55,310 nucleotides of DNA, taken from assembly GCA_964353745.1 (NCBI GenBank), contig CAYGWD010000003.1, positions 1 to 55,310 of the forward strand, written 5' to 3'. This document shows positions 1 to 55,310 of this stretch, piece after piece (the stretch's first letter is position 1; each line of letters opens with the position of its first letter). The notes beneath the pieces are model-generated. The model had not been told where the DNA came from and made no database searches. It worked only from the letters and a program-made list of their open reading frames with translations. The position numbers were made by a program, and so were the translations under genes. Origin of the DNA: an uncultured archaeon (GTDB lineage: Archaea > Aenigmatarchaeota > Aenigmatarchaeia > Aenigmatarchaeales > Aenigmatarchaeaceae).

Positions 1-1
1 T

Positions 2-313
2 CTCGATCTCGAACCTCAAATTCCTAAGAAGTCTCAGTATCTTCTCCTCGTAGGACCCTAGTTGCGTTTTAAACTCATCATGCTGTTCAACCTGCTTGCC
101 TATGCCATCCTGTATAACCACTATATTGTCCTTATAGCTGTCTACCTTATTATCCAAGACCAAGAAGCACTGGCCTATGGCTGTTGAAAGTTTGTCGAAC
201 TTTTGGCTTAATTCGCCTATGGAAGAGCCTATATCCAAGCTTTTCTGGTCTAGAACAACTTTCTTATTTTCTTCCTTAGGTTCCTCTTTTTTCCAAAACT
301 TAATCTTGAGCAT
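2..313 (-). CDS. Hypothetical protein, 5' part only (runs off window edge); helical/coiled-coil character
   Basis: Manually read open frame from ATG at 313: MLKIKFWKKEEPKEENKKVVLDQKSLDIGSSIGELSQKFDKL...LLRNLRFEIE, no stop before the window end; absent from the ORF track. Confidence 0.7.
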   Translation of the reverse strand, partial: MLKIKFWKKEEPKEENKKVVLDQKSLDIGSSIGELSQKFDKLSTAIGQCFLVLDNKVDSYKDNIVVIQDGIGKQVEQHDEFKTQLGSYEEKILRLLRNLRFEIE

Positions 314-418
314 CCTATCGCTTTTTCTTCTTTCTTGAGTACTTTTGCCGAGCCTTTAAAGGTCCGCCTTACATTTTTCCTATATTATTGATATATAAAC
401 AGTATTAATAAACCTTGG

Positions 419-1936
419 TCAAAAAAAGTTGCTTAAGTTATGCTGTTCCTTATCGTTCTTGCTCTGCATCTCCCTAAGTATTGACTTCATCCTCTTCTCT
501 TTTCTATAGGCTGTCCAATAATAGCTCTCGTCTATAGTGTCCTTGGTTAGCAAGAATATTATCTTTCCTACCTTTGTCCTTCCAACCCTCCCCCTTCTCT
601 GTATTGTCCTTATCTCAGAGGGAACTGAATCGTAGAAAACAGCTATGTCCGCTGATGGTATGTGCAATCCTTCCTCTCCTATTGGCGAGGTGATTAGGCA
701 ATTGTAGTAGTCCGCATTGAAATCCTTTATAACATTTATCTGCTCCTTTTGAGTCAGACCTCTTTCACCTGCCTGGCCAATCAGGATAACAGGCCTGCAA
801 CTATCCTGAATCATGTCATAGATGTTATAGATATTATCCCTGAAATGGGAGAATATTATAAATTTTACGTTCTTGTTTTTTTCAAATTCTCTTGTTATTA
901 TCTCTTTTAGCTTTAATATTTTTGGATGCTCTCCAGATCCCTCAATTATTCTCATTGCCTTGATAAAATTAATGTCATTCAAAATCGCTCGATCTGATTT
1001 TGTTTTCTTTTGTTTGATTTTATCCAAATAAATTTGTGTAGCCTTTACGCTTTGCGTTTCTAACAACTCTTCGGCGTGCCACACCTTGACCGCCTCGACT
1101 ATTAAAGAGACCAAGTAGAACATAAAAGGTTTTCTCTGCGTCATTATTTCTCTGCTAACTTTTTTCTGAGCTTCCAGCAGATCTCTTTTTCTTTTGATAA
1201 ATAAATTATATTTTTTTAATTTTTCTAGCCTGTCTCTTAGAGCGGTCTTAAACAAGGTTTGGGCAGTCTTTAGATTTTCAGGCAGATCAACCTTTACGTA
1301 CTCTGATGTTATACTTTTGATAAAGGACTTGACATCCTCGTCCAGTTCTGTCCTTATTTCCACGGCATCGACGAAAAGGCTCTTGCATATTACCTTTATC
1401 TTTTCCTCGTCGCCTCCTGGGGATGCTGTCAAACCAAGTGTTCTTGGGTTTTTTGCCCTTTCCATGTAAATTCTTACAACAAAAGGATAGGCGTATTTCT
1501 TGACCGCACGATGCACCTCGTCAACTATCAACAAACTAAAATCAGATAAATCCAGTTTTCCGCTCATGATGTCGTGCTCTAAGGTCTGCGGTGTTGCACT
1601 TATTATTTTTGCTTTTTTGTATATGTCTTCTCTCTCAAAGGGAGAGACCTGACCTGTCAATAGAACTATTTCTTCTTCGGGAATGTTCATGCAATCAGTA
1701 AAAGTTTTTTGATGCTGAGCGCACAGAGGACGAGTAGGTGCTGTTATCAGGACTTTTGAATCAGGATATTTTTCTAATCGGTGAGCTGCTAAGAGAATGG
1801 CTAATGTGGTCTTGCCTAAACCTGTGGGTAAAACGCAAAGCGTGTTTTTCTTTGATGCTGTATTAAGAATGGATTCTTGATATGTTCTAGCCTCTATTGT
1901 TTCAGGTTTTATCAAAGGGTGTTCAACAAAAGACAT
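419..1936 (-). CDS. hef: Hef/FANCM/Mph1-like SF2 DNA helicase (helicase domain only, no ERCC4 nuclease), C-terminal PIP box
   Basis: LPTGLGKT (motif I), APTRPL, DEVH, GLTASPG, GEEGLHIP, QRRGRVGR; N-terminus MSFVEHPLIKPETIEARTYQ typical of archaeal Hef; ends QHNLSNFF. Confidence 0.9.
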   Translation of the reverse strand: MSFVEHPLIKPETIEARTYQESILNTASKKNTLCVLPTGLGKTTLAILLAAHRLEKYPDSKVLITAPTRPLCAQHQKTFTDCMNIPEEEIVLLTGQVSPFEREDIYKKAKIISATPQTLEHDIMSGKLDLSDFSLLIVDEVHRAVKKYAYPFVVRIYMERAKNPRTLGLTASPGGDEEKIKVICKSLFVDAVEIRTELDEDVKSFIKSITSEYVKVDLPENLKTAQTLFKTALRDRLEKLKKYNLFIKRKRDLLEAQKKVSREIMTQRKPFMFYLVSLIVEAVKVWHAEELLETQSVKATQIYLDKIKQKKTKSDRAILNDINFIKAMRIIEGSGEHPKILKLKEIITREFEKNKNVKFIIFSHFRDNIYNIYDMIQDSCRPVILIGQAGERGLTQKEQINVIKDFNADYYNCLITSPIGEEGLHIPSADIAVFYDSVPSEIRTIQRRGRVGRTKVGKIIFLLTKDTIDESYYWTAYRKEKRMKSILREMQSKNDKEQHNLSNFF

Positions 1937-1958
1937 GAAAATAATCTATGTTAGAAAT

Positions 1959-4900
1959 TTAAGAACCTTTTTCTTTTATGGCGACTGGTGATTCACCTGC
2001 GTGCCATGACTGTCTTGGACGCACCTGAATGTTAAAAATTCTCTCAGAATTGTCATCTAATATCAAGGCCGCACCCTTGTTCTTCGGTAGCTCTCCTAAA
2101 AGTTTTCTTATGTCAAACAAAAGATAGGTTTGCATTATGGCAGACAAAGCCTCGACATCTGGTTTGGCCGTTAATCTGTGCGCTATAACCAAATCCGCCT
2201 GGGAAATTGCATCTCCATGAATCTTATCAGGTCTCTGTGTTATTAGGACTAAGCTTACGCCAGGCTGCCTTCCTTGCCTTAACAATGTTAGCAAATCGCG
2301 AGTGGCCGGAGTCTCCCCCTCATCTGGCAAGTATTCGTGACAATTATGAACTATACAGCCATTAGCGACAAAGTTATGAACGTTGGAGACTGAAATATCA
2401 TAAACCTTTTCTAAGCCCGCATCTTCTTTTTTTACTATCTTCTCAAGAATTAAATTGTTTTTATAACTTGATTTTAGCCATTCTTCGAATCTTGGAAATT
2501 CCAATTGAGGAACAGAAGCTTTTCTGCCAAAGTATATCCATTCCCTCACCATATAATCCAGTATTTTCAGAATTTTTGATATTCTTATTTTTCCTAAACC
2601 TGTTTTATGCAACTCTATACATTTTAAACGTAAGTCATCCCTTTCTTTTATCAATTTTTGTTTGGCCTTCAAATAAGACAAAACTAGATTTCCCTTAATT
2701 TCTTTTTCTTCACAGTATCTATAACCGATCTTCTCTAAGAAATTTATCATGTTATTTGTACTGTTTGAAATTGTTAAAACAAATTTCATTGTTTTTATGC
2801 CATCTTTTCTGATATTACCTTTTCTTTTACTTATGCCAACTTTAACATCAAAAGTTTCAAAAAGTTGTTTTAATTGGTTCGCATATTCAAAACCATTTTT
2901 TTCAAGTTCTATGCTTTTATTAAATGAAAATCTAACAACATCAAACCCAATAGGAGATTTTTTAGATACGTTTGGCATGCTGCCTTCACTTCCCATTAAG
3001 GACGCTAAAAATTCTGCTTTTTCTTCTTTTGTCGCGTTTAATAACCATTCGGGCAGTAAAAATTGATTTAGAACTTTTTTACCTCTGGGGACCTTTAAAT
3101 CAAAAAAGAAGTTGCAAGCCTTTGCACTGCTATGGACTTCTTGAGTTTTTCCAGAAACTTCTAATATTTTTCCATCATGAGTTTTAATTTTAGAATGGGT
3201 TTCTCTTGAATAAATGCTGCCTGATGAAAATCCTAAAGCTTTAAGATTATTTTTTATTTTTTCCAAATCTTTGCTCTTTCCTGAAAATCCAGTTTCTTTT
3301 GAACATAACCATCCGTCTCCAAATAAATGCCCTACTAACCTAGCCGTAATTAGTTTTTCATTAGAAGAATAATGCTGAATAACGGGCAATGACACTTCTT
3401 CTGCAGATTGGGCTGGTGTAAACCCGTTAGAAGTTAATATCTTATGTTCTGGTGTGCATTTTAATTCTCTCCCGCTTTCTGTAATTAATTTTATAATATT
3501 TCTTTCGCCTTTTTCATAAACATTATCTACATCAAAATATCCATATTCCTTTTTATCCGCATCAAACCCTAAAACCTTAAATTTTTCGCCGTTTTTAAAT
3601 CTCTCCACTATATTACCTATTGGTGTATGCGCTTTTTCAGTTATTACCACAGACTCGTACGGTAAGCATTCATCAATGGTGATCCAAGTCATAGGAACTC
3701 TCTTAGTCGCCTCTCCTCCTGTCAATTCCATTTCTTCTATCCTTCTGGCAGCCATTCTTGCCTGATATATTTCCCTGCAGAGAATGCCTATCATTAAACT
3801 TCTGACATTGGTCTCTTGCAAAGACACATCCAGAACAGTTACAACCCCAGGATTGAGAAAGTTCTCTATTGAGGCCGATTCTTGGGAAAACACCCCCCAG
3901 CCTTTTGATGATAAGAACCTGTTTTCCAAAATCATCTTTTCCTTTTCATCAGACCTCTTATCGCTTCCTATTTCGCTGATTATATCTTCTATGGAATAGT
4001 CTCTTCCTTGAAGTTTTTTAATTATCCTCTCCAGCAAGATACCGATAGGATCAAATAAACTTATGTTAAAGGTCAAGGCCCAGTCTGCTGCTGACAATTC
4101 TGAAGGTTTTATTGAGAAAATTCCATCATATGAAATGCCGTACTTGTCGTAGTATGGTTTCATTCCCATCGGTATTATGATTTTCACATCAAAACCTCTT
4201 GGCTTTAGATTCCATTCTGTCAGTTCCATTAGCTGCCTGTCGTTCGGGTTTTTCATTGACCAAAATATCCCCATGGTGTCTATCATTAAACAGGACAAAT
4301 TCTGTCTCACTTCATCAGGTAGTTTTGTCACTTCTTCGGCTATGACAGCTGATGTGTAACTATTATGAACGATTATATCATTTGCGACAAAGTTATGCAA
4401 TTCAGGAACAGAAATGTCATAGACATCAAACTCGCCTTCTAACTGTTCAATGAGAACTATCTCATCCCAGAAAATATCAGATGTTGCTAAAAGGTATATC
4501 AACTCGTTATTATCAACTCTGGCTATCTGCATTAGCTTTTGTCTAGAAGGAGAATAGTCTATGCTACTCCTTAATGCTTTAGGGGTGGTGTAACCAAAAT
4601 ATCTACCACATTCTGCCCAGTTTTTCGGTCTGTACATATCCCAAATCTCTTGAGGCACGGTATCTACATTAGGGTTTCTGTTTATGTCTGCAATTTCTTC
4701 TAGACATATGTTCTGTTTTCTCGACTTTTCGCCAAAGAATCCTATTTCCTGTATAAATCTGGTTATATTGTCGGTTCCTATAGTTATTTCAAATGAATCA
4801 AAAATCTTGCAATTTATCTTCGTATATTTTTTCCTTATTCTTGACAATATTCCGAATCTTAGCAGCAAATGTTGAATCTGATGTATCATTTTTTCAGAAG

Positions 4901-5867
4901 AAGAACTGTAGGAAATTTCCCATACAAAACCATGAGAAGTTTTATGCTTATAGATGCTTCCATCGCAACTAAATAATCTGTTTAGAAACAACGATAAATC
5001 TTCTTTTTTTAAGTTAAATATTTCAGATGGGATGAACTTTTCTTTTGAAAGTTTTCCGTAAATTTTAATACTTTCAAGCCATTTTCTTATTGAGCTTTTT
5101 TCAGCTGGAGCGTAATTCCCTTTGCCAAAACAACCATTATTTTTAAAAACCAATTTCATTTTAGAGGTGTCAATTTTTCTCTTTTCTTTGACAACTCTGT
5201 AAGAACCAGGACCATGATATCCTATTTTTAGGTTAGCGTCAAAATCTTTTACCGCATTAGAAAAATCCTCGTTTATCTCTTTATTTGAATTACTAAACAA
5301 AACGAAATTGTTTCCCAAATGGCCTTCTGCAAGAAGATATGATAATAATTTAATTTTATATTTTTCCATTGTTTTATTTCCAAAATTCTCTATTTTTCTT
5401 GGGGTAGCTATTCTGCTTCCTATGGTTAGTTCCTTTGCATCCTTCCATCCTCTTATTGTTAATAAAGGGTGTTCCGGAGTAAGTTTTATTTCCTTACCAC
5501 TTCTTAATTTTATACGCAAAAGTTTGTCGACTTTTCTTTTGAAAAATCCCTCTTTTTCAGCAGAAGATATTTTAAACTTATCATTAAGGGCAAAGATATT
5601 ATTATTGTTATTTTCAAAATCTTTTATTGGAACTAAAGAACCATCATTCAACGGAATAAGTGTATTTCCTTCAAGACATTTGCCCGATCCGCGTTTGCCC
5701 GTTATAAGTATAACATGGGGTCTTAAGACGTCCATTAGAATTGGATTGGTTAAATGAAAATCAAAACCTTTCCCGACAACATGCTTTCCCAAGAATATAC
5801 AACCCTTATCTCCGTAAGCTTTGAGGTCCTCAGGTTCCCTTCCTATTATTATTCTCTCTACAGCCAT
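1959..5867 (-). CDS. HerA/FtsK-superfamily (DUF87-type) ATPase with two inteins; about 421 aa after splicing
   Basis: Spliced Walker A GKRGSGK|SYT, Walker B ITIDE|CHEYLP, RQGRQPGVSLVLITQRP motif; two C...HN intein blocks. Confidence 0.88.
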   Translation of the reverse strand: MAVERIIIGREPEDLKAYGDKGCIFLGKHVVGKGFDFHLTNPILMDVLRPHVILITGKRGSGKCLEGNTLIPLNDGSLVPIKDFENNNNNIFALNDKFKISSAEKEGFFKRKVDKLLRIKLRSGKEIKLTPEHPLLTIRGWKDAKELTIGSRIATPRKIENFGNKTMEKYKIKLLSYLLAEGHLGNNFVLFSNSNKEINEDFSNAVKDFDANLKIGYHGPGSYRVVKEKRKIDTSKMKLVFKNNGCFGKGNYAPAEKSSIRKWLESIKIYGKLSKEKFIPSEIFNLKKEDLSLFLNRLFSCDGSIYKHKTSHGFVWEISYSSSSEKMIHQIQHLLLRFGILSRIRKKYTKINCKIFDSFEITIGTDNITRFIQEIGFFGEKSRKQNICLEEIADINRNPNVDTVPQEIWDMYRPKNWAECGRYFGYTTPKALRSSIDYSPSRQKLMQIARVDNNELIYLLATSDIFWDEIVLIEQLEGEFDVYDISVPELHNFVANDIIVHNSYTSAVIAEEVTKLPDEVRQNLSCLMIDTMGIFWSMKNPNDRQLMELTEWNLKPRGFDVKIIIPMGMKPYYDKYGISYDGIFSIKPSELSAADWALTFNISLFDPIGILLERIIKKLQGRDYSIEDIISEIGSDKRSDEKEKMILENRFLSSKGWGVFSQESASIENFLNPGVVTVLDVSLQETNVRSLMIGILCREIYQARMAARRIEEMELTGGEATKRVPMTWITIDECLPYESVVITEKAHTPIGNIVERFKNGEKFKVLGFDADKKEYGYFDVDNVYEKGERNIIKLITESGRELKCTPEHKILTSNGFTPAQSAEEVSLPVIQHYSSNEKLITARLVGHLFGDGWLCSKETGFSGKSKDLEKIKNNLKALGFSSGSIYSRETHSKIKTHDGKILEVSGKTQEVHSSAKACNFFFDLKVPRGKKVLNQFLLPEWLLNATKEEKAEFLASLMGSEGSMPNVSKKSPIGFDVVRFSFNKSIELEKNGFEYANQLKQLFETFDVKVGISKRKGNIRKDGIKTMKFVLTISNSTNNMINFLEKIGYRYCEEKEIKGNLVLSYLKAKQKLIKERDDLRLKCIELHKTGLGKIRISKILKILDYMVREWIYFGRKASVPQLEFPRFEEWLKSSYKNNLILEKIVKKEDAGLEKVYDISVSNVHNFVANGCIVHNCHEYLPDEGETPATRDLLTLLRQGRQPGVSLVLITQRPDKIHGDAISQADLVIAHRLTAKPDVEALSAIMQTYLLFDIRKLLGELPKNKGAALILDDNSERIFNIQVRPRQSWHAGESPVAIKEKGS
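2343..3668 (-). mobile_element. Intein 2 in HerA-like ATPase (442 aa, LAGLIDADG endonuclease), inserted in Walker B
   Basis: Starts CLPYESVV, CTPEHKILT, VGHLFGDG and FLASLMGSEG, ends VYDISVSNVHNFVANGCIVHN followed by Cys+1. Confidence 0.95.
4362..5678 (-). mobile_element. Intein 1 in HerA-like ATPase (439 aa, LAGLIDADG endonuclease), inserted in Walker A
   Basis: Starts CLEGNTLI, block B LTPEHPLLT, LSYLLAEG and FLNRLFSCDG endonuclease motifs, ends VYDISVPELHNFVANDIIVHN followed by Ser+1. Confidence 0.95.
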
Positions 5868-5890
5868 GAAAAGAATTTAGTGAAAGTAAT

Positions 5891-6466
5891 TTATATAAAC
5901 AAGCCAGCAAAAGCTATTGCCGTTACCAGAAGCCAAACCTTCAAGTTCCATGACATAATCTTAGAGCCGTCTAAAGGCGGTATTGGCAAAAGGTTGAAGA
6001 ACGCCAGGAAAAAGGATATGCTGGCAGTGGTTAAGAACAAGCTCAAGGGATAGACAAAGTTCGCCAAAAGAAGAGAAACGGCAAGAGATATGTTTATCAG
6101 AGGACCTGCAAGGCTTATTATAGCGTATTGCTTGTTTGTCAGGTGGGAGACCCTGAAAGCAAAGCCTTTCTTATAGGGCGATACGTAAACTGCCCCAGGA
6201 GCAGCAATTACGAACCCTCCTATAAAGGCTGTTATCAGACCCAAAGCCAGACCTAAAGGCCAGACCTTATACTCTGCATCGCAACCAAAGTGCTGAGCCA
6301 CGAACTTATGCCCCAATATCTCATGAGAAAGAAAAACAACCAATACTATGAATATGGTTGATATGAGATTTTCTATTTTAAATGAACTGAAAACAAGGGC
6401 TAAGACAAATACGGATATTATCAAGTCTCTTATCTCATTCTTAGTGAACATAAAGATATTTCTCAT
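5891..6466 (-). CDS. Site-2 protease family (M50) intramembrane metalloprotease
   Basis: Hydrophobic segments; HEILGH metal motif, SLAGPLIN, FNLLPIPPLDG. Confidence 0.88.
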   Translation of the reverse strand: MRNIFMFTKNEIRDLIISVFVLALVFSSFKIENLISTIFIVLVVFLSHEILGHKFVAQHFGCDAEYKVWPLGLALGLITAFIGGFVIAAPGAVYVSPYKKGFAFRVSHLTNKQYAIISLAGPLINISLAVSLLLANFVYPLSLFLTTASISFFLAFFNLLPIPPLDGSKIMSWNLKVWLLVTAIAFAGLFI

Positions 6467-6486
6467 GTAGAAAAATATATTGTTAA

Positions 6487-6834
6487 CTATTGGGTTCTCT
6501 CAAGAAATCTTTTCCTAGCCTTTCTATAAGCCTGAGCACGTGAGACATGTTCCTTTTCCATTATCTCTTTTACCAGATCTTTCAAGTTTCCGTATATTTC
6601 TTTTCTCGAAGAATTCTCACTAGATTTCTCAATCCATACCGCCTGTTCAATTTGTTTAGATGTCTCATCAATGATTTGTTGGTTGATTTCTTTTTGTGTT
6701 TCACTATTCAAAACCGTCAATGGTTCTGTTGGAGTTAAAGTTTTTTCTTTAGCAGACTCTTCATTCAAAAATTCATTTATTTTTTGAATGTGTCCCCGGG
6801 TCTCTTCTTTAAACCTTTTCCACAAATCTTCCAT
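6487..6834 (-). CDS. Hypothetical protein with possible C-terminal helix-turn-helix
   Basis: Fits gene spacing; C-terminal VKEIMEKEHVSRAQAYRKAR resembles an HTH. Confidence 0.6.
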   Translation of the reverse strand: MEDLWKRFKEETRGHIQKINEFLNEESAKEKTLTPTEPLTVLNSETQKEINQQIIDETSKQIEQAVWIEKSSENSSRKEIYGNLKDLVKEIMEKEHVSRAQAYRKARKRFLERTQ

Positions 6835-7045
6835 GATAAAAATTGGCAGAACCTACCTTTAAATTTTTCTGTCTTACCCCTTAATTTCCTATAGAAACTA
6901 GATTTTTTATGAAAAAAATGTCTAAAATATCTTTTTGCATATATAAATCTTTTTAAATGAAACTTCACCTATTTTTAGTTAACCTTTAGCTTTGCTACCC
7001 AAAAGATTAGGATAACAGCTATGTTAATCAAAGGGGAAAACAATT

Positions 7046-7648
7046 ATGGACGAGGGTTTAATCAAGTGGTTAATTAACAAGAATTATGATTATTTCTATA
7101 ACTTTCCTCTTGGAGGTAAGTTTCCAGACTTGATAGCTATCAAAGAAAAAGAGTTAATAGCTTTTGAATTTAAGAAACGTGCTAATGAGATTCCAACAGC
7201 CATGGGTCAATGTTTATTTTATCTCGAGAACGCTAATAAGGTCTTTATCGTTATTCCAAAGAAAGAAAAGGAACTTTTATCAGCTTCTGCTATTGAGACT
7301 ATTAAAAATCAAGGCATAGGACTAATTGTTAACAATGGCAGCGTAGAAGTTCTGGTAAATGCTAGGAACTTTCGCAAAAACAATGTCTCGATCATAGAAG
7401 AGATTAAAAAAAAGAAAGCCGGAAAAACTGAAAAACCCCATAAAAACAATGTAAAAGAAAGTGTAATAGAAGTCTTGAAGGAACATCCAGAAGGTCTTAC
7501 AACAGTTGACATATCAAAATATATTGGGATGACGAGGCATTCCGTTACCAAGTATATCTACCAACTTCTAGGTGAAGGCACAATCTCCCAAAGAGAGGTA
7601 GGTACAGCTAAACTATGTTATTTGAAGGGTAAACATGCAAGAAAATAA
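7046..7648 (+). CDS. PD-(D/E)XK nuclease-fold domain fused to C-terminal winged HTH
   Basis: FPDLIAIK...AFEFKK...AMGQCLFY nuclease-type motif; C-terminal HPEGLTTVDISKYIGMTRHSVTKYIYQLLGEG..REVGTAKLCYL wHTH. Confidence 0.72.
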   Translation: MDEGLIKWLINKNYDYFYNFPLGGKFPDLIAIKEKELIAFEFKKRANEIPTAMGQCLFYLENANKVFIVIPKKEKELLSASAIETIKNQGIGLIVNNGSVEVLVNARNFRKNNVSIIEEIKKKKAGKTEKPHKNNVKESVIEVLKEHPEGLTTVDISKYIGMTRHSVTKYIYQLLGEGTISQREVGTAKLCYLKGKHARK

Positions 7649-7838
7649 TTTTAGAGAAAGGATAATAGAGAACTTGAAGTATCATCCAGAAGGCCTGACT
7701 ATACTCAACATAGCAGGAATCACAAGAATAAACAGAGCAACAGTATCTAAATACATCTTCGGCTTGGTTTCTGAAGGCCTGGTTACTCAGAGAAGGGTAG
7801 GTACTGCAAAATTGTGTTATCTAAAGGTGGGTAAATGA
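7635..7838 (+). CDS. Stand-alone winged-HTH protein, paralogue of the upstream gene's C-terminal domain
   Basis: HPEGLTILNIAGITRINRATVSKYIFGLVSEGLVTQRRVGTAKLCYLK; overlaps both neighbouring genes. Confidence 0.8.
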   Translation: MQENNFRERIIENLKYHPEGLTILNIAGITRINRATVSKYIFGLVSEGLVTQRRVGTAKLCYLKVGK

Positions 7839-8527
7839 AATCATTAGCTAAATCATTGGTAGGAAAAATCTCAACAACAACAGTCTTCCTAATAATAATT
7901 GTTGTTTCATTACTAATTTTGAAAGAGGCCGAGATTGTTAAGGCGCAGAACGAGTCTAATATTACAGGTTATGAGATAGCAGACCTTACTCTGGAAAACA
8001 ATACATCTTCTTCAAGTCCTAATACAACAGACCTTCTTAATAATATCTCGAATGAAACTCAAATTACTAATGAAACTTTCATTGAAAACGTTACGAATAA
8101 TGAGACATCCGAAATTGTGAATGTTAGCGACGAAACCTTTGAAAACATTACTGTTAACGAGACCGAAATTTTAAATGAAACTCTAATTTCAAATGAGACA
8201 TCTAATGAGACTTCTCAAGAAATTAATGAAACTCATTCAACTGAACATAATTTTTACACAAGTCTGGACTATCCTAGAAAAATAACAAGAGGAGAAATTA
8301 TAACAGCCAAGGCTACTGTGACTAACAATGATTCTTCGGAAGCTAAGAATGTTGCTCTTGACTGGGAAATACCGCAAGGATTCGGAATAGTTTCTGGCAA
8401 TGAAAGGGAATTCTGCGGTGACTTGAAACCTAGCGATGTTTGCAATAGTGAGATTATGCTAAAAACAGATGTTTTGACACCTGTTGGGTTGAGCGAAATC
8501 AAAGTTGTGGTGAGTTATGAAGAGTAG
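7835..8527 (+). CDS. Secreted/membrane-anchored glycoprotein with Asn-Glu-Thr-rich stalk and C-terminal Ig-like (CARDB/S-layer-type) domain
   Basis: N-terminal hydrophobic segment; repeated NET sequons; YPRKITRGEIITAKATVTNN..AKNVALDWEIPQGF..GDLKP Ig-like pattern. Confidence 0.75.
   Translation: MKSLAKSLVGKISTTTVFLIIIVVSLLILKEAEIVKAQNESNITGYEIADLTLENNTSSSSPNTTDLLNNISNETQITNETFIENVTNNETSEIVNVSDETFENITVNETEILNETLISNETSNETSQEINETHSTEHNFYTSLDYPRKITRGEIITAKATVTNNDSSEAKNVALDWEIPQGFGIVSGNEREFCGDLKPSDVCNSEIMLKTDVLTPVGLSEIKVVVSYEE
8050..8235 (+). repeat. Low-complexity NET (Asn-Glu-Thr) coding repeats
   Basis: aatgaaact/aatgagac recurring; NETQITNETF..NNETS..NETEILNETLISNETSNETS..NETH. Confidence 0.75.
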
Positions 8528-11500
8528 TGCTAAATCAGGACAGAGCCAGTTATTGATTCCTGTAATCATAATTCTAAGTTCTATATTAGCTCTGGCAGCG
8601 AACACAACCATAAACGCTTTGAATTCAACTTCGAATGGTTCAACCATAACAGGAAATATGATAGGCATACCGCAGACAATAGAGCAAAGCTTTCCAATAG
8701 AAGTATGGGCTAACACTTCTATAAGACTAGAAATAGAAGAAAGTCTGGTCAGAGCTACTTTGTTATTAGACAATGGGACTTTGCTTGAAAACCAGCAAAT
8801 AGACCTTTACGTTAATAACACGGTGTGGGGTTCTGGTTTAACTAATACTGAAGGATTTGTTAATTTTCCTGTTAGTGAAAAAGGTGTTGTAAAGGCTAGG
8901 TTTAACGGTGGTGATTTTCTTAATCCTTCTGAGAATCAGATTGATGCCAAAAAATTTGAATCAAGGAAAGTAAATGTTTTATTCGAAGAATTAAAACAGG
9001 GCAGGGCTATAATAGGTGAGCCTGTCAAATGGACAAAGAAGATAAGAATTAAAAATGAGTTGAATCAAAAGACATTTTTTGATGCTTCAGATTTCGTTCC
9101 TAAAGATGCTTTTAACGCCTCATTATCTGGTGGAATCTTAAACGATACTTTTTCGGAAAAAACCAAAGCCTTGGAAGTAGATGAAACTAAGGAATATATT
9201 ATAGAATATTTTACAGAAGCTCCGAAAACCTTTGAAGAAATAATAAACAAGTACAAGAAACTAGTAACCGTGAGTTCGGATATTAATTATAGCGACATAA
9301 CAACTTATACAGACATTGAAGAAGCAAAACAGGAATCAATAAGACTTTACTGGTTTGTTGATAGTAAAAAAATTGATGTTACTCATGATCCATCAATAAA
9401 CCTTACTTTCATTGACACGAACAATGATGATCTGATTGATAGGCTTAAGTGGATAACGCCTCATACTTCTAATCAAACATTTGAAGTAACTATTACAGTG
9501 TTAAATGTTCATACTGTTGTTAAAAACTATGAGAATTGGACAGTTGCTTTTGATACAACAGGCCAGGCAGATTTGATAATTAATTCTACTAATGCCAAAT
9601 GGACTGAATTCTTAACAGATGATGCTTTAACACAAGATGAGATGAAGTTCTTGGAGATAAGCTGCGGCAACAATTCCTTGAAAAGCTCTTTGGAATTAGT
9701 GGATGAGAATGATAATTATTATAATTATTCAGAGCTTGAGGGAGATTCGATAAAAATCAAAAAACTCTTGATAAGAAATTATAGTTGCGATGAAACAGGT
9801 TATTTAATAAATAATATGTTTATTGCAGGTTATGCGACATTACAATTTACATTCGGTGATCTAACAGCTCTTGCTTATGATGACCCTGGTAATTTAGTAT
9901 GTACTGCTGTTAGTGGAGCTTGTCCAACATCATCAACTGATTGTAATGGAGCTGGTGCTACATGCAATTATCCTACATGTGTCTGCAATGTCACAACAAA
10001 TCAAACAATTGATGCTAATGCAAAATATAATTTTAAATCATTGATAATTCCTTCTACAATTGTTGTTAAAGTAAGTATAAATGCAAGCGGTGGAAGTGGT
10101 GGTTCTGGAGGTGTTGCACCTGGCGGTGGGCAAGGAAATGGTACAAACGGAACTGCTGGCTATTGGGGTTATGGAGGAATAAGTGGATATGGTGGAAACG
10201 GTGGAAGCTCTAATTCTACTCATGGAATAAGAGGATATAACAATATAAGTTCTGGTAGTGGTGGAGGAGGTGGTGGTGGTAAAGCAGGTGATTATATAGG
10301 CTTCAATGGTGGTGCTGGCGGGAATGGGGGAAATGGTGGCGGTTATGTTATTTTCAATGCAACCAATTTCATAAATATTTCTGGAACTTTAAATGCAAAT
10401 GCTACAAATGGAGTTGCGGGTTCAGTTGGGCTTAATTGTGATTCCGCAAATCATTTATGCGGTTCTGGTGGAGGAGGTGGTGGTGGAGGCGGTGGAGGTG
10501 GAATTTCTTTAATTGCTTATACTGTAAATATCACTGGAATTTTGAATGTAAGTGGTGGCAATGGAGTGAATGGAGGGGATGGAGGTGAATGCATAGCAAC
10601 TTGGTCAGGTACTGACGGATCTGGAGGAAATGGCGGGAATGGAGGAAATGGCGGATTTATTAACATCTCTGCTTCTTACATTTATAACACATCTACAATT
10701 GATATTAATGGAGGAAGTGGTGGAGGCGGTGGAACCGGCGGCAGTTATTGCACTGGCACGGATGGAACAAATGGCAGTAGTGGTTCTTCTGGATCATCTG
10801 GAGTTATTGCACTTTTAGCAGTAACACCATTACAACCTGCAAACGCAAGCACTATTTACACAACAACTGTAGACTTGAATCTTACAGTTAATTCTTCTAA
10901 GGCTATTAGCATTCCTACTAGAGTTTATGTAGATGGTGTTTCAAAATGTTATAATAATTCTCTTCCAAACGGAACTTTATGGAATTGCACTGTTAGTGGA
11001 TTGTCTTACGAAACTCACACTTGGTTTGTCGCAGCTTACACTACTTATATAGCCTATAATTCTACTCCTTTTCAATTTACCGTGGCAGACAATGTACCGC
11101 CTACCTACTCTAACAGTGCAACAAATACAACTAATGCAGGTAGCCCCTGTGGTTTTAATTTAACATGGAATGATAATGTTGGTTTAAATTCAGGAGGTAA
11201 ATATATTTTCTCATCAAACAATTCTGGCTATTGGAAAAATTACACTGCACCTTTGCAAACACCAAATATATTTTACAATTTTGGCTATAATTCCACATAT
11301 TCAACAACAAATAGCAATCCTGATAGTGCAACTAATTCCATAACAGATTATTATTATAATAGAGCAAATGTTTCAGATAATAATAGATTTGATTTTACTG
11401 CATCATTAAAAGCAAGTGCACCAGCAGGAAGTGAAAATTTTACTCACTACAAGTTTATCTTTAATCTTTCTGATTATATTATTGAAAATATTTCAAGAAT

Positions 11501-14500
11501 ATGTTATAATGTTGAAGGATATTATATTCTAAATGGTGCTGCAGATGGATATGCATATATTCAAATTAAAAATATGACTACTGGCTCTTGGACAGGTTCG
11601 ACTAATTTAGGTACAAGTGAATCTATTACATCTAAATGTTATTCTTCTAATGATTTTACAAAAACAGGCCTTATAAACACAACAGACAATTCAACGTATC
11701 TATCAATATCATCAGAAATATATTGTATTGGTCCTGGTGCTTGTACTGTTATTCCTCCATATACTATAGTTTATGTAGATTATGTAGAAATAAACATAAC
11801 AACAAATCAAACTAATTTTACTTCAACGCCTCAAACTATAAGTTATGGTTTAGTTTTAAATCCAACAATCGGAACAAAAGTAGGTTGGTGCTATTATGCA
11901 TCTGACAATTCTAGCAATTGGAATGGAACGAACTGTCAGAATGATAATACGTATTTCTATGTGACTACAAGTGATGCTACACCGCCAACCTATACGAACA
12001 ACGCATCCTCTACTATATCCACTTATACACCTACCGGCTATTCTAACTTCTCGATAACATGGAACGATAACTCTGGCTCATTGGCAGGTGCTTATTTGGA
12101 GAACAACTTCTCGGTTACGCTTACGAACACTAGTATGACTGGCAGCCTTACATCATTACCCCAGACGTTTTATTACAATACAACACCACTGACAGCAGGA
12201 ACATATCGATACAGGTTCGTAGCTAACGACTCCTCTGGCAATACCAATGTCACTCCTGTATTAACATTCACAATAGCTCAAGCAACAACAACAGCTACGT
12301 TATATCTGAATAACAGCCAAACTGGACAGACGTCAACGTACCCCAACTCAACCATCAATGCCACTGCTACATCAAGTGTTGCTGGTCTGTATGTCCGGAT
12401 ATGGAGGAACGGAACGCTGATTGACAATGTTACGAGCACGTCGTGGAATGTTTCTCAGTGGGGAGCCTATAATAATAACTTCACTGCTCAGGTCTTAGGC
12501 AACGAGAACTATTCGAACAGTGCGTTGGTTACGTTGTGGTGGAACGTGAGCAAGGGTCCTACAAGCGTATCATTGTATTTGAATGGAACTCAAAATAACA
12601 ATAGTTACGTCCAAAATAATATTGCTAACTTCACTGCTGTTGTTAACGTTAGTGGCAAGACTGTTTACTTGGATTCCAATTACACTGGTTGGTTATTGCA
12701 ATCTGGTACAACATCAATAGTTAATTATACCAGCCTGAGCACAGCAGGTAATTTTTGGAACCTGACAGGCTACTTTAGTGGCGATGAGAACTACTCTGCT
12801 TCATCAAAAACGTATTGGTTTAATGTAAATGAGACGACGCCACCTACCTATTTTCTAAATTCAACTAATTCAACAGGTGCAGGAACTCTAATTGAATTTA
12901 GATTAAATTGGTCAGATAATACTGCATTAAGCAAAGCAATAACAAGTTTATGGAATGGAACTAGCTGGGTAAATGCATCGGATTGGTGTTCTTTGTCTAC
13001 AAATCCCAGTTGGTGCAACCAAACTTTAGTTGTAAACTCCACGCCTCAACAATTATGGTGGAAGCAGTATGCTAATGATACTTTTGGTAATTGGAATACG
13101 TCTGAAAATTTTAGTCTTTTAACAACACCGCCAACTTTAGCAATAACAATTCAAAGTCCTTTAAATCAAACTTACAATAAAAAATGGGTCTGGTCAAATG
13201 TTACTTTAAGTCAAGTAGGCTCATGGTGCGGAGTTAGCTTAAACTCAACTGCTAACCAGACTTTGTCTAACAGTTCCACAACAAATTGGTATTTGAATTT
13301 GACTGCTCCATCAGAAGGACCTAACAATGTAAAATTCTACTGTAATGATACTTCTGGAAATATGTCTTCCAGCAATACTGTCTACTTCACAGTTGACACG
13401 ACACCGCCAACTTATTCAAACAACGTAACAAACGATACGACAGCAGGAAAGCCTGTCCAGTTCAACCTGACGATGAATGACACTTTGGCACTACATCCTA
13501 ACGGACAATATATATTCGGTTTGGACAATTGCACAGGCTCTTTTGTCAATGATTCTGCTGTTAACTTCACTTCTACACCACAAACCATATCAGTGGTTAA
13601 AACGATCAACTCCACTGTCGGCTGCACGATAAGATGGTATTTCAACTTCTCAGATAATGTTAGCAACTGGAATAATAGTTTAGTTTCGAATCCATTTACC
13701 TTTACAACAATATCTGACTATCCTCAGTATTCCTTGAATTCGACAAATGGAACAGCAGCGGGAACACCCATCTCCCATAACTTGTACTGGACTGACAACT
13801 ATGGTCTGTCAGGATATATCTTCTCATTCATTAACGGAACAAATGGAACAACAACATACAATTTTAGTGATACAGCAAACAACAAAGCTTATAATAACTC
13901 TGTTACGACAGAACCGCCTACAAGTTTGACACCGGCAGGCGAGGAGGAGTTCTCATCAGGAGCATATACAAACATATCAACATCAGACAATAGCTATTTT
14001 GAGACGAGCAACACAACTTCTTATTCTTACCATAAATTCAACATAACGATAAATGAATCCATTAACTCTTTAACGCAGATAAACGTAAGCTGGGAAGGCC
14101 ATACGACTTCTACTGGAACAGCTAATCTTTACGTTTATAATTTCACAGCAGGAAGCTGGGGCTCTCCCCTCGCTTCTAATACGGGAGCAACTGATTTCTG
14201 GTTGAACAAGTCCTTCACTTCTGGATTCAGCGATTTAATCACTTCTGGTAGAATAAGTGTCCTAGTTCAAGACCCTTCAACAATTTGGACACAAGGCAAT
14301 ATCTCCAATTGCACACAGGGAGTTGGTTATTCTTGTAATGTCACCCAATCTTCTACTGTTAGTAGTGCTACAAACTTTACATTCGATAATTTAGTTGTTC
14401 AACCAGGAGTAACTATCACTATTCAGAACAGGACATGGTTCAACATCACGACCTTGAACACTTCTGGTTCAATTGGATGGATTAATATTTCTGGGACTAT

Positions 14501-16538
14501 CAATGGTAATGGTGCGAGTGCTACGGCACAGGCGGGAGCAACAGGAGGCTCTAATGGAGGTACTGGTGGGGCAGTCGGTGGAAATGGTGCAAATGGTTCT
14601 GCTGATATTAATGAAATCTGGGAAGGAAGTCTGGGTACGAATGCATCCGGAGGAAAATATACTACAAACGGATATGGAATAGGCGGAGGTGCTGGTTCTG
14701 GTGGTGCAGGAGGAAATGGCTGTTATTTTGGTGGTGGTTATAGTTTTGAGTCTGGTGGCGGAGGTGGTGGGTTCTATGGTGGTGCAGGAGGAGGGTCTGG
14801 TAGTGGACCCACTGCGGGTTCTGGAGGTGGGGGTTCTGGTTATCCAATCAAATTTACAGCATATTATTTCTACCTGCTTTCTGGAGGTTCTGTAACTGCA
14901 ACTGGAGGAACTGGTGGCACACCGACAACGGCAGGGACAGGTGGTGGTGGTGGAGGAGGAAATATTGTATTTAACATTACTGTTTTCAACACAACATCCT
15001 CAAACCAGATAACCGCAAATGGTGGGAACGGAGGAGTAGGAGACGGTAGTTCAGCAGGTGGTGGAGGCGGTGGTGGAGGTTATATTCATATTTATTATAA
15101 TTCAAACAACAGTGGAAGCATAACTGCCTCACTTGGAACTGGTGGAAATGGTGGTTATTGCACTGGTTCTAATGGAAACGCAGGAGTAATCAGCTGGACT
15201 TCGCAAAATGCATTCCCACAGGGGGAATCAGAAAGCAAAGTCTCAACAGACTACATAGAAGTCAAGGTAATAAATTCAGGCTGGGTAAATGATACTTGGG
15301 TTTCAATGACAGGAACAGGCAATTGGTCTAACGTGACCAAAGTAGTCAACTCAACATTAAATGCCACAATAAGATGGTGTGTCTATGCCAACGATAGTTC
15401 TAACAATTGGAATGGAACTTCATGTTCTAATCCGTTTACTTATAACACAACTGATAATACACCTCCACAATGGGTTGTTAATAGCAACTCGACTAATACA
15501 ACTGTTGCAGGTGCACCAGCTAACTTCACTCTAAACTGGACAGACAATGGTCAGTTAGCTGGATATATCTTTTCTACGAACAATACGGGAACGTGGAGGA
15601 ATTCATCGTATGTTAGTTTCTCAGGTACTCAGAACATTTCTTGGAATGTTACTACTCTTAATACTACTGTTGGATTAAAAGTATCTTGGTGCTTCTATGC
15701 TAACGACACTTATGGGAATATGAATGCTACAAACTGCCAGAATGGCAAATGGTTTAACTTGACTACAATTGATGGAACACCGCCACAATGGGTCGCTGGA
15801 AGTAATTCAACCAACACGACTTTGGCTGGACAACCAGCTAACTTCACCTTGAACTGGACAGACAATTATCAACTAGCAGGCTACATATTCTCCACGAACA
15901 ATACGGGAACGTGGATTAATTCGTCATATGTAACATTTAGTGGTGTGACCAACACGTCATGGAACGTTACTGTGCTGAACTCGACTGTTGGTAGTGTCGT
16001 ATCATGGTGCTTCTATGCGAACGATACCTATGGAAATATGAATGCTACTAACTGTCTGTCAGCTAATTGGTTCTTATTGAATACAAGTATGGATGTCTCA
16101 TTCAAAGTGACAATACCAAATAACTCAATAACATTCTCTTCAGGATCAGGAAATGCAACTCCTCCTGAGGATATAAATGCTACATCAACAACTATTGCAA
16201 ATGTCAATCCTTGCGTAAGAGGAACAGGCACGTGCCAGAGTGCGTCTGTAGCTAACTTCAGAATAAACAACACTGGCAATGTCAATGAGAACATAACCAT
16301 GTGCATTAATGAAAGCCTAGCCTCTTCAAAAATGGTATTGTTTGGTACGCTAATCAATGATCCTTATAATAATCCTACTAATATTACAAACTGCTCATTA
16401 GGTGGTTGGATCGCTAACTCATCCTTACCTATAGGTGCTTCAGACGAATTTTGGATATGGACCAACTTTACAGGCGTTGCTGTAGGCGACGACACCCAAA
16501 GAACGCTGTACATAAACGCTACGCAGTCGGGAGCGTAA
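8517..16538 (+). CDS. Giant (2673 aa) secreted surface glycoprotein/adhesin: repeated Ig-like modules, two jelly-roll-like inserts, two glycine-rich domains, C-terminal filament-subunit-like domain; no C-terminal membrane anchor
   Basis: Uninterrupted 8 kb ORF, N-terminal signal, very dense N-x-S/T sequons, recurring D..PP.Y..N.TN.T.AG....F...W.DN..L.GYIFS....W..YAND..GN.N modules, polyGly tracts. Confidence 0.88.
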   Translation: MKSSAKSGQSQLLIPVIIILSSILALAANTTINALNSTSNGSTITGNMIGIPQTIEQSFPIEVWANTSIRLEIEESLVRATLLLDNGTLLENQQIDLYVNNTVWGSGLTNTEGFVNFPVSEKGVVKARFNGGDFLNPSENQIDAKKFESRKVNVLFEELKQGRAIIGEPVKWTKKIRIKNELNQKTFFDASDFVPKDAFNASLSGGILNDTFSEKTKALEVDETKEYIIEYFTEAPKTFEEIINKYKKLVTVSSDINYSDITTYTDIEEAKQESIRLYWFVDSKKIDVTHDPSINLTFIDTNNDDLIDRLKWITPHTSNQTFEVTITVLNVHTVVKNYENWTVAFDTTGQADLIINSTNAKWTEFLTDDALTQDEMKFLEISCGNNSLKSSLELVDENDNYYNYSELEGDSIKIKKLLIRNYSCDETGYLINNMFIAGYATLQFTFGDLTALAYDDPGNLVCTAVSGACPTSSTDCNGAGATCNYPTCVCNVTTNQTIDANAKYNFKSLIIPSTIVVKVSINASGGSGGSGGVAPGGGQGNGTNGTAGYWGYGGISGYGGNGGSSNSTHGIRGYNNISSGSGGGGGGGKAGDYIGFNGGAGGNGGNGGGYVIFNATNFINISGTLNANATNGVAGSVGLNCDSANHLCGSGGGGGGGGGGGGISLIAYTVNITGILNVSGGNGVNGGDGGECIATWSGTDGSGGNGGNGGNGGFINISASYIYNTSTIDINGGSGGGGGTGGSYCTGTDGTNGSSGSSGSSGVIALLAVTPLQPANASTIYTTTVDLNLTVNSSKAISIPTRVYVDGVSKCYNNSLPNGTLWNCTVSGLSYETHTWFVAAYTTYIAYNSTPFQFTVADNVPPTYSNSATNTTNAGSPCGFNLTWNDNVGLNSGGKYIFSSNNSGYWKNYTAPLQTPNIFYNFGYNSTYSTTNSNPDSATNSITDYYYNRANVSDNNRFDFTASLKASAPAGSENFTHYKFIFNLSDYIIENISRICYNVEGYYILNGAADGYAYIQIKNMTTGSWTGSTNLGTSESITSKCYSSNDFTKTGLINTTDNSTYLSISSEIYCIGPGACTVIPPYTIVYVDYVEINITTNQTNFTSTPQTISYGLVLNPTIGTKVGWCYYASDNSSNWNGTNCQNDNTYFYVTTSDATPPTYTNNASSTISTYTPTGYSNFSITWNDNSGSLAGAYLENNFSVTLTNTSMTGSLTSLPQTFYYNTTPLTAGTYRYRFVANDSSGNTNVTPVLTFTIAQATTTATLYLNNSQTGQTSTYPNSTINATATSSVAGLYVRIWRNGTLIDNVTSTSWNVSQWGAYNNNFTAQVLGNENYSNSALVTLWWNVSKGPTSVSLYLNGTQNNNSYVQNNIANFTAVVNVSGKTVYLDSNYTGWLLQSGTTSIVNYTSLSTAGNFWNLTGYFSGDENYSASSKTYWFNVNETTPPTYFLNSTNSTGAGTLIEFRLNWSDNTALSKAITSLWNGTSWVNASDWCSLSTNPSWCNQTLVVNSTPQQLWWKQYANDTFGNWNTSENFSLLTTPPTLAITIQSPLNQTYNKKWVWSNVTLSQVGSWCGVSLNSTANQTLSNSSTTNWYLNLTAPSEGPNNVKFYCNDTSGNMSSSNTVYFTVDTTPPTYSNNVTNDTTAGKPVQFNLTMNDTLALHPNGQYIFGLDNCTGSFVNDSAVNFTSTPQTISVVKTINSTVGCTIRWYFNFSDNVSNWNNSLVSNPFTFTTISDYPQYSLNSTNGTAAGTPISHNLYWTDNYGLSGYIFSFINGTNGTTTYNFSDTANNKAYNNSVTTEPPTSLTPAGEEEFSSGAYTNISTSDNSYFETSNTTSYSYHKFNITINESINSLTQINVSWEGHTTSTGTANLYVYNFTAGSWGSPLASNTGATDFWLNKSFTSGFSDLITSGRISVLVQDPSTIWTQGNISNCTQGVGYSCNVTQSSTVSSATNFTFDNLVVQPGVTITIQNRTWFNITTLNTSGSIGWINISGTINGNGASATAQAGATGGSNGGTGGAVGGNGANGSADINEIWEGSLGTNASGGKYTTNGYGIGGGAGSGGAGGNGCYFGGGYSFESGGGGGGFYGGAGGGSGSGPTAGSGGGGSGYPIKFTAYYFYLLSGGSVTATGGTGGTPTTAGTGGGGGGGNIVFNITVFNTTSSNQITANGGNGGVGDGSSAGGGGGGGGYIHIYYNSNNSGSITASLGTGGNGGYCTGSNGNAGVISWTSQNAFPQGESESKVSTDYIEVKVINSGWVNDTWVSMTGTGNWSNVTKVVNSTLNATIRWCVYANDSSNNWNGTSCSNPFTYNTTDNTPPQWVVNSNSTNTTVAGAPANFTLNWTDNGQLAGYIFSTNNTGTWRNSSYVSFSGTQNISWNVTTLNTTVGLKVSWCFYANDTYGNMNATNCQNGKWFNLTTIDGTPPQWVAGSNSTNTTLAGQPANFTLNWTDNYQLAGYIFSTNNTGTWINSSYVTFSGVTNTSWNVTVLNSTVGSVVSWCFYANDTYGNMNATNCLSANWFLLNTSMDVSFKVTIPNNSITFSSGSGNATPPEDINATSTTIANVNPCVRGTGTCQSASVANFRINNTGNVNENITMCINESLASSKMVLFGTLINDPYNNPTNITNCSLGGWIANSSLPIGASDEFWIWTNFTGVAVGDDTQRTLYINATQSGA
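15453..16088 (+). repeat. Tandem duplication of a 318-bp (106-aa) Ig-like module within the giant gene
   Basis: Units start at 15453 (DNTPPQWVVNSNSTNTTVAG) and 15771 (DGTPPQWVAGSNSTNTTLAG); shared stretches such as acgaacaatacgggaacgtgga; many differences are synonymous. Confidence 0.9.
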
Positions 16539-16545
16539 ACTATAT

Positions 16546-17142
16546 ATGGAAGAAATACTTATAAATAAAAGTGAAAAAATTATGAAAGACGAGGAAAAAA
16601 TTGCTAAAAAAAGTTCTAAAAAATTGATAATAGTGATTGCAGTTATTATAGTGATAGCGGCAATAGCATTTGGATTCTACAGTGGTATCTTTTCTCTGCC
16701 AACAGGCCTAGTAGTAGGAGGAACAAGCGCAGCAGGAAATCAAAAGAGCACTAATGAAAATCCAGCATCTCAACCGTCATCTGTTCAACAACCTATTTTT
16801 ACTACAACTGGAACAGAGGTTATGACAAAAGATGTGACAGAAAATCTTCCATATTATGAATCTTTAGATTTGGAATCTGGAAGATATTCCCTACAAGTTG
16901 CAACAGATAAACCAGTTTGGATAAGACTTTATGACCAATTACATTTTGATGAATGGAAAAATGACGGAAATCATGGAAAAGTAGTGATTGGAACAAATTT
17001 AGATGAGAAAAGCAAAACGGATAATTTTAACAAGAATTTTGATATAAGCCCGGGCAACGGCGGAAAACACTACTTATTGATTTTTGGAAATAATGAAAAA
17101 ATCTCAATAAAATTTATAATAAAACAAATTTTTAAAACTTAA
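16546..17142 (+). CDS. Single-pass membrane protein with extracellular beta-sandwich domain
   Basis: Basic N-terminus, TM LIIVIAVIIVIAAIAFGF, S/Q/P linker, beta-rich C-terminal domain. Confidence 0.75.
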   Translation: MEEILINKSEKIMKDEEKIAKKSSKKLIIVIAVIIVIAAIAFGFYSGIFSLPTGLVVGGTSAAGNQKSTNENPASQPSSVQQPIFTTTGTEVMTKDVTENLPYYESLDLESGRYSLQVATDKPVWIRLYDQLHFDEWKNDGNHGKVVIGTNLDEKSKTDNFNKNFDISPGNGGKHYLLIFGNNEKISIKFIIKQIFKT

Positions 17143-17160
17143 AAATAGGAGGAATTCAAA

Positions 17161-17742
17161 ATGAGAAAAACAAAGATACTAACATTTATAACCATTATAC
17201 TGATAGGAATAACACTATCGTGCATACCAGCGCTAGCAGCAAGTCTAGAATATACGAGAACAACTTTATACTTCATTGTTGAATCAGCTAATGAGGTGTC
17301 TGTCTTTCTAGTCAATGAAGGTACTGGAACTATATCATCAGGAAGTGGACAGGACTCAACTAACACTCTAAACTTTACATGCCCTGCTACAGATTGTGCA
17401 TGGAAGAATGTAAGCATATCAACTGGTGCAACGCAAACTGATACTACGCCAGGTATTACCATAAGGGATACAGGAACCTCACCTGTTGGAATAAACATTT
17501 CAGTGAACACTTCTCTTCCTACAGGTACAATACCCGCTAGCTGTTTAGATTTAAGATATTCAAACAACACATACGACAGTACGCCGGCAGATGCACCAGC
17601 AGCAGATTTAATCACAACAAATGTGACTCTAGGCAATCTAACGGCAACAGCACAATTTAGCGTCTGGCTATATGGTAACTTTACTGGTTGCCAAGTTCAA
17701 ACAACCCCATTGGCGTTTTATGTTTGGGCGTACTTTTGGTAA
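17161..17742 (+). CDS. Secreted beta-rich protein homologous to the C-terminal domain of the giant protein; putative filament subunit
   Basis: Strong RBS AGGAGG; signal peptide ending ALA-AS; shared SSGSG, Q..I..TG...NI..N.SL and W...NFTG motifs with giant C-terminus. Confidence 0.78.
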   Translation: MRKTKILTFITIILIGITLSCIPALAASLEYTRTTLYFIVESANEVSVFLVNEGTGTISSGSGQDSTNTLNFTCPATDCAWKNVSISTGATQTDTTPGITIRDTGTSPVGINISVNTSLPTGTIPASCLDLRYSNNTYDSTPADAPAADLITTNVTLGNLTATAQFSVWLYGNFTGCQVQTTPLAFYVWAYFW

Positions 17743-17761
17743 TAGATAATAGGTGAAATAA

Positions 17762-17911
17762 ATGAAAAAAATGGTTAGCATAGTTTTTACTATAGATGAT
17801 AATCTAGACGAGATGGAAATCATAAAAAACGTTAAGAAGTTTCTTAAAGAAGAGTTTCTAATAGACGATTTAGGACATCATGTGAAACCGATATTAAATC
17901 GACAATATTAA
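17762..17911 (+). CDS. Small hypothetical protein (49 aa)
   Basis: RBS AGGTGA upstream; MKKMVSIVFTIDDNLDEMEIIKNVKKFLKEEFLIDDLGHHVKPILNRQY; fills the gap between co-oriented genes; below ORF-track cutoff. Confidence 0.5.
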   Translation: MKKMVSIVFTIDDNLDEMEIIKNVKKFLKEEFLIDDLGHHVKPILNRQY

Positions 17912-17920
17912 AAAATAGAG

Positions 17921-18847
17921 GTGAAAAAATTGAAAAAAAATAATAAAAAAAGAATTGCCTTATACGCGATAGTTGCGGTGGTTATAATAGCAGCTTTGTA
18001 TTTCATAAACAACCCGATAACAGGCAACGTCATAGCAACAAACACAACGAAAGAATATGATTTTTCAAGGTCGGGAAATCCAGATTATTACAGTTTGTTA
18101 CCATCGATGCCATCTGACTTTAAAGTAATTAAATTAATGTGGCAACAGGGAATAATCAGAGATGATCCAAACAGAATCAACGATTCTTATTGGAAGCAAC
18201 CAGAATGGTGGCCACTTTATTATGAAAACTTTTTATCAACATTAAAATATGTAGTTGAGTCTAACAGAATGCCTGTATGGAGTTTGGGTGTATTTAATTC
18301 TCAGATATACAGAGCTATAAATCAAGAATGGCTTAAAAATGCAAGCAATATTCCAGAGACGTCTGGTCACGGAGAATTAGAAATAAGAGAAAACAGTTTA
18401 ATAGTAAAACATAGATTCTGGTTAAGGGCAGCTCCAGGTGCTGCTAAAATTTATGGAGTTAGAATTTCAGCCGATTATCCTCCAGAAGCTAATTTAATAG
18501 GAATCGTAGCACTTAACATACCGAATGAAACAGTTAAGCAGGACCCTGAAATAACAAAAAAATACATAAAGGTAACGGCAGTGGAAAGGGACTCGGGTCA
18601 AACAGAGTTTAATTTTGGAACATACTGGCCCAAATTGAGTCCTGATTATCTAAAAGAAATTGAGTTAACAGCTGAGATAGATAAAAACACGCCTAAAGGT
18701 ATGTATATAGTTGGTGTAAATGTAGGAGCCCCTTCAAGGGAATATCAAGAACAACAGAGTCTAAAATATCTTTTAGCATATACAGATCCAAACATAGGAA
18801 TGTATAGAGGACCAACTAAATTTGCGTTGTTTATAGAAGTAATTTAG
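17921..18847 (+). CDS. Single-pass membrane protein, extracellular domain ending in an Ig-like segment (start possibly TTG 17930)
   Basis: Lys-rich N-terminus, TM, NPITGNVI motif; C-terminal IELTAEIDKNTPKGMYIVGVNV. Confidence 0.75.
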   Translation: MKKLKKNNKKRIALYAIVAVVIIAALYFINNPITGNVIATNTTKEYDFSRSGNPDYYSLLPSMPSDFKVIKLMWQQGIIRDDPNRINDSYWKQPEWWPLYYENFLSTLKYVVESNRMPVWSLGVFNSQIYRAINQEWLKNASNIPETSGHGELEIRENSLIVKHRFWLRAAPGAAKIYGVRISADYPPEANLIGIVALNIPNETVKQDPEITKKYIKVTAVERDSGQTEFNFGTYWPKLSPDYLKEIELTAEIDKNTPKGMYIVGVNVGAPSREYQEQQSLKYLLAYTDPNIGMYRGPTKFALFIEVI

Positions 18848-18849
18848 AT

Positions 18850-18878
18850 GTTTATTTTTTTTTCTGTTTATTTTTTTT
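18850..18878 (+). terminator. Oligo-T archaeal terminator-like tract
   Basis: tttatttttttttctgtttatttttttt directly after the stop at 18847. Confidence 0.5.
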
Positions 18879-18962
18879 AATATCATTAAAACTATAAATT
18901 ATAATTAGTATTAAGTATCAATAGTTATTCATAGAATATATTGAAATTAAATCAAAATTTAG

Positions 18963-21146
18963 TTGATTAAAATGAAACTAATCTGCTTATGTTTTTTAAT
19001 TTTATTTATTTTATCAATAGATACAGTTTATGCACAGGATATAGAATGGGTTATGGGTAAAACTTTTTTTATAGTTGATATTAAACCTTGTAATTTTTTC
19101 TCTACGCCAACAGACTGTCAGTCAGTAGTCGGTTGTTGCTGGTGCACTTCTGGCAGCGCTTTTGGTTGTCAAGTCTGCCCTTGCCCAACAGTGCAACCGC
19201 CAACATCGCCGGGAGGTCCGGGAGGAGCCTTCATACCTCCTGAAGAAAAGAAGAACCAAACAAACATCACAGTCACTCCTCTTTCCTTAACAACCAACAC
19301 CATTGAAGTAAGACTATATCCTGGGGAATACGAGATAGTCTCCCTAGGGATAACGAACAACCAACCAGAAAATAGAACCATCAAACTAGGTGTGGAAGGG
19401 GACATATGGCCTTACGTATTGTTCGAGAAGGACACTTTCTCAATAAATCCTGGAGATTCGTACAATGCTAACATAAAATTCTATACTCTGCCAACAACAA
19501 TGCCAGGTATCTATAATGGCAACATCGTAGTCATGTCCGGCAACATCACCAAGAAAGTAGCGGTCATCATGAGGGTCGAGTACAAGCCTGAAAAGTTGTT
19601 GGACATAAAGGTTGACACAATAACAAAGGATGTCTATCCCGGCGACCGCATGAAATACCTTGTCACGTTGTATAATCTAGGCCTGACTAAAAGAGTGGAC
19701 GTGTTCATCAACTATACTGTCAGGTCTGTTGAGAATGATACCATAATATCAAAAACTGGCGAGACGGTAGCGTTAGAAACTTCCCTGTCTTTTGACAGGA
19801 ACATAATAATACCAAACGATACGCCAACAGGTATTTACGTCATAGAGGCTATTGCAGCTTACGAAGATAAGAGAGCTACTTCAATAGCATCCTTTAATGT
19901 TGTAAAGCCCTTCTGGCTAATACCTTTCTTATGGTCCTTGCTAACCAACTGGATAACTTACGTTGTATTATTCATATTGATACCTGCTCTGTATCTTATC
20001 AAGAAACTATACGAAAAACTAAGAATGAAAAGAGTTTACAAGGCGAGATACGTGAGGCCTGTTGACCTTAACAAGCTGCCTAAGAAAGGCCTGCTCGTAG
20101 GCAAAATAGCTGAAACCAATGTTGACGCTTATATTGATCCTGACGATCTGACGACCCACCTGATAGTGGCAGGCGGAACAGGTTCTGGAAAATCAGTGTC
20201 AGCCATGATAATTGCAGAAGAACTTTTGAAGAAAGGAGTGCCTGTTGTTGTCTTTGACCCAACAGCGCAATGGACAGGATTCATAAGACCTTGTACGGAT
20301 AACAAGATGTTGAATCTATATCGTAAGTTCAGAATAAAGAAAGAGGAGGCAAGGGCATTCAAAGGAACAATAATTCAGATAACAGATCCTTTCATGAAGG
20401 TTGAGATAGAGAAATTCATAAAGAAGGGCGAGATAACCGTACTCGCATTGAACAAGCTGACACCAAACCAGTTGGATTACTTTGTAAGAAAGACCATCGA
20501 TTATATGTTCACCATATCGTGGCCAGAATCAAGAGAATTGAAATTGTTGATGGTATACGACGAAGTGCACAGGCTGTTGCCAAAGTATGCCGCGAGAAAG
20601 GTTTCTGCATTGGAAGGCGGAGGCTACATTGCCTTAGAAAGGGGAGTGAGGGAATTCAGAAAGTGGGGAATAGGTTTGGTAATGATATCTCAGGTATTGT
20701 TAGACTTCAAAGGGGCGATAAGAGCTGTCATAGCAACAGAAGCTCAGTTGAGAACGAAATACGAGGGAGACATAAACAGGATAAAAACAAAATATGGTTG
20801 GCAGTACTCAGCAGCCATTCCGAAACTGGAAGTGGGAACCGGTCTGGTGCAAAACCCAGGATACAACAACGGTAAGCCATGGTTCATATCATTTAGGCCT
20901 TTGCTGCACGATACATTCAGGATAACAGACCAAGAACTGGAGTCTTATGATAAATTCAAGAAAGACATAGAAGATTTAAGAAAGGAAACAGAAAAATTAA
21001 AGAGCAAGCAAATAGATACTTATGATATGGAACTGGAGCTCAACTTAGCAGAAGAGAAAACTAAGACAGGACAATTAAGAATGGCTGAAACCTACATAGA
21101 ATCTGTAAAAACAAGAATAGAAACCATTGAAAAGAGGAGAAAGTAA
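18963..21146 (+). CDS. Membrane-spanning HerA/VirB4-like (DUF87-type) ATPase with signal peptide, Cys-rich module and extracellular Ig-like domains
   Basis: Signal peptide, CNFF..C..CCWC..C..CPC, PG linker, two Ig-like domains, TM WITYVVLFILIPALYLI, Walker A AGGTGSGKS, VVVFDPT, Walker B VYDEVH, REFRKWGIGLVMISQ, C-terminal helical region. Confidence 0.88.
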   Translation: MIKMKLICLCFLILFILSIDTVYAQDIEWVMGKTFFIVDIKPCNFFSTPTDCQSVVGCCWCTSGSAFGCQVCPCPTVQPPTSPGGPGGAFIPPEEKKNQTNITVTPLSLTTNTIEVRLYPGEYEIVSLGITNNQPENRTIKLGVEGDIWPYVLFEKDTFSINPGDSYNANIKFYTLPTTMPGIYNGNIVVMSGNITKKVAVIMRVEYKPEKLLDIKVDTITKDVYPGDRMKYLVTLYNLGLTKRVDVFINYTVRSVENDTIISKTGETVALETSLSFDRNIIIPNDTPTGIYVIEAIAAYEDKRATSIASFNVVKPFWLIPFLWSLLTNWITYVVLFILIPALYLIKKLYEKLRMKRVYKARYVRPVDLNKLPKKGLLVGKIAETNVDAYIDPDDLTTHLIVAGGTGSGKSVSAMIIAEELLKKGVPVVVFDPTAQWTGFIRPCTDNKMLNLYRKFRIKKEEARAFKGTIIQITDPFMKVEIEKFIKKGEITVLALNKLTPNQLDYFVRKTIDYMFTISWPESRELKLLMVYDEVHRLLPKYAARKVSALEGGGYIALERGVREFRKWGIGLVMISQVLLDFKGAIRAVIATEAQLRTKYEGDINRIKTKYGWQYSAAIPKLEVGTGLVQNPGYNNGKPWFISFRPLLHDTFRITDQELESYDKFKKDIEDLRKETEKLKSKQIDTYDMELELNLAEEKTKTGQLRMAETYIESVKTRIETIEKRRK

Positions 21147-22729
21147 TGGCTGAAAAGACTGTTGGAGAAATCTTAGAAGAGCAGGGAGTTATTAGCCCTG
21201 TAAAAGAGGGAAAAAAAGGGGAGCAGAAAGAGGATATTGAAGAAAAGAAAATTAGTTTTCTTGGGGAAATAAGAATTAAGCAACTGGTCATGGACCTTGA
21301 AAAGATCAAGGCCGAAGTAGAAGGACTAAGGGAAGTAAAGTTTAGTTCTGATGAAAGGATAAAAGAGCTGTCAGAAAGCATAGGAGAAATTAGGTCAATG
21401 CTGTTTCAAAAGGACAGCCTCGTAAAAGAACTGGAAGCAAAAACCAAACTTCTTGGAGACAGCATCAACGATATTGAGCCTAAAAAAATTTCCAAGGATT
21501 TTCAGAAACAGGAAGAGCGCGTTGCGCAGTACGAGGCAAAGACTGAAAAAATAGAAAGCATGTACAGGGACGTATTGAAAAAGCAGGAAGAGTCTCAAAA
21601 AATACTCGAGGGCATCAAGAGCGTCGAGAACCTAAAGACAAGAATAGGGGAAATGGAAAACCTCGTCTCAAAGTCTATAGAGAATAAGGCGGAGGTAGAC
21701 AGGCTCGAAGCAAAGACTGAAAAGTTCTATATGGAAATAGGAGATAAATTAAGAGAGTTTTCTAAGTTAAAAACTGACACGGAGAAGATAGATGACCTGA
21801 CCAAGGAAATGATCAAATCAATCGACGAAATCAATATCAAGATGACGGGTTTTGCGAAAAAAGAGGATGTCGAAGGTTTTAAAAATATTATTAATGATTT
21901 GGTGGTATCAAACAAAGAAAAGATAGAGGAAAAATTGAAAGGAATAGAAGAATCCTTAAACGTTCCTACAGAAGGTCTGACCTCGAAGATAAGCGAGCTG
22001 CAGAAGAAGAGAGAAAGCGTGCTGAACCTGATAAACAGCCTTGAGGAACAGTACAGGAGAGGCGCTTTGAAAAGGGAGACATTCGAAGAGGTGAGAAACA
22101 AGAACGAGGACCTGCTCAAGAAGATTGATGACGACATTAAGAAATTGGAGAGCCAAAAAGGCCTATCACTGAAATCCTTGCCTAGCATAATAAATGAACT
22201 CGGTGATAATCAGAGAATGTTAGACAGCAAGGTAACAGAAATGGAAGAGCAGGCAGAACCGTTCAAGAATCTGGAAAGCAGGACTTATGTCATGGAAAGT
22301 TCGGTCGATGAAATAAAGGAGGACTTGAGAAAAGTCGGTCCTGAAAAAATGGCTAGGATGGCCAACGCGATAGAAATCCAGACGGAAATTGTCAACGATA
22401 TCCTCACCAAACTGAAGGAGGTCAACAGAAGATTGATGGACGCAAAGGTGAATCTGAACGATTATGAGAACAGAACCAGATTCTTTGAAATTCTTAACAT
22501 CCTGGTGAGATTGAGAGCTGTAAATGAAATTTCTGATTATCTGAACGAGCTTGAAAATCTTATTTTAAAGATGAAGCTGGACAAGCTGTGGAATAGGGAA
22601 AAACAGGACCTGACAGAGAATCTTTTGATGGAGCTGTCAGAGAACTGGCACGAATCAGGGAGAGACGACGTTTCTAAAGTGTTCACTGATTTTCTAGAAA
22701 AGGTAAGAGCACCAAAGACAGCCAAGTAG
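21146..22729 (+). CDS. Long cytoplasmic coiled-coil protein (527 aa) with internal SHOCT-like motif
   Basis: E/K-rich heptads throughout; LEEQYRRGALKRETFEEVR; start overlaps ATPase stop (TAATG). Confidence 0.8.
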   Translation: MAEKTVGEILEEQGVISPVKEGKKGEQKEDIEEKKISFLGEIRIKQLVMDLEKIKAEVEGLREVKFSSDERIKELSESIGEIRSMLFQKDSLVKELEAKTKLLGDSINDIEPKKISKDFQKQEERVAQYEAKTEKIESMYRDVLKKQEESQKILEGIKSVENLKTRIGEMENLVSKSIENKAEVDRLEAKTEKFYMEIGDKLREFSKLKTDTEKIDDLTKEMIKSIDEINIKMTGFAKKEDVEGFKNIINDLVVSNKEKIEEKLKGIEESLNVPTEGLTSKISELQKKRESVLNLINSLEEQYRRGALKRETFEEVRNKNEDLLKKIDDDIKKLESQKGLSLKSLPSIINELGDNQRMLDSKVTEMEEQAEPFKNLESRTYVMESSVDEIKEDLRKVGPEKMARMANAIEIQTEIVNDILTKLKEVNRRLMDAKVNLNDYENRTRFFEILNILVRLRAVNEISDYLNELENLILKMKLDKLWNREKQDLTENLLMELSENWHESGRDDVSKVFTDFLEKVRAPKTAK

Positions 22730-22737
22730 GTGATTGG

Positions 22738-23739
22738 TTGAATTTCTCTTTGGTTAAAAAAATTTTAATAATATTTTTTCTATTGATTTTTTTCACTAAA
22801 GCCTATGCATCGGCAAGCGTGACAATCTATTGCCCTGAAGAGATTCTAATTGAAAAAGGCTGGACGAACTTCATCAGTTTTTCTGTAAACAACAACGGAG
22901 ATGTTGCTTTGAAAAACGTCAGCGCATCCATAAATGGCACCTTTTCCAAATGGTTTGAATTCCAGAACAATAAGATAGATGCACTTGAGGTGAATAAAGA
23001 AACAGACTTGGTAGCCAAGGTTTCAATTCCTGCAGAGATAGCTATTGGAAACTATAACTTCTCCTTTAGCGTGAAATCGAGCGACATAAGCAGTAAAAAG
23101 GATTTCACTGTCAGGATATTCGAATCAAGAGACGACCTGCTGTTGCATCAGATACAGAATCTAAAAAATAATTTGAGCGAACTGGAAAAAGAAGCTGATA
23201 GAATAGAGTCTACGGGAAAGAACCTGACATCTATTAGAAGCTTATTTTATCAGATAAATTCCGAACTAAACTCGGCAAAAGATCAAGTCAACAACAAACA
23301 ATACACGCAGGTAACGGAAACTATAAGGGATGTTGGAAAGCTTTTTATAGAGGCTAGTTTTGACATATCAAATCCTCCTGGACCAACAGAAACAAAGGGT
23401 AATCAAAACTTCGATATATCAAGCAAGGACATATTCTTCATATCCTTGGGAATAGGCATCGTCGTTCTTCTGATAGCGCTAATCTATTTACTCAGGAAAA
23501 TCAAAATAGAAAACAAGGTAAGACTGCCTAACCTAAGGTTAAAGGAGCTTATTGTTGAGAACAAAAGGCTCAAAGAAGTGGAAAAGGAAATTGAGAAAAC
23601 CAAAGAGGCGCAAAGCATAATCGAGGAAGAGAGCAAAGAAAACATGATATCAAAAGAGAGCTATGATGAACTAAAAGTGAAGTACCAGGAAAAACTGTTG
23701 GAGTTGGAAGGCGAGAGAAGGAAGGTAAGAGGATATTGA
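22738..23739 (+). CDS. Membrane protein: signal peptide, Ig-like (CARDB/NPCBM-associated type) domain, helical bundle, TM, cytoplasmic coiled coil with SHOCT-like end
   Basis: SVNNNGDVALKNVSASI..IPAEIAIGNYNFSFSV; TM IFFISLGIGIVVLLIALIYLL; IEEESKENMISKESYDELKVKY. Confidence 0.78.
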   Translation: MNFSLVKKILIIFFLLIFFTKAYASASVTIYCPEEILIEKGWTNFISFSVNNNGDVALKNVSASINGTFSKWFEFQNNKIDALEVNKETDLVAKVSIPAEIAIGNYNFSFSVKSSDISSKKDFTVRIFESRDDLLLHQIQNLKNNLSELEKEADRIESTGKNLTSIRSLFYQINSELNSAKDQVNNKQYTQVTETIRDVGKLFIEASFDISNPPGPTETKGNQNFDISSKDIFFISLGIGIVVLLIALIYLLRKIKIENKVRLPNLRLKELIVENKRLKEVEKEIEKTKEAQSIIEEESKENMISKESYDELKVKYQEKLLELEGERRKVRGY

Positions 23740-24494
23740 TGACCAGAACCATAGGAATCATATCTGGCAAGGGCGGTGTTGGTAAAACCACTATAGCTGC
23801 TAACCTTGGCGCTGCCCTAGCTCACAGGTTTAAGAAAGATGTAACCGTAGTCGATTGCAACCTGACAGCACCTCACCTCAGCCTTTTGCTCGGCATGCAT
23901 TATCATCCTATAACATTGAATCACGTCCTAAGGAATGAGAAACACATCAGCGAGGCTGTCTATGAACATCCTAGCAGTATGAAAGTGATACCTGCCTCAT
24001 TGCAGTTAAAGGATTTGATAAAGGCTGATATAACAAAATTAGGAAAGAACCTGAAAAAATTCAAGGGAAAGACTGACATAATTTTCCTGGATTCTTCTCC
24101 TGGATTAGGCAGGGAAGCTTCCGCGGCAATCGATGCAAGCGAAGAGATACTGTTTGTCACAAAACCTGACATACTATCCGTCTCCGACGTCATCCGGGGC
24201 AAGGAATTGATTGACAAAATAAAGAAAGAGCAAATAGGAGTTGTCATGAACATGGTGACTGGAGGCAGCCATGAACTAACTAAAAAGGAGATTGAAAAGA
24301 TGACAAACCTGCCAGTGGTAGCTGTCATACCTCATGATAAAAATGTTCCCAAAAGCTTGGAATTTAGAACGCCTGTTGTGTTGCACAAACCGAACTCAGC
24401 AGCAAGCAAGGAGTTGAGGAAACTGGCTGGATTTATTATAGATGAGAAAGAACTGAGACTCTGGGACAAGCTGATTAGATTCCTTAAAACCTGA
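23736..24494 (+). CDS. minD: MinD/ParA-family ATPase (archaeal MinD-like)
   Basis: Deviant Walker A SGKGGVGKTT, VVDCNL, LDSSPGLG, VVMNMV; amphipathic C-terminus LWDKLIRFLK. Confidence 0.9.
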   Translation: MMTRTIGIISGKGGVGKTTIAANLGAALAHRFKKDVTVVDCNLTAPHLSLLLGMHYHPITLNHVLRNEKHISEAVYEHPSSMKVIPASLQLKDLIKADITKLGKNLKKFKGKTDIIFLDSSPGLGREASAAIDASEEILFVTKPDILSVSDVIRGKELIDKIKKEQIGVVMNMVTGGSHELTKKEIEKMTNLPVVAVIPHDKNVPKSLEFRTPVVLHKPNSAASKELRKLAGFIIDEKELRLWDKLIRFLKT

Positions 24495-24499
24495 TTAAA

Positions 24500-24871
24500 A
24501 TGAACATCAAACAATTCCTGAAGCCAGACTGGAGAAAGATTGTAGTATTTGTTGTTTTAATTATATTATTTTTTCTTACAGAAGAATTAGTTATGGATTC
24601 AGTCTATTATTATTTAATAAACAAATGTATGGGTGGTCCATGTGGAGAAAATGGTGGATGCTATTATAATGTATGCACTTTTGGAAAAATAAAAATTTAC
24701 TACTTTTATAATGATTTTGATATTAGATTATTACCATTAGTAATATTTTTTGACCCGCTTCAACTGTTTAATCTTTCTCTGGATTATCTAATTTATCCTT
24801 TTACTATATTTTATTTATATCTCTTTTCTTGTTTCATAATCTGGATATACGACAAGTTTAGAAAAAAGTAA
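24500..24871 (+). CDS. Small membrane protein with Cys-containing loop
   Basis: MNIKQFLKPDWRKIVVFVVL; hydrophobic segments flanking CMGGPCGENGGC..C; very AT-rich. Confidence 0.7.
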   Translation: MNIKQFLKPDWRKIVVFVVLIILFFLTEELVMDSVYYYLINKCMGGPCGENGGCYYNVCTFGKIKIYYFYNDFDIRLLPLVIFFDPLQLFNLSLDYLIYPFTIFYLYLFSCFIIWIYDKFRKK

Positions 24872-24907
24872 ACAAAGTTTTTAAAACTGCGGGCATAACT
24901 TATTATT

Positions 24908-25204
24908 ATGGTTATTGAGCTAACGCTAACGACCGTCTTGATATTCGTAGGCTTCGTGGTGTCAGTCTTTATTATCTACAAAATTTTAAAACTATTGTTC
25001 AGAGCCTCCTTAGTTGTGGTAGCCTCATTCGCCTTTCCCTGGGTTGCAAGATACTTTGGTTTGGCAATAACAACGAACCTAGAGACGGGTTTATTCTTTG
25101 CCATAAGCGGTTTCACACTGTTCTGTGTGTATGAGTTCTTCCACTTTATAGTCCAGTTCTTTAAAATGATAACATGGCCTTTTAGAAGAAAGAGTGGTAA
25201 ATGA
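24908..25204 (+). CDS. Small multi-pass membrane protein
   Basis: About three hydrophobic segments; ATGA overlap with next gene. Confidence 0.75.
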   Translation: MVIELTLTTVLIFVGFVVSVFIIYKILKLLFRASLVVVASFAFPWVARYFGLAITTNLETGLFFAISGFTLFCVYEFFHFIVQFFKMITWPFRRKSGK

Positions 25205-25791
25205 TGATTGAAATAAGAAGGAAACTGGTGCACGCTTCCGGCGTTTTCTTGATTTTCATAATCATATGGCTGGGAAAATGGAACGCCGCCCTGATAATTC
25301 TCTCAATGGCTGTGACATTTCTTTTGCTGGGAGAATATAGGAAGAATAGAGAAAAGTATAAGATAATAAAATCAAAAGAGCTGGACGAGATCGAGGAAAC
25401 CATGGAAAAAATGTTCAAAGAGCATGAGAGGCCTAACACCCTGCCGTTTAAGGGTGCAACAGAATTTTTCATAGGATGCTTTCTAGCCACAGTGATATTT
25501 GAGCCTATAACAGCAATAGCAGCCATCGCCGTCCTATCGTTAGCAGACGCTTTATCAACACTGATAGGAAGCTATTATGGAAAACACAAACTTCCGGTAA
25601 ACAAGAAGAAGACTTTTGAAGGGAGCACAACCTTTTTCCTAACATCTATCTTTGTCTTGTGGTTTTTTGTCAATCCCTTGAAAGCCATTATAGTGGCGAT
25701 TCTAGCAACATTCGCAGAAATGATACCCAAAATAGATGACAATCTTACAGTTCCACTAACAGTTGGAATTGTCATGACATTGATTAGTTAG
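25201..25791 (+). CDS. SEC59/DGK1/VTE5-family CTP-dependent polyprenol/diacylglycerol kinase
   Basis: EIRRKLVH, LSLADALSTLIG, KKTFEGS, IDDNLTVP. Confidence 0.85.
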   Translation: MMIEIRRKLVHASGVFLIFIIIWLGKWNAALIILSMAVTFLLLGEYRKNREKYKIIKSKELDEIEETMEKMFKEHERPNTLPFKGATEFFIGCFLATVIFEPITAIAAIAVLSLADALSTLIGSYYGKHKLPVNKKKTFEGSTTFFLTSIFVLWFFVNPLKAIIVAILATFAEMIPKIDDNLTVPLTVGIVMTLIS

Positions 25792-25823
25792 ATATTTAAA
25801 TAGCGATTACAATTAATTTAACT

Positions 25824-27008
25824 ATGACTTATATGTTAGCTCAATTTGGAACAGATTGGATTTCTTTCGTTCTTTGGATCGTAGTAGCAGTAATATTTTT
25901 CGTTTTTGGGCAAAGATTAATGGTAACGCAAATTTTAATAAAATTAGAAAAGGAAGCAGAAGATCTGGAAGAAATGGCGGATAGATCTGAAACTTACGTG
26001 CTGCATTCGATATCCAAAAAGCCGAGCCCGGCATTGAAAAAATCTGTTAAAAACTTCATGGAATTCTTTGCCATAGGGCCTATCTCGATTGATCCTTATG
26101 GCGTCATCAAGAAACTGGACCATATTGTAAGGAATGCTGATGAAAAGTTCAAGTATTTTGTAGGGCAGATAGCGCCAGACCTCTCAAAAGAAGAGCAAAT
26201 GAACATTAAGAATGCCTTGGAAGGCGCCATAACAACGCACCAGATAGCAAAGATAGTCAGGCATTATGTAGAGCTAATTAAAAAGTATAAGATGTTCCAA
26301 TTGGCAATGATAGTCCAAATGCAAATACCTCTGATATCAAGGATTGCAAGAGCCTCCATGAAAGCGACTCAAGCCCTTGCAGAAGGTGTCCCAATAGGAG
26401 ATGGCATAGGATCTTTGGTAGCAGCATCTTTAATGAAAAATAATGTAAAGGTTTTTGATAATTATGAGTTCGCAGTTGCCAAATCGCAGATAAATGGAAA
26501 GGAAGTTTGGGTTTCAAAAGCTGCTGGCCCGGGAGCGTCCACAGGATATCCTGGAAAGTTCTTGATAGACTTCTTTAAGAAACAGAAGATTGACAGAATG
26601 ATAACTATTGATGCTGCCCTAAAATTAGAGGGAGAAAGGACAGGATCGATAGCAGAAGGAGTCGGAGTGGCGATGGGCGGTACAGGAGTGGACAGATACG
26701 AGATAGAGGAAATTGTTGTTAAAAGAAATATTCCTTTGGATGCTGTTGCAATAAAGGTTTCTGAAGAAGACGCCCTAGAGCCTATGAGAAAAGAGATTTT
26801 TGATGTTGTTCCCGAAGCCATAGAAAGCGTTAAGGAGATACTAAAAAGAAATGGAAAGAAGGAGAGGGTTCTGATAATGGGCGTTGGAAACACCTGCGGC
26901 ATAGGCAACACTGCTGAAGAACTAAAAGATTTGGAAAAGAAGCTAAAGTCTTATAGAGATAGGACAGAAGAAAAGAAAAGCAAAGATAAAAATATGAAAA
27001 GTTTATAA
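25824..27008 (+). CDS. DUF1512-family archaeal membrane-anchored protein
   Basis: N-terminal TM; PISIDPYG, PIGDGIG, ITIDAALKLEGERTGSIAEGVGVAMGG, IMGVGNTCGIGN. Confidence 0.8.
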   Translation: MTYMLAQFGTDWISFVLWIVVAVIFFVFGQRLMVTQILIKLEKEAEDLEEMADRSETYVLHSISKKPSPALKKSVKNFMEFFAIGPISIDPYGVIKKLDHIVRNADEKFKYFVGQIAPDLSKEEQMNIKNALEGAITTHQIAKIVRHYVELIKKYKMFQLAMIVQMQIPLISRIARASMKATQALAEGVPIGDGIGSLVAASLMKNNVKVFDNYEFAVAKSQINGKEVWVSKAAGPGASTGYPGKFLIDFFKKQKIDRMITIDAALKLEGERTGSIAEGVGVAMGGTGVDRYEIEEIVVKRNIPLDAVAIKVSEEDALEPMRKEIFDVVPEAIESVKEILKRNGKKERVLIMGVGNTCGIGNTAEELKDLEKKLKSYRDRTEEKKSKDKNMKSL

Positions 27009-27039
27009 ATCTACAAAACTTACTTTCTGAAGTGATTTC

Positions 27040-27555
27040 ATGGGGCTAAGACCCGGAAGATGCTATCATAAGATAAACAAGAAACCATTCACTAGAATAT
27101 CTGTTAGGAGGCCTAGAAAGAGTTATGTTAAAGGTGTCCCTGCGTCAAAGATACATCAGTTCGAAATGGGAATCAAGAAGGACTATCCTTTGACGTTCTT
27201 TATGCAGAGCACAAGAGATGTTCAGATAAGGTCAAACGCTTTAGAGTCTGCAAGAGTTACATTGACAAAATATTTAGGTAACAGCTTAGGCGAAGAAAAT
27301 TTTTTCCTAAAAGTATTGGTTTATCCTCACCACGTATTAAGGGAGAACTCTATGGCAACAGGAGCAGGAGCTGATAGATTTTCCGAGGGCATGAGAAGGA
27401 GTTTTGGAAAACCAATTGGCCAAGCAGCCAGAGTCAAAACTGAGCAAAATATTTTTATGGTCAGGGTTCCTGCCAATTCCGAATTGGTCGTGAAAAAAGC
27501 ATTTAGCAGAACCTCGAAAAAACTGCCTGGCGATTATAAAATGTTAACCGGCTGA
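27040..27555 (+). CDS. rpl10e: 50S ribosomal protein L10e/uL16
   Basis: MGLRPGRCY, QIRSNALESAR, YPHHVLREN..GAGADRFSEGMRRSFGKPIG. Confidence 0.96.
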   Translation: MGLRPGRCYHKINKKPFTRISVRRPRKSYVKGVPASKIHQFEMGIKKDYPLTFFMQSTRDVQIRSNALESARVTLTKYLGNSLGEENFFLKVLVYPHHVLRENSMATGAGADRFSEGMRRSFGKPIGQAARVKTEQNIFMVRVPANSELVVKKAFSRTSKKLPGDYKMLTG

Positions 27556-27611
27556 TTTTTACTCTATAGAAATTTAAATATCAAAATCAAATAATAAAAA
27601 TATTTGGTGAT

Positions 27612-28409
27612 ATTATTAATGTTCTTAGAGATGATAAAGGAAGATTCTTAAAGGATTGCGACTCCTTAAGGAAGGGTGTTCATCTTAGCCCAGAAACGAA
27701 AAGAAGAATATCCGAAACGCAAAAAGGTAAGCACCATTCTACTTCAACTGAGTTTAGAAAAGGACTAGTGCCATGGAATAAAGGAATAAAATGGTGGACA
27801 GAAAATATCAGAAGAAAACAGATTGAATCCAAAAAAGGAACTCATTCAAGCGTAAGAACAGAATTTAAGAAAGACGATCCCAGACTGATTGGAAATAAAA
27901 TCAATATAGGCAGGAAACATACTGATGAATGGAAAAAAAGAAATGGTGAAATGTTAAAGGCTAGCTGGAAAAATCAAGAATTTAGAGAAAGGGTAATTAA
28001 TGCCATATTAACTGATCATAAAAGGAGAAATTTTGCAGAAATAGCAAGAGAAGAAATGAAAAAACGTTGGCAAAATCCAGAATATAGAGAAAAAATTACA
28101 AAGAAAATAATAAAGGGTTCGTTAAAAAGACCAACTTCTCTTGAACAAAAATTTATTGACATTATCCAGAAATACAACTTACCGTATAAATATGTTGGAA
28201 ATGGAAGTTTTCTTATTGGATTTAAGAATCCCGACTTCATAAATATAAATGGAGACGAGTCTTGTGTAGAAGTTGCCAACAGATATCACCACCAAGGAGA
28301 TTGGGCAATAAAAAGAAGGGAGCATTTTAAAAAATTTGGCTGGAACTGTGCAATTATATTTGAAGACGAATTGGATGAAAGTAAAATTATAAATGACTTG
28401 TGGTTCTGA
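27612..28409 (+). CDS. Free-standing homing-endonuclease-like protein: NUMOD3-like basic repeats plus C-terminal Vsr/DUF559-like nuclease; start uncertain (ATT 27612/27615 or GTG 27768)
   Basis: Frame open from 27570; RDDKGRFLK, HLSPETKRRISETQKG, TEFRKGLVPWNKG, GRKHTDEWK; C-terminal PTSLEQKF..NPDF..VEVANRYHH..FKKFGWNCAIIFEDEL. Confidence 0.75.
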   Translation: MINVLRDDKGRFLKDCDSLRKGVHLSPETKRRISETQKGKHHSTSTEFRKGLVPWNKGIKWWTENIRRKQIESKKGTHSSVRTEFKKDDPRLIGNKINIGRKHTDEWKKRNGEMLKASWKNQEFRERVINAILTDHKRRNFAEIAREEMKKRWQNPEYREKITKKIIKGSLKRPTSLEQKFIDIIQKYNLPYKYVGNGSFLIGFKNPDFININGDESCVEVANRYHHQGDWAIKRREHFKKFGWNCAIIFEDELDESKIINDLWF

Positions 28410-29368
28410 TGGAAGGAAAAATTTTGGTTACGGGCGCTACGGGTCGTATCGGAAGACATCTTGTTAACGCTTTATTAAAAAGTGACGAAAAGATAAGAGT
28501 TTTTATAAGAGACAGGATGACCGAATTTGAGAACGTTGAGATATTCTATGGCGACCTGATAGACAAGGAAGCCTTAAAGAAAGCTGTGGACGGGGTTGAC
28601 ACAGTATTTCATTTGGCGGCTGTCGTTGATTATTCTGCACCCGAGGATCGGATGTACCAAGTAAATGTAATAGGAACAAAAAATATTCTAGAGGTTTTCA
28701 AGGGAAAAAAGTTCATTTATCTAAGTTCCACAGCAGTCTTGGGCAAGAAACCTAAAATACCAGCAGACGAGAATACATCTTATAAACCATCAAACTTTTA
28801 TGGCAAGACCAAGATGGAGGCTGAAAAATTTGTGAGAGAAAACAATGGAATTATAGTAAGATCATCGGATGTCTACGGACCAGGCTTTGAAGAGGGTTAT
28901 TATTACATGTTCGATAAGCTAGAAAGTGGAAAAATGCCTGTTTTCGGCGATGGAAAAAACATAATACAATATGTTCATGTCAATGACTTGGTGCAAGCCT
29001 TGATTTTAGCCAAGGAACACGGAAAACAAAAAGAGATTTACACTATAGCCGGGAAGGACATGAAAACACAGAGAGAACTCTATGAGATGGTGTGCAAATA
29101 TTTGGGCGTTCCTTTTATGGAGAAGCACGTTTCAGCAGGCATGGCAAAATTCTTATCAAGCCTGAGAAGAGAACCGAAGTTCTTAAAAGAATACATAGAC
29201 AAACTCTCTTCCAACAGAACCTTTGATTTAACCAAAGCAAGAAACGAGCTTGGATTCGAACCTCAAATCGATTATGAAAAAGGCATTTCAGAAATGGTAG
29301 AAAATTACAAGAAATCAAAAGAACAGCAAAAACAAGTCACCGAAAAACAGGGTGAAAAGCAGAGTTAA
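28409..29368 (+). CDS. NAD-dependent epimerase/dehydratase (extended SDR)
   Basis: ILVTGATGRIG, FHLAA, YGKTK catalytic YxxxK, VYGPG; ATG at 28409 overlaps upstream stop. Confidence 0.92.
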   Translation: MEGKILVTGATGRIGRHLVNALLKSDEKIRVFIRDRMTEFENVEIFYGDLIDKEALKKAVDGVDTVFHLAAVVDYSAPEDRMYQVNVIGTKNILEVFKGKKFIYLSSTAVLGKKPKIPADENTSYKPSNFYGKTKMEAEKFVRENNGIIVRSSDVYGPGFEEGYYYMFDKLESGKMPVFGDGKNIIQYVHVNDLVQALILAKEHGKQKEIYTIAGKDMKTQRELYEMVCKYLGVPFMEKHVSAGMAKFLSSLRREPKFLKEYIDKLSSNRTFDLTKARNELGFEPQIDYEKGISEMVENYKKSKEQQKQVTEKQGEKQS

Positions 29369-30130
29369 CGGGAATACGATACCGTATCTTATGCCCTCTC
29401 TTATAACAACATACTTCTTCGTTTTTTTAATTTTCATAACCTGTTCCTTTGTCAGACCTTTGATGTATTTTTTGTAAAGTCTCAACCTTGGTATGTCCTC
29501 TCCTAGCATGTCATCAACCTTTAGTTGGCTAACAGGAATTTTTCTGTAAAAAGCCTGCTCGATTATCTTTGAGAACTTGTAAAATACGAATAAAATAAAG
29601 ACCAGCAAGAATAGCAGGGAAAACAATAGGTTAAAGTTCAAGGATATGATTGATAGAAGTAGAGGAACTAGGGCAATTGAAAAGGTCACAGGATTTTTAA
29701 AACTGCCAAAGAACTTCTTACTCAAGCTAGGATTCCTGTATACAAAATAGAAAGAAAATATAATCGACCAGAAAGCTCCTATGAAAAAGCTGTTTATGAA
29801 AAAGCTTAATGCAAATGGAAAATAAGTTTTTACTATTGAAAGTTTAGGAAGTAACACTCCTAAAGCAACTAATAATTCGCCATCTCCTCCTCCCCACTGA
29901 CTCGTATAGTACATTAACAAACCAAACCCTAGGAATAGACCACCGAATAAAATAGAGTTTATGAAATAAGAAAAGTCATTTGTGAATACCCCTGTTAAAA
30001 AGTTTAGTATTAACCCAATTATTATCATAAAGATACAGAGTTTGTCTGGAACATTGGTTGTCTTCAAATCGTATAAGCCAGCAGCAAAGCTTCCAATCAA
30101 AGCAATCGCGGTTAATAGGAGTTCAAGCAT
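29315..30130 (-). CDS. Prepilin/prearchaellin peptidase (A24, PibD/FlaK/EppA-like)
   Basis: YDLKTTNVPD and WGGGDG aspartate motifs, multiple TMs, C-terminal cytoplasmic insert KGLTKEQV..VVIREGIRY. Confidence 0.85.
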   Translation of the reverse strand: MLELLLTAIALIGSFAAGLYDLKTTNVPDKLCIFMIIIGLILNFLTGVFTNDFSYFINSILFGGLFLGFGLLMYYTSQWGGGDGELLVALGVLLPKLSIVKTYFPFALSFFINSFFIGAFWSIIFSFYFVYRNPSLSKKFFGSFKNPVTFSIALVPLLLSIISLNFNLLFSLLFLLVFILFVFYKFSKIIEQAFYRKIPVSQLKVDDMLGEDIPRLRLYKKYIKGLTKEQVMKIKKTKKYVVIREGIRYGIVFPLTLLFTLFFGDLFLLFF

Positions 30131-30168
30131 AATTTATATTTTGAGGATTAATATATAAAAGTGAAAAA

Positions 30169-30903
30169 ATGGATAGAATAAACAAGGACAGCCTGATTCT
30201 TTTGCTTGGCAAGAAAACTTATTTAATCAGGCCAATCAAGTTCAGCTGCGAGTTTGGCTTTTGCGACCTGAGGAAATTGATTGGCAAGAGATACGGAGCA
30301 AGGGTAAAGATCGGAAAAGAAAGGTTCACTGTCGTTAAGCCTAACATGATTGATTTTCTCAAGAAAGCAAAGAGAGGACCACAAATAATAATGCCAAAGG
30401 ATTCTGGATCGATAGTGTCAATAACAGGATGTTCGCCTGGCTGGAAGGTTGTTGACGCGGGAACAGGATCAGGATTCTTATCAATGTTCCTAGCTAACCT
30501 AGGTTGCACGATATACACCTATGAAAGGAAAAAAGAATTCTATGACATCGCTAGAAAGAATGTAAAGAACTTTGGCTTGAAGAATGTCTTTCTAAAGAAT
30601 GCTGACATAACAAAAGGAATAAAAGAAAGGAATGTGGACTTGGTAACGCTAGACATGCAGAATCCGGAAAAGGTTATAAAACATGCTTTCAAGTCCTTAA
30701 ATTCTGGCGGATGGTTAGCGATATACTCTATGCACATTGAAGAAGTCAAGAGAGTTTATGAGGAATTGAAAAAATATGATTTCGTTGACATAAAGATTTG
30801 GGAGAACATTCAAAGAGAATGGCAATCCTTGGGTAAATTAACCAGGCCTAAAAACTATATGCTCGCCCACACTGGTTTCTTGACTTTTGCGAGAAAACTA
30901 TAG
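30169..30903 (+). CDS. trmI: tRNA (adenine-N1)-methyltransferase TrmI (GCD14 family)
   Basis: KRGPQIIMPKD, VVDAGTGSG, LDMQNPE, TRPKNYMLAHTGFLTFARK. Confidence 0.93.
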   Translation: MDRINKDSLILLLGKKTYLIRPIKFSCEFGFCDLRKLIGKRYGARVKIGKERFTVVKPNMIDFLKKAKRGPQIIMPKDSGSIVSITGCSPGWKVVDAGTGSGFLSMFLANLGCTIYTYERKKEFYDIARKNVKNFGLKNVFLKNADITKGIKERNVDLVTLDMQNPEKVIKHAFKSLNSGGWLAIYSMHIEEVKRVYEELKKYDFVDIKIWENIQREWQSLGKLTRPKNYMLAHTGFLTFARKL

Positions 30904-31302
30904 CACACCTCTTTTGTTCATCTCTTCTATCGCCCATGCAGCGCTGTCAACCAAATTTAGATTCTTAACTTCGTCTATTGCGAAATACCTTGCCTCCAAG
31001 ACCTTATCGGTTTTTGTTATCTTATCGTTCAAGGGCTCTGCTATGAAAAAGAATATTACAGTATGATAATCAAAGCGCGGACGAATTATTTCCTTGAAAC
31101 CTAGCAATTCCTTTATCTCTACGTCCAGACCTGTTTCTTCTTTGACCTCGCGTTTTGCAGCCTCCTCAATAGTCTCCCCGAATTCCACACCACCGCCAGG
31201 AAATATCCAGTGCTCTTTCAAGTCCTCTAGAATTTCTTTTATTAGGAGTATTTTGTTGTCTTTCCTAAGAATGATTCCCGCTATGACTCTAGGTTCTTTC
31301 AT
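30898..31302 (-). CDS. NUDIX hydrolase
   Basis: Nudix box GGGVEFGETIEEAAKREVKEETGL; start moved to ATG 31302 because the longer ORF overlaps tRNA-Pro. Confidence 0.9.
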   Translation of the reverse strand: MKEPRVIAGIILRKDNKILLIKEILEDLKEHWIFPGGGVEFGETIEEAAKREVKEETGLDVEIKELLGFKEIIRPRFDYHTVIFFFIAEPLNDKITKTDKVLEARYFAIDEVKNLNLVDSAAWAIEEMNKRGVL

Positions 31303-31313
31303 AAAATCACAAA

Positions 31314-31388
31314 TGGGCCCCCGGAGATTTGAACTCCGATCGCCAGCTCCCAAAGCTGGAATACTAAACCAAGTTATACTAGGGACCC
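31314..31388 (-). tRNA. tRNA-Pro(UGG), no intron, CCA not encoded
   Basis: GGGTCCC/GGGGCCC acceptor stem, anticodon arm CCAGC-TTTGGGA-GCTGG, T arm CGGAG-TTCAAAT-CTCCG. Confidence 0.95.
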
Positions 31389-31410
31389 TTAAGAAAAATT
31401 ATAGAAGTAG

Positions 31411-31420
31411 ATTATTTAAA
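31411..31420 (-). promoter_or_regulatory. TATA box of tRNA-Pro
   Basis: TTTAAATAAT on minus strand about 25-30 nt upstream of the tRNA 5' end. Confidence 0.55.
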
Positions 31421-31431
31421 CATTAAAAACT

Positions 31432-31505
31432 AGCCTCGAGCGAGAATTGAACTCGCGACCTTCTGCTTACCAAGCAGACGCTCTACCAGACTGAGCCATC
31501 GAGGC
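31432..31505 (-). tRNA. tRNA-Thr(GGU), no intron, CCA not encoded
   Basis: GCCTCGA/TCGAGGC acceptor stem, anticodon arm TCTGC-TTGGTAA-GCAGA, T arm GCGAG-TTCAATT-CTCGC. Confidence 0.95.
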
Positions 31506-31530
31506 ACACATAATAGAATTAGATAATAAT

Positions 31531-31538
31531 GATTTAAA
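31531..31538 (-). promoter_or_regulatory. TATA box of tRNA-Thr
   Basis: TTTAAATC about 26-33 nt upstream of the tRNA, preceded by a purine-rich BRE-like stretch. Confidence 0.5.
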
Positions 31539-31832
31539 TTACTTTTTACCTTTTAATTTCCCGACTTTTACAGCTTCTCCGCATTTAGGACATTTTACTG
31601 TAAATCTAATTTTTGCTGCTTTAGAAACCTGTTTCCATTCTTGAGTGTCATAATTATAAGTCCCGCATTTGGGACAAATCAATTCTGTATGGATTATATT
31701 CTCTCCTTTTATTACCAAGGCCCTGACTTTTCCATTGTTCTCCAGAGCTCTCAAGGTGTGATAATCGCAGTCCGCAGCAGTGAGTTTCTTCTCTGCTATT
31801 ATTTTATCGATCTTATCAAACATGTTCGTCAT
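31539..31832 (-). CDS. Small Zn-ribbon protein
   Basis: Two CPKC motifs (LICPKCG ... VKCPKCG). Confidence 0.8.
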   Translation of the reverse strand: MTNMFDKIDKIIAEKKLTAADCDYHTLRALENNGKVRALVIKGENIIHTELICPKCGTYNYDTQEWKQVSKAAKIRFTVKCPKCGEAVKVGKLKGKK

Positions 31833-31886
31833 ATAATAAATACCATTGACAAATTTAAATGTTTTCTCTTCTTAAGACATAAAACA

Positions 31887-32609
31887 ATGAACACAGAGTT
31901 AACAGACTATCATAAGAACATTATCAGAGAATCCGACCATCTGATTGCTGACCTAGATGGCACTTTTGTTAGAGGTAGGATTAGCTATTCATCGTTTGAC
32001 TTGTTGAAAAATTTAGCTTGGAAAGGTAAAGTTATTGATTCTTTGAAAGGATTAGCTGAAGGCATAAGAATCTATTTTAAAACTCCTTGGGGAGAATGGG
32101 AAGCTGAAAATTGGGGCTTGAGAGCTTTGCACAGAGTTCTAGAAGGCTCGGAAATAAGCGAAGAAGAAATAAGAAAATCTGCGAAAACATACTTGGAAAA
32201 AAGACAGATATCAGGAGCAAAAGATTGCTTCGATGCCGTTAGGAGTTTTGGCAAAAAGAAGAAGACTTTGCTAGTAACTAGAGCGCTTTATCCCTGGTCT
32301 AGCGAGGCAAACCGTTATTTGAAGTTTGACGAATATATTAGCAACGTTATAAAGTTCAAAGATAATAAAGTTGACGAAATCCAAATAACTATGGAAAAGC
32401 CTGAGGACAAATTTAGATTGATTAGAGAAAAAGTTAGAAATACAGGAAATTCTGTAATGATTACCAACAACCCAGAAGATCTCCAACTTAAACCCGAACT
32501 GGCCCTCATTATATCAAGCCCTACTTCAAACGGTAGATTAAAAGAAGAATCGCATCTGCATATATCTAACTATGAAGAGTTTAATAAAGCCCTGTCAAGA
32601 AAGCAATGA
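31887..32609 (+). CDS. HAD-superfamily phosphatase (SerB/type IB-like)
   Basis: IADLDGTF motif I, LLVT motif II; ATG at 31887 chosen because the longer ORF overlaps the Zn-ribbon gene. Confidence 0.78.
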   Translation: MNTELTDYHKNIIRESDHLIADLDGTFVRGRISYSSFDLLKNLAWKGKVIDSLKGLAEGIRIYFKTPWGEWEAENWGLRALHRVLEGSEISEEEIRKSAKTYLEKRQISGAKDCFDAVRSFGKKKKTLLVTRALYPWSSEANRYLKFDEYISNVIKFKDNKVDEIQITMEKPEDKFRLIREKVRNTGNSVMITNNPEDLQLKPELALIISSPTSNGRLKEESHLHISNYEEFNKALSRKQ

Positions 32610-33390
32610 TAGCAACGAGCATCGCAATCTTCATTATCTTCTGTGATTTTGACGGATTAATCAATAAGATAAAGCATGAAAAAACAAAGATCAAGTCAGC
32701 GAAAATTACTAGAAACAGATAATTTATGCTTAGCAAATTGAAGAGATACGGTATGAAACTTATTATAATGGAAAAAATTATGAAAAAGATTGCAACCCAC
32801 GCGGCAAATAGCCTTCCAGTTACAATAGAAAGGGTTTTGGCACCAGCTTTCTTATCGCCCTCCATATCCTCTATTCCCTTGGTTATCTCTCTTCCTAGAG
32901 TAGCTAGATAAGACATTGAAAACAGGAATAAAATAGTTGCATTTAAATTAACAAACAGAGCCCCAAACAAAAAAGCAGAAGATGTTAACCAACTAACCAC
33001 AAAATGTCCAAAGGGAGTTCTTTTAATTTTCCAAGCATAAAAAAGTGTTATGGTTATGTTAGCAAGAGCCAACAACGTCATGTAATAATTCAGGAACAGC
33101 ACTGCCAAAACGACAGCCAAAGCGTATAATGTCGCTGCATAAATAGCTGCATTCCTTCTTTTCATTTTTCCTGCTGGCAAGACTCTATTTGGCTTGTTTA
33201 TTCTATCAATCTCATAGTCATAGTAGTCGTTAGTTACGTTGCCTGCCCCGCTGACCAGAAAAACTACTAGAACAGCTATTAGAATTTGAAAGGGTTGATA
33301 ATAACCGACTATCAGGGAACCGACCAAAACTGCAAATGCTGATAGAAATACGATTGAAGGCCTTAATATTTTCAAATAAGAAAGCATCAT
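32581..33390 (-). CDS. UbiA-family prenyltransferase, probable digeranylgeranylglyceryl phosphate synthase (DGGGPS)
   Basis: GNVTNDYYDYEIDRINKPNRVLPAG, GREITKGIEDMEGDKKAGAKTL, multiple TMs. Confidence 0.85.
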   Translation of the reverse strand: MMLSYLKILRPSIVFLSAFAVLVGSLIVGYYQPFQILIAVLVVFLVSGAGNVTNDYYDYEIDRINKPNRVLPAGKMKRRNAAIYAATLYALAVVLAVLFLNYYMTLLALANITITLFYAWKIKRTPFGHFVVSWLTSSAFLFGALFVNLNATILFLFSMSYLATLGREITKGIEDMEGDKKAGAKTLSIVTGRLFAAWVAIFFIIFSIIISFIPYLFNLLSINYLFLVIFADLIFVFSCFILLINPSKSQKIMKIAMLVAIIAFLTGLY

Positions 33391-34388
33391 AATCTTCTCC
33401 CCGATTCATTTATGAACCAAAGATGCTTATTACCATCATTTGTTTTTATTTTATCTAGTAATCCGAACTCTTCTAACTTATTTAAGTGATCTATTGCTAT
33501 AGTCCAACTTACCCCTAATTTATCTCGTATTTCGCTGGAACTGTCAAATCCAGCTCTAACCAAACATAAGGTTTTATACAAATTTCTATCTACAATTTTC
33601 TTTTCTAAAAGTTTTTTCTTTTTAGAGTGATTAAAATTTACATTCTCATAAAATTTCAAAGTATTAAAAAAAACACTATATTTGTTACCGTTTCCTAGTA
33701 TCAAATCATAATCATTTTTTGCATTGCATCTTATTCTGGATTCTATATTAATTTTGTTAATCAATAGTGATTTAACTCCTTTAAGCAATTTTAATGACGA
33801 TGAAGTTAATTTTGGTGGTTCATGACTTGAACAACCATCAGTGTCAAATAACCCTCTTATATAAGCTTTTACGAAATCTTTTTCTAGATTAAACATAATG
33901 GATGGTACTTTTGCTGTATTAGAATGACCTTTTTTACCAAAAAGACTCTCTAATATAATTTGTACTACTTTAGGCACATAATGAAAATTTTTCATTTTTT
34001 CTTGTCTAGTTTTAATTTTAAAATTTTCATAAAGAAGCTCATCAAATATTTTTACCAAAGTTTTATTAGAATTATAAAATCTACAAACTCTTAATACGGA
34101 ACCATCTCCTGTCAACAGACCGTATAATTCGCATAAATTAGAATTTATGTTTATTTCAAAAGGTATTTCAATAATTTTAGAATTCCCGCTTCTTAACTTA
34201 ACCCTGTTAAATACAAGTTGTAATTTAATTTTATCTTTCTCCGATAGATTAGCATATGTTTCGTTAAAACGCCACAGAGCTATTGAATTACGAAAAATCC
34301 TCAAGTGAAAACTATTCCTAAGAAAACGTTTTTGGATTTCAGTTAGCACAATAGATAAAAATTTGTGAGCAATGCTCACTATTTTCAT
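33387..34388 (-). CDS. Free-standing LAGLIDADG endonuclease-like protein with C-terminal winged HTH
   Basis: LYGLLTGDG and YIRGLFDTDG; C-terminal SSEIRDKLGVSWTIAIDHLNKLEEFGLL; no intein splicing termini; ATGA overlaps at both ends. Confidence 0.85.
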   Translation of the reverse strand: MKIVSIAHKFLSIVLTEIQKRFLRNSFHLRIFRNSIALWRFNETYANLSEKDKIKLQLVFNRVKLRSGNSKIIEIPFEININSNLCELYGLLTGDGSVLRVCRFYNSNKTLVKIFDELLYENFKIKTRQEKMKNFHYVPKVVQIILESLFGKKGHSNTAKVPSIMFNLEKDFVKAYIRGLFDTDGCSSHEPPKLTSSSLKLLKGVKSLLINKINIESRIRCNAKNDYDLILGNGNKYSVFFNTLKFYENVNFNHSKKKKLLEKKIVDRNLYKTLCLVRAGFDSSSEIRDKLGVSWTIAIDHLNKLEEFGLLDKIKTNDGNKHLWFINESGRRL

Positions 34389-34561
34389 ATCTTTCTCTCC
34401 TTACTTTTGAGACGAAGGTCCTTTGAATAACATTTCCTGCACTTTACTTTGCCCAACTTGACTTTCCTGTCATCTGCCCTAATCTTAGCATTACATCTCA
34501 TGCAAACATAGACTCTGTCATATATTCTCTTTGTCACAGCCTCAATCTTTGTTTTAGGCAT
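34385..34561 (-). CDS. rpl40e: 50S ribosomal protein L40e (58 aa; below ORF-track cutoff)
   Basis: Manually translated MPKTKIEAVTKRIYDRVYVCMRCNAKIRADDRKVKLGKVKCRKCYSKDLRLKSKERKI. Confidence 0.9.
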   Translation of the reverse strand: MPKTKIEAVTKRIYDRVYVCMRCNAKIRADDRKVKLGKVKCRKCYSKDLRLKSKERKI

Positions 34562-34598
34562 GAAATCACTTGATAATATATGAATTAGATTTATAAAT

Positions 34599-36374
34599 TT
34601 ACCTAAACAACGATAGCAACCAATTGAAGAAGTCTATGAGAGGTTGGAAGAAATTCTCTATGGCATTCTTTTGTTCTACGACCGTCACAGTGTCAGACAC
34701 GGATGTTGAAAAATCAGGGGTGTTGACAAACACTTGGACAAGATTGTCATCAACGCTCTGCGGAGTGAAATTGAAAACAAAGTCTTTCGAGCCAGTTAAC
34801 GTATCTGAATATGAATCTCTCTTAAAAATAATTGTGATGCGCTGAGACGTGTTTAATAGGTTAACAACTTTTACCCTTATCAACGTAGGTTTTCCAACAA
34901 AAGCTGTATCATTGACGTCAAGAGACACCTCTATCGGCTCTACCAGAACAACAGATATGTTCTTTCTGTCCAAGTAGCCAGAGTTATAACTATAGACTTT
35001 AAAATCATAATTTGGTGCAGTGAACTTAGCTTTCTCATAACCGTACTCTCCATAATCAGTAAATATCTGAGAGTTCCTAGCATTAACTGAAAACGACTCT
35101 CCAGGCTTTAAAACATTTTTTTCAACAGACAATTTTGAATAGCCGTATCCTTTAGGGTTTAGAACCAATCTTGCAGTAGACTCTCTTCCAGCGTAGGGAA
35201 AGACCCTTATATCGCATCTATAACTCTTTCTCTCGTCAAGAGAAGGTATTTTGAAAATGGTAAAAACAGATCTCTTGTTGCAGAAATAAACTATGTTCTG
35301 AGGCTCTATTATGCTGAGGAAGTCATTGCCGTTTCCATCGTTGCAACTCTTGTACTCTACCCTTGTTAAAAAACAGCCGTTAGCCTTTAGGTCTGCTCTC
35401 ACGACAGTATAGTTAGCCCAAATGTTGTTTGATAATAAACTGGTTGTTACATTAATGAACGGCTCTTCTGTGAAATCAATTATCTTTAACTTTACATCAT
35501 TATCGCTTAATTTGACTTCTATGCTTCCCAATCCGTTGGCATTGACAGATGTAAAGGTCCAGCTGCTGTCAGGAAACGTGGCGAACTTTATATGAGTCGC
35601 GTCTAGATAGCCCACCTCGGACCAGACAGGATCAGCAACTATTCCCTTGTCTGCATAGACCTCGGTCCAACCATGAGGCTGGAATTCAGAGGCCTCATAA
35701 ACTCTTCCTGGATAAACATAACCAACAGCAACGGCAGAATGATATCCCAAGTCCCTTAGAAAGGAGACCAGAAGATTTGAAAACTCTTTGCAAACACCTT
35801 TTCTAACGCTCAGGATCTCCTTTGCAGACAGGTTCACGTCTGAATAGACCTTGTCATATTGTATGTTCTCTCCTATCCACTTTGCCAAATAGGACACTTT
35901 CTCAAAGTCATTTCCCCTTGCATTGGAAGCCATTTTAACAATCTCAGAATCCGAGGATTGAACAAGGCTTGTAGGCTCTATGAATTCTTTTAAACTCTTT
36001 TTTTCTATGTTCCCCCTTCTGGTCACATCAACAGTAGAATTAACAGTATAGTTAACCCTTCCGACAGGGTCTTTCCATTTTATGTTAAGCAGTCTATTTC
36101 CATAATTGTCAAGGATAAATTTGTAAGAGCAGAACTGAGTTTCGCATGGCCCGAAAGAATCTTGAACATTGAACTGTTCTATCCTCTGGTATTCATCTTC
36201 CTGAGGTATTGATATATTCAACTCGAGATTGTACACAGTTCCATTCGTGTCTATAAAACCCTTTTCTACTATGTTGACTCTCATCTCATTGACTATCTGG
36301 GGGTTCGTTATATTCTGTGCTGAGACTCTGATTGGCAGCAGCAAGAGGATCAGCAAAAATAACAGTCTTTTCAT
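34599..36374 (-). CDS. Secreted transglutaminase-like (Cys-His-Asp) domain protein
   Basis: Signal peptide; GVCKEFSNL, PHGWTEV, ADPVW triad; amphipathic C-terminus FFQPLIDFFNWLLSLFR. Confidence 0.85.
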   Translation of the reverse strand: MKRLLFLLILLLLPIRVSAQNITNPQIVNEMRVNIVEKGFIDTNGTVYNLELNISIPQEDEYQRIEQFNVQDSFGPCETQFCSYKFILDNYGNRLLNIKWKDPVGRVNYTVNSTVDVTRRGNIEKKSLKEFIEPTSLVQSSDSEIVKMASNARGNDFEKVSYLAKWIGENIQYDKVYSDVNLSAKEILSVRKGVCKEFSNLLVSFLRDLGYHSAVAVGYVYPGRVYEASEFQPHGWTEVYADKGIVADPVWSEVGYLDATHIKFATFPDSSWTFTSVNANGLGSIEVKLSDNDVKLKIIDFTEEPFINVTTSLLSNNIWANYTVVRADLKANGCFLTRVEYKSCNDGNGNDFLSIIEPQNIVYFCNKRSVFTIFKIPSLDERKSYRCDIRVFPYAGRESTARLVLNPKGYGYSKLSVEKNVLKPGESFSVNARNSQIFTDYGEYGYEKAKFTAPNYDFKVYSYNSGYLDRKNISVVLVEPIEVSLDVNDTAFVGKPTLIRVKVVNLLNTSQRITIIFKRDSYSDTLTGSKDFVFNFTPQSVDDNLVQVFVNTPDFSTSVSDTVTVVEQKNAIENFFQPLIDFFNWLLSLFR

Positions 36375-36416
36375 AAGATTTATTAATCTTCTATAAATAA
36401 TATTACTTGTGCTTAT

Positions 36417-38699
36417 ATGGAAGACACTTCTATATGGACTGAAAAGTATAGACCAAAGTTGTTAAAGGAAATAATAGACCAAAAACATGTCGTGGAAAGG
36501 CTAAAATCCTTTGTTAAAGAAGGTAGAATACCGCATATGATTTTTTCAGGGCCTCCTGGAACTGGAAAGACTTGTTGTGCCATAGCTGTTGCAAGAGAAT
36601 TGTTTGGTGACAGTTGGAAACAGAATTTTCAAGAAACAAACGCAAGCGTGACACCTGAAACTCCAATCATGATAAGAAAAAATGGTGATATTAAAAGAAC
36701 CTGTTTTGGAGAAATTGCCAAAGAGTATTTTGGCTCGAGCTCAGCTAAATATGCAGATGTTAGAGATTTAGACATTTTGTCTGTAGATAAGAGTGATCAA
36801 GTAAAATTTAAACCTGTTTCCCTGATATCTAGACATAAAGTCAGTAAAATTGCAAAAATAAGATATGAAGGAGGGTCTATAAAGACAAGTCTAAATCATT
36901 CTATAATTGTAATAGATAAAAATGGTAATCTAAAATCAAAAGAGGTTGCACGATTAAAAAAAGGAGATTTGTTAATAACCTTTAAAACAGAGATAAATTC
37001 AGAAAATCCCGTTCTAAATTTTGAAAAATTCAAGCCGAATCAATTTTGCAATTTGGGTTGCGTAGTCAAAAATCCGAAAATAAAAGCTGTAATTAATAAC
37101 ATGGAGCTAAAGGATGATATGGCATGGCTCTTTGGTATGTATTTAGCTGAAGGCTGCTCGTCCATTAGAAAAACTGGAACTAACGGTTGTGTAATTTTTA
37201 CTTTATCATACCCGTCGGAAATTGAAATAGCAAATAATCTAGGTAATATAATAGAAAATAACTTTAATTTACAATCTTACAAAACAATATCTCCTTCTGG
37301 ATTTAAACCTGAAAATTTATCATCTGTGCAACTAAGGATTTGGAATACTCAGCTATCCAAATTCTTTTTGGACAATTTCTATAGCGATTCGACAATAAAA
37401 GATGCAACTACAAAGAGAGTACCAACTTTTATATTTAATTCTGACGTAGACTGTAAATTATCTTTTCTGAAAGGTTATACAGGAGATGCTTGTGGAAAAT
37501 GGAACGAAAATATAAGATATAGTTCGAGTTCAAAAGAAAATCTAATTGATGTTTCTTGGCTTGGAAGAATATCTAATTTAGAAACATCTCACTTTTCTAC
37601 AGAATCAAGAATAATATGGAAATCGCCTTCTTCATCGTACATAAAAACGGAGTTTGCTCCATCAGAACCTTTAACCTACTTAATTGAAAAATTAGGGTTG
37701 GAAAACAAATATAGATGCTTGTTGAGACATCAACTTTATGGGAAAAAATCTAAGAGATTATCAAAAAATATTGCCAAGAAATTCCTTGAAGAAATTGCTA
37801 AAAAACATAGAAATAAGATTATTACTAACTTGTTAAAATTTGTTAATTCTCCACTTTCTGTGGTTAGGATAAATGATATTGAGACGGAAGATTATGATGA
37901 TTTTGTTTATGACGTTTCAGTTCCAAACGCAGAGATGTTTTGGGGAGGAACTACACCTATACTTTTGCATAACAGCGATATGCGTGGTATTGACGTAATA
38001 AGGACAAGGATCAAAAACTTTTCGAGAATGAAACCAATGGGAGCCTCGTTTAAGATAATATTCCTGGATGAGGCTGACGCCTTGACATCAGATGCGCAGA
38101 ATGCTCTAAGGAGATTAATGGAAATGTACTCTGACGTGACGAGATTCATTTTAAGTTGCAATTATTCCTCTAACATAATCTCGCCGATACAAAGCAGGGC
38201 GGTTGTATTTAGGTTCAAATCATTGACAAAAGAAAATGTTTTTGAATATATGGAAAGGATTGTGAAGGGAGAGAAATTGAAAATAGACAAAGAAGCCTTG
38301 GAAGTGCTATACGAGGTATCTGAAGGCGACATGAGGAAGGCCACGAATGTATTGCAAGCCTCGGCAGTGCTAGGAAAGAAAATTACCAAAGACGCAATTT
38401 ATGAAGTTGCCGCGCAAGCAGAGCCCAAGGAAGTTATAGGCATGATGAATCATGCTCTTAATGGCAAGTTCACTGACGCAAGAGAAATTTTAAAAGAACT
38501 ATTGCTAAAGAGAGGCATTTCTGGCCAGGACATAATAAAGGAAATCTCAAACCAATTGTACAAGCTAGACATTTCTGACAAAGCAAAGATAGATCTTGTG
38601 GAAAAGGTTGGAGAATCTGAATTCAGAATAAACCAAGGCGGGAATGAACAGCTGCAATTGGAGGCCTTGTTAGCCCAGTTCGCCCTCTACAAAAAATAG
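36417..38699 (+). CDS. rfcS: Replication factor C small subunit with one intein (about 317 aa spliced)
   Basis: WTEKYRP, GPPGTGKT, ETNA|SDMRGIDVIR, LDEADALT..AQNALRR, IQSRA. Confidence 0.96.
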   Translation: MEDTSIWTEKYRPKLLKEIIDQKHVVERLKSFVKEGRIPHMIFSGPPGTGKTCCAIAVARELFGDSWKQNFQETNASVTPETPIMIRKNGDIKRTCFGEIAKEYFGSSSAKYADVRDLDILSVDKSDQVKFKPVSLISRHKVSKIAKIRYEGGSIKTSLNHSIIVIDKNGNLKSKEVARLKKGDLLITFKTEINSENPVLNFEKFKPNQFCNLGCVVKNPKIKAVINNMELKDDMAWLFGMYLAEGCSSIRKTGTNGCVIFTLSYPSEIEIANNLGNIIENNFNLQSYKTISPSGFKPENLSSVQLRIWNTQLSKFFLDNFYSDSTIKDATTKRVPTFIFNSDVDCKLSFLKGYTGDACGKWNENIRYSSSSKENLIDVSWLGRISNLETSHFSTESRIIWKSPSSSYIKTEFAPSEPLTYLIEKLGLENKYRCLLRHQLYGKKSKRLSKNIAKKFLEEIAKKHRNKIITNLLKFVNSPLSVVRINDIETEDYDDFVYDVSVPNAEMFWGGTTPILLHNSDMRGIDVIRTRIKNFSRMKPMGASFKIIFLDEADALTSDAQNALRRLMEMYSDVTRFILSCNYSSNIISPIQSRAVVFRFKSLTKENVFEYMERIVKGEKLKIDKEALEVLYEVSEGDMRKATNVLQASAVLGKKITKDAIYEVAAQAEPKEVIGMMNHALNGKFTDAREILKELLLKRGISGQDIIKEISNQLYKLDISDKAKIDLVEKVGESEFRINQGGNEQLQLEALLAQFALYKK
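36645..37973 (+). mobile_element. Ser-initiated intein in RFC-S (443 aa, LAGLIDADG)
   Basis: SVTPETPIMI..TSLNHSII..FGMYLAEG..FLKGYTGD..VYDVSVPNAEMFWGGTTPILLHN|S; removal restores the ETNASD motif. Confidence 0.93.
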
Positions 38700-38708
38700 G
38701 AAGATTGA

Positions 38709-39776
38709 ATGCTTGTTGAAAAATATAAACCCAAAAGACTAGCAGAAGTTGTAGGACAGAAAATAATTGTTCAAAAAATTATAGACTATCTCAAGAATTG
38801 GAAACGCGGAAAGGCTTTGCTATTGTATGGACCAACGGGAATAGGAAAGACTCTGATAGTAGAGGTCGTCTCCAAGGAAAATAAATTTAACCTAACGGAA
38901 ATCAACACAACCGACAAAGACATTGTTTCTTACATAAAGGAAGTTCTGCTTCCGGCATCCAAAGAAAGCTCTCTTTTCAATAGAAGATTGATACTAATAG
39001 ACGAGGTGGATTCTTTCAGCGACAGAGGAGCAATAACTGAAGTTATCAAGATAATAAAAGAGAGCGCCAGCCCTGTGATACTGACTGCTAACAATGCCTA
39101 TGAACAAAAGCTAAAAACCTTGAGATATTATTGCACGCTAGTTAGAATCAACAGGATACCCGTGAACCTTATGGAAAGGGAATTGAAGAGAATAGTCCTG
39201 AGAGAAAAAATAAATATTAAAGAGGAAATGATAAGAAGGATTGCTGCTGATTCTGATGGCGACATCAGAGCTGCGATAAATGACTTGGAAGTATTTTCAA
39301 AGGATACAGAATTTAGCGTCAGGGATAGAGAAAGAGATATATTTAGAACTTTGAAAGTAATTTTCCAGTCAAATAATCTAGGAAATGCCCTGCAAGCAAT
39401 AGGAGAAAGTGATAAAGACGTTGACGAGATATTCTGGTGGATAGAGCAGAATGTTCCTCTTGAATTCAAAAGCAATGAAGAAATAGCAAAGGCTTTTGAA
39501 TTGTTAAGCAAAGCAGACTTGTTTAGAAGCAAAATAACTGTTAACCAAAACTATAGATTCAAAAGATATATGAAGGATTTGATGGCTGGCATCACTCTAA
39601 TCGGAAACAATAAAAAGTTCATAATGTACAAGCCTCCGGATAGATTTATTTTACTAGGAAGAAAAGCTTTTGGAAATAAGAATGAACTATATGAAAATTT
39701 AGATAGTATTTTGCATTGTTCCAAAAGAAAAATAAAAGAACAGATGCCTTATTTGAATATTATTTTAAAGAAATAA
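38709..39776 (+). CDS. rfcL: Replication factor C large subunit (short form)
   Basis: LVEKYKP, GPTGIGKT, LIDEVD, GDIRAAINDL, WIEQNVP; directly after rfcS. Confidence 0.9.
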   Translation: MLVEKYKPKRLAEVVGQKIIVQKIIDYLKNWKRGKALLLYGPTGIGKTLIVEVVSKENKFNLTEINTTDKDIVSYIKEVLLPASKESSLFNRRLILIDEVDSFSDRGAITEVIKIIKESASPVILTANNAYEQKLKTLRYYCTLVRINRIPVNLMERELKRIVLREKINIKEEMIRRIAADSDGDIRAAINDLEVFSKDTEFSVRDRERDIFRTLKVIFQSNNLGNALQAIGESDKDVDEIFWWIEQNVPLEFKSNEEIAKAFELLSKADLFRSKITVNQNYRFKRYMKDLMAGITLIGNNKKFIMYKPPDRFILLGRKAFGNKNELYENLDSILHCSKRKIKEQMPYLNIILKK

Positions 39777-39787
39777 TAAATTTAATT

Positions 39788-42700
39788 TTACCCAGCATAT
39801 TTAGAACTCAAGGGCAGATAATCTGTATTGTTAGTTGTACTTGTATAATTTAAAATGTAAGGAATATCGCAAAAACCGTCTGTGTTTGCATCTGTGCAAG
39901 TATCTGAATAGCCATTACCAGTAGAGTTAGTCCAATAATTCCCGCCTATCTCGCTACCATTTGAATATACTCTTGTTCCTAATTGCTCGGTGACATTCCA
40001 GTTGTTAGAATAAATTCCAGTAACAAAATAATTCTTAGATGTAGATGATTCATTGAATAAGTTGTTATAAATAGTATTTCCATAACTTCCTGTAAGTTGA
40101 ATTACATCAGCACTTATATCGGGATTATTTCCACTGTATTGATATTTTGTCTGTATCCTATTATCCTTTATTGTATTAAGACTTGAATAAGATAAATGAA
40201 TTCCATCAGCTTGTTGATCAGAAGTCTTTATCGTATTGTTTTGAATCATAGTTGAGTTTGAATCTGATAAGTCAATTCCAAATCCACTATAAGCGTAGGT
40301 TGTTATCGTATTGTTCCTAATGGTGTTGTTGTTGGAGAGATCTTGAAATGATATACCAAAACCATAATTCCAGTCAGTCGTGATGTTGGAGTTTTCTATT
40401 GTAGAGTTTGTAGTAAGGCCGAATGTTATTCCATTTTTGTCAAGGGTCACGTTTCTTATCGTGATATTGGTAGAGTTGGCTATGAACAACTGCCCTATGT
40501 TATTGTTATTCTGTATGATTATGGAATTGTTATTAAAGTAGTAATAGACAGGCTTGCCTCTTTGAGTATTGTTTTGTACTGTGTGATTAAAATCAGACGT
40601 CAAATCATACCAGGATTCTATGTAAATGGCATAGCCGGTTGTGTTGAAAGTGTTATTAATTATATATGAATTAGTTTCCGAAGTCAAGTAAACACCAGAG
40701 TCGAAGCTACCTTGACTGTTAACAATGTTGTTTATTACGCTGTTATGGTTGTTCTGACGCAGGCCGACACCGGCTGTCCATCCGCACAAGGCGTTTAGGA
40801 TGTTGTTGCTTATCATGTTGTAGTTGGAATTCCATATGAGATAAACTACTGTGTTGGCACCCGTGTAAACTGTCATGGTGTTGTTGGTTATGTTGTTGAA
40901 GCTTGAACCTTGAAGATAAACTGCATTATTGCCCCAATCCAAGCTGTATACGTTTATTGTGTTGTTCTGTATGGTTCCGTTGTTGGCATTAACGAAAACG
41001 ATGGAATGGTTGTAATTACCAATTGAATTCTGGATAATGTTGCAGTTCCTTATTTTTGTAAAGTTATATCCAGTGTTATTGACAGCGTAACCTGGAGACG
41101 CCATGGAATAATTAATCGTATACCCCTGACAGTTCAGAGTAATATTGTTTGCAAGAATATTGAAGCATGTTCCTACAGACGAAACATTACTGTTCAAGCA
41201 ATAAACTTTGTTAGCTTGATTTAAGTTGGAACAAGTTGATATATAATTGTCACAGTAAGCCGATGTCGTCGTCGTGAGTGTGCGAGTTTCAGTCTTATTA
41301 GTATTACCTGATGTGTCAATAGCATAGGCATAGTATTGATAAACACTGTTGGTAAGGTTGGTGAAATTGTGATAAAGTCTGTTCAATCCAGAGTTGTAAG
41401 AAGCATTTATTTCTTCTGGCGATAAGGCGCGGTTCCATACACGCACCTCGTCGATGGTGCCATTGAAAAAAGATGCACCCCAACTAGGACTTCCGCCTAT
41501 CCAAAGATCATAAACATCAGATTTTGGTATCAATGTTTGTGGAGCTGTGTTATCAACTTTTCCGTTAACATATAATATCATATGAGTGCTGTTCCAGACG
41601 AACGCAACATGATACCAAGTATAATTTTGAATAACCGTGTTACCACTTATATAATTTTCATTAGTTGCATTAGCAATTTGTCCTCCCAATTTATAATCGC
41701 TCTTAATCATAAAATTGTATCCATTTCGGTCACTGGGCCAATCATCCTTTCCTATGAACACATCATAATTGGCACTCCCATATATCTTGTGATATATCCA
41801 GGCTTCTAACGTTCCTGTACTTGACAAGTTAAGGCAAGATGGATTACCGGCGTTTATATAATTATTACCCCATTGCACTCCATTAAAGTTCAATCCATAT
41901 CCGTACTTGCCTGTGGTTATGTTGCTCGAAGTTACGCCATTAAACGTTCCAAAATTGTTCCATGTAGAATTGTCAAAAACACCAGAAGAGTTATATGAAT
42001 CCATTGACCAGTAGCCTACCAAGCTTCTGTTCCAATCGATGAAGGAAGAAGTGTTTAAAGCATCAGTTATCGAGACGTTTACATAAGACCAATTCCTACT
42101 GACAGTTGCACCGTTGTTGTCAGTCGGACTGACAAACTGAATTAGCAGAGGCGTGCCTGTTGTCGTAAGACTGAAGATGTAACTTGTGTTCCATTTACCA
42201 GAGGTATCGTTTGCATAGACCTGCCATCTTATCGTGCAGCCAACAATCGGACTAATTGCCTTAATCACGCTCGACCAGTTATTTAAACCAGTCATAGGCA
42301 CCCACGCATCATTGGTAAAAGAGCCTGTACAGTTATCGAAGCTAAAGACATAGCCGCTCAAATCGACAACGTCAGTCCAATTCAAGCTAAACAGAGTAGG
42401 TTGACCTGCAAGAGTGTTGTTAACAAAGTTATTGAACCATACGGGATTGGGTACAATCTTTTCTTGGTAAGGAAACTCTGTTTCTGTATGCATTCCATTT
42501 GTTTTAAGCGTAAAGTCAAAATAATTTTGCTCGTCTGGGAAGCATTTATCCCCGACATAATCGCTGCTAATTGCTGCACAATCAACATGAAGGTCTGGAA
42601 TTCCTCCACCACCAACATTAACTCCACCAAACCTATATTCATCGATTAATTTACCTTTATCTCCGCTATTAACTATTTGATCAATTTTCAGAAATCCATC

Positions 42701-43417
42701 ATGCCATGCTTTTATTTTTGAATTTGTACCATTCTCGTACCAATATAATTCAAAAAAATGCCACTCATTTTCGCCAATGCTAATAGTAGAATTCCAACTG
42801 GTTCCAATAGAATCAGAATAAGCATGCACTCTGTAAGTACCTTGATAATACCACAAACCTAAACCTAAAATTTGATTTCCGTTCTCAAAAAAATTAATGA
42901 AGTAATGTCTTTGATCATTTAAAGGTAATGTCTTAAAATTTACATATACTCTTGCATAGACTTCGTTCATTCCAGATAGTTTCTTATAAACATATTCAAT
43001 ATTATCACAATAAAGACTAAAGGAACCATCATATGCATAATTAACCACTTCTGGACAAAAATCTACGCCTGTACAACCTATGCCATCCCACTCACTTAAA
43101 TCTCCTGTTTCAAAACCATTTGAAAAAATTATAAATTTGCTATCGAAATCTATTCCCTTCTTTAATAACTCTTGTTTGAAAAAGTTCTTTGTAAAGTCTA
43201 TATCCTTTGCTACCTTATTGAGGTCTCCGTTGTTGCTGATGTTAGAAGTGTTAAGGGTCTGAATAAAGCTATCCTTTATGTTCTTGATATAAGAAAGTTC
43301 TTGATGCTCCTCAACCCCGCTCAGCCTTATGTCACTGAATCCTGTCAGGTATTGAAAGGTTAGCACGATGACATAAATCATTATCACGCTCGAGATAATG
43401 AAGAATTGCGCTTTCAT
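39788..43417 (-). CDS. Large surface protein with pilin-like (class III) N-terminus, two concanavalin/LamG-like domains, Ig-like module and NosD/CASH right-handed beta-helix
   Basis: MKAQFFIISS; NGFETGDLSEW; LVGYWSMD..WYHVAFVWN..LYVNG..FNGTIDEVRVWNRALS; repeated N.I.NNTI turns; GGNYW..D.N.DGFCD.PY..DYLPL ending. Confidence 0.85.
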   Translation of the reverse strand: MKAQFFIISSVIMIYVIVLTFQYLTGFSDIRLSGVEEHQELSYIKNIKDSFIQTLNTSNISNNGDLNKVAKDIDFTKNFFKQELLKKGIDFDSKFIIFSNGFETGDLSEWDGIGCTGVDFCPEVVNYAYDGSFSLYCDNIEYVYKKLSGMNEVYARVYVNFKTLPLNDQRHYFINFFENGNQILGLGLWYYQGTYRVHAYSDSIGTSWNSTISIGENEWHFFELYWYENGTNSKIKAWHDGFLKIDQIVNSGDKGKLIDEYRFGGVNVGGGGIPDLHVDCAAISSDYVGDKCFPDEQNYFDFTLKTNGMHTETEFPYQEKIVPNPVWFNNFVNNTLAGQPTLFSLNWTDVVDLSGYVFSFDNCTGSFTNDAWVPMTGLNNWSSVIKAISPIVGCTIRWQVYANDTSGKWNTSYIFSLTTTGTPLLIQFVSPTDNNGATVSRNWSYVNVSITDALNTSSFIDWNRSLVGYWSMDSYNSSGVFDNSTWNNFGTFNGVTSSNITTGKYGYGLNFNGVQWGNNYINAGNPSCLNLSSTGTLEAWIYHKIYGSANYDVFIGKDDWPSDRNGYNFMIKSDYKLGGQIANATNENYISGNTVIQNYTWYHVAFVWNSTHMILYVNGKVDNTAPQTLIPKSDVYDLWIGGSPSWGASFFNGTIDEVRVWNRALSPEEINASYNSGLNRLYHNFTNLTNSVYQYYAYAIDTSGNTNKTETRTLTTTTSAYCDNYISTCSNLNQANKVYCLNSNVSSVGTCFNILANNITLNCQGYTINYSMASPGYAVNNTGYNFTKIRNCNIIQNSIGNYNHSIVFVNANNGTIQNNTINVYSLDWGNNAVYLQGSSFNNITNNTMTVYTGANTVVYLIWNSNYNMISNNILNALCGWTAGVGLRQNNHNSVINNIVNSQGSFDSGVYLTSETNSYIINNTFNTTGYAIYIESWYDLTSDFNHTVQNNTQRGKPVYYYFNNNSIIIQNNNNIGQLFIANSTNITIRNVTLDKNGITFGLTTNSTIENSNITTDWNYGFGISFQDLSNNNTIRNNTITTYAYSGFGIDLSDSNSTMIQNNTIKTSDQQADGIHLSYSSLNTIKDNRIQTKYQYSGNNPDISADVIQLTGSYGNTIYNNLFNESSTSKNYFVTGIYSNNWNVTEQLGTRVYSNGSEIGGNYWTNSTGNGYSDTCTDANTDGFCDIPYILNYTSTTNNTDYLPLSSKYAG

Positions 43418-43421
43418 TATT

Positions 43422-43838
43422 TCACTTTATCAATTTGACAGAGTTCTTAGCCCCGCAAGCCTCGCATTTTAAGAAGATTATCCTATCTTCTTTTGATAAC
43501 TTTGTGTCAGGCCTGCCGCACTCCTTGCAGAGGACATAGCCCTTCACGTACATATCCAATTTTTTCTGTATCAGGCTTTGCGGTATTTTAGATTGCAGCA
43601 TGGCCCTGCTGCCGTCAAAATTAGCCGGCGTTGCCAACTCTTTTGTCAAGAATTTTAACAAGTGCTTGGGGTCTCTTCTTAGAGATTCGCATATTTGAGA
43701 AAAATTCTTGATTACGGTTTGGCTGCCCTGGATAGCGGTTTCTACAGTAGGAATTTCAAACCTATCCGAATATTTTGCTGTCTGGGGCAATTTTTCATAC
43801 GCCTTGTTTAACAATTCTTCATAGTCCATTCTGTTCAC
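43422..43838 (-). CDS. eif2b: Translation initiation factor aIF2 beta subunit
   Basis: YEELLNKAY, DRFEIP, NFSQICESLRRDPKHLLKFL..ELAT, CKECGRPDT..CEACGA. Confidence 0.95.
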   Translation of the reverse strand: MNRMDYEELLNKAYEKLPQTAKYSDRFEIPTVETAIQGSQTVIKNFSQICESLRRDPKHLLKFLTKELATPANFDGSRAMLQSKIPQSLIQKKLDMYVKGYVLCKECGRPDTKLSKEDRIIFLKCEACGAKNSVKLIK

Positions 43839-43860
43839 TAAATTAATATTATTTTGATAT

Positions 43861-44946
43861 TTATATAATTCTAAAGTTTAGAGTTTGATCTGGAGTCAAA
43901 GACTGGCTACAGATTCTTACCGAATCTATTGTGCCATTAAAGTAGTATCCAGAAGTAGCGTGCCTTCCAATATTTAAAGGAGTTGAGGTAGAAAGAGGAT
44001 TGCCAACATAGTTCCCTCCAGAAACAAGACTAGTTTCGTTACCATTTACATAGATTTTTTGCTTTCCAGACGTATGTGTTCCCATTAAATGATAAAACTG
44101 ACCAGTACTAGGTGTATATGAACTTGTAGTCCTCAGCCAAAAACCACCACAATTAGTTCCGTTACCAAAATATATGAGAACTCGCGAAGAATCATCAATG
44201 GCAATCCCATATCCATTACAATTTTCTTCTTTGTAAACTAAATATTGATAGCCTGTTTTCATGTTTCGTTTTACCCATAATTCTATAGTGTAATCACCAG
44301 CAATATTTATACTTTTATCATTGGATACTGAGACAAAGTCATTGATGCCATCAAATTCTAATGCAGAACCATATATCCCTTGAGTCCATTTTGGACAACC
44401 AGAAGTTGGGGGATTAGAACATATTGAAGTACCACTATATAATGTTCCATCGTTCCCATAAGGAGAACTGTCTTTAGCAGTTGTTCCTGAACCTTCATCA
44501 AATTCCAAGTCCAAAACCGTAACGCAAGAATCTGGCAACTCTGCATCAAACATGGCAGAAGTTTCGAAATTTGGATTGGTTATTCTTAAGTAATGCTGTC
44601 CTATTGACATACTCCAAACTCCTTGAATACTTAGTGTCCCAGTTTTTCCTGCATCTATAGAAGTGGGAGCTAAATCAAAATTAGTTATTTCTCCATCAAC
44701 ATAAACATTCAAAGTATCATTTGTTATTACACCCTGACCACAGTTCCTAATGAAAAACTTATTCTGGGTCGCCTCCTCTATTCTCATGCATGAAGATAAA
44801 GTCTCTAAACTTCTTTGCGTTCTAGCCTCTCCTGTCTGGCTAACCTGCGAATAGTAGCTATTTAAATAAAACCAAAGCATCAGACCTATGGAGACGACCA
44901 TGCACGCAACAATGATTAAAGTTATTAAATCTACGGCACCTTTCAT
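43861..44946 (-). CDS. Type IV pilin-like protein with C-terminal LamG/concanavalin domain
   Basis: MKG-AVDLITLIIV class III signal; IRNCG..LNVYVDG pilin head; FDEGSGTTAKDSSPYGNDG..FNGTIDSVRI LamG. Confidence 0.82.
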   Translation of the reverse strand: MKGAVDLITLIIVACMVVSIGLMLWFYLNSYYSQVSQTGEARTQRSLETLSSCMRIEEATQNKFFIRNCGQGVITNDTLNVYVDGEITNFDLAPTSIDAGKTGTLSIQGVWSMSIGQHYLRITNPNFETSAMFDAELPDSCVTVLDLEFDEGSGTTAKDSSPYGNDGTLYSGTSICSNPPTSGCPKWTQGIYGSALEFDGINDFVSVSNDKSINIAGDYTIELWVKRNMKTGYQYLVYKEENCNGYGIAIDDSSRVLIYFGNGTNCGGFWLRTTSSYTPSTGQFYHLMGTHTSGKQKIYVNGNETSLVSGGNYVGNPLSTSTPLNIGRHATSGYYFNGTIDSVRICSQSLTPDQTLNFRII

Positions 44947-44995
44947 AAGAATTATTTGTTTTATATATATTATAATTTCTTTACCTTGTCTAAGT

Positions 44996-45745
44996 TTATC
45001 CTATTTTTTTTATCTTGCCGGCAATAGGCTCGAAGCAGACGCCACTCTCTAACAGGTCCTGTATTGAGAAATCAACATCATTTTCAGACAAGCCAGACTT
45101 TGTCAGAATCTCTTGATAGTCCGCGCCTTCGCCTTTGTCTAATTTCTCAATGAGATTCAGAATCTTGCTCTTGATCTCAACAGAACTGATCACCTTTTCC
45201 TCGGTCATATTTTCTGTTATTTGCTGAGCTTCCAAGATTCCTTCGGCGTCCTCTAGGCTCATGAACTGCTTAACGGCTGTTTTTAACTCATTTAAATCAG
45301 AGGTTTGTTTTTGCAACTCTTTTATATTCTTTATCTTCTCCCTCTGCTCTCTAAGTATCTTTTCTAACTCAAGAAGCCGTAGCGTCTCAAAGTTAGGATC
45401 GGCCTTCTTCACTATCTCTGGTATTATGTAAATCTCTCCGTTGTATTCCCTTATCTTTCCAAAAGCATCCACGAAGTCTCCTTCCCCAAAGCCGTCAAAT
45501 ATCTTGATGTTGACAAAGGTTTTGCACCTAATGGTGTCAGTGGAATCGTCCAATGTTATCGTGGAGTATCTCTCATCGGGACTTATGAACTTGTCAACTA
45601 TCAGGCCCAGTATTCTTACCCGAGACAATCTTCTTCCCAAATTGGTTAAGGCATAGCTGCTCTCAAAACCGCTTTTTCTCACAAAGGTTCCATTAACTAT
45701 CTCGCCAATCGACGCTTTTTTTGCTGTTATTCTTTTTATTTCCAT
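44996..45745 (-). CDS. RPA32/RPA2-like OB-fold protein with C-terminal winged helix
   Basis: SRVRILGLIVDKF..ITLDDSTDTIRCK..FGKIREYNGEIYIIPE; C-terminal IQDLLESGVCFEP. Confidence 0.85.
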   Translation of the reverse strand: MEIKRITAKKASIGEIVNGTFVRKSGFESSYALTNLGRRLSRVRILGLIVDKFISPDERYSTITLDDSTDTIRCKTFVNIKIFDGFGEGDFVDAFGKIREYNGEIYIIPEIVKKADPNFETLRLLELEKILREQREKIKNIKELQKQTSDLNELKTAVKQFMSLEDAEGILEAQQITENMTEEKVISSVEIKSKILNLIEKLDKGEGADYQEILTKSGLSENDVDFSIQDLLESGVCFEPIAGKIKKIG

Positions 45746-45749
45746 AATA

Positions 45750-46100
45750 TCACTCTAATTTTATCTCCTTAGTATTATCAAAAGCCGGAGCATGAACCAA
45801 AAACAATCTCAGTTTTCCTTTGGTCGTCTTGTAATCATATGGTGTGTTTTTTGGAACTATGATAACATCATTTTTTTCTACCAGAACAACTTCTTCATTT
45901 ATTATAAATTTTCCTTTTCCCCCTAAAATTAAATAAACTCTGTCGCTTGCTAAAGATTTAACTTTTCCATGTTTTCCTGTTACCTCAAACATTGCTGCGC
46001 TTGTTCTTTCAAAATCTTCTTTAGAATTAAATTCCCAACCTTTTAATCCTTCCCACCCAAAATGTTTGGCATCTTTTAATTTAAATTTTAATATCATCAA
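45750..46100 (-). CDS. Cupin-domain protein
   Basis: HGKVKS..SDRVYLILGGKGKF..NDVIIVPKNTPYDY. Confidence 0.8.
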   Translation of the reverse strand: MMILKFKLKDAKHFGWEGLKGWEFNSKEDFERTSAAMFEVTGKHGKVKSLASDRVYLILGGKGKFIINEEVVLVEKNDVIIVPKNTPYDYKTTKGKLRLFLVHAPAFDNTKEIKLE

Positions 46101-46101
46101 A

Positions 46102-49100
46102 TCACTTTATGCTCTCCAGGTAATTTAATTTTGGCTCGAATATAGAGCCTTCAGACTTTAGTCTTCTTAATAAATCTTCTGTAGTCTCAGCTTTTAATCC
46201 TTGATCCTCGGCTGCTGCTATTATCTCTTCCTTCGGGACGGGCTTGCCGATCTTCTTCTCAAGCTCGTCAATTATGTCCAGTATTATGTGAATCTTGCTT
46301 CTCTGCGAAGCGGAGACGCCTTCTGTCCTGTCAATGTCTATTTTGCCAGTCTCATAGTCATAGCCTAGTTGCTGTATTGAGAACCTCATTATGTTTATCG
46401 ATCTCTCAGCGTCTTTCATTTCAACCTTCTTAGAAAGCCTTATCTTGGCGGCCGCCTCTGCCAGCCTCATCAAGCCTTCGTTCTGCCTCAGTGTTATCGC
46501 GACGGTTTCCTCGCCTGCGTAAAGGCTTCTCATGTCAAGGTAAAAATTCTTTAATTTCTCGGCCGCTTCCCTGGTCATCTCAGGTTTACTATTCTTCCTA
46601 GCATAAGCTATGTATTTTCTCAAGAATTCGGGAGCTATCAAAGGTTCTACCAAGCTTGGCTTTAATCTTGTCTCCAATATGTGTGAAGCTAGTTTTTCAT
46701 CCTTTTCCTTGTCAGGAACATCTTTCAAAGCAAATTTCAAATCAAACCTGCTTAATAGAGTGTCAGGTATGTCAACTTGTTCTGCTATTGACTTGAACGG
46801 ATCGAACCTAAAGAATTTAGGGTTGGAGCCTGCCAGAACAGAAACCTGAGCAGGCAACGTCGCGACAATAGAAGCCTTCGCGATGCTTATCTGTTGTTGC
46901 TCAAGACCCTCGTGCATTGCAATCTGATCGTCCTTGGACATCTTGTCAAATTCATCAATACAATTATGGACAAAGATGCCGTCAGCAACAAAATTGTGAA
47001 GTGATGGAACAAAGATGTCATATACGTAACCTTCATAGTCAAACTCTTCTATACTTTTTATAGCGTCTAAAAAGAAATCCCGATTTAGCAATGATTGGAT
47101 GCTATAGCTTAAATCAGGACTCAATTGATCTTTTAGCCGCAGTGACAATTTTTGTAGCTGGTCTCTTGACGGCTGCCTCTTCAGATTTCTGTAATCATAA
47201 ATTGTGCTCCAAACACCTCGCTTGACCAGAACAGATTTGTTGATGTTGCTCAGTTCTTTACATATTTCTAGAACAAGACAAATAGGTAGCTTGTCGCTCG
47301 CACTAGAAACCAGATTTATTCTTTTAGGTATTTCAACTCTTATTTTTTCTGAATATCTATCTATGGCATCCTTAAGGGTTGCGACGTCTTTTCTTCCTGT
47401 TATTCTTATTCTATGAACGCTATCTCCTTCTATTAGTCTTGAATAGACATCAAATCTTCTTAGAGCCAAGATAAAATTCAAATTAGTTTCCTTGTTATTA
47501 GATAAAAGAAACTCAACATGTGCCACTTTATATTTCTTGCCTCTTTTGTTGGAATTCTTTAAAGATATACAGCCATCGGAATCCATTGCACCTGCTATAA
47601 AGGCTCTTAGTGTATCATCATTCAACAAGAGCAAATTTTCAAGTTTTTCTCCAACTATTTTTTTATAAATCTCAGCCAGCAATCGATTACCCATATACAG
47701 TTGACTACAATCTGATTCAACTTCTTTGCCTCTTATTTTGCTTCTCATTATTTGTCTGTGTACATTTGGTCTTTCAGAGATTTTTTCCCAGCATCTCATT
47801 AGATTATTAATGTATTTTCTATGAGATTCTGACTGCATCACAGATATCCTAGACCTTCTATGATTCGTGCTTACGTTGCCATCTCCAAAAATGAAACCCA
47901 ACACATAGCCCAATTCCGGAGTTAAAAATGGTGTTTTTAATCTGTTTCCTCCATGAGACATCGCAAATTTGAGACACCTGTTTTTCCATTCTTCATAAAG
48001 ATGCAAGTCTTTCAAAATGTTCTTGAATTCTCCAACAGAAATCTGCAAGCCGCCTGAAAGAAAATGACGATTTAGCCTAAACCTATCATTAAAATCTTTA
48101 ATCGTCCTGTATCTGCTCAAAATGACTTTCTTTAGCTCGAATTTTTCTTCCTTTGCCAAGCAAACTTTCCATTCATCAGGAACGATATCCATCACATATA
48201 TCTTCTTGATTTTATGCTGTAAAAGTTTCAAAGGCGATACTACGCTGTCATTGCTAGAAAATTCCTTAGAAGCCTTCCAAGAAAAAGAATTTCCATCAAG
48301 AAGTTTATGACCTGGGGTTAAGCAAATTTCAAATCCAGAATCAAATTTTATTTTCATCATCTTGCCTTTGTATTGCTTTCTGCCTATGCCAAAGGACATG
48401 GCATTGAGTACGGTTTTATTTTTGAGGTCAAAAGAACTGACAGAAAAATTCGATTTATCATTTACTTCTATAATTTCTCCCTTGGAAATAGCCTTTTCAG
48501 CAATATTCCCATCAAAAATATTTTTTACAGAAACTATTTTGTCATTTATCAGAATCTTTGTTTCAGGATGCAGACACAATATTCCCTTGTTCGCTAAAAT
48601 CATTGCGCCTGCCTCGAGCATCCATCCCCCGCCGAACTCCTCATCTTTGACTACAGTTGCGGTTAACCCAGCCGCTGTCGCGCCCTTGCCCCCGACATAC
48701 TTGCCCCTTGGAATTATTCCTGATATTAATTTTAGCAGTTGGCTCTTGCCGGTATTGTGAACGATAATTCCATTGGCTACAAACCTGTGATAATTAGGCA
48801 CCTCAACATCAAAAACATCTTGGGGGAAATCGTTGTTTATTTTTACAATCTTCTCACTTCGTTCTTTGTGAACTCGATGAACATGAGATTTTGCATATTC
48901 AACTGCTTTTTCTAGTTTAGAAATTTTCTTTTGACTTACAAAGCCTATGTTTTTTGAGAATTTTATTATTGATTCGGAACGCCTAATCATTAGTGAACCG
49001 TTTGGTTTGCTTATAACCTCGCGACCCTTTATTTTTACCATTCTTTTTTTGTTTTCCCATAGAATTCTTGAATGAATGCCAAACCTTAGCAGCAATAATT

Positions 49101-50859
49101 GGACATCCCTCAAAAGTTCAATGTTATTAGACCTCAAGCTAACTGATGTGCGTCCGCGTCCTTTAGAGAAAACGCTGCCATCACCCTCGTAAAGCCATCT
49201 TAAGAAAGAAGCCACTACAGAGTCTCTTGATTGGAATACAAGGTTAGGCACTCTTTTCTCCTTTAAAAATGAAAGCAGCCTGGCCAAATGGGTACGGTTG
49301 ACTTCGTAGTACACAATCTTTTCACTTGTGCGTTTATGCTCATAAGAGCTGATTGGTACGCCAAAACATTTTTCAAGGTGATTTATAATTTTCGGAGCTA
49401 TGTCCAATTCGTCCTTATTTATTACAAAACCTATGCTTCTTTTTCGTATCCAGCCGTCTGCAATTATATAACCGAAAATACCTGCCAGACTTTCATCAAG
49501 AACTTTCGGAATTTTTATATGCCAGCTTTTATGATAATAGCTGCAATCTGTCCATTCGGTATCAACAAAACGCTTCTTCCTACATTCTATTTTCGATATG
49601 GTACAAACTCTATCGTTTATTTTTATCTCATCTAATCTTTTCCATATCCTCTCCCTATCTTTTAGCACTAGCACGGGTTGATTGAAAGTTCCTTTTATGC
49701 TTTTGCCTGTCTCAGTTACTATTTCTATAATCGGCTGGCTTTTGAAAAAATGAAACTTCGTTGCCTTGCCAACTTTTCTTCCCATTCCCATGTGCAGGTT
49801 GTAATTTATGTCCTCCAGATGTTCGGTACCCATTTCACCAATCTTCATGATAGTTCCATCAGACATAACGACTCTTTCGTCTGCAATCAAACAGCTGGGG
49901 TCGCCGATCAACAAAATATGGATGTCTCCTCTAATCCTGGTCTTGTCAGGCAAGTTGTGAGGAACTCCGCCAAACAATTGAAGCATTACAGCCTCTTTTA
50001 TTTCATTCATTCCGTAAATGGAAGGAGCGATAGAAGCAACTATTTTATTGTATATTTCTGGATCATTCGCATACTCTTTGATCTTTTCCTCGTCCTGGGG
50101 AGTTATTATAACCTCTTCCCATTCCATCTCCGTAGGTTCCACGTAATTAGCTTCAACATAGATGTCCATTTGCGTCCTGAGTTTTCCTTTTATGAATTTC
50201 TTTGTTTCCTTGACAATGCAATTTACCTTAAGCCTGTTTCCAGGGTCTGTTTTTCTTTGCATCTCCGGAATAGTCAAATCCCCTTTCAGATACACCGGAA
50301 CCTCTCCTGGCCTTTCTCCTGTGACTATTTCGAACGGTTCTTCAATGAATATCCATCTGGCATCAAAAAGTCTTCTGTCAATCAAAACAAAACCGCCTTT
50401 TCTGCCGCATTCAGGATTCTCGCAAATGACAGGAGGGTTCAAGAATCTCTCTGTCTGCTTTATCTCCATTTTTTGACCGCACTCAGGGCACTGATAAATG
50501 GCAACATCAAATTCAGGCCTAACTTCTGAGGCTCTTCTGACAACGCCATCCAAACATAAGAATTTACCAATGTGTTCTGACCTCAAGCTCCTTATTCTCA
50601 GGTTGAATTTTTCAGGCAGATTCTTGAATCTGGGTTCTATTTTTATGTTCTCCCCCAAAAGGTCCGTACTCAGAATAGCTTCTCTGGCAGCCTTTATCAT
50701 GTTTTCAGGGTCGTTCAAAAGTTTGTCTGCCAACTCTGGCTTAAATTTGTCCAACAAAGAAAAATCGACTATAATTGATTTCTTTCCAGCTAGAGCTGCT
50801 GCTTCCAATTCCATTAGGTAGTATTGCCTAAAAAATTCTTCAAACTCTTCTACTTCCAT
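46102..50859 (-). CDS. mcm: MCM replicative helicase with two inteins (about 667 aa spliced; start ATG 50859 or TTG 50868)
   Basis: Zn finger CPEC..CENPEC, RGDIHILLIGDPS|TGKSQ, AAGLTA, GIL|CIDEFDKM, LLSRFD arginine finger, ITLRQNE, C-terminal wH. Confidence 0.96.
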   Translation of the reverse strand: MEVEEFEEFFRQYYLMELEAAALAGKKSIIVDFSLLDKFKPELADKLLNDPENMIKAAREAILSTDLLGENIKIEPRFKNLPEKFNLRIRSLRSEHIGKFLCLDGVVRRASEVRPEFDVAIYQCPECGQKMEIKQTERFLNPPVICENPECGRKGGFVLIDRRLFDARWIFIEEPFEIVTGERPGEVPVYLKGDLTIPEMQRKTDPGNRLKVNCIVKETKKFIKGKLRTQMDIYVEANYVEPTEMEWEEVIITPQDEEKIKEYANDPEIYNKIVASIAPSIYGMNEIKEAVMLQLFGGVPHNLPDKTRIRGDIHILLIGDPSCLIADERVVMSDGTIMKIGEMGTEHLEDINYNLHMGMGRKVGKATKFHFFKSQPIIEIVTETGKSIKGTFNQPVLVLKDRERIWKRLDEIKINDRVCTISKIECRKKRFVDTEWTDCSYYHKSWHIKIPKVLDESLAGIFGYIIADGWIRKRSIGFVINKDELDIAPKIINHLEKCFGVPISSYEHKRTSEKIVYYEVNRTHLARLLSFLKEKRVPNLVFQSRDSVVASFLRWLYEGDGSVFSKGRGRTSVSLRSNNIELLRDVQLLLLRFGIHSRILWENKKRMVKIKGREVISKPNGSLMIRRSESIIKFSKNIGFVSQKKISKLEKAVEYAKSHVHRVHKERSEKIVKINNDFPQDVFDVEVPNYHRFVANGIIVHNTGKSQLLKLISGIIPRGKYVGGKGATAAGLTATVVKDEEFGGGWMLEAGAMILANKGILCLHPETKILINDKIVSVKNIFDGNIAEKAISKGEIIEVNDKSNFSVSSFDLKNKTVLNAMSFGIGRKQYKGKMMKIKFDSGFEICLTPGHKLLDGNSFSWKASKEFSSNDSVVSPLKLLQHKIKKIYVMDIVPDEWKVCLAKEEKFELKKVILSRYRTIKDFNDRFRLNRHFLSGGLQISVGEFKNILKDLHLYEEWKNRCLKFAMSHGGNRLKTPFLTPELGYVLGFIFGDGNVSTNHRRSRISVMQSESHRKYINNLMRCWEKISERPNVHRQIMRSKIRGKEVESDCSQLYMGNRLLAEIYKKIVGEKLENLLLLNDDTLRAFIAGAMDSDGCISLKNSNKRGKKYKVAHVEFLLSNNKETNLNFILALRRFDVYSRLIEGDSVHRIRITGRKDVATLKDAIDRYSEKIRVEIPKRINLVSSASDKLPICLVLEICKELSNINKSVLVKRGVWSTIYDYRNLKRQPSRDQLQKLSLRLKDQLSPDLSYSIQSLLNRDFFLDAIKSIEEFDYEGYVYDIFVPSLHNFVADGIFVHNCIDEFDKMSKDDQIAMHEGLEQQQISIAKASIVATLPAQVSVLAGSNPKFFRFDPFKSIAEQVDIPDTLLSRFDLKFALKDVPDKEKDEKLASHILETRLKPSLVEPLIAPEFLRKYIAYARKNSKPEMTREAAEKLKNFYLDMRSLYAGEETVAITLRQNEGLMRLAEAAAKIRLSKKVEMKDAERSINIMRFSIQQLGYDYETGKIDIDRTEGVSASQRSKIHIILDIIDELEKKIGKPVPKEEIIAAAEDQGLKAETTEDLLRRLKSEGSIFEPKLNYLESIK
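46963..48576 (-). mobile_element. MCM intein 2 (538 aa, LAGLIDADG) at the start of Walker B
   Basis: CLHPETKIL..LTPGHKLL..LGFIFGDG..FIAGAMDSDG..VYDIFVPSLHNFVADGIFVHN|CIDE. Confidence 0.94.
48754..49893 (-). mobile_element. MCM intein 1 (380 aa, LAGLIDADG) in Walker A
   Basis: CLIADERVV..FGYIIADG..FLRWLYEGDG..VFDVEVPNYHRFVANGIIVHN|T. Confidence 0.94.
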
Positions 50860-50868
50860 AAAAAACAA

Positions 50869-51138
50869 TCAACTTTTCTTTATATTTTTTAACTTCTTGT
50901 CCGCCTTTGACACTGCTCTCTTCACATCATTAATAATTCTTCCACCAGTACAAATTATTTTACCACTACCGAAAAGAAGGAATGTAACTCTTGGGTCGTC
51001 TATTCTGTAGACCAAGCCTGGGAACTGCTCTGGCTCGTACTCAACACCATCCAAATTGGAGACCAGTTTTTCGAGTTTTACAGGAACTCCCAAAGAAGTT
51101 GACGCTACAACGTTTTCTATCTTTATTCTAAAACTCAT
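50869..51138 (-). CDS. tbp: TATA-binding protein homologue with only one TBP repeat (89 aa)
   Basis: IKIENVVAS, EYEPEQFPGLVYR, LLFGSGKIICTGG; RBS GAGGGGTG before ATG; stop at the end of a single repeat, MCM immediately downstream. Confidence 0.88.
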   Translation of the reverse strand: MSFRIKIENVVASTSLGVPVKLEKLVSNLDGVEYEPEQFPGLVYRIDDPRVTFLLFGSGKIICTGGRIINDVKRAVSKADKKLKNIKKS

Positions 51139-51164
51139 TAACACCCCTCTGCGTATTAAATAAT

Positions 51165-51190
51165 GAATTTAAAAATATTTAAATAATATT
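51165..51190. promoter_or_regulatory. AT-rich divergent promoter region with palindromic TATA (TATTTAAATA, 51176-51185)
   Basis: Located between the divergently oriented half-TBP and Dph6-like genes. Confidence 0.45.
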
Positions 51191-51248
51191 CTACTGGCTT
51201 TCCCCTGCTTCCGATGGAAAATTTAAGCCCAAAAATTGTAATATTGGT

Positions 51249-51911
51249 ATGAATTTAGCGGCTCTGTTTTCCGGCAGCATCGAGAGCGTTCTGGCATTGT
51301 TAAAAGCAAAGGAACTCGGCCATGAGATAAAATATTTGGCTGTTGTCCACGCTAAAGACGGCAAGAATTATTTGTATCAGACTCCCAACATCGGCCTTGC
51401 TCTGATGCAGTCCCAAATGATTAAAATTCAACTGGTATCCAAAGAGACCAATAATAACGATAATGAAGAAGATTTGAGAGTTCTGTTGAGCGGATTGGAC
51501 TGTGAAGGCGTTGTTTGCGGGGTCATAAGCAACAAAAAAGAGAGGAGAGTCATAAAAAAGGTGTGCAAAGAATTGAATCTGAAGCTGTTAACACCTCTCT
51601 GGGGCTTGGAAAGGAATTATCTGCTTGATGAGATTGTAAAAAATAAGTTAGAGGCAATAATAACTGCTACAACTGACCTGAACGAAATCTGGCTCGGAAG
51701 AATGATTGACCAGAAAGCTGTAGAAGAGTTGAAATCAAAAGACTGTGATATTTTTTCTGAGAACGGCAGGTTCGAGGTAATAGTTCTGGACTGTCCTGAT
51801 TTCCAGAGAAGCATCAAGATAACCAAAAGCAACAAAGAGTGGAACAACGAAACGAAGATGGGCAGGCTAATCATAGAAGACGCTGTTCTGGTCAACAGGC
51901 CAGAGGAATAA
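51249..51911 (+). CDS. Diphthine-ammonia ligase (Dph6/MJ0570)-like protein with degenerate PP-loop
   Basis: Family pattern AALFSG..S, TPNI, EGVVCG, PLWG, WLGR.ID, VLDCPDF; SGGKDS replaced by SGSIES. Confidence 0.8.
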   Translation: MNLAALFSGSIESVLALLKAKELGHEIKYLAVVHAKDGKNYLYQTPNIGLALMQSQMIKIQLVSKETNNNDNEEDLRVLLSGLDCEGVVCGVISNKKERRVIKKVCKELNLKLLTPLWGLERNYLLDEIVKNKLEAIITATTDLNEIWLGRMIDQKAVEELKSKDCDIFSENGRFEVIVLDCPDFQRSIKITKSNKEWNNETKMGRLIIEDAVLVNRPEE

Positions 51912-51942
51912 AAAATTTATAATAACCAACCGCATTAATAAT

Positions 51943-52353
51943 ATGGCTTATTCAGAAACAATAAAAGTAAAGATAAAATCCCAGGAGTTCTGTGACATAA
52001 CAGGAAAGGTCGAAAACATCGTAAGAAATGCAGAAGCAGAGGAAGACATAGAAGACGGCATCTGCAACGTTTTCGCGACAGGGTCAACAGCAGCAGTGAT
52101 CATAAACGAGAACGACCCGATGCTCCTGGAAGACTTTAGAAGAACTTTGGAGAAGATGTCAGGATCGAAGGAAATCTATCAGCACGTGGAGAACGCCTAT
52201 TCTCACATAAGGTCGATGCTAACTGGCAGCAGTCAATCCATACCTGTAAAAGACGGTAAGTTGATGCTCGGGACATGGCAGAACATAATGGTAGTTAACT
52301 TTGACGCTGAAACCAGAGAAAGAGAAGTCGTCATAACGATTGTGGGGGACTAA
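51943..52353 (+). CDS. yjbQ: YjbQ/UPF0047 family protein
   Basis: DITGKV, STAAVIINE, NAYSHIRS, IPVKDGKLMLGTWQNI. Confidence 0.9.
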   Translation: MAYSETIKVKIKSQEFCDITGKVENIVRNAEAEEDIEDGICNVFATGSTAAVIINENDPMLLEDFRRTLEKMSGSKEIYQHVENAYSHIRSMLTGSSQSIPVKDGKLMLGTWQNIMVVNFDAETREREVVITIVGD

Positions 52354-52380
52354 GTTTCAGAAGTCAACCAGTGATAAAAA

Positions 52381-53382
52381 ATGAAAAGTAAAGCTGGCCC
52401 TGTTGGCATAGAGAAGATTTTCGACATAGAAAATGAACCCATGCCCAATGGAGCTTGGTGGTGGTGGTTCTGGTTGTTCTTTTTTGATAATCCTAAGAAT
52501 CCTGAAAAGCCAAGACAATTAATGATACTGTGGTCAACAAAAAACGTAAGAGAAATTGATTGCAACGGCGTCAGGCTCAAAATAAAACCTTCTAAAGATA
52601 GAAGAAATCTCTGCGGTGCAGTCGCCGCATGGTATTTTGACGGAGAAAATATGAATCACAACCTTCTTCTTGAGCAGTGCAACATAAATATATCAGACAA
52701 AGGAATTTATTCAGACTCTGCCACACCTACCTGTTTTTCTGTGGATGAGAATAAAAATATTGTAAAAATTGGAAATGATTTTGAATTCATTGCAGAAATA
52801 AAGACTAAGCACGAATTCATAAAACCGACCTATCAGTCAAGCACCTACATAGGTAACAGGGGATACTCTATTATAAAATTAAATCATCTTGGCTTGAGCG
52901 GAAGAATAAAAAATAAACCGATACATGGAAGCGCTTACTTTCAGCGCATATTCTTGAGTGTGCCTCCACCGCCCTGGTATTGGGGGATATTTCATTTTGA
53001 AAATGGTGGTGTTTTAAGTTATTTCAATCCGCATTTACTTGGAAAGTCCCTGAAGAAGGACATATCATTTTTTGATGGCGAAGAAATGCATAAATTCAGT
53101 GATATAAGTGTAAATAGAAGCGGCGAGGATACACCTACCTTTACTATAACAGGAGAAAACAAACAAGAAAAAATAAAGTTTATTGTAAATTCTTATTCTC
53201 ACTCTTCATGGACATTCAAGAAAAAATTTCTAAAAATAATTCCAAATAAATTGACCTACAATGAGTATCCCGCGGTTATTTCTGGCTTAAAACTTACAGA
53301 CAGAAAAACAGGAAAAAATATTCCTCTATCTTTAGGCAGTTCAGTAGGCAATGCGGAACACACAACAGGATTCTTGCTTTGA
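52381..53382 (+). CDS. Hypothetical beta-rich protein, possibly tocopherol-cyclase/CrtC-like fold
   Basis: WWWWFWLFF start motif, GSAYFQR, PWYWGIFHF; fold assignment is tentative. Confidence 0.55.
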   Translation: MKSKAGPVGIEKIFDIENEPMPNGAWWWWFWLFFFDNPKNPEKPRQLMILWSTKNVREIDCNGVRLKIKPSKDRRNLCGAVAAWYFDGENMNHNLLLEQCNINISDKGIYSDSATPTCFSVDENKNIVKIGNDFEFIAEIKTKHEFIKPTYQSSTYIGNRGYSIIKLNHLGLSGRIKNKPIHGSAYFQRIFLSVPPPPWYWGIFHFENGGVLSYFNPHLLGKSLKKDISFFDGEEMHKFSDISVNRSGEDTPTFTITGENKQEKIKFIVNSYSHSSWTFKKKFLKIIPNKLTYNEYPAVISGLKLTDRKTGKNIPLSLGSSVGNAEHTTGFLL

Positions 53383-53471
53383 TTTTACACTATCTAAATT
53401 TCATTTCCACAAGCTAGAATGGCATATGCAGACTAACTGAAATAGATATAAGATGATACCTACCGATTAAA

Positions 53472-53870
53472 TTATTCTTCAGAACGACCGCCACCACCTG
53501 TATGATGTGTCGCTGCTCCATCATCAGTTATTGGTAATCTTTCAGGACCTTTTTTAAACTCTTCTCCTTTCAACCATTTGTATAATTGTTCTCCACGTTC
53601 TTTTGTTAATTTATAAGTTCTGCCAGTAGGCTGCTCAAGAATTCTAGAACCCACCAATAAATCCAATACAGTTTGTGATGCCATTAAAAGACTTCCATCA
53701 ACTTTTTCAAAATTCTCATTTTCACATTTTTGACCAATGTATAAAATATTATTTCTAAATTCCTCTTTAATAGATTTACTACCTACAAAATCTTTTATGT
53801 ATCCCATCATTTCTTCAGTCATAGATAATAAATTAAAGATTAAAGATTTAAGCTTATTCAGATAACTCAC
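53472..53870 (-). CDS. Hypothetical protein, possible winged-helix C-terminal half; start uncertain
   Basis: VLDLLVGSRILEQPTGRTYKLTKERGEQLYKWL resembles a wH wing. Confidence 0.5.
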   Translation of the reverse strand: MSYLNKLKSLIFNLLSMTEEMMGYIKDFVGSKSIKEEFRNNILYIGQKCENENFEKVDGSLLMASQTVLDLLVGSRILEQPTGRTYKLTKERGEQLYKWLKGEEFKKGPERLPITDDGAATHHTGGGGRSEE

Positions 53871-53968
53871 CGATATATTTCTGAGAAAAGGTTGTATCTT
53901 TTACATTAGCGAAATTTCATATAAGTTAGTTTCTTATAATTATAACAGGAATATAATCCTGTGAAAAA

Positions 53969-55252
53969 ATGCCAAGCGTCTACATAGAAACTTATGGTTG
54001 TTCTGCGTCCCAATGCGAAGCAGAGATAATGGCCGGCCTTTTGGAAGCAGCTGGTTTTGACATTATAAAAAATGAGAAGTATGCTGACCTAATAATAGTC
54101 GTGACATGCTTTGTAAAGCAGGTTACTGAACAACGAATTCTATTTAGAATAAAACAAATAAGAGACGCTTATCCTGAAAAAAAACTAATCATAGCCGGAT
54201 GCATGCCTGAAGGAATATACAGGAAGGTGACAGACATCATTCCGGAAGCCAGTCTGGTAAGCACCCACCACGTAAAAGAAATTGCGCAGGCTGTCAAGAA
54301 AACCTTGGAAGGAAAGAGAGTGGAATACCTTGGAAAATCAGAAGAAGTAAAATTATGCTTGCCGAAAATAAGAAAGAACCCTGTGATAGACATAGTTCCA
54401 ATCTCAAGCGGTTGCGACTCTTCCTGTGCTTATTGCTGCGTTAGGTTTGCCAAAGGTAAATTATTCTCATATCCAAAGGAGATGATAATCAAAGAAATAG
54501 AGAATTCAATAAGGCAAGGCTGTAAAGAAATTTGGCTGACCTCTCAGGACAATGCCTCCTATGGCTTGGAAGACAAATCAAGCTTACCAAAACTATTAAA
54601 TGAAATCTCTACTATTCCTGGTAATTTTCTAGTCAGAGTAGGGATGATGAATCCAAAGAACGTTCTGCCCATACTCGATGATCTAATAGAATCTTATCAG
54701 AACGATAAAATATACAAGTTCTTACACCTGCCTATCCAATCTGGGGATGATAAAGTATTGGAGAAAATGAACAGAGATTACAAAATAGAGGATTTCTTAA
54801 AAATTGTAAAAGGATTTAGAAAGAATATTAATTTTAACCTATGGACCGATGTCATCGTGGGCTTTCCTGAAGAAACTGAAGAACAGTTCGAGAATACTAT
54901 TAAAATAATAGAGAACATCAAGCCTGATTGGACCAATGTCTCAAAGTTCGGATTAAGAAATAAGACTCTTGCTGAAAAACTTGAGCAACTACCACGCAAC
55001 ATTGTTAATGAAAGAAGCGAAAGAATGTCAGAAATAGTGAGAAAAATATCCTTTGAGAAGAACAATGAATGGATGCACTGGGAAGGTGCGGTACTGGTAT
55101 CTAAAAGGGGAAAGGAAGCTGGCCAATGGCTTGGTAGGAACCCCGCTTACAAGCTAATCCTGGTTGAAAACAAGGAGAATTTGCTTGGAAAGTTTGTCAA
55201 GGTGAGGATAAAAGAGGTTGGCTACTCTCATCTGACGGGAGTCCTAATCTGA
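53969..55252 (+). CDS. Radical SAM tRNA methylthiotransferase, archaeal MtaB/CDKAL1-like (t6A37) type
   Basis: UPF0004 domain YIETYGC..TC..AGC, CDSSCAYC, SQD, RVGMMNP, HLPIQSG, TDVIVGFPEETEEQF, C-terminal TRAM. Confidence 0.9.
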   Translation: MPSVYIETYGCSASQCEAEIMAGLLEAAGFDIIKNEKYADLIIVVTCFVKQVTEQRILFRIKQIRDAYPEKKLIIAGCMPEGIYRKVTDIIPEASLVSTHHVKEIAQAVKKTLEGKRVEYLGKSEEVKLCLPKIRKNPVIDIVPISSGCDSSCAYCCVRFAKGKLFSYPKEMIIKEIENSIRQGCKEIWLTSQDNASYGLEDKSSLPKLLNEISTIPGNFLVRVGMMNPKNVLPILDDLIESYQNDKIYKFLHLPIQSGDDKVLEKMNRDYKIEDFLKIVKGFRKNINFNLWTDVIVGFPEETEEQFENTIKIIENIKPDWTNVSKFGLRNKTLAEKLEQLPRNIVNERSERMSEIVRKISFEKNNEWMHWEGAVLVSKRGKEAGQWLGRNPAYKLILVENKENLLGKFVKVRIKEVGYSHLTGVLI

Positions 55253-55310
55253 AAAGACAATCTTTATATTCAAGGAAACTATTATCTTAAAAAGTGAACT
55301 TTATGAAAAT

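Follow-up and report, generated by a model that had tools for sequence, protein, structure and literature searches.

A SPEARE-type surface ATPase module, probably in split form, and its conserved partner genes in a DPANN archaeon

The locus was analysed within a window of 55,310 nucleotides (the whole stretch of DNA examined) from a DPANN archaeon of the Aenigmatarchaeota type with a genome of about 1 Mb. An ORF check of the window returned the twelve co-oriented genes of the original prediction, all on the plus strand and with exactly the coordinates first given (Table 1). The spacings from g01 to g12 are −14, −4, −11, 7, 18, 19, 9, 115, −1, 8 and −4 nt, so that five gene pairs overlap, and the only gap of more than 36 nt inside the cluster is the spacer between g08 and g09. 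The gene and domain calls were likewise upheld by profile, helix and structure searches. The twelve genes stand as first delimited, but synteny extends further 3′, to g14 and g15, which also follow MinD in G001, G002, G004, G009 and G018:C20; a family search with these two proteins found no family. Between the Hef helicase and ribosomal protein L10e, gene order is conserved within the genus, and the portion from g05 to L10e also in G009, for which reason the locus is, as far as gene order can tell, chromosomal and not mobile.

Table 1. Positions (in the window) and assignments of the features of the locus.
Feature	Length (aa)	Position	Strand	Assignment
g01	200	7046..7648	+	Likely regulator: N-terminal PD-(D/E)xK-like nuclease fold (weak), C-terminal winged helix-turn-helix
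g02	67	7635..7838	+	Winged helix-turn-helix protein
g03	230	7835..8527	+	Membrane-anchored, sequon-rich surface protein with C-terminal beta domain
g04	2673	8517..16538	+	Secreted giant glycoprotein, adhesin-like, without C-terminal anchor
g05	198	16546..17142	+	Single-pass membrane protein with ectodomain; N-terminal helix 19–37
g06	193	17161..17742	+	Small secreted protein with sequons and Cys
g07	49	17762..17911	+	Acidic cytoplasmic protein; best-conserved gene of the upstream cassette
g08	308	17921..18847	+	Single-pass membrane protein, ectodomain of ~270 aa; N-terminal helix 12–30
Spacer		18848..18962	+	Two oligo-T runs, then A/T-rich TATA-like stretch; probable terminator and promoter
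g09	727	18963..21146	+	Short form of SPEARE-type ATPase
g10	527	21146..22729	+	Cytoplasmic coiled-coil protein of a nameless family; fixed partner 3′ of the ATPase
g11	333	22738..23739	+	Signal peptide, Ig-like domain, membrane helix, cytoplasmic coiled-coil tail of ~80 aa
g12	252	23736..24494	+	Archaeal MinD-type ATPase; deviant Walker A, amphipathic C-terminus
g14 + g15	98, 196	24908..25791	+	Small membrane proteins, syntenic; unproven module members

The Pfam matches of g01 lay below the cut-off both for HTH_IclR (E 5.6e-4) and for the weak Hjc/AHJR nuclease fold (E 0.011 and 0.067, respectively); a PD..ExK-like motif was read by eye from the sequence. Its orthologue in G004 (73 aa, 74% identical) consists of the winged helix-turn-helix alone; the N-terminal domain is thus peculiar to the genome of the window. 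g02 passed the IclR HTH model (HTH_IclR, 24 bits; cut-off 22) and has orthologues in G001 and G004 (75–81% identical). g03 carries an N-terminal membrane helix (residues 17–35), 17 N-x-S/T sequons and a marginal A2M/NPCBM_assoc-like C-terminal domain (A2M 21.5 bits against 21, NPCBM_assoc E 4.9e-4), and is 49% identical to its G004 orthologue. In g04, an N-terminal hydrophobic helix (12–30), 178 sequons, two Gly-rich blocks (about 504–766 and 1999–2232) and six TPP(T/Q)(Y/W) modules were found, and searches against Pfam and PDB families gave no match; giant homologues lie 5′ of g05 in G001, G004 and G009, the final 100 aa or so being 74% identical to the G009 protein. Orthologues of g05 (47–48% identical) occur only in G001, G002, G004 and G009, the same four genomes in which g07 is 84–90% identical while its neighbours reach 36–62%. 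g06 has a hydrophobic, signal-like N-terminus (6–24), 8 sequons and 5 Cys; g08 gave weak leads to archaeal Ig-like proteins. Each of the two was matched in 6 of 41 related genomes, strongly in five (G000 and the same four; two genera).

Between positions 7001 and 27600, T-runs of at least eight residues occur only at 18855 and 18871, both in the g08–g09 spacer and ahead of its TATA-like stretch; the three orthologous spacers that were read are likewise T-rich and then TATA-like. From this pattern, the two transcription units first proposed are plausible, the second beginning at about 18.9 kb.

The frame first given for g09 opens at 18963, but its likely start is the ATG at 18972 (724 aa), because orthologues begin with MKK there. 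The protein comprises, in this order, a signal peptide, a Cys/Pro-rich linker, two Ig-like domains, one membrane helix, a HerA-clade P-loop ATPase and a C-terminal helical hairpin, with helices at 1–19 and 322–340. In the structure model, residues 105–313 form two beta-sandwich domains (block pLDDT 77–92) with Ig/FnIII-like matches in Foldseek. The ATPase scored 49.8 bits with Pfam DUF87/HerA (cut-off 23.2), HerA 4d2i ranked first in the PDB profile search (E 6e-13), and the ATPase model (pLDDT 86) had HerA hexamers as top Foldseek matches (E 2e-11, TM 0.52). Walker A, Walker B and the arginines of REFRKWG are invariant in all 15 aligned sequences. Weaker scores were obtained for FtsK_SpoIIIE (18.5 bits; cut-off 24), TrwB (13.4; 20.5) and the NCBIfam HerA equivalogs (19–29; 800–970); T4SS-DNA_transf (21.2; 20.1) matched over a 60-aa P-loop stretch only, and CedD, the best NCBIfam match (E 5e-11), reached 41.9 bits against a cut-off of 600. 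g09 spans the membrane once; the two Ig-like domains lie outside, and the HerA-clade ATPase, its catalytic motifs intact, lies inside. In sequence and fold this ATPase stands nearest to HerA rather than to VirB4 or to a restriction enzyme, the best profile and fold match being the RecA-like ATPase core of HerA in the archaeal HerA–NurA end-resection complex (4d2i). Unlike HerA, it has no HAS-barrel N-domain, the place of which is taken by the membrane helix and a basic juxtamembrane stretch, and no NurA, Mre11 or Rad50 neighbours; as had been predicted, Pfam and NCBIfam-type searches of the cluster revealed neither these nor T4P, archaellum or Ced partners.

Directly 3′ of the ATPase, g10 was found at 73 of 75 loci and at 6 of 6 Nanohalarchaeota loci. 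It has a conserved core (invariant E52, E77, G80, E81, R83, S84, P112, E134, K135 and E192), and its matches are specific, with just one other in the 994-kb genome. Profile searches returned SMC/Rad50 coiled-coil regions only (15–32 bits against cut-offs of 567–1087), and relatives are nameless in their sources or labelled by coiled-coil likeness, for example as ‘chromosome segregation ATPase’. g11 matched NPCBM_assoc (26.8 bits; cut-off 24.4) and has its membrane helix at 234–252; its homologues measure 325–2103 aa, commonly about 1,950 aa, with the match spanning nearly all of g11, which is a short form of a second surface protein. g12 passed the archaeal MinD model TIGR01969 (224.8 bits; cut-off 201.75). 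The partners were counted at those 48 of the 75 ATPase loci with at least 9 kb of 3′ flank, a MinD homologue being scored within 10 kb 3′ of the ATPase: g10 was present at 47, g11 at 35, MinD at 21 and all three at 21. MinD thus occurs at fewer than half of these 48 loci; five MinD-like matches in G000 (994 kb) correspond to an estimated chance occurrence of about 5%. The ATPase is followed almost always by g10, usually by g11 and often by MinD, which supports the proposed grouping of ATPase, coiled coil, Ig–TM–coiled-coil protein and MinD as a conserved module. As this locus shows, the giant membrane ATPase proteins of the SPEARE type have a fixed complement of partner genes.

In most relatives, ectodomain and ATPase are fused in a single giant open frame, 3,000 to more than 14,000 aa long, of which the ATPase makes up the C-terminal part (about 620 aa). 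In the phylum of the window, the frames reach 14,526 aa, and at least 3,000 aa of frame are present at 40 of the 69 loci at which it overruns the sampled stretch. For the Nanohalarchaeota (the phylum holding L065, titled Nanohalarchaeota; 42 genomes), the domain was found in 28 genomes, 46–59% identical to that of g09, as the cytoplasmic end of giant frames of up to 12,145 aa; a Nanohaloarchaeota protein of 2130 aa is 50% identical. The ATPase of the window is a rare short form. In the ATPase tree, the short forms do not make up a single clade: that of G009 groups with the giant form of G018 (support 97/96). The genes g05–g08 lie 5′ of each of the four short-form orthologues that were examined (G001, G002, G004, G009) and of no giant-form locus, and the combination of a g04-type giant glycoprotein with this cassette was found in two genera only, always in short-ATPase genomes. 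From this position and co-occurrence, we infer that g04–g08 stand in for the fused ectodomain. The predicted pairing of a large adhesin with the ATPase was right in that an ectodomain, large and adhesin-like, belongs with the ATPase, but g03–g08 are not a conserved partner module.

SPEARE were described from Nanohaloarchaeota as giant surface proteins (Hamm et al. 2019, PMC6642349), and a later study interprets them as VirB4/TraG-like ATPase proteins (La Cono/Reva et al. 2023, PMC10266531). The former mentions versions of 655 and 717 aa and points out similar sequences in Aenigmarchaeota; the latter describes a second VirB4-like ATPase 3′ of SPEARE. SPEARE, as portrayed there, and g09 share one plan: a signal peptide is followed by adhesion-type domains outside the cytoplasm and by a single membrane helix, and inside lie a conserved P-loop ATPase and, at the C-terminus, a coiled-coil tip; the link is by sequence for the Nanohalarchaeota giant frames and by published architecture only for the named SPEARE proteins. 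g09 differs in being short, with just two Ig-like domains, and in having the giant glycoprotein encoded by a separate gene; domain searches gave neither a laminin-G nor a protease or toxin-like region. The ATPase of the locus, which was first put forward as a candidate undescribed one, is the conserved cytoplasmic domain of SPEARE-type proteins. Within their accessible parts, the two accounts (PMC6642349, PMC10266531) leave the coiled-coil partner, the second Ig–TM–coiled-coil protein and MinD unmentioned, and a literature search found no description of these partners of the ATPase. The original prediction had been staked on co-occurrence of the ATPase module with the adhesin and subunit genes and on the absence of a described system; since the module is conserved but g03–g08 are not, and the ATPase is known, the outcome was divided.

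Streptomyces TraB, the T4SS coupling proteins (TcpA/VirD4), the T7SS EssC and CedB/CedD are pumping ATPases that are held at the membrane by a few N-terminal helices and transport DNA or protein from cell to cell. TcpA was among the Foldseek-type structure matches of g09, and CedD among its profile matches. Such membrane-anchored FtsK–HerA-superfamily translocases are the best functional analogy for g09; none is known to have a large fused extracellular adhesin or the coiled-coil, Ig–TM–coiled-coil and MinD partners. In Haloferax, MinD4 determines where archaella and chemosensory arrays are placed, and as g12 passes the archaeal MinD model, there is precedent for a MinD that places a surface machine and not the division site; in contrast to MinD4, g12 is tied to its module by gene neighbourhood only (21 of 48 loci).

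Taken together, the locus is probably a compact, split variant of the DPANN SPEARE-type surface ATPase module. It is unlikely, by comparison, that two unrelated units merely adjoin, namely an envelope-decorating surface-glycoprotein operon (g01–g08) and a SPEARE-type module (g09–g12) with no physical or functional link. The 115-nt spacer with its oligo-T runs and TATA-like stretch would suit such a division, as would the finding of g05–g08 in two genera only and a phmmer comparison in which g04–g08 showed no similarity to the giant-form ectodomains (one weak BLAST match of g04 excepted). The cassette, however, lies directly 5′ of the short ATPase at 4 of 4 orthologous loci that were examined, and the two lineages concerned are no sister groups in the ATPase tree. 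Elsewhere the ATPase is always covalently joined to a giant ectodomain, so that a short one lacking an adhesin would stand out as an exception. A device for chromosome segregation or division, in which a membrane FtsK/HerA-like DNA pump, an SMC-like coiled coil and MinD would clear or partition DNA, is suggested by the FtsK–HerA superfamily membership of g09, by the division-site ATPase family of MinD and by the coiled-coil likeness and labels of g10 and its relatives. We regard it as very unlikely: the ATPase was found in 75 of 151 genomes of the phylum (among high-quality genomes, 43 of 89 with and 46 of 89 without), it occurs in up to three copies per genome, the portion outside the cell is both giant and hypervariable, g10 lacks an ATPase head and stays far below the SMC/Rad50 cut-offs, and FtsK_SpoIIIE falls short of its own.

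Highly unlikely, too, is a machine that polymerises g06, the small secreted subunit, into a fibre that is adhesive and pilus- or archaellum-like, even though a small secreted protein and membrane proteins adjoin a membrane ATPase and MinD can position surface machines, as MinD4 does. Domain searches of the cluster revealed no PilB/FlaI-type ATPase, PilC/FlaJ platform or prepilin peptidase, the N-termini of g05 and g06, read by eye, have no class III signal-peptide pattern, and g06 was found in two genera only, whereas the ATPase module occurs across several DPANN phyla. We know of no HerA-clade ATPase that polymerises filaments, and with neither a pilin-like subunit nor a platform protein at the locus, the predicted building of a fibre finds no support. 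The combination of HerA-like and ParA/MinD ATPases with winged helix-turn-helix and nuclease-fold proteins also recalls integrated archaeal plasmids and HerA-based defence; PADLOC HerA models matched g09 (best E 2e-13), PHROG matches were obtained for the winged helix-turn-helix proteins and the P-loop region, and CedD led the NCBIfam matches. A mobile-element, conjugation or anti-virus system is nevertheless extremely unlikely, as all these matches cover the shared ATPase core only and lie far below the family cut-offs, domain searches found no Sir2, DUF4297, NurA, integrase or relaxase in the cluster, the housekeeping flanks keep their order within the genus (3′ of g04 also in G009), and the GC content is unremarkable.

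For the split SPEARE-type module, a MinD-placed motor beneath adhesive surface proteins at the contact with a host may be envisaged. By analogy with HerA/FtsK-type ATPases, g09 would form a hexameric ring under the membrane, held by six helices. Its Ig-like stalks, together with g05, g08 and g11, might hold or dock g03, g04 and g06, the adhesive glycoproteins, which the fused ectodomain would replace in the giant forms. On the cytoplasmic side, g10 could bundle with the coiled-coil ends of g09 and g11, and MinD (g12) would place the assembly on the membrane. At the host-cell contact, ATP hydrolysis might then either drive a nucleic-acid or protein polymer through the membrane or remodel the complex; g01 and g02 may regulate the upstream unit, with g09–g12 as the second transcription unit. 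The ATPase fold would suit a scaffolding role, such as anti-phage HerA complexes play, equally well. Just 75 of the phylum's 151 genomes carry the ATPase; cells can therefore do without it, and it need not act at a contact with a host. Some of the related records, possibly from mis-binned contigs, bear non-DPANN names (Heimdall-, Thor-, Methanosarcinales, Thermococcus).

All twelve co-oriented ORFs (g01 to g12) of the original prediction were recovered in their predicted positions on the + strand, in a genome of 994 kb (G000; 61 contigs, estimated completeness 89.7%), and the intergenic spacings from g01 to g12 are -14, -4, -11, 7, 18, 19, 9, 115, -1, 8 and -4 nt. T-runs of at least eight residues within positions 7001-27600 are confined to the 115-nt g08-g09 spacer, where an A/T-rich, TATA-like stretch comes after them, and the same T-rich, then TATA-like layout was seen in the three orthologous g08-g09 spacers that were read. 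It is therefore plausible that this gap separates two transcription units, as had been proposed from an oligo-T tract. A search for sequencing runs gave 24 metagenome runs of the DNA type and none with RNA.

Coordinates of the features discussed ("window" denotes contig CAYGWD010000003.1; L-numbers denote related loci).
Feature	Sequence	Positions	Strand
Hef-type helicase	window	419-1936	
1302-aa ORF	window	1959-5867	-
Cluster g01 to g12	window	7046-24494	+
g07 (49 aa)	window	17762-17911	+
g09 (ATPase, 727 aa)	window	18963-21146	+
g13 (123-aa Cys-rich membrane ORF, interval between MinD and g14)	window	24500-24871	
Tail of second, giant-type paralogous locus	G000 contig C9 (L119)	1-17502	
222-aa protein similar to part of g10	G000 contig C14 (L118)	1106-1774	
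~150-aa zincin/M50B-like membrane protein	L046	10192-10650	
~220-aa protein between g11 and MinD	L048	18871-19542	
~98-aa coiled-coil protein	L063	13025-13327	

Hydropathy analysis of g09 gave hydrophobic helices at residues 1-19 and 322-340. Residues 1-345 were modelled as two beta-sandwich domains (105-313, block pLDDT 77-92) and a helix (319-344), the Cys/Pro-rich residues 17-103 being left unmodelled, and a Foldseek search with this model returned tandem Ig/FnIII-like domains. The model of residues 345-727 (pLDDT 86, pTM 0.85), the C-terminus of which is a helical hairpin, was matched best by HerA hexamers (Foldseek; 4d2i_A, E 2e-11, TM 0.52), followed by anti-phage HerA complexes, the STIV2 B204 packaging ATPase and the coupling protein TcpA. 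HerA was also the top match in a profile search of PDB sequences (4d2i, E 6e-13), the Pfam model DUF87/HerA scored 49.8 bits (cut-off 23.2), and the Walker A, Walker B and REFRKWG motifs of the ATPase are invariant across an alignment of 15 sequences. By sequence and by fold, the domain is nearest to HerA, not to VirB4 or restriction enzymes. PADLOC and PHROGs returned nothing past the shared HerA core.

The described systems with related ATPases differ from the cluster in several respects. With HerA, g09 shares the RecA-like ATPase core (DUF87, profile and fold matches to 4d2i), whereas the HAS barrel of HerA-NurA is absent, a membrane helix stands in place of the N-domain, and the NCBIfam HerA models gave 19-29 bits versus 800-970. 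With regard to VirB4/VirD4 and type IV secretion, no CagE_TrbE_VirB match was obtained, TrwB_AAD_bind reached 13.4 bits versus 20.5, and the TraC and TraD models reached 19-20 bits versus 366-567; the CedD model of the Ced system gave 41.9 bits versus 600. FtsK/SpoIIIE is matched at 18.5 bits (PF01580, cut-off 24) over 36 residues at and about the P-loop, and g09 carries one membrane helix in contrast to a multi-pass anchor, and a C-terminal helical hairpin in contrast to a gamma wHTH. The original prediction had recognised no PilB/TadC, archaellum, NurA/Mre11/Rad50 or CedA gene, and this held in the Pfam and NCBIfam searches of the twelve proteins, in which the PilB/FlaI ATPase, the PilC/FlaJ platform, NurA, Mre11, the Rad50 head, VirB proteins (including the channel partners VirB3/6/8) and CedA/A1/A2 were not found. 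The N-termini of g05, g06 and g08, as read from the sequence, are devoid of the class III signal-peptide pattern. Functionally, g09 is presumably most like translocases of the FtsK-HerA type that are tethered to the membrane, among them Streptomyces TraB, coupling proteins, EssC and the Ced ATPases.

The main new result is a conserved set of partner genes. The neighbourhood census was made with the best 80 loci among the 472 confirmed relatives of the ATPase domain in species-representative genomes. A homologue of the coiled-coil protein g10 directly follows the ATPase gene, on the same strand, in 73 of the 75 loci with at least 1.5 kb of downstream sequence, mostly at a spacing of -31 to about 100 nt, and g10 is likewise downstream in all six of six further loci from Nanohalarchaeota. 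Among the 48 loci with at least 9 kb downstream, g10 is present in 47, a g11 homologue (325-2,103 aa long, many of them close to 1,950) in 35, a MinD homologue in 21, and all three in 21. The genome containing the window has five MinD-like matches per 994 kb; a MinD gene within 10 kb would be expected by chance in an estimated ~5% of cases, versus 44% observed. In the openly accessible literature on DPANN or Aenigmatarchaeota that was searched, no account of these partners was found.

The partners are specific to different degrees. Just one other, partial match to g10 was found in the window's 994-kb genome, and at most one match per census locus; ten residues in the conserved core of its alignment (18 sequences) are invariant. 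Among NCBIfam models it matched solely the coiled-coil regions of SMC/Rad50, far under the cut-off, and in a protein-atlas search both g10 and g08 gave scores of at most 0.84, the targets being Ig-like families or archaeal clusters without a name; these are leads only. A predicted complex of the g09 cytoplasmic domain with g10 residues 30-345 scored 0.00 in two runs with unfolded controls, and counts neither for nor against an interaction. In g11, an Ig-like domain of the NPCBM_assoc type, scored above cut-off, precedes a membrane helix (234-252), and the tail is a coiled coil on the cytoplasmic side. Like archaeal MinD, g12 passes TIGR01969 (224.8 bits versus 201.75) and has a deviant Walker A motif with the signature lysine (SGKGGVGKT, read in the sequence).

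Several minor features of these neighbourhoods were recorded. The partial g10 match is a protein on contig C14 of G000, 33% identical to C-terminal residues 412-513 of g10 and located outside any ATPase locus. Patchily recurrent neighbours are a zincin/M50B-like membrane protein (15 loci), a protein located between g11 and MinD without a Pfam family (9 loci) and a small coiled-coil protein (8 loci). The ORF g13 has no counterpart in syntenic loci, and in G001, from the same genus as the window, g14 lies 37 nt past MinD; g13 is either an insertion specific to the window's genome or not a gene.

With full-length g09 as query, matches were obtained in 23 of 41 related genomes, 13 of them at the level of the ATPase (E <1e-90). 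The short form (724-731 aa), in the order g05-g12, g14, g15, DUF1512, L10e, was found in G001, G002 and G004, all from the window's genus, and in G009, from another genus. A giant gene homologous to g04 lies upstream of g05 in G001, G004 and G009, and the contig of G002 ends at g05; the upstream order in G004 is that of the window (g03, two wHTH genes, a 109-aa gene, an M50 peptidase, a HerA-like gene and a Hef helicase). In G007, G014, G018, G022 and G027 the ATPase makes up the final ~620 aa of a giant frame, giant open frames in the related genomes ranging from 1,800 to >10,000 aa, and a second, giant-type ATPase locus is present in G001, G002, G004, G009 and G018. The window's own genome holds the tail of such a locus on contig C9, which encodes a 1,986-aa g11 paralogue (its start 520 nt from the contig end, 67% identical to that of G001), several Ig/CARDB-like secreted proteins as well as two MinD paralogues, and which is collinear with G001:C1, where the ATPase frame is 10,206 aa long. 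The giant ATPase gene of the C9 locus seems to lie beyond the contig end and to have been lost at the assembly break.

In wider searches, the ATPase domain gave 669 near-length and 446 longer relatives in a word-indexed collection (E <=1e-5), named mostly as Aenigmatarchaeota and also as Micr-, Woese-, Nano- and Nanohaloarchaeota and Altarchaeum, and 420 cluster representatives in an exhaustive search (E <=1e-30). The nearest protein relatives carry the names Aenigmarchaeota or Aenigmatarchaeota in their source records. Within the window's phylum it occurs in 75 of 151 genomes (43 of 89 high-quality genomes, 46 of 96 genera), in open frames of up to 14,526 aa that end in the ATPase; within the phylum of the related locus L065 (Nanohalarchaeota) it occurs in 28 of 42 genomes, at 46-59% identity and in frames of up to 12,145 aa. 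Frames of 13,200-14,500 aa with the ATPase domain at their end, putative single genes, were found in the related genomes G164, G210, G137, G201, G167, G108 and G103; the largest protein of any cultivated archaeon, according to a 2023 paper (PMC10266531), is shorter, at 9,409 aa. Some close relatives (L040, L108, L115 and the proteins P0004, P0082 and P0125) are labelled Heimdallarchaeota, Methanosarcinales, Methanobacteriota, Thorarchaeota or Thermococcus; these are perhaps DPANN contigs that were binned wrongly, or else genuine transfers.

To relate short to giant forms, a maximum-likelihood tree was built from 24 ATPase domains. The short forms and the giant forms of G007 and G018:C20 constitute one clade of seven (support 100/99), within which the short form of G009 pairs with the giant form of G018:C20 (97/96) instead of joining the short forms from the window's own genus, so that the switch between short and giant, in either direction, must have occurred at least twice. 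The locus on G018:C20 is syntenic, with MinD, g14, g15, DUF1512 and L10e downstream, yet its ATPase frame is at least 4,349 aa long. A simple split of one giant gene into g04-g09 would agree with the similar summed lengths and is unsupported by phmmer, with which g03-g08, compared with eleven giant homologues, matched nothing but the g04 orthologue of G004; BLAST added one weak g04 match in the giant protein of G018:C20. This near-absence of similarity suggests that the ectodomains were exchanged and not simply cut.

The giant forms lead to SPEARE, the giant surface ATPase proteins of Nanohaloarchaeota. As described by Hamm et al. 2019 (PMC6642349), SPEARE proteins reach 8,553 aa, with 655- and 717-aa versions also known, are mostly extracytoplasmic with a single membrane helix near the C-terminus, and are most conserved in the intracellular part, which was read as restriction-enzyme-like; a SPEARE protein was detected by proteomics, and similar sequences were noted in Woese-, Aenigm- and Micrarchaeota and Altiarchaeales. 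By La Cono/Reva et al. 2023 (PMC10266531), the intracellular part was re-read as an ATPase resembling VirB4/TraG, with a coiled coil after it, and type-IV-like secretion into the host was proposed. A 2023 Nanohaloarchaeum preprint (10.1101/2023.02.24.529834), as far as accessible, mentions SPEARE just as a possible adhesin or protease, and the accessible parts of a 2014 'dark matter' paper (PMC4158269) and of a 2024 Micrarchaeota cryo-ET preprint (10.1101/2024.05.20.594898) do not treat the family.

Like SPEARE, g09 has a signal peptide, an extracytoplasmic region, one membrane helix and a cytoplasmic C-terminal domain (topology predicted from hydropathy), and its ATPase is homologous to that of the giant nanohaloarchaeal frames (46-59% identity; 50% for the Nanohaloarchaeota protein P0218). 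Unlike the giant SPEARE proteins, it is 727 aa long, with two Ig-like domains only and not thousands of residues, and Pfam found no laminin-G, other adhesion, protease-like or toxin-like regions in g09 or g04. On account of its architecture and of the presence of its ATPase domain in giant frames of the L065 phylum, g09 was filed as a short member of the SPEARE family, the named proteins NAR1_1133, AOV94740.1 and SVXNc_0300 being compared by description only. The locus is a split, minimal version of a family already known but functionally unsolved. The original prediction, an undescribed MinD-positioned trans-envelope machine for an adhesive fibre at the host contact, is thus retained in part: the ATPase is fused to giant ectodomains in relatives and its motifs are intact, the coiled-coil partner is fixed, and g11 and MinD are frequent partners, but "undescribed" has to be dropped, g09 having the architecture and ATPase domain common to SPEARE.

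The genes upstream of g09 are less widely shared. Genes g05-g08 were found near the ATPase in 3 of the best 80 loci of the species-representative search, all three short forms, and strong g06 and g08 matches were confined to five of the 41 related genomes. The first gene, g01, combines a wHTH with a weak Hjc/AHJR nuclease-fold match (both under the Pfam cut-off), its orthologue in G004 being a wHTH alone, and g02 is a wHTH protein (Pfam). The protein g03 is membrane-anchored, with 17 sequons and a marginal A2M/NPCBM_assoc-like C-terminal end; g04 (2673 aa) opens with a hydrophobic helix, bears 178 sequons, contains two Gly-rich blocks as well as six repeated modules, lacks a C-terminal anchor, and could be placed in no family by Pfam, NCBIfam, PDB sequence search or tandem-repeat search. 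Single-pass membrane proteins are encoded by g05 and g08 and a small secreted protein by g06; Pfam, NCBIfam and PHROGs returned no family for g06 and g08 and sub-cut-off matches only for g05. Identity of g07 in four relatives is 84-90%, versus 36-62% for its neighbours, and on this conservation g07 is a real, strongly constrained small protein, predicted to be cytoplasmic.

A working model can be outlined as follows. The g09 ATPase would form a hexameric ring beneath the membrane; its Ig-like stalks would carry the adhesive glycoproteins in the giant forms and, in the window, may dock g03, g04 and g06 through g05, g08 and g11. In the cytoplasm, g10 may bridge g09 and g11 at their coiled-coil ends, MinD would set the place of the assembly on the membrane, and with ATP the assembly would transport nucleic acid or protein, or be remodelled, at the host contact. 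The absence of the module from half of the phylum's genomes argues against an essential role in division. We regard it as a tentative and somewhat unlikely proposition that the ectodomain-TM-HerA ATPase, the dedicated coiled-coil protein, the second Ig-TM-coiled-coil surface protein and MinD together make up an unnamed machine of several DPANN phyla, namely a hexameric HerA-type motor beneath giant adhesins, coiled-coil-bridged and MinD-positioned, that moves nucleic acid or protein between symbiont and host. If this were true, the window would hold the smallest natural form of the machine, with adhesin and envelope parts as separate genes, and would lend itself to structural and biochemical work.

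How DPANN archaea attach to hosts and take up host material is an open question, for which SPEARE is the most conspicuous candidate; SPEARE proteins are very hard to study because of their size (about 4,000 to >14,000 residues) and lack of known partners. The fixed partner set turns a lone odd protein into a testable multi-protein machine, and the short ATPase, with its separate adhesin and envelope genes, is of a size that suits expression, ATPase and translocation assays and cryo-EM. The assignment of the domain, previously a restriction enzyme or VirB4/TraG-like in papers, is corrected towards HerA.

A second HerA-like gene lies upstream. Two inteins (Intein_splicing and LAGLIDADG matches) interrupt the 1302-aa ORF. 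Its orthologue in G004 lacks them and is a DUF87/HerA-like ATPase of 421 aa, alignable with residues 1-64, 503-737 and 1173-1302 of the ORF; the ORF is accordingly read as a second HerA-like ATPase, a soluble one, located ~1.2 kb before the cluster on its upstream side. It adjoins the Hef-type helicase, with which it looks like a DNA-repair context outside the module, and a homologue was located near the ATPase in 1 of the best 80 related loci.

Follow-up and report, generated by a model that had tools for sequence, protein, structure and literature searches.

The giant secreted protein of an archaeal locus ends in a copy of its small secreted neighbor: a candidate donor-strand appendage

Introduction

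How does a giant secreted protein without a membrane anchor stay on the surface of a cell? Small-genome archaea commonly have giant surface proteins, and to our knowledge the way in which they stay attached is largely unknown. The question is raised by a locus in a 55,310-nucleotide stretch of DNA from an uncultured archaeon (GCA_964353745.1 CAYGWD010000003.1:1-55310), here called the window. The host is a small-genome archaeon (994 kb), probably of an ultra-small, DPANN-type lineage. The locus encodes a giant protein and a small secreted protein, which the original prediction took to be the tip and the shaft of a donor-strand fiber. In type 1 and P pili the tip adhesins (FimH, PapG) have a C-terminal pilin domain that displays a groove and is devoid of a donor strand, and in chaperone-usher pili the N-terminal strand of the next subunit lies antiparallel to the last strand of the pilin domain.

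Gene layout of the locus

Features of the locus are in Table 1. ORF calling confirms the coordinates of the giant and small genes as first read from the sequence, and the strong ribosome-binding site assigned to the small gene is present. The signal peptide cut sites are predicted positions, that of the giant being placed by the small-x-small rule. The signal peptide segment of the small protein is kept among close relatives.

Table 1. Features of the locus, in window coordinates
Feature	Position	Strand	Basis
M50 family protein, the sole peptidase in Pfam scans of neighbors	5891-6466
Giant secreted surface protein (P0001, 2673 aa)	8517..16538	+	ORF call, translation
Signal peptide of the giant (cleavage predicted), aa 1-27, ends ALA	8517..8597	+	translation, hydrophobicity scan
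Putative C-terminal acceptor domain of the giant (CTD, 150 aa)	16080..16535	+	profile match, hhalign, complex model
P0002, 198 aa, single N-terminal membrane helix	16546..17142	+	translation
AGGAGG, 8 nt 5′ of the small gene's ATG	17147..17152	+	sequence read
Small secreted protein P0003, 193 aa: signal peptide, putative donor strand, Ig-like putative acceptor domain	17161..17742	+
Small protein's predicted signal peptide, aa 1-26, ends ALA	17161..17238	+	AF2 helix 3-20
Putative donor strand of the small protein, aa 28-41, SLEYTRTTLYFIVE	17242..17283	+	complex model, column conservation
P0077 (cl2), 308 aa: N-terminal membrane helix, helical region, beta-sandwich	17921..18847	+
P0080 (cl3), 727 aa	18963..21146	+	translation, Pfam DUF87/HerA
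Donor-strand look-alike of P0080, aa 27-39, IEWVMGKTFFIVD, predicted mature N-terminus	19041..19079	+

The giant carries 178 N-x-S/T sequons (translation scan) and has no Pfam family at E<=0.1. Its relatives that share the C-terminal domain bear beta-helix/NosD or LamG_3/DUF2341 domains. A hydrophobicity scan shows a sole hydrophobic stretch at the N-terminus (windows starting at aa 7-17) and a polar C-terminus, in agreement with the claim that the giant has no C-terminal membrane anchor. We propose it as a distal tip or adhesin, with a putative function in adhesion.

The gene between the two, P0002, gave only sub-threshold matches in family searches and is not convincingly homologous to either cl2 or the pilin family; in 5 other loci its slot is filled by a cl2 paralogue. 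The small protein has no family in NCBIfam. It is short, cysteine-poor and easily expressed, and thus key tests would be cheap.

The C-terminal domain of the giant is a copy of the small protein

When the full-length giant is compared with the small protein by BLASTP, the best HSP lies between giant residues 2570-2656 and small protein residues 88-179 (27% identity, E 0.35), which coincides with the alignment originally made by eye. The E value is a marginal 0.007 when only the last 173 aa of the giant are used. Alignment by hhalign of five-sequence profiles gives P 8.9e-4 across 132 columns. An HMM of the small proteins has its best domain in the last ~150 aa of 5/5 giants, and an HMM of the CTD matches 5/5 small proteins with E 2.5e-9 to 1.4e-4 (Z=1).

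The small protein belongs to a family of 63 proteins (representative clusters, ~190 aa) found at E<=1e-3 in an exhaustive search. With a 59-sequence alignment of this family, A2, the pairwise HMM alignment of the two domains is clearly significant (hhalign probability 99.6%, E 8.1e-25, 139 columns), and the proposed homology of the last 150 residues of the giant to the small protein holds. An hmmsearch with A2 aligns giant residues 2522-2670 to profile positions 36-183 (71.8 bits, E 3e-24) and matches 5/5 giants (E 3.8e-27 to 3.2e-13). In the 994-kb genome A2 finds exactly two sites, the small gene and the giant CTD (16080-16526, profile 36-183, E 3e-22). In the genus of the window the two forms are 23% identical across the domain.

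The small protein also has the extra N-terminal strand that had been attributed to it: SLEYTRTTLYFIV (aa 28-40) is unmatched in the giant, whose match starts at profile position 36. The CTD of the giant is a true copy of the small protein without the signal peptide and without the donor strand, which is the architecture of a tip-type C-terminal pilin domain.

Structural matches

The small protein was compared with solved structures. Foldseek finds 0 matches at E<=0.001, and in an unbiased structure search 0/48161 chains reach Z 8. The best structural Z is 7.7-7.8, with a GH115 sandwich domain and a Csu pilin tied at Z 7.7. The best 15 Foldseek matches listed are donor-strand filament subunits (AbpA, CS17, thread, CfaB, Csu, Fim, CupE and cannulae). 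FimH and PapG are matched through their pilin domains (FimH: Z 7.1, rmsd 3.4, 101-102 aligned; PapG: Z 6.8, rmsd 3.6, 105 aligned). The TasA superfamily is represented by 7uii (Z 6.2, rmsd 3.5, 109 aligned), 7ueg (Z 6.0, rmsd 4.6, 124 aligned) and 8aur (Z 5.9, rmsd 4.2, 127 aligned). These three do no better than sandwich domains of MSP and glycosidases, with which they tie, and MSP, PapD-like and GH115 domains score as well as pilins. At the sequence level, A2 finds only AbpX chains among solved structures, with non-significant E values of 0.21 and 0.95, and a Pfam scan of the 59 family members shows 0 matches to a pilin or TasA-type family beyond single chance-level rows (E<=0.1 for the TasA-type families). 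The expected likeness in fold to TasA, AbpA, CanA and Fim pilins is no better than that to generic Ig-like sandwiches.

A fold this generic would suit a different reading of the locus, whereby the Ig-like domain is self-complete, the N-terminal strand is the first strand of its own sandwich, and the two paralogous proteins have a binding function in common (for example a shared ligand on a surface or host, or a lateral contact) and do not exchange strands. The predicted complex and the related genomes bear on this reading.

Predicted complex of the small protein and the giant CTD

The hetero-complex scores ipSAE 0.92, 0.92 and 0.82, whereas the best of 3 controls scores 0.00, these values being the model's own confidence. 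By the tool's own statement the mark is reached by 58/80 solved complexes and 2/110 mismatched pairs, counts that hold only roughly here because the alignments supplied were our own. At least 89% of contacts are common to the runs, and partner pLDDT is at least 72.

In the model the interface on the small protein is formed by residues 27-43. Residues 32-38 pair antiparallel with CTD residues 137-143, the last strand, and parallel with CTD residues 23-30; the CTD residues that touch the strand are 4-10, 16-35 and 126-146 of the 150 aa. The pLDDT of the complemented giant domain is 88-93 and that of the uncomplemented small protein 72-81. As modeled, the N-terminal extension is a strand in the neighboring subunit, and the geometry is that of donor-strand complementation. 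Of the predicted polymerization mechanism, the insertion of the strand into the giant CTD is supported at the level of the model; the fold likeness to TasA, AbpA, CanA and Fim subunits does not rise above that to generic sandwiches.

A self-complete domain could also give rise to such a model. When a strand-less, artificially truncated domain is offered together with a strand-bearing homologue, strand-stealing is possible even if the strand is natively supplied in cis, and the giant's alignment, A3, contained small-family sequences. By eye, NWFLL, the last strand of the giant's preceding repeat, has the same spacing as the strand of the small protein, which counts against donation from the small protein. 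Against a self-complete domain is the AF2 monomer of the small protein (mean pLDDT 88.7), which leaves residues 21-45 unpaired with the domain and without an assigned strand.

Pairing of the two forms in related genomes

Seventeen related genomes with a strong match were surveyed. In 16/17 there is both a small gene of full length and a larger ORF whose extreme C-terminus is an N-truncated copy. The two forms share a contig in 15 genomes, in 14 of these on the same strand, and are <900 nt apart in 13. The large partners span 250-5757 aa, and in those inspected 0-5 residues separate the end of the domain from the stop. In full-length small genes the match begins at profile positions 1-12. The large-protein copies start at position 26 or later in 17/17 and no earlier than position 32, past most of the strand, in 14/17; such a domain would be incomplete unless a strand is supplied, contrary to a self-complete sandwich. 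The other three large proteins (from G004, G020 and G233) start at positions 26-29 and retain a partial strand-like segment ahead of the domain, which counts in favor of the self-complete reading.

The strand itself is conserved across the family, with 2.25 bits for its columns versus 1.95 for the mature protein. The groove columns co-vary within genomes: the excess of same-genome over cross-genome similarity of CTD to small protein is 0.66 per column in the 49 groove columns versus 0.24 in the other 95, and the groove exceeds the other columns in 12/15 genomes. A strand more conserved than the mature average, and a pairing of large and small forms that is conserved, together with gene order, in several families, both count against a self-complete domain, which we consider unlikely but not negligible.

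Downstream membrane proteins

A cl2 gene follows the small gene in 13/13 loci and a cl3 gene follows cl2 in 12/13; cl2 paralogues often flank the small gene. P0077, the cl2 protein (AF2 pLDDT 77.9), has weak fold matches by Foldseek to a GH123 N-domain, CfaE and PapD-like domains (E down to 1.4e-5) and no homology to the pilin family. It is a candidate for an assembly factor or an anchor; to call cl2 a chaperone would be a guess.

P0080, the cl3 protein, consists of a signal peptide, a donor-strand-like N-terminus, a Cys-rich segment, CARDB-like sandwiches, a membrane helix and a cytoplasmic HerA/FtsK-type ATPase. Its best NCBIfam match, CedD, is partial and far below cut-off. The ATPase is part of cl3 in 3/13 loci, this lineage and G366 included. 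The N-termini of small and cl3 proteins are more similar within than between genomes: the mean best 10-mer score is 20.8 in the same genome, 11.1 across genomes and 7.4 +/- 1.3 when shuffled, with cut sites set by eye and genomes that are kin and not independent. In a permutation test 0/50000 reached the observed value, and wide windows without hand-set cut sites give 23.6 versus 19.8 (p 0.002). Within this genome alone the P0080 look-alike ranks only 34th-49th of 1648 ORFs, which counts against it. P0080 is a probable third part of the system and a candidate membrane anchor.

The regular presence of cl2 and cl3, and the position of the domain at the very C-terminal end of large proteins that otherwise differ widely, would also fit a tag for sorting or attachment, comparable to T9SS C-terminal domains and read by cl2, cl3 and the fused ATPase of this lineage; the small protein would then be a second cargo or the tag in free form. 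A sorting tag is usually carried by many cargoes, and the domain is found in only two genes of the genome. A tag also leaves unexplained the extra conserved strand of the small copy, absent from large copies, and its modeled place in the groove of the large copy. We regard this role as decidedly improbable. Finally, that the small gene is a leftover or recombination cassette from a duplicated 3′ end of the giant gene, for varying the giant's C-terminus, is very hard to credit: large and small copies do cluster by lineage and not by type in the G186/G195/G189 and G020/G001/G233 groups, as repeated duplication or gene conversion would produce, but the small gene has its own signal peptide and strong ribosome-binding site, its frame is intact in every genome that bears it, its product belongs to the family of 63 clusters described above, and the two forms in the window's genus are, at 23% identity, too distant for homologous recombination.

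Proposed assembly

On balance we favor the reading that these genes encode a surface appendage joined by donor-strand complementation, and hold it with somewhat better than even confidence. The small protein would be exported by Sec and its signal peptide cut after ALA, exposing an N-terminal beta-strand; behind this strand would lie an Ig-like domain with an open groove. The giant would be exported too, and would end in the homologous domain with a groove and without a strand of its own. A domain of this kind can only accept, and so would have to occupy the distal end, as with the FimH pilin domain. The strand of the small protein would enter between the last strand of the giant domain and residues 23-30 and complete the sandwich. 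The small protein's own groove would take the strand of the next small subunit, forming a shaft, or the similar strand of P0080, in which case the chain would be fixed to the cell by the C-terminal membrane helix of P0080. The small protein may form a polymer, of which the co-variation of groove columns within genomes is an indirect sign, although, given the look-alike in P0080, it could instead be a short adapter and not a long shaft.

A further extension is a three-part, donor-strand-linked attachment organelle, in which adhesin and small pilins would be joined to a membrane protein whose HerA/FtsK-type ATPase (in this lineage and G366) connects the fiber to a translocase or motor. This is speculative and probably incorrect. 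If true, it might serve for example in the uptake of DNA or other host-cell material, and the link between a donor-strand pilus and an ATPase would be previously unseen.

Comparison with known donor-strand systems

The likeness to FimH and PapG, an acceptor-only C-terminal tip domain and, in the model, an antiparallel donor strand, is an architectural analogy and no evidence of membership. The host is an archaeon and has no periplasm, there is no sequence similarity, and no PapD-type chaperone or usher gene is found among the Pfam-scanned neighbors.

Tafi (Tat-fimbriae) of haloarchaea is an usher-less archaeal filament of Ig-like subunits with N-terminal donor strands, with TafC as tip, TafE as adapter, TafA as shaft and TafF as membrane anchor (PMC11821415, PMC12337348). 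The proposed tip is multi-domain, with a subunit-like and a laminin-G-like domain, and the proposed anchors, of which Natrinema has two, cross the membrane once and carry a sandwich domain (PMC11821415, PMC12337348). Similarly, one relative's large protein here carries LamG_3, and there are the flanking cl2 paralogues. The systems differ in export (Tat in Tafi, Sec-type signal peptides here), in the position of the tip's subunit-like domain (described as N-terminal for Tafi, C-terminal here) and in tip size, which is up to 5757 aa here; no sequence similarity was detected, and the Pfam scans of neighboring proteins show neither a signal peptidase nor a DUF5305 gene.

AbpX and the TasA superfamily polymerize by donor strand without a chaperone, and predicted tip proteins in their loci co-assemble by donor strand in AF3 models (bioRxiv 10.64898/2026.01.04.697558). 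Position 4 of AbpX donor strands is acidic (same source); with a cut after ALA, the mature small protein would carry Glu there. Of the solved structures, AbpX chains give the two best sequence matches, neither of them significant. A dedicated signal peptidase I is frequent and not universal in TasA-superfamily loci; here Pfam scans of 15 neighboring proteins show no signal peptidase I, and the neighbors cl2 and cl3 differ.

The thread of Sulfolobus, Saci_0406 (7pnb, rank 3 among the Foldseek matches listed), is a donor-strand filament whose neighboring paralogue Saci_0405 is proposed to end the chain (PMC9715654). Saci_0405 has a donor strand without an acceptor site, whereas the giant is an acceptor without a donor strand; a donor-only element here would be P0080.

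Pam pili are donor-strand pili of CPR bacteria, which are ultra-small episymbionts with a monoderm-type envelope, and have PamT as a single-domain, acceptor-only tip, membrane-anchored chaperones, and a terminator whose N-terminus is inserted into the last subunit and tethers the pilus (PMC13278184). The ultra-small lineage is shared with the present locus, and so, as predicted, would be the acceptor-only tip domain; Pam pili are bacterial, and their pilins are of a different, two-domain build (PMC13278184).

Biological implications

For the attachment of giant surface proteins in small-genome archaea this locus offers a concrete answer: an anchor-less giant with an acceptor-only, pilin-like end that is predicted to be completed by a strand of its neighbor. 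It also suggests a rule to search for tip adhesins, namely a large ORF that ends in an N-truncated copy of an adjacent small gene. If the proposed assembly is correct, this would be the fourth or fifth sequence family of archaeal donor-strand filaments, beside threads/bundling pili, cannulae, Tafi and AbpX, and the donor-strand mechanism would reach lineages with genomes of ~1 Mb.

Homology of the giant protein tail and the small secreted protein

The last ~150 aa of the giant protein P0001 were originally predicted to be a copy of the small secreted protein P0003, and homology of this shared domain is confirmed. A profile-profile alignment of the small-protein family (alignment A2, 59 sequences) with a profile of the C-terminal domains of five giants is significant over 139 columns (hhalign probability 99.6%, E 8.1e-25). 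In a BLASTP search of the whole giant with the small protein the best match is at the predicted location but weak, at E 0.35; with the last 173 aa of the giant as target the value is E 0.007. In hmmsearch with A2, giant residues 2522–2670 correspond to profile positions 36–183 (71.8 bits). In each of the five giants tested the match lies in the last ~150 residues, and elsewhere in these proteins no score exceeds 2 bits. The A2 profile finds two places only in the whole genome, the small gene (E 1.2e-54) and positions 16080–16526 (E 3e-22). The first description also holds for the strong AGGAGG upstream of the small gene, for the strand at the N-terminus of the small protein and for the giant's lack of any hydrophobic segment at its C-terminal end.

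Gene locus

The window makes up contig 3 of a genome of 994 kb in 61 contigs, whose completeness is estimated at 89.65%. Genes and open reading frames are listed in the table below.

Genes and open reading frames at the locus and in its surroundings
Feature	Position	Strand	Description
Intein-containing ORF	1959-5867	-	1302-aa ORF
ORF upstream of the giant gene	7835-8527	+	230-aa ORF
Giant gene (P0001)	8517-16538	+	2673-aa ORF
P0002 gene	16546-17142	+	198-aa ORF, one membrane helix
Small-protein gene (P0003)	17161-17742	+	193-aa ORF
ORF between the small gene and P0077	17762-17911	+	49-aa ORF
P0077 (cl2) gene	17921-18847	+	308-aa ORF
P0080 (cl3) gene	18963-21146	+	727-aa ORF
Stretch downstream of P0080	21146-24494	+	Several ORFs, see text

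A relative archaeal record has the same gene order as the window. The Atlas cluster closest to the small protein is mainly archaeal, and its commonest phylum is Microcaldota, placed by NCBI in the kingdom Nanobdellati. We infer that the window organism is of the DPANN type. A sigma-70 promoter and terminator scan of the region was disregarded because the host is an archaeon, for which the sigma-70 model is not meaningful.

The giant displays two long glycine-rich blocks (~aa 525–760 and 1990–2230) and about seven copies of a ~100-aa module that starts with TPPTY or TPPQW. G+C is 0.40–0.43 at 12–16 kb of the window, versus 0.34–0.36 in the surroundings. A class III (prepilin-type) signal at the giant N-terminus was considered and set aside; by eye, there is a Ser at -2 and an ALA cut site after the hydrophobic core. 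The 230-aa ORF overlaps the start of the giant by 11 nt, and its N-terminus closely resembles, by eye, that of P0010, the giant of a relative, whereas the giant of the window begins otherwise. A rearranged or split 5′ end is possible for these giant genes.

The 49-aa ORF has no signal peptide and shows 82–91% protein identity in four relatives of the same family, a conservation far above that of the adjoining small protein. The 1302-aa ORF contains an intein (Intein_splicing, E 1.9e-45) that includes a LAGLIDADG endonuclease domain. Downstream of P0080 are found a 527-aa cytoplasmic coiled-coil protein with weak SMC/Rad50-like matches, a 333-aa protein that has a membrane helix and a NEW3/CARDB-like domain, and an ATPase of the MinD/ParA type; of the 13 loci compared, 10 have a MinD/ParA gene close to the cluster.

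The small-protein family

A word-based search with the small protein found five proteins. An exhaustive protein search with the narrow profile of these five sequences gave 63 representative clusters at E<=1e-3 (31 at E<=1e-10), all of 70–205 aa and no large protein among them; the large partners were found only by genome searches with the deeper profile. That profile, A2, combines the five sequences with 54 of the 63 matches, nine fragments or short sequences (70–169 aa) being excluded. A word-based search for longer proteins gave four, from only 8000 crowded candidates that were scored, and says little on how frequent such giants are.

The small protein, the giant and P0077 are all without a Pfam or NCBIfam family, and the giant as a whole has no Pfam match at E<=0.1. 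The best match of the A2 profile among sequences of solved structures is AbpX, at E 0.21. In the Atlas, the clusters nearest to the small protein are unnamed, and WxL at 0.81 is a lead only, as are the Ig-like leads for P0077 (at most 0.80).

Conservation of the gene pair in related genomes

Of 42 genomes of the order, 8 contain a match to the A2 profile; in the phylum, where 371 genomes were sampled, 22 do. Five of the 22 were set aside, since all their matches are weak and partial (E 3e-5 to 4.8e-4) and fall within large ORFs; matches in the remaining 17 are strong (E <1e-15). Two forms occur together in 16 of the 17: a full-length gene of ~190–220 aa that matches from profile positions 1–12, and a copy that starts at positions 26–76. 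Genome G005 has the N-truncated copy alone, at a contig end, and in G007 the two forms are at the ends of two separate contigs. In the 15 pairs on one contig, the two genes are on the same strand in 14 and within 900 nt in 13; a 1.9-kb gap separates them in G189, and in G195 they are divergent and 2.7 kb apart.

In the loci inspected, the N-truncated copy stops 0–5 residues short of the stop of a larger ORF. These ORFs range from 250 to 5757 aa, and the large proteins of relatives bear beta-helix/NosD or LamG_3/DUF2341 modules. The architecture read from these sequences is a variable head with a constant, strand-less tail, adjoining a small gene that has the strand. However, the tails of 3 of the 17 genomes (G004, G020, G233) begin at profile positions 26–29 and keep part of a strand-like segment, which counts against a clean strand-less rule.

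The large protein of G019 (locus L002, 1-1452, the same as L017) has a tail that covers profile positions 76–183 only. A second partial copy (positions 41–130) is found ~250 residues upstream of the tail, with a LamG-like stretch in between. The acceptor domain of this large protein appears to be rearranged.

Predicted complex of the giant and small proteins

The complex was modeled with the last 150 residues of the giant (alignment A3, 73 rows) and the mature small protein, residues 27–193 (A2). Three runs scored 0.92, 0.92 and 0.82, versus 0.00 for the best of three controls, with contacts that agree by at least 89% and a partner pLDDT of at least 72. Among solved complexes 58 of 80 reach the mark used, and among mismatched pairs 2 of 110 do; these counts are rough here because the alignments are custom.

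The interface on the small protein comprises residues 27–43, together with 104–108 and 161–163. The closest pairs are small-protein residues 32–38 with giant-domain residues 143–137, antiparallel to its last strand, RTLYINA; residues 32–38 also pair in parallel with giant-domain residues 23–30. The modeled geometry is that of donor-strand complementation, in line with the original prediction that the N-terminal strand of the small protein inserts into the giant C-terminal domain. In the model, pLDDT is 88–93 for the completed giant domain versus 72–81 for the small protein, whose own groove is empty. These predictions support binding between the giant and the small protein.

The modeled insertion could also represent strand-stealing by a truncated homologue. 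If one strand is to fit both grooves, as in a chain, the groove residues of the two paralogues are expected to vary together in each genome. At the 49 interface columns, the similarity between tail and small protein in the same genome exceeds that across genomes by 0.66 per column, versus 0.24 at the other 95 columns, and in 12 of 15 genomes the interface columns show the greater excess. In a domain tree, the tails and small proteins of two clades cluster by lineage, and those of the window's genus cluster by type; since the genomes compared are kin, neither these groupings nor the covariation are independent trials. The covariation of groove residues is indirect support, at the sequence level, for a chain. 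The reading judged best, and somewhat probable, is that the giant and the small protein are coupled by a donor strand. This coupling is the part that is supported of the original interpretation, in which the small protein would form a shaft with the giant as tip adhesin.

Fold of the small protein

The AF2 model of the small protein (from A2; mean pLDDT 88.7, pTM 0.76) displays a signal helix at residues 3–20, no assigned strand in residues 21–45, and then a beta-sandwich. A Foldseek search with this model gave no match at E<=0.001. However, donor-strand filament subunits fill the first 15 rows of the listing, with a Pyrobaculum bundling pilus (7ueg) at the top (E 1.6e-3). Structural re-alignment gave a best Z of 7.8 for the Csu pilin (rmsd 4.3, 122 aligned) and 7.1 for the FimH pilin domain. 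In an unbiased search of 48161 chains none reached Z 8, and a GH115 sandwich domain (Z 7.7, rmsd 2.8, 101 aligned) is level with the Csu pilin (Z 7.7, rmsd 4.3, 120 aligned). The fold thus fits a pilin without identifying one.

Neighboring genes and a candidate anchor

Neighbors were compared in 13 loci from at least six families. After the small gene in all 13 comes a gene of the cl2 family (~290 aa, N-terminal membrane helix and beta-sandwich; here P0077). A cl3 gene (here P0080) is next in 12, the thirteenth locus being cut by a contig end. P0077 has weak CfaE and PapD-like fold matches and shows no homology to the pilin family (2 columns aligned). P0002, which occupies the slot between the giant and small genes, is unrelated to cl2; comparison with cl2 aligned 13 columns and comparison with the pilin family 8, neither of them usable. 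A shorter cl2 paralogue (222–243 aa) is beside the large gene in five loci (L041, L042, L043, L045 and L046), in four of them between the large and small genes; in L042 it is on the far side of the large gene and the genes are divergent.

The cl3 proteins have a signal peptide, CARDB-like sandwiches and a C-terminal membrane helix, with a HerA/FtsK-type ATPase fused in only 3 of the 13 loci, that of the window included. In P0080, the extracellular part and membrane helix are joined to this cytoplasmic ATPase (Pfam DUF87), and the best NCBIfam match is a partial one to CedD, with 41.9 bits against a cut-off of 600.

The N-terminus of cl3 straight after the signal peptide resembles the donor strand of the small protein from the same genome; in the window the pair is IEWVMGKTFFIVD in P0080 and LEYTRTTLYFIVE in the small protein. 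With cut sites placed by eye, the best 10-mer score between the two N-termini averages 20.8 within genomes, 11.1 across genomes and 7.4 +/- 1.3 after shuffling, and 0 of 50000 permutations were as high as observed. Wide automatic windows gave 23.6 versus 19.8 (p 0.002), and the two mature N-termini are the best match in 7 of 11 genomes. P0080 did not stand out when the whole genome was scanned for look-alikes of the donor strand: it is 34th–49th of 1648 ORFs, and 11th–25th of the 453 with an N-terminal hydrophobic run. Since P0080 ranks low in its genome, the anchor idea is based on the pattern between genomes and is graded a lead, with cl3 a candidate donor-only membrane anchor.

Comparison with known systems

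Archaeal donor-strand filaments already described include threads (PMC9715654), Tafi (PMC11821415, PMC12337348) and AbpX (10.64898/2026.01.04.697558), as well as bundling pili and cannulae. Tip and anchor proteins have been predicted for Tafi (PMC11821415, PMC12337348) and at AbpX loci (10.64898/2026.01.04.697558). For the Pam pili of CPR bacteria, chaperones anchored in the membrane, a tip that is only an acceptor and a terminator that tethers the pilus are reported (PMC13278184). The principle is therefore not new. The literature found for DPANN with donor strand or TasA describes no such system, the loci in the AbpX and Tafi supplementary tables being outside this comparison, and that on DPANN giant surface proteins has nothing on the locus of the window.

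New are the sequence family, which is without a Pfam or NCBIfam model and has AbpX, at only E 0.21, as its best solved match, and the host lineage. The accompanying cl2 and cl3 genes, instead of a dedicated signal peptidase, are counted as new also, as are the size of the acceptor domain and its placement at the C-terminal ends of giant proteins.
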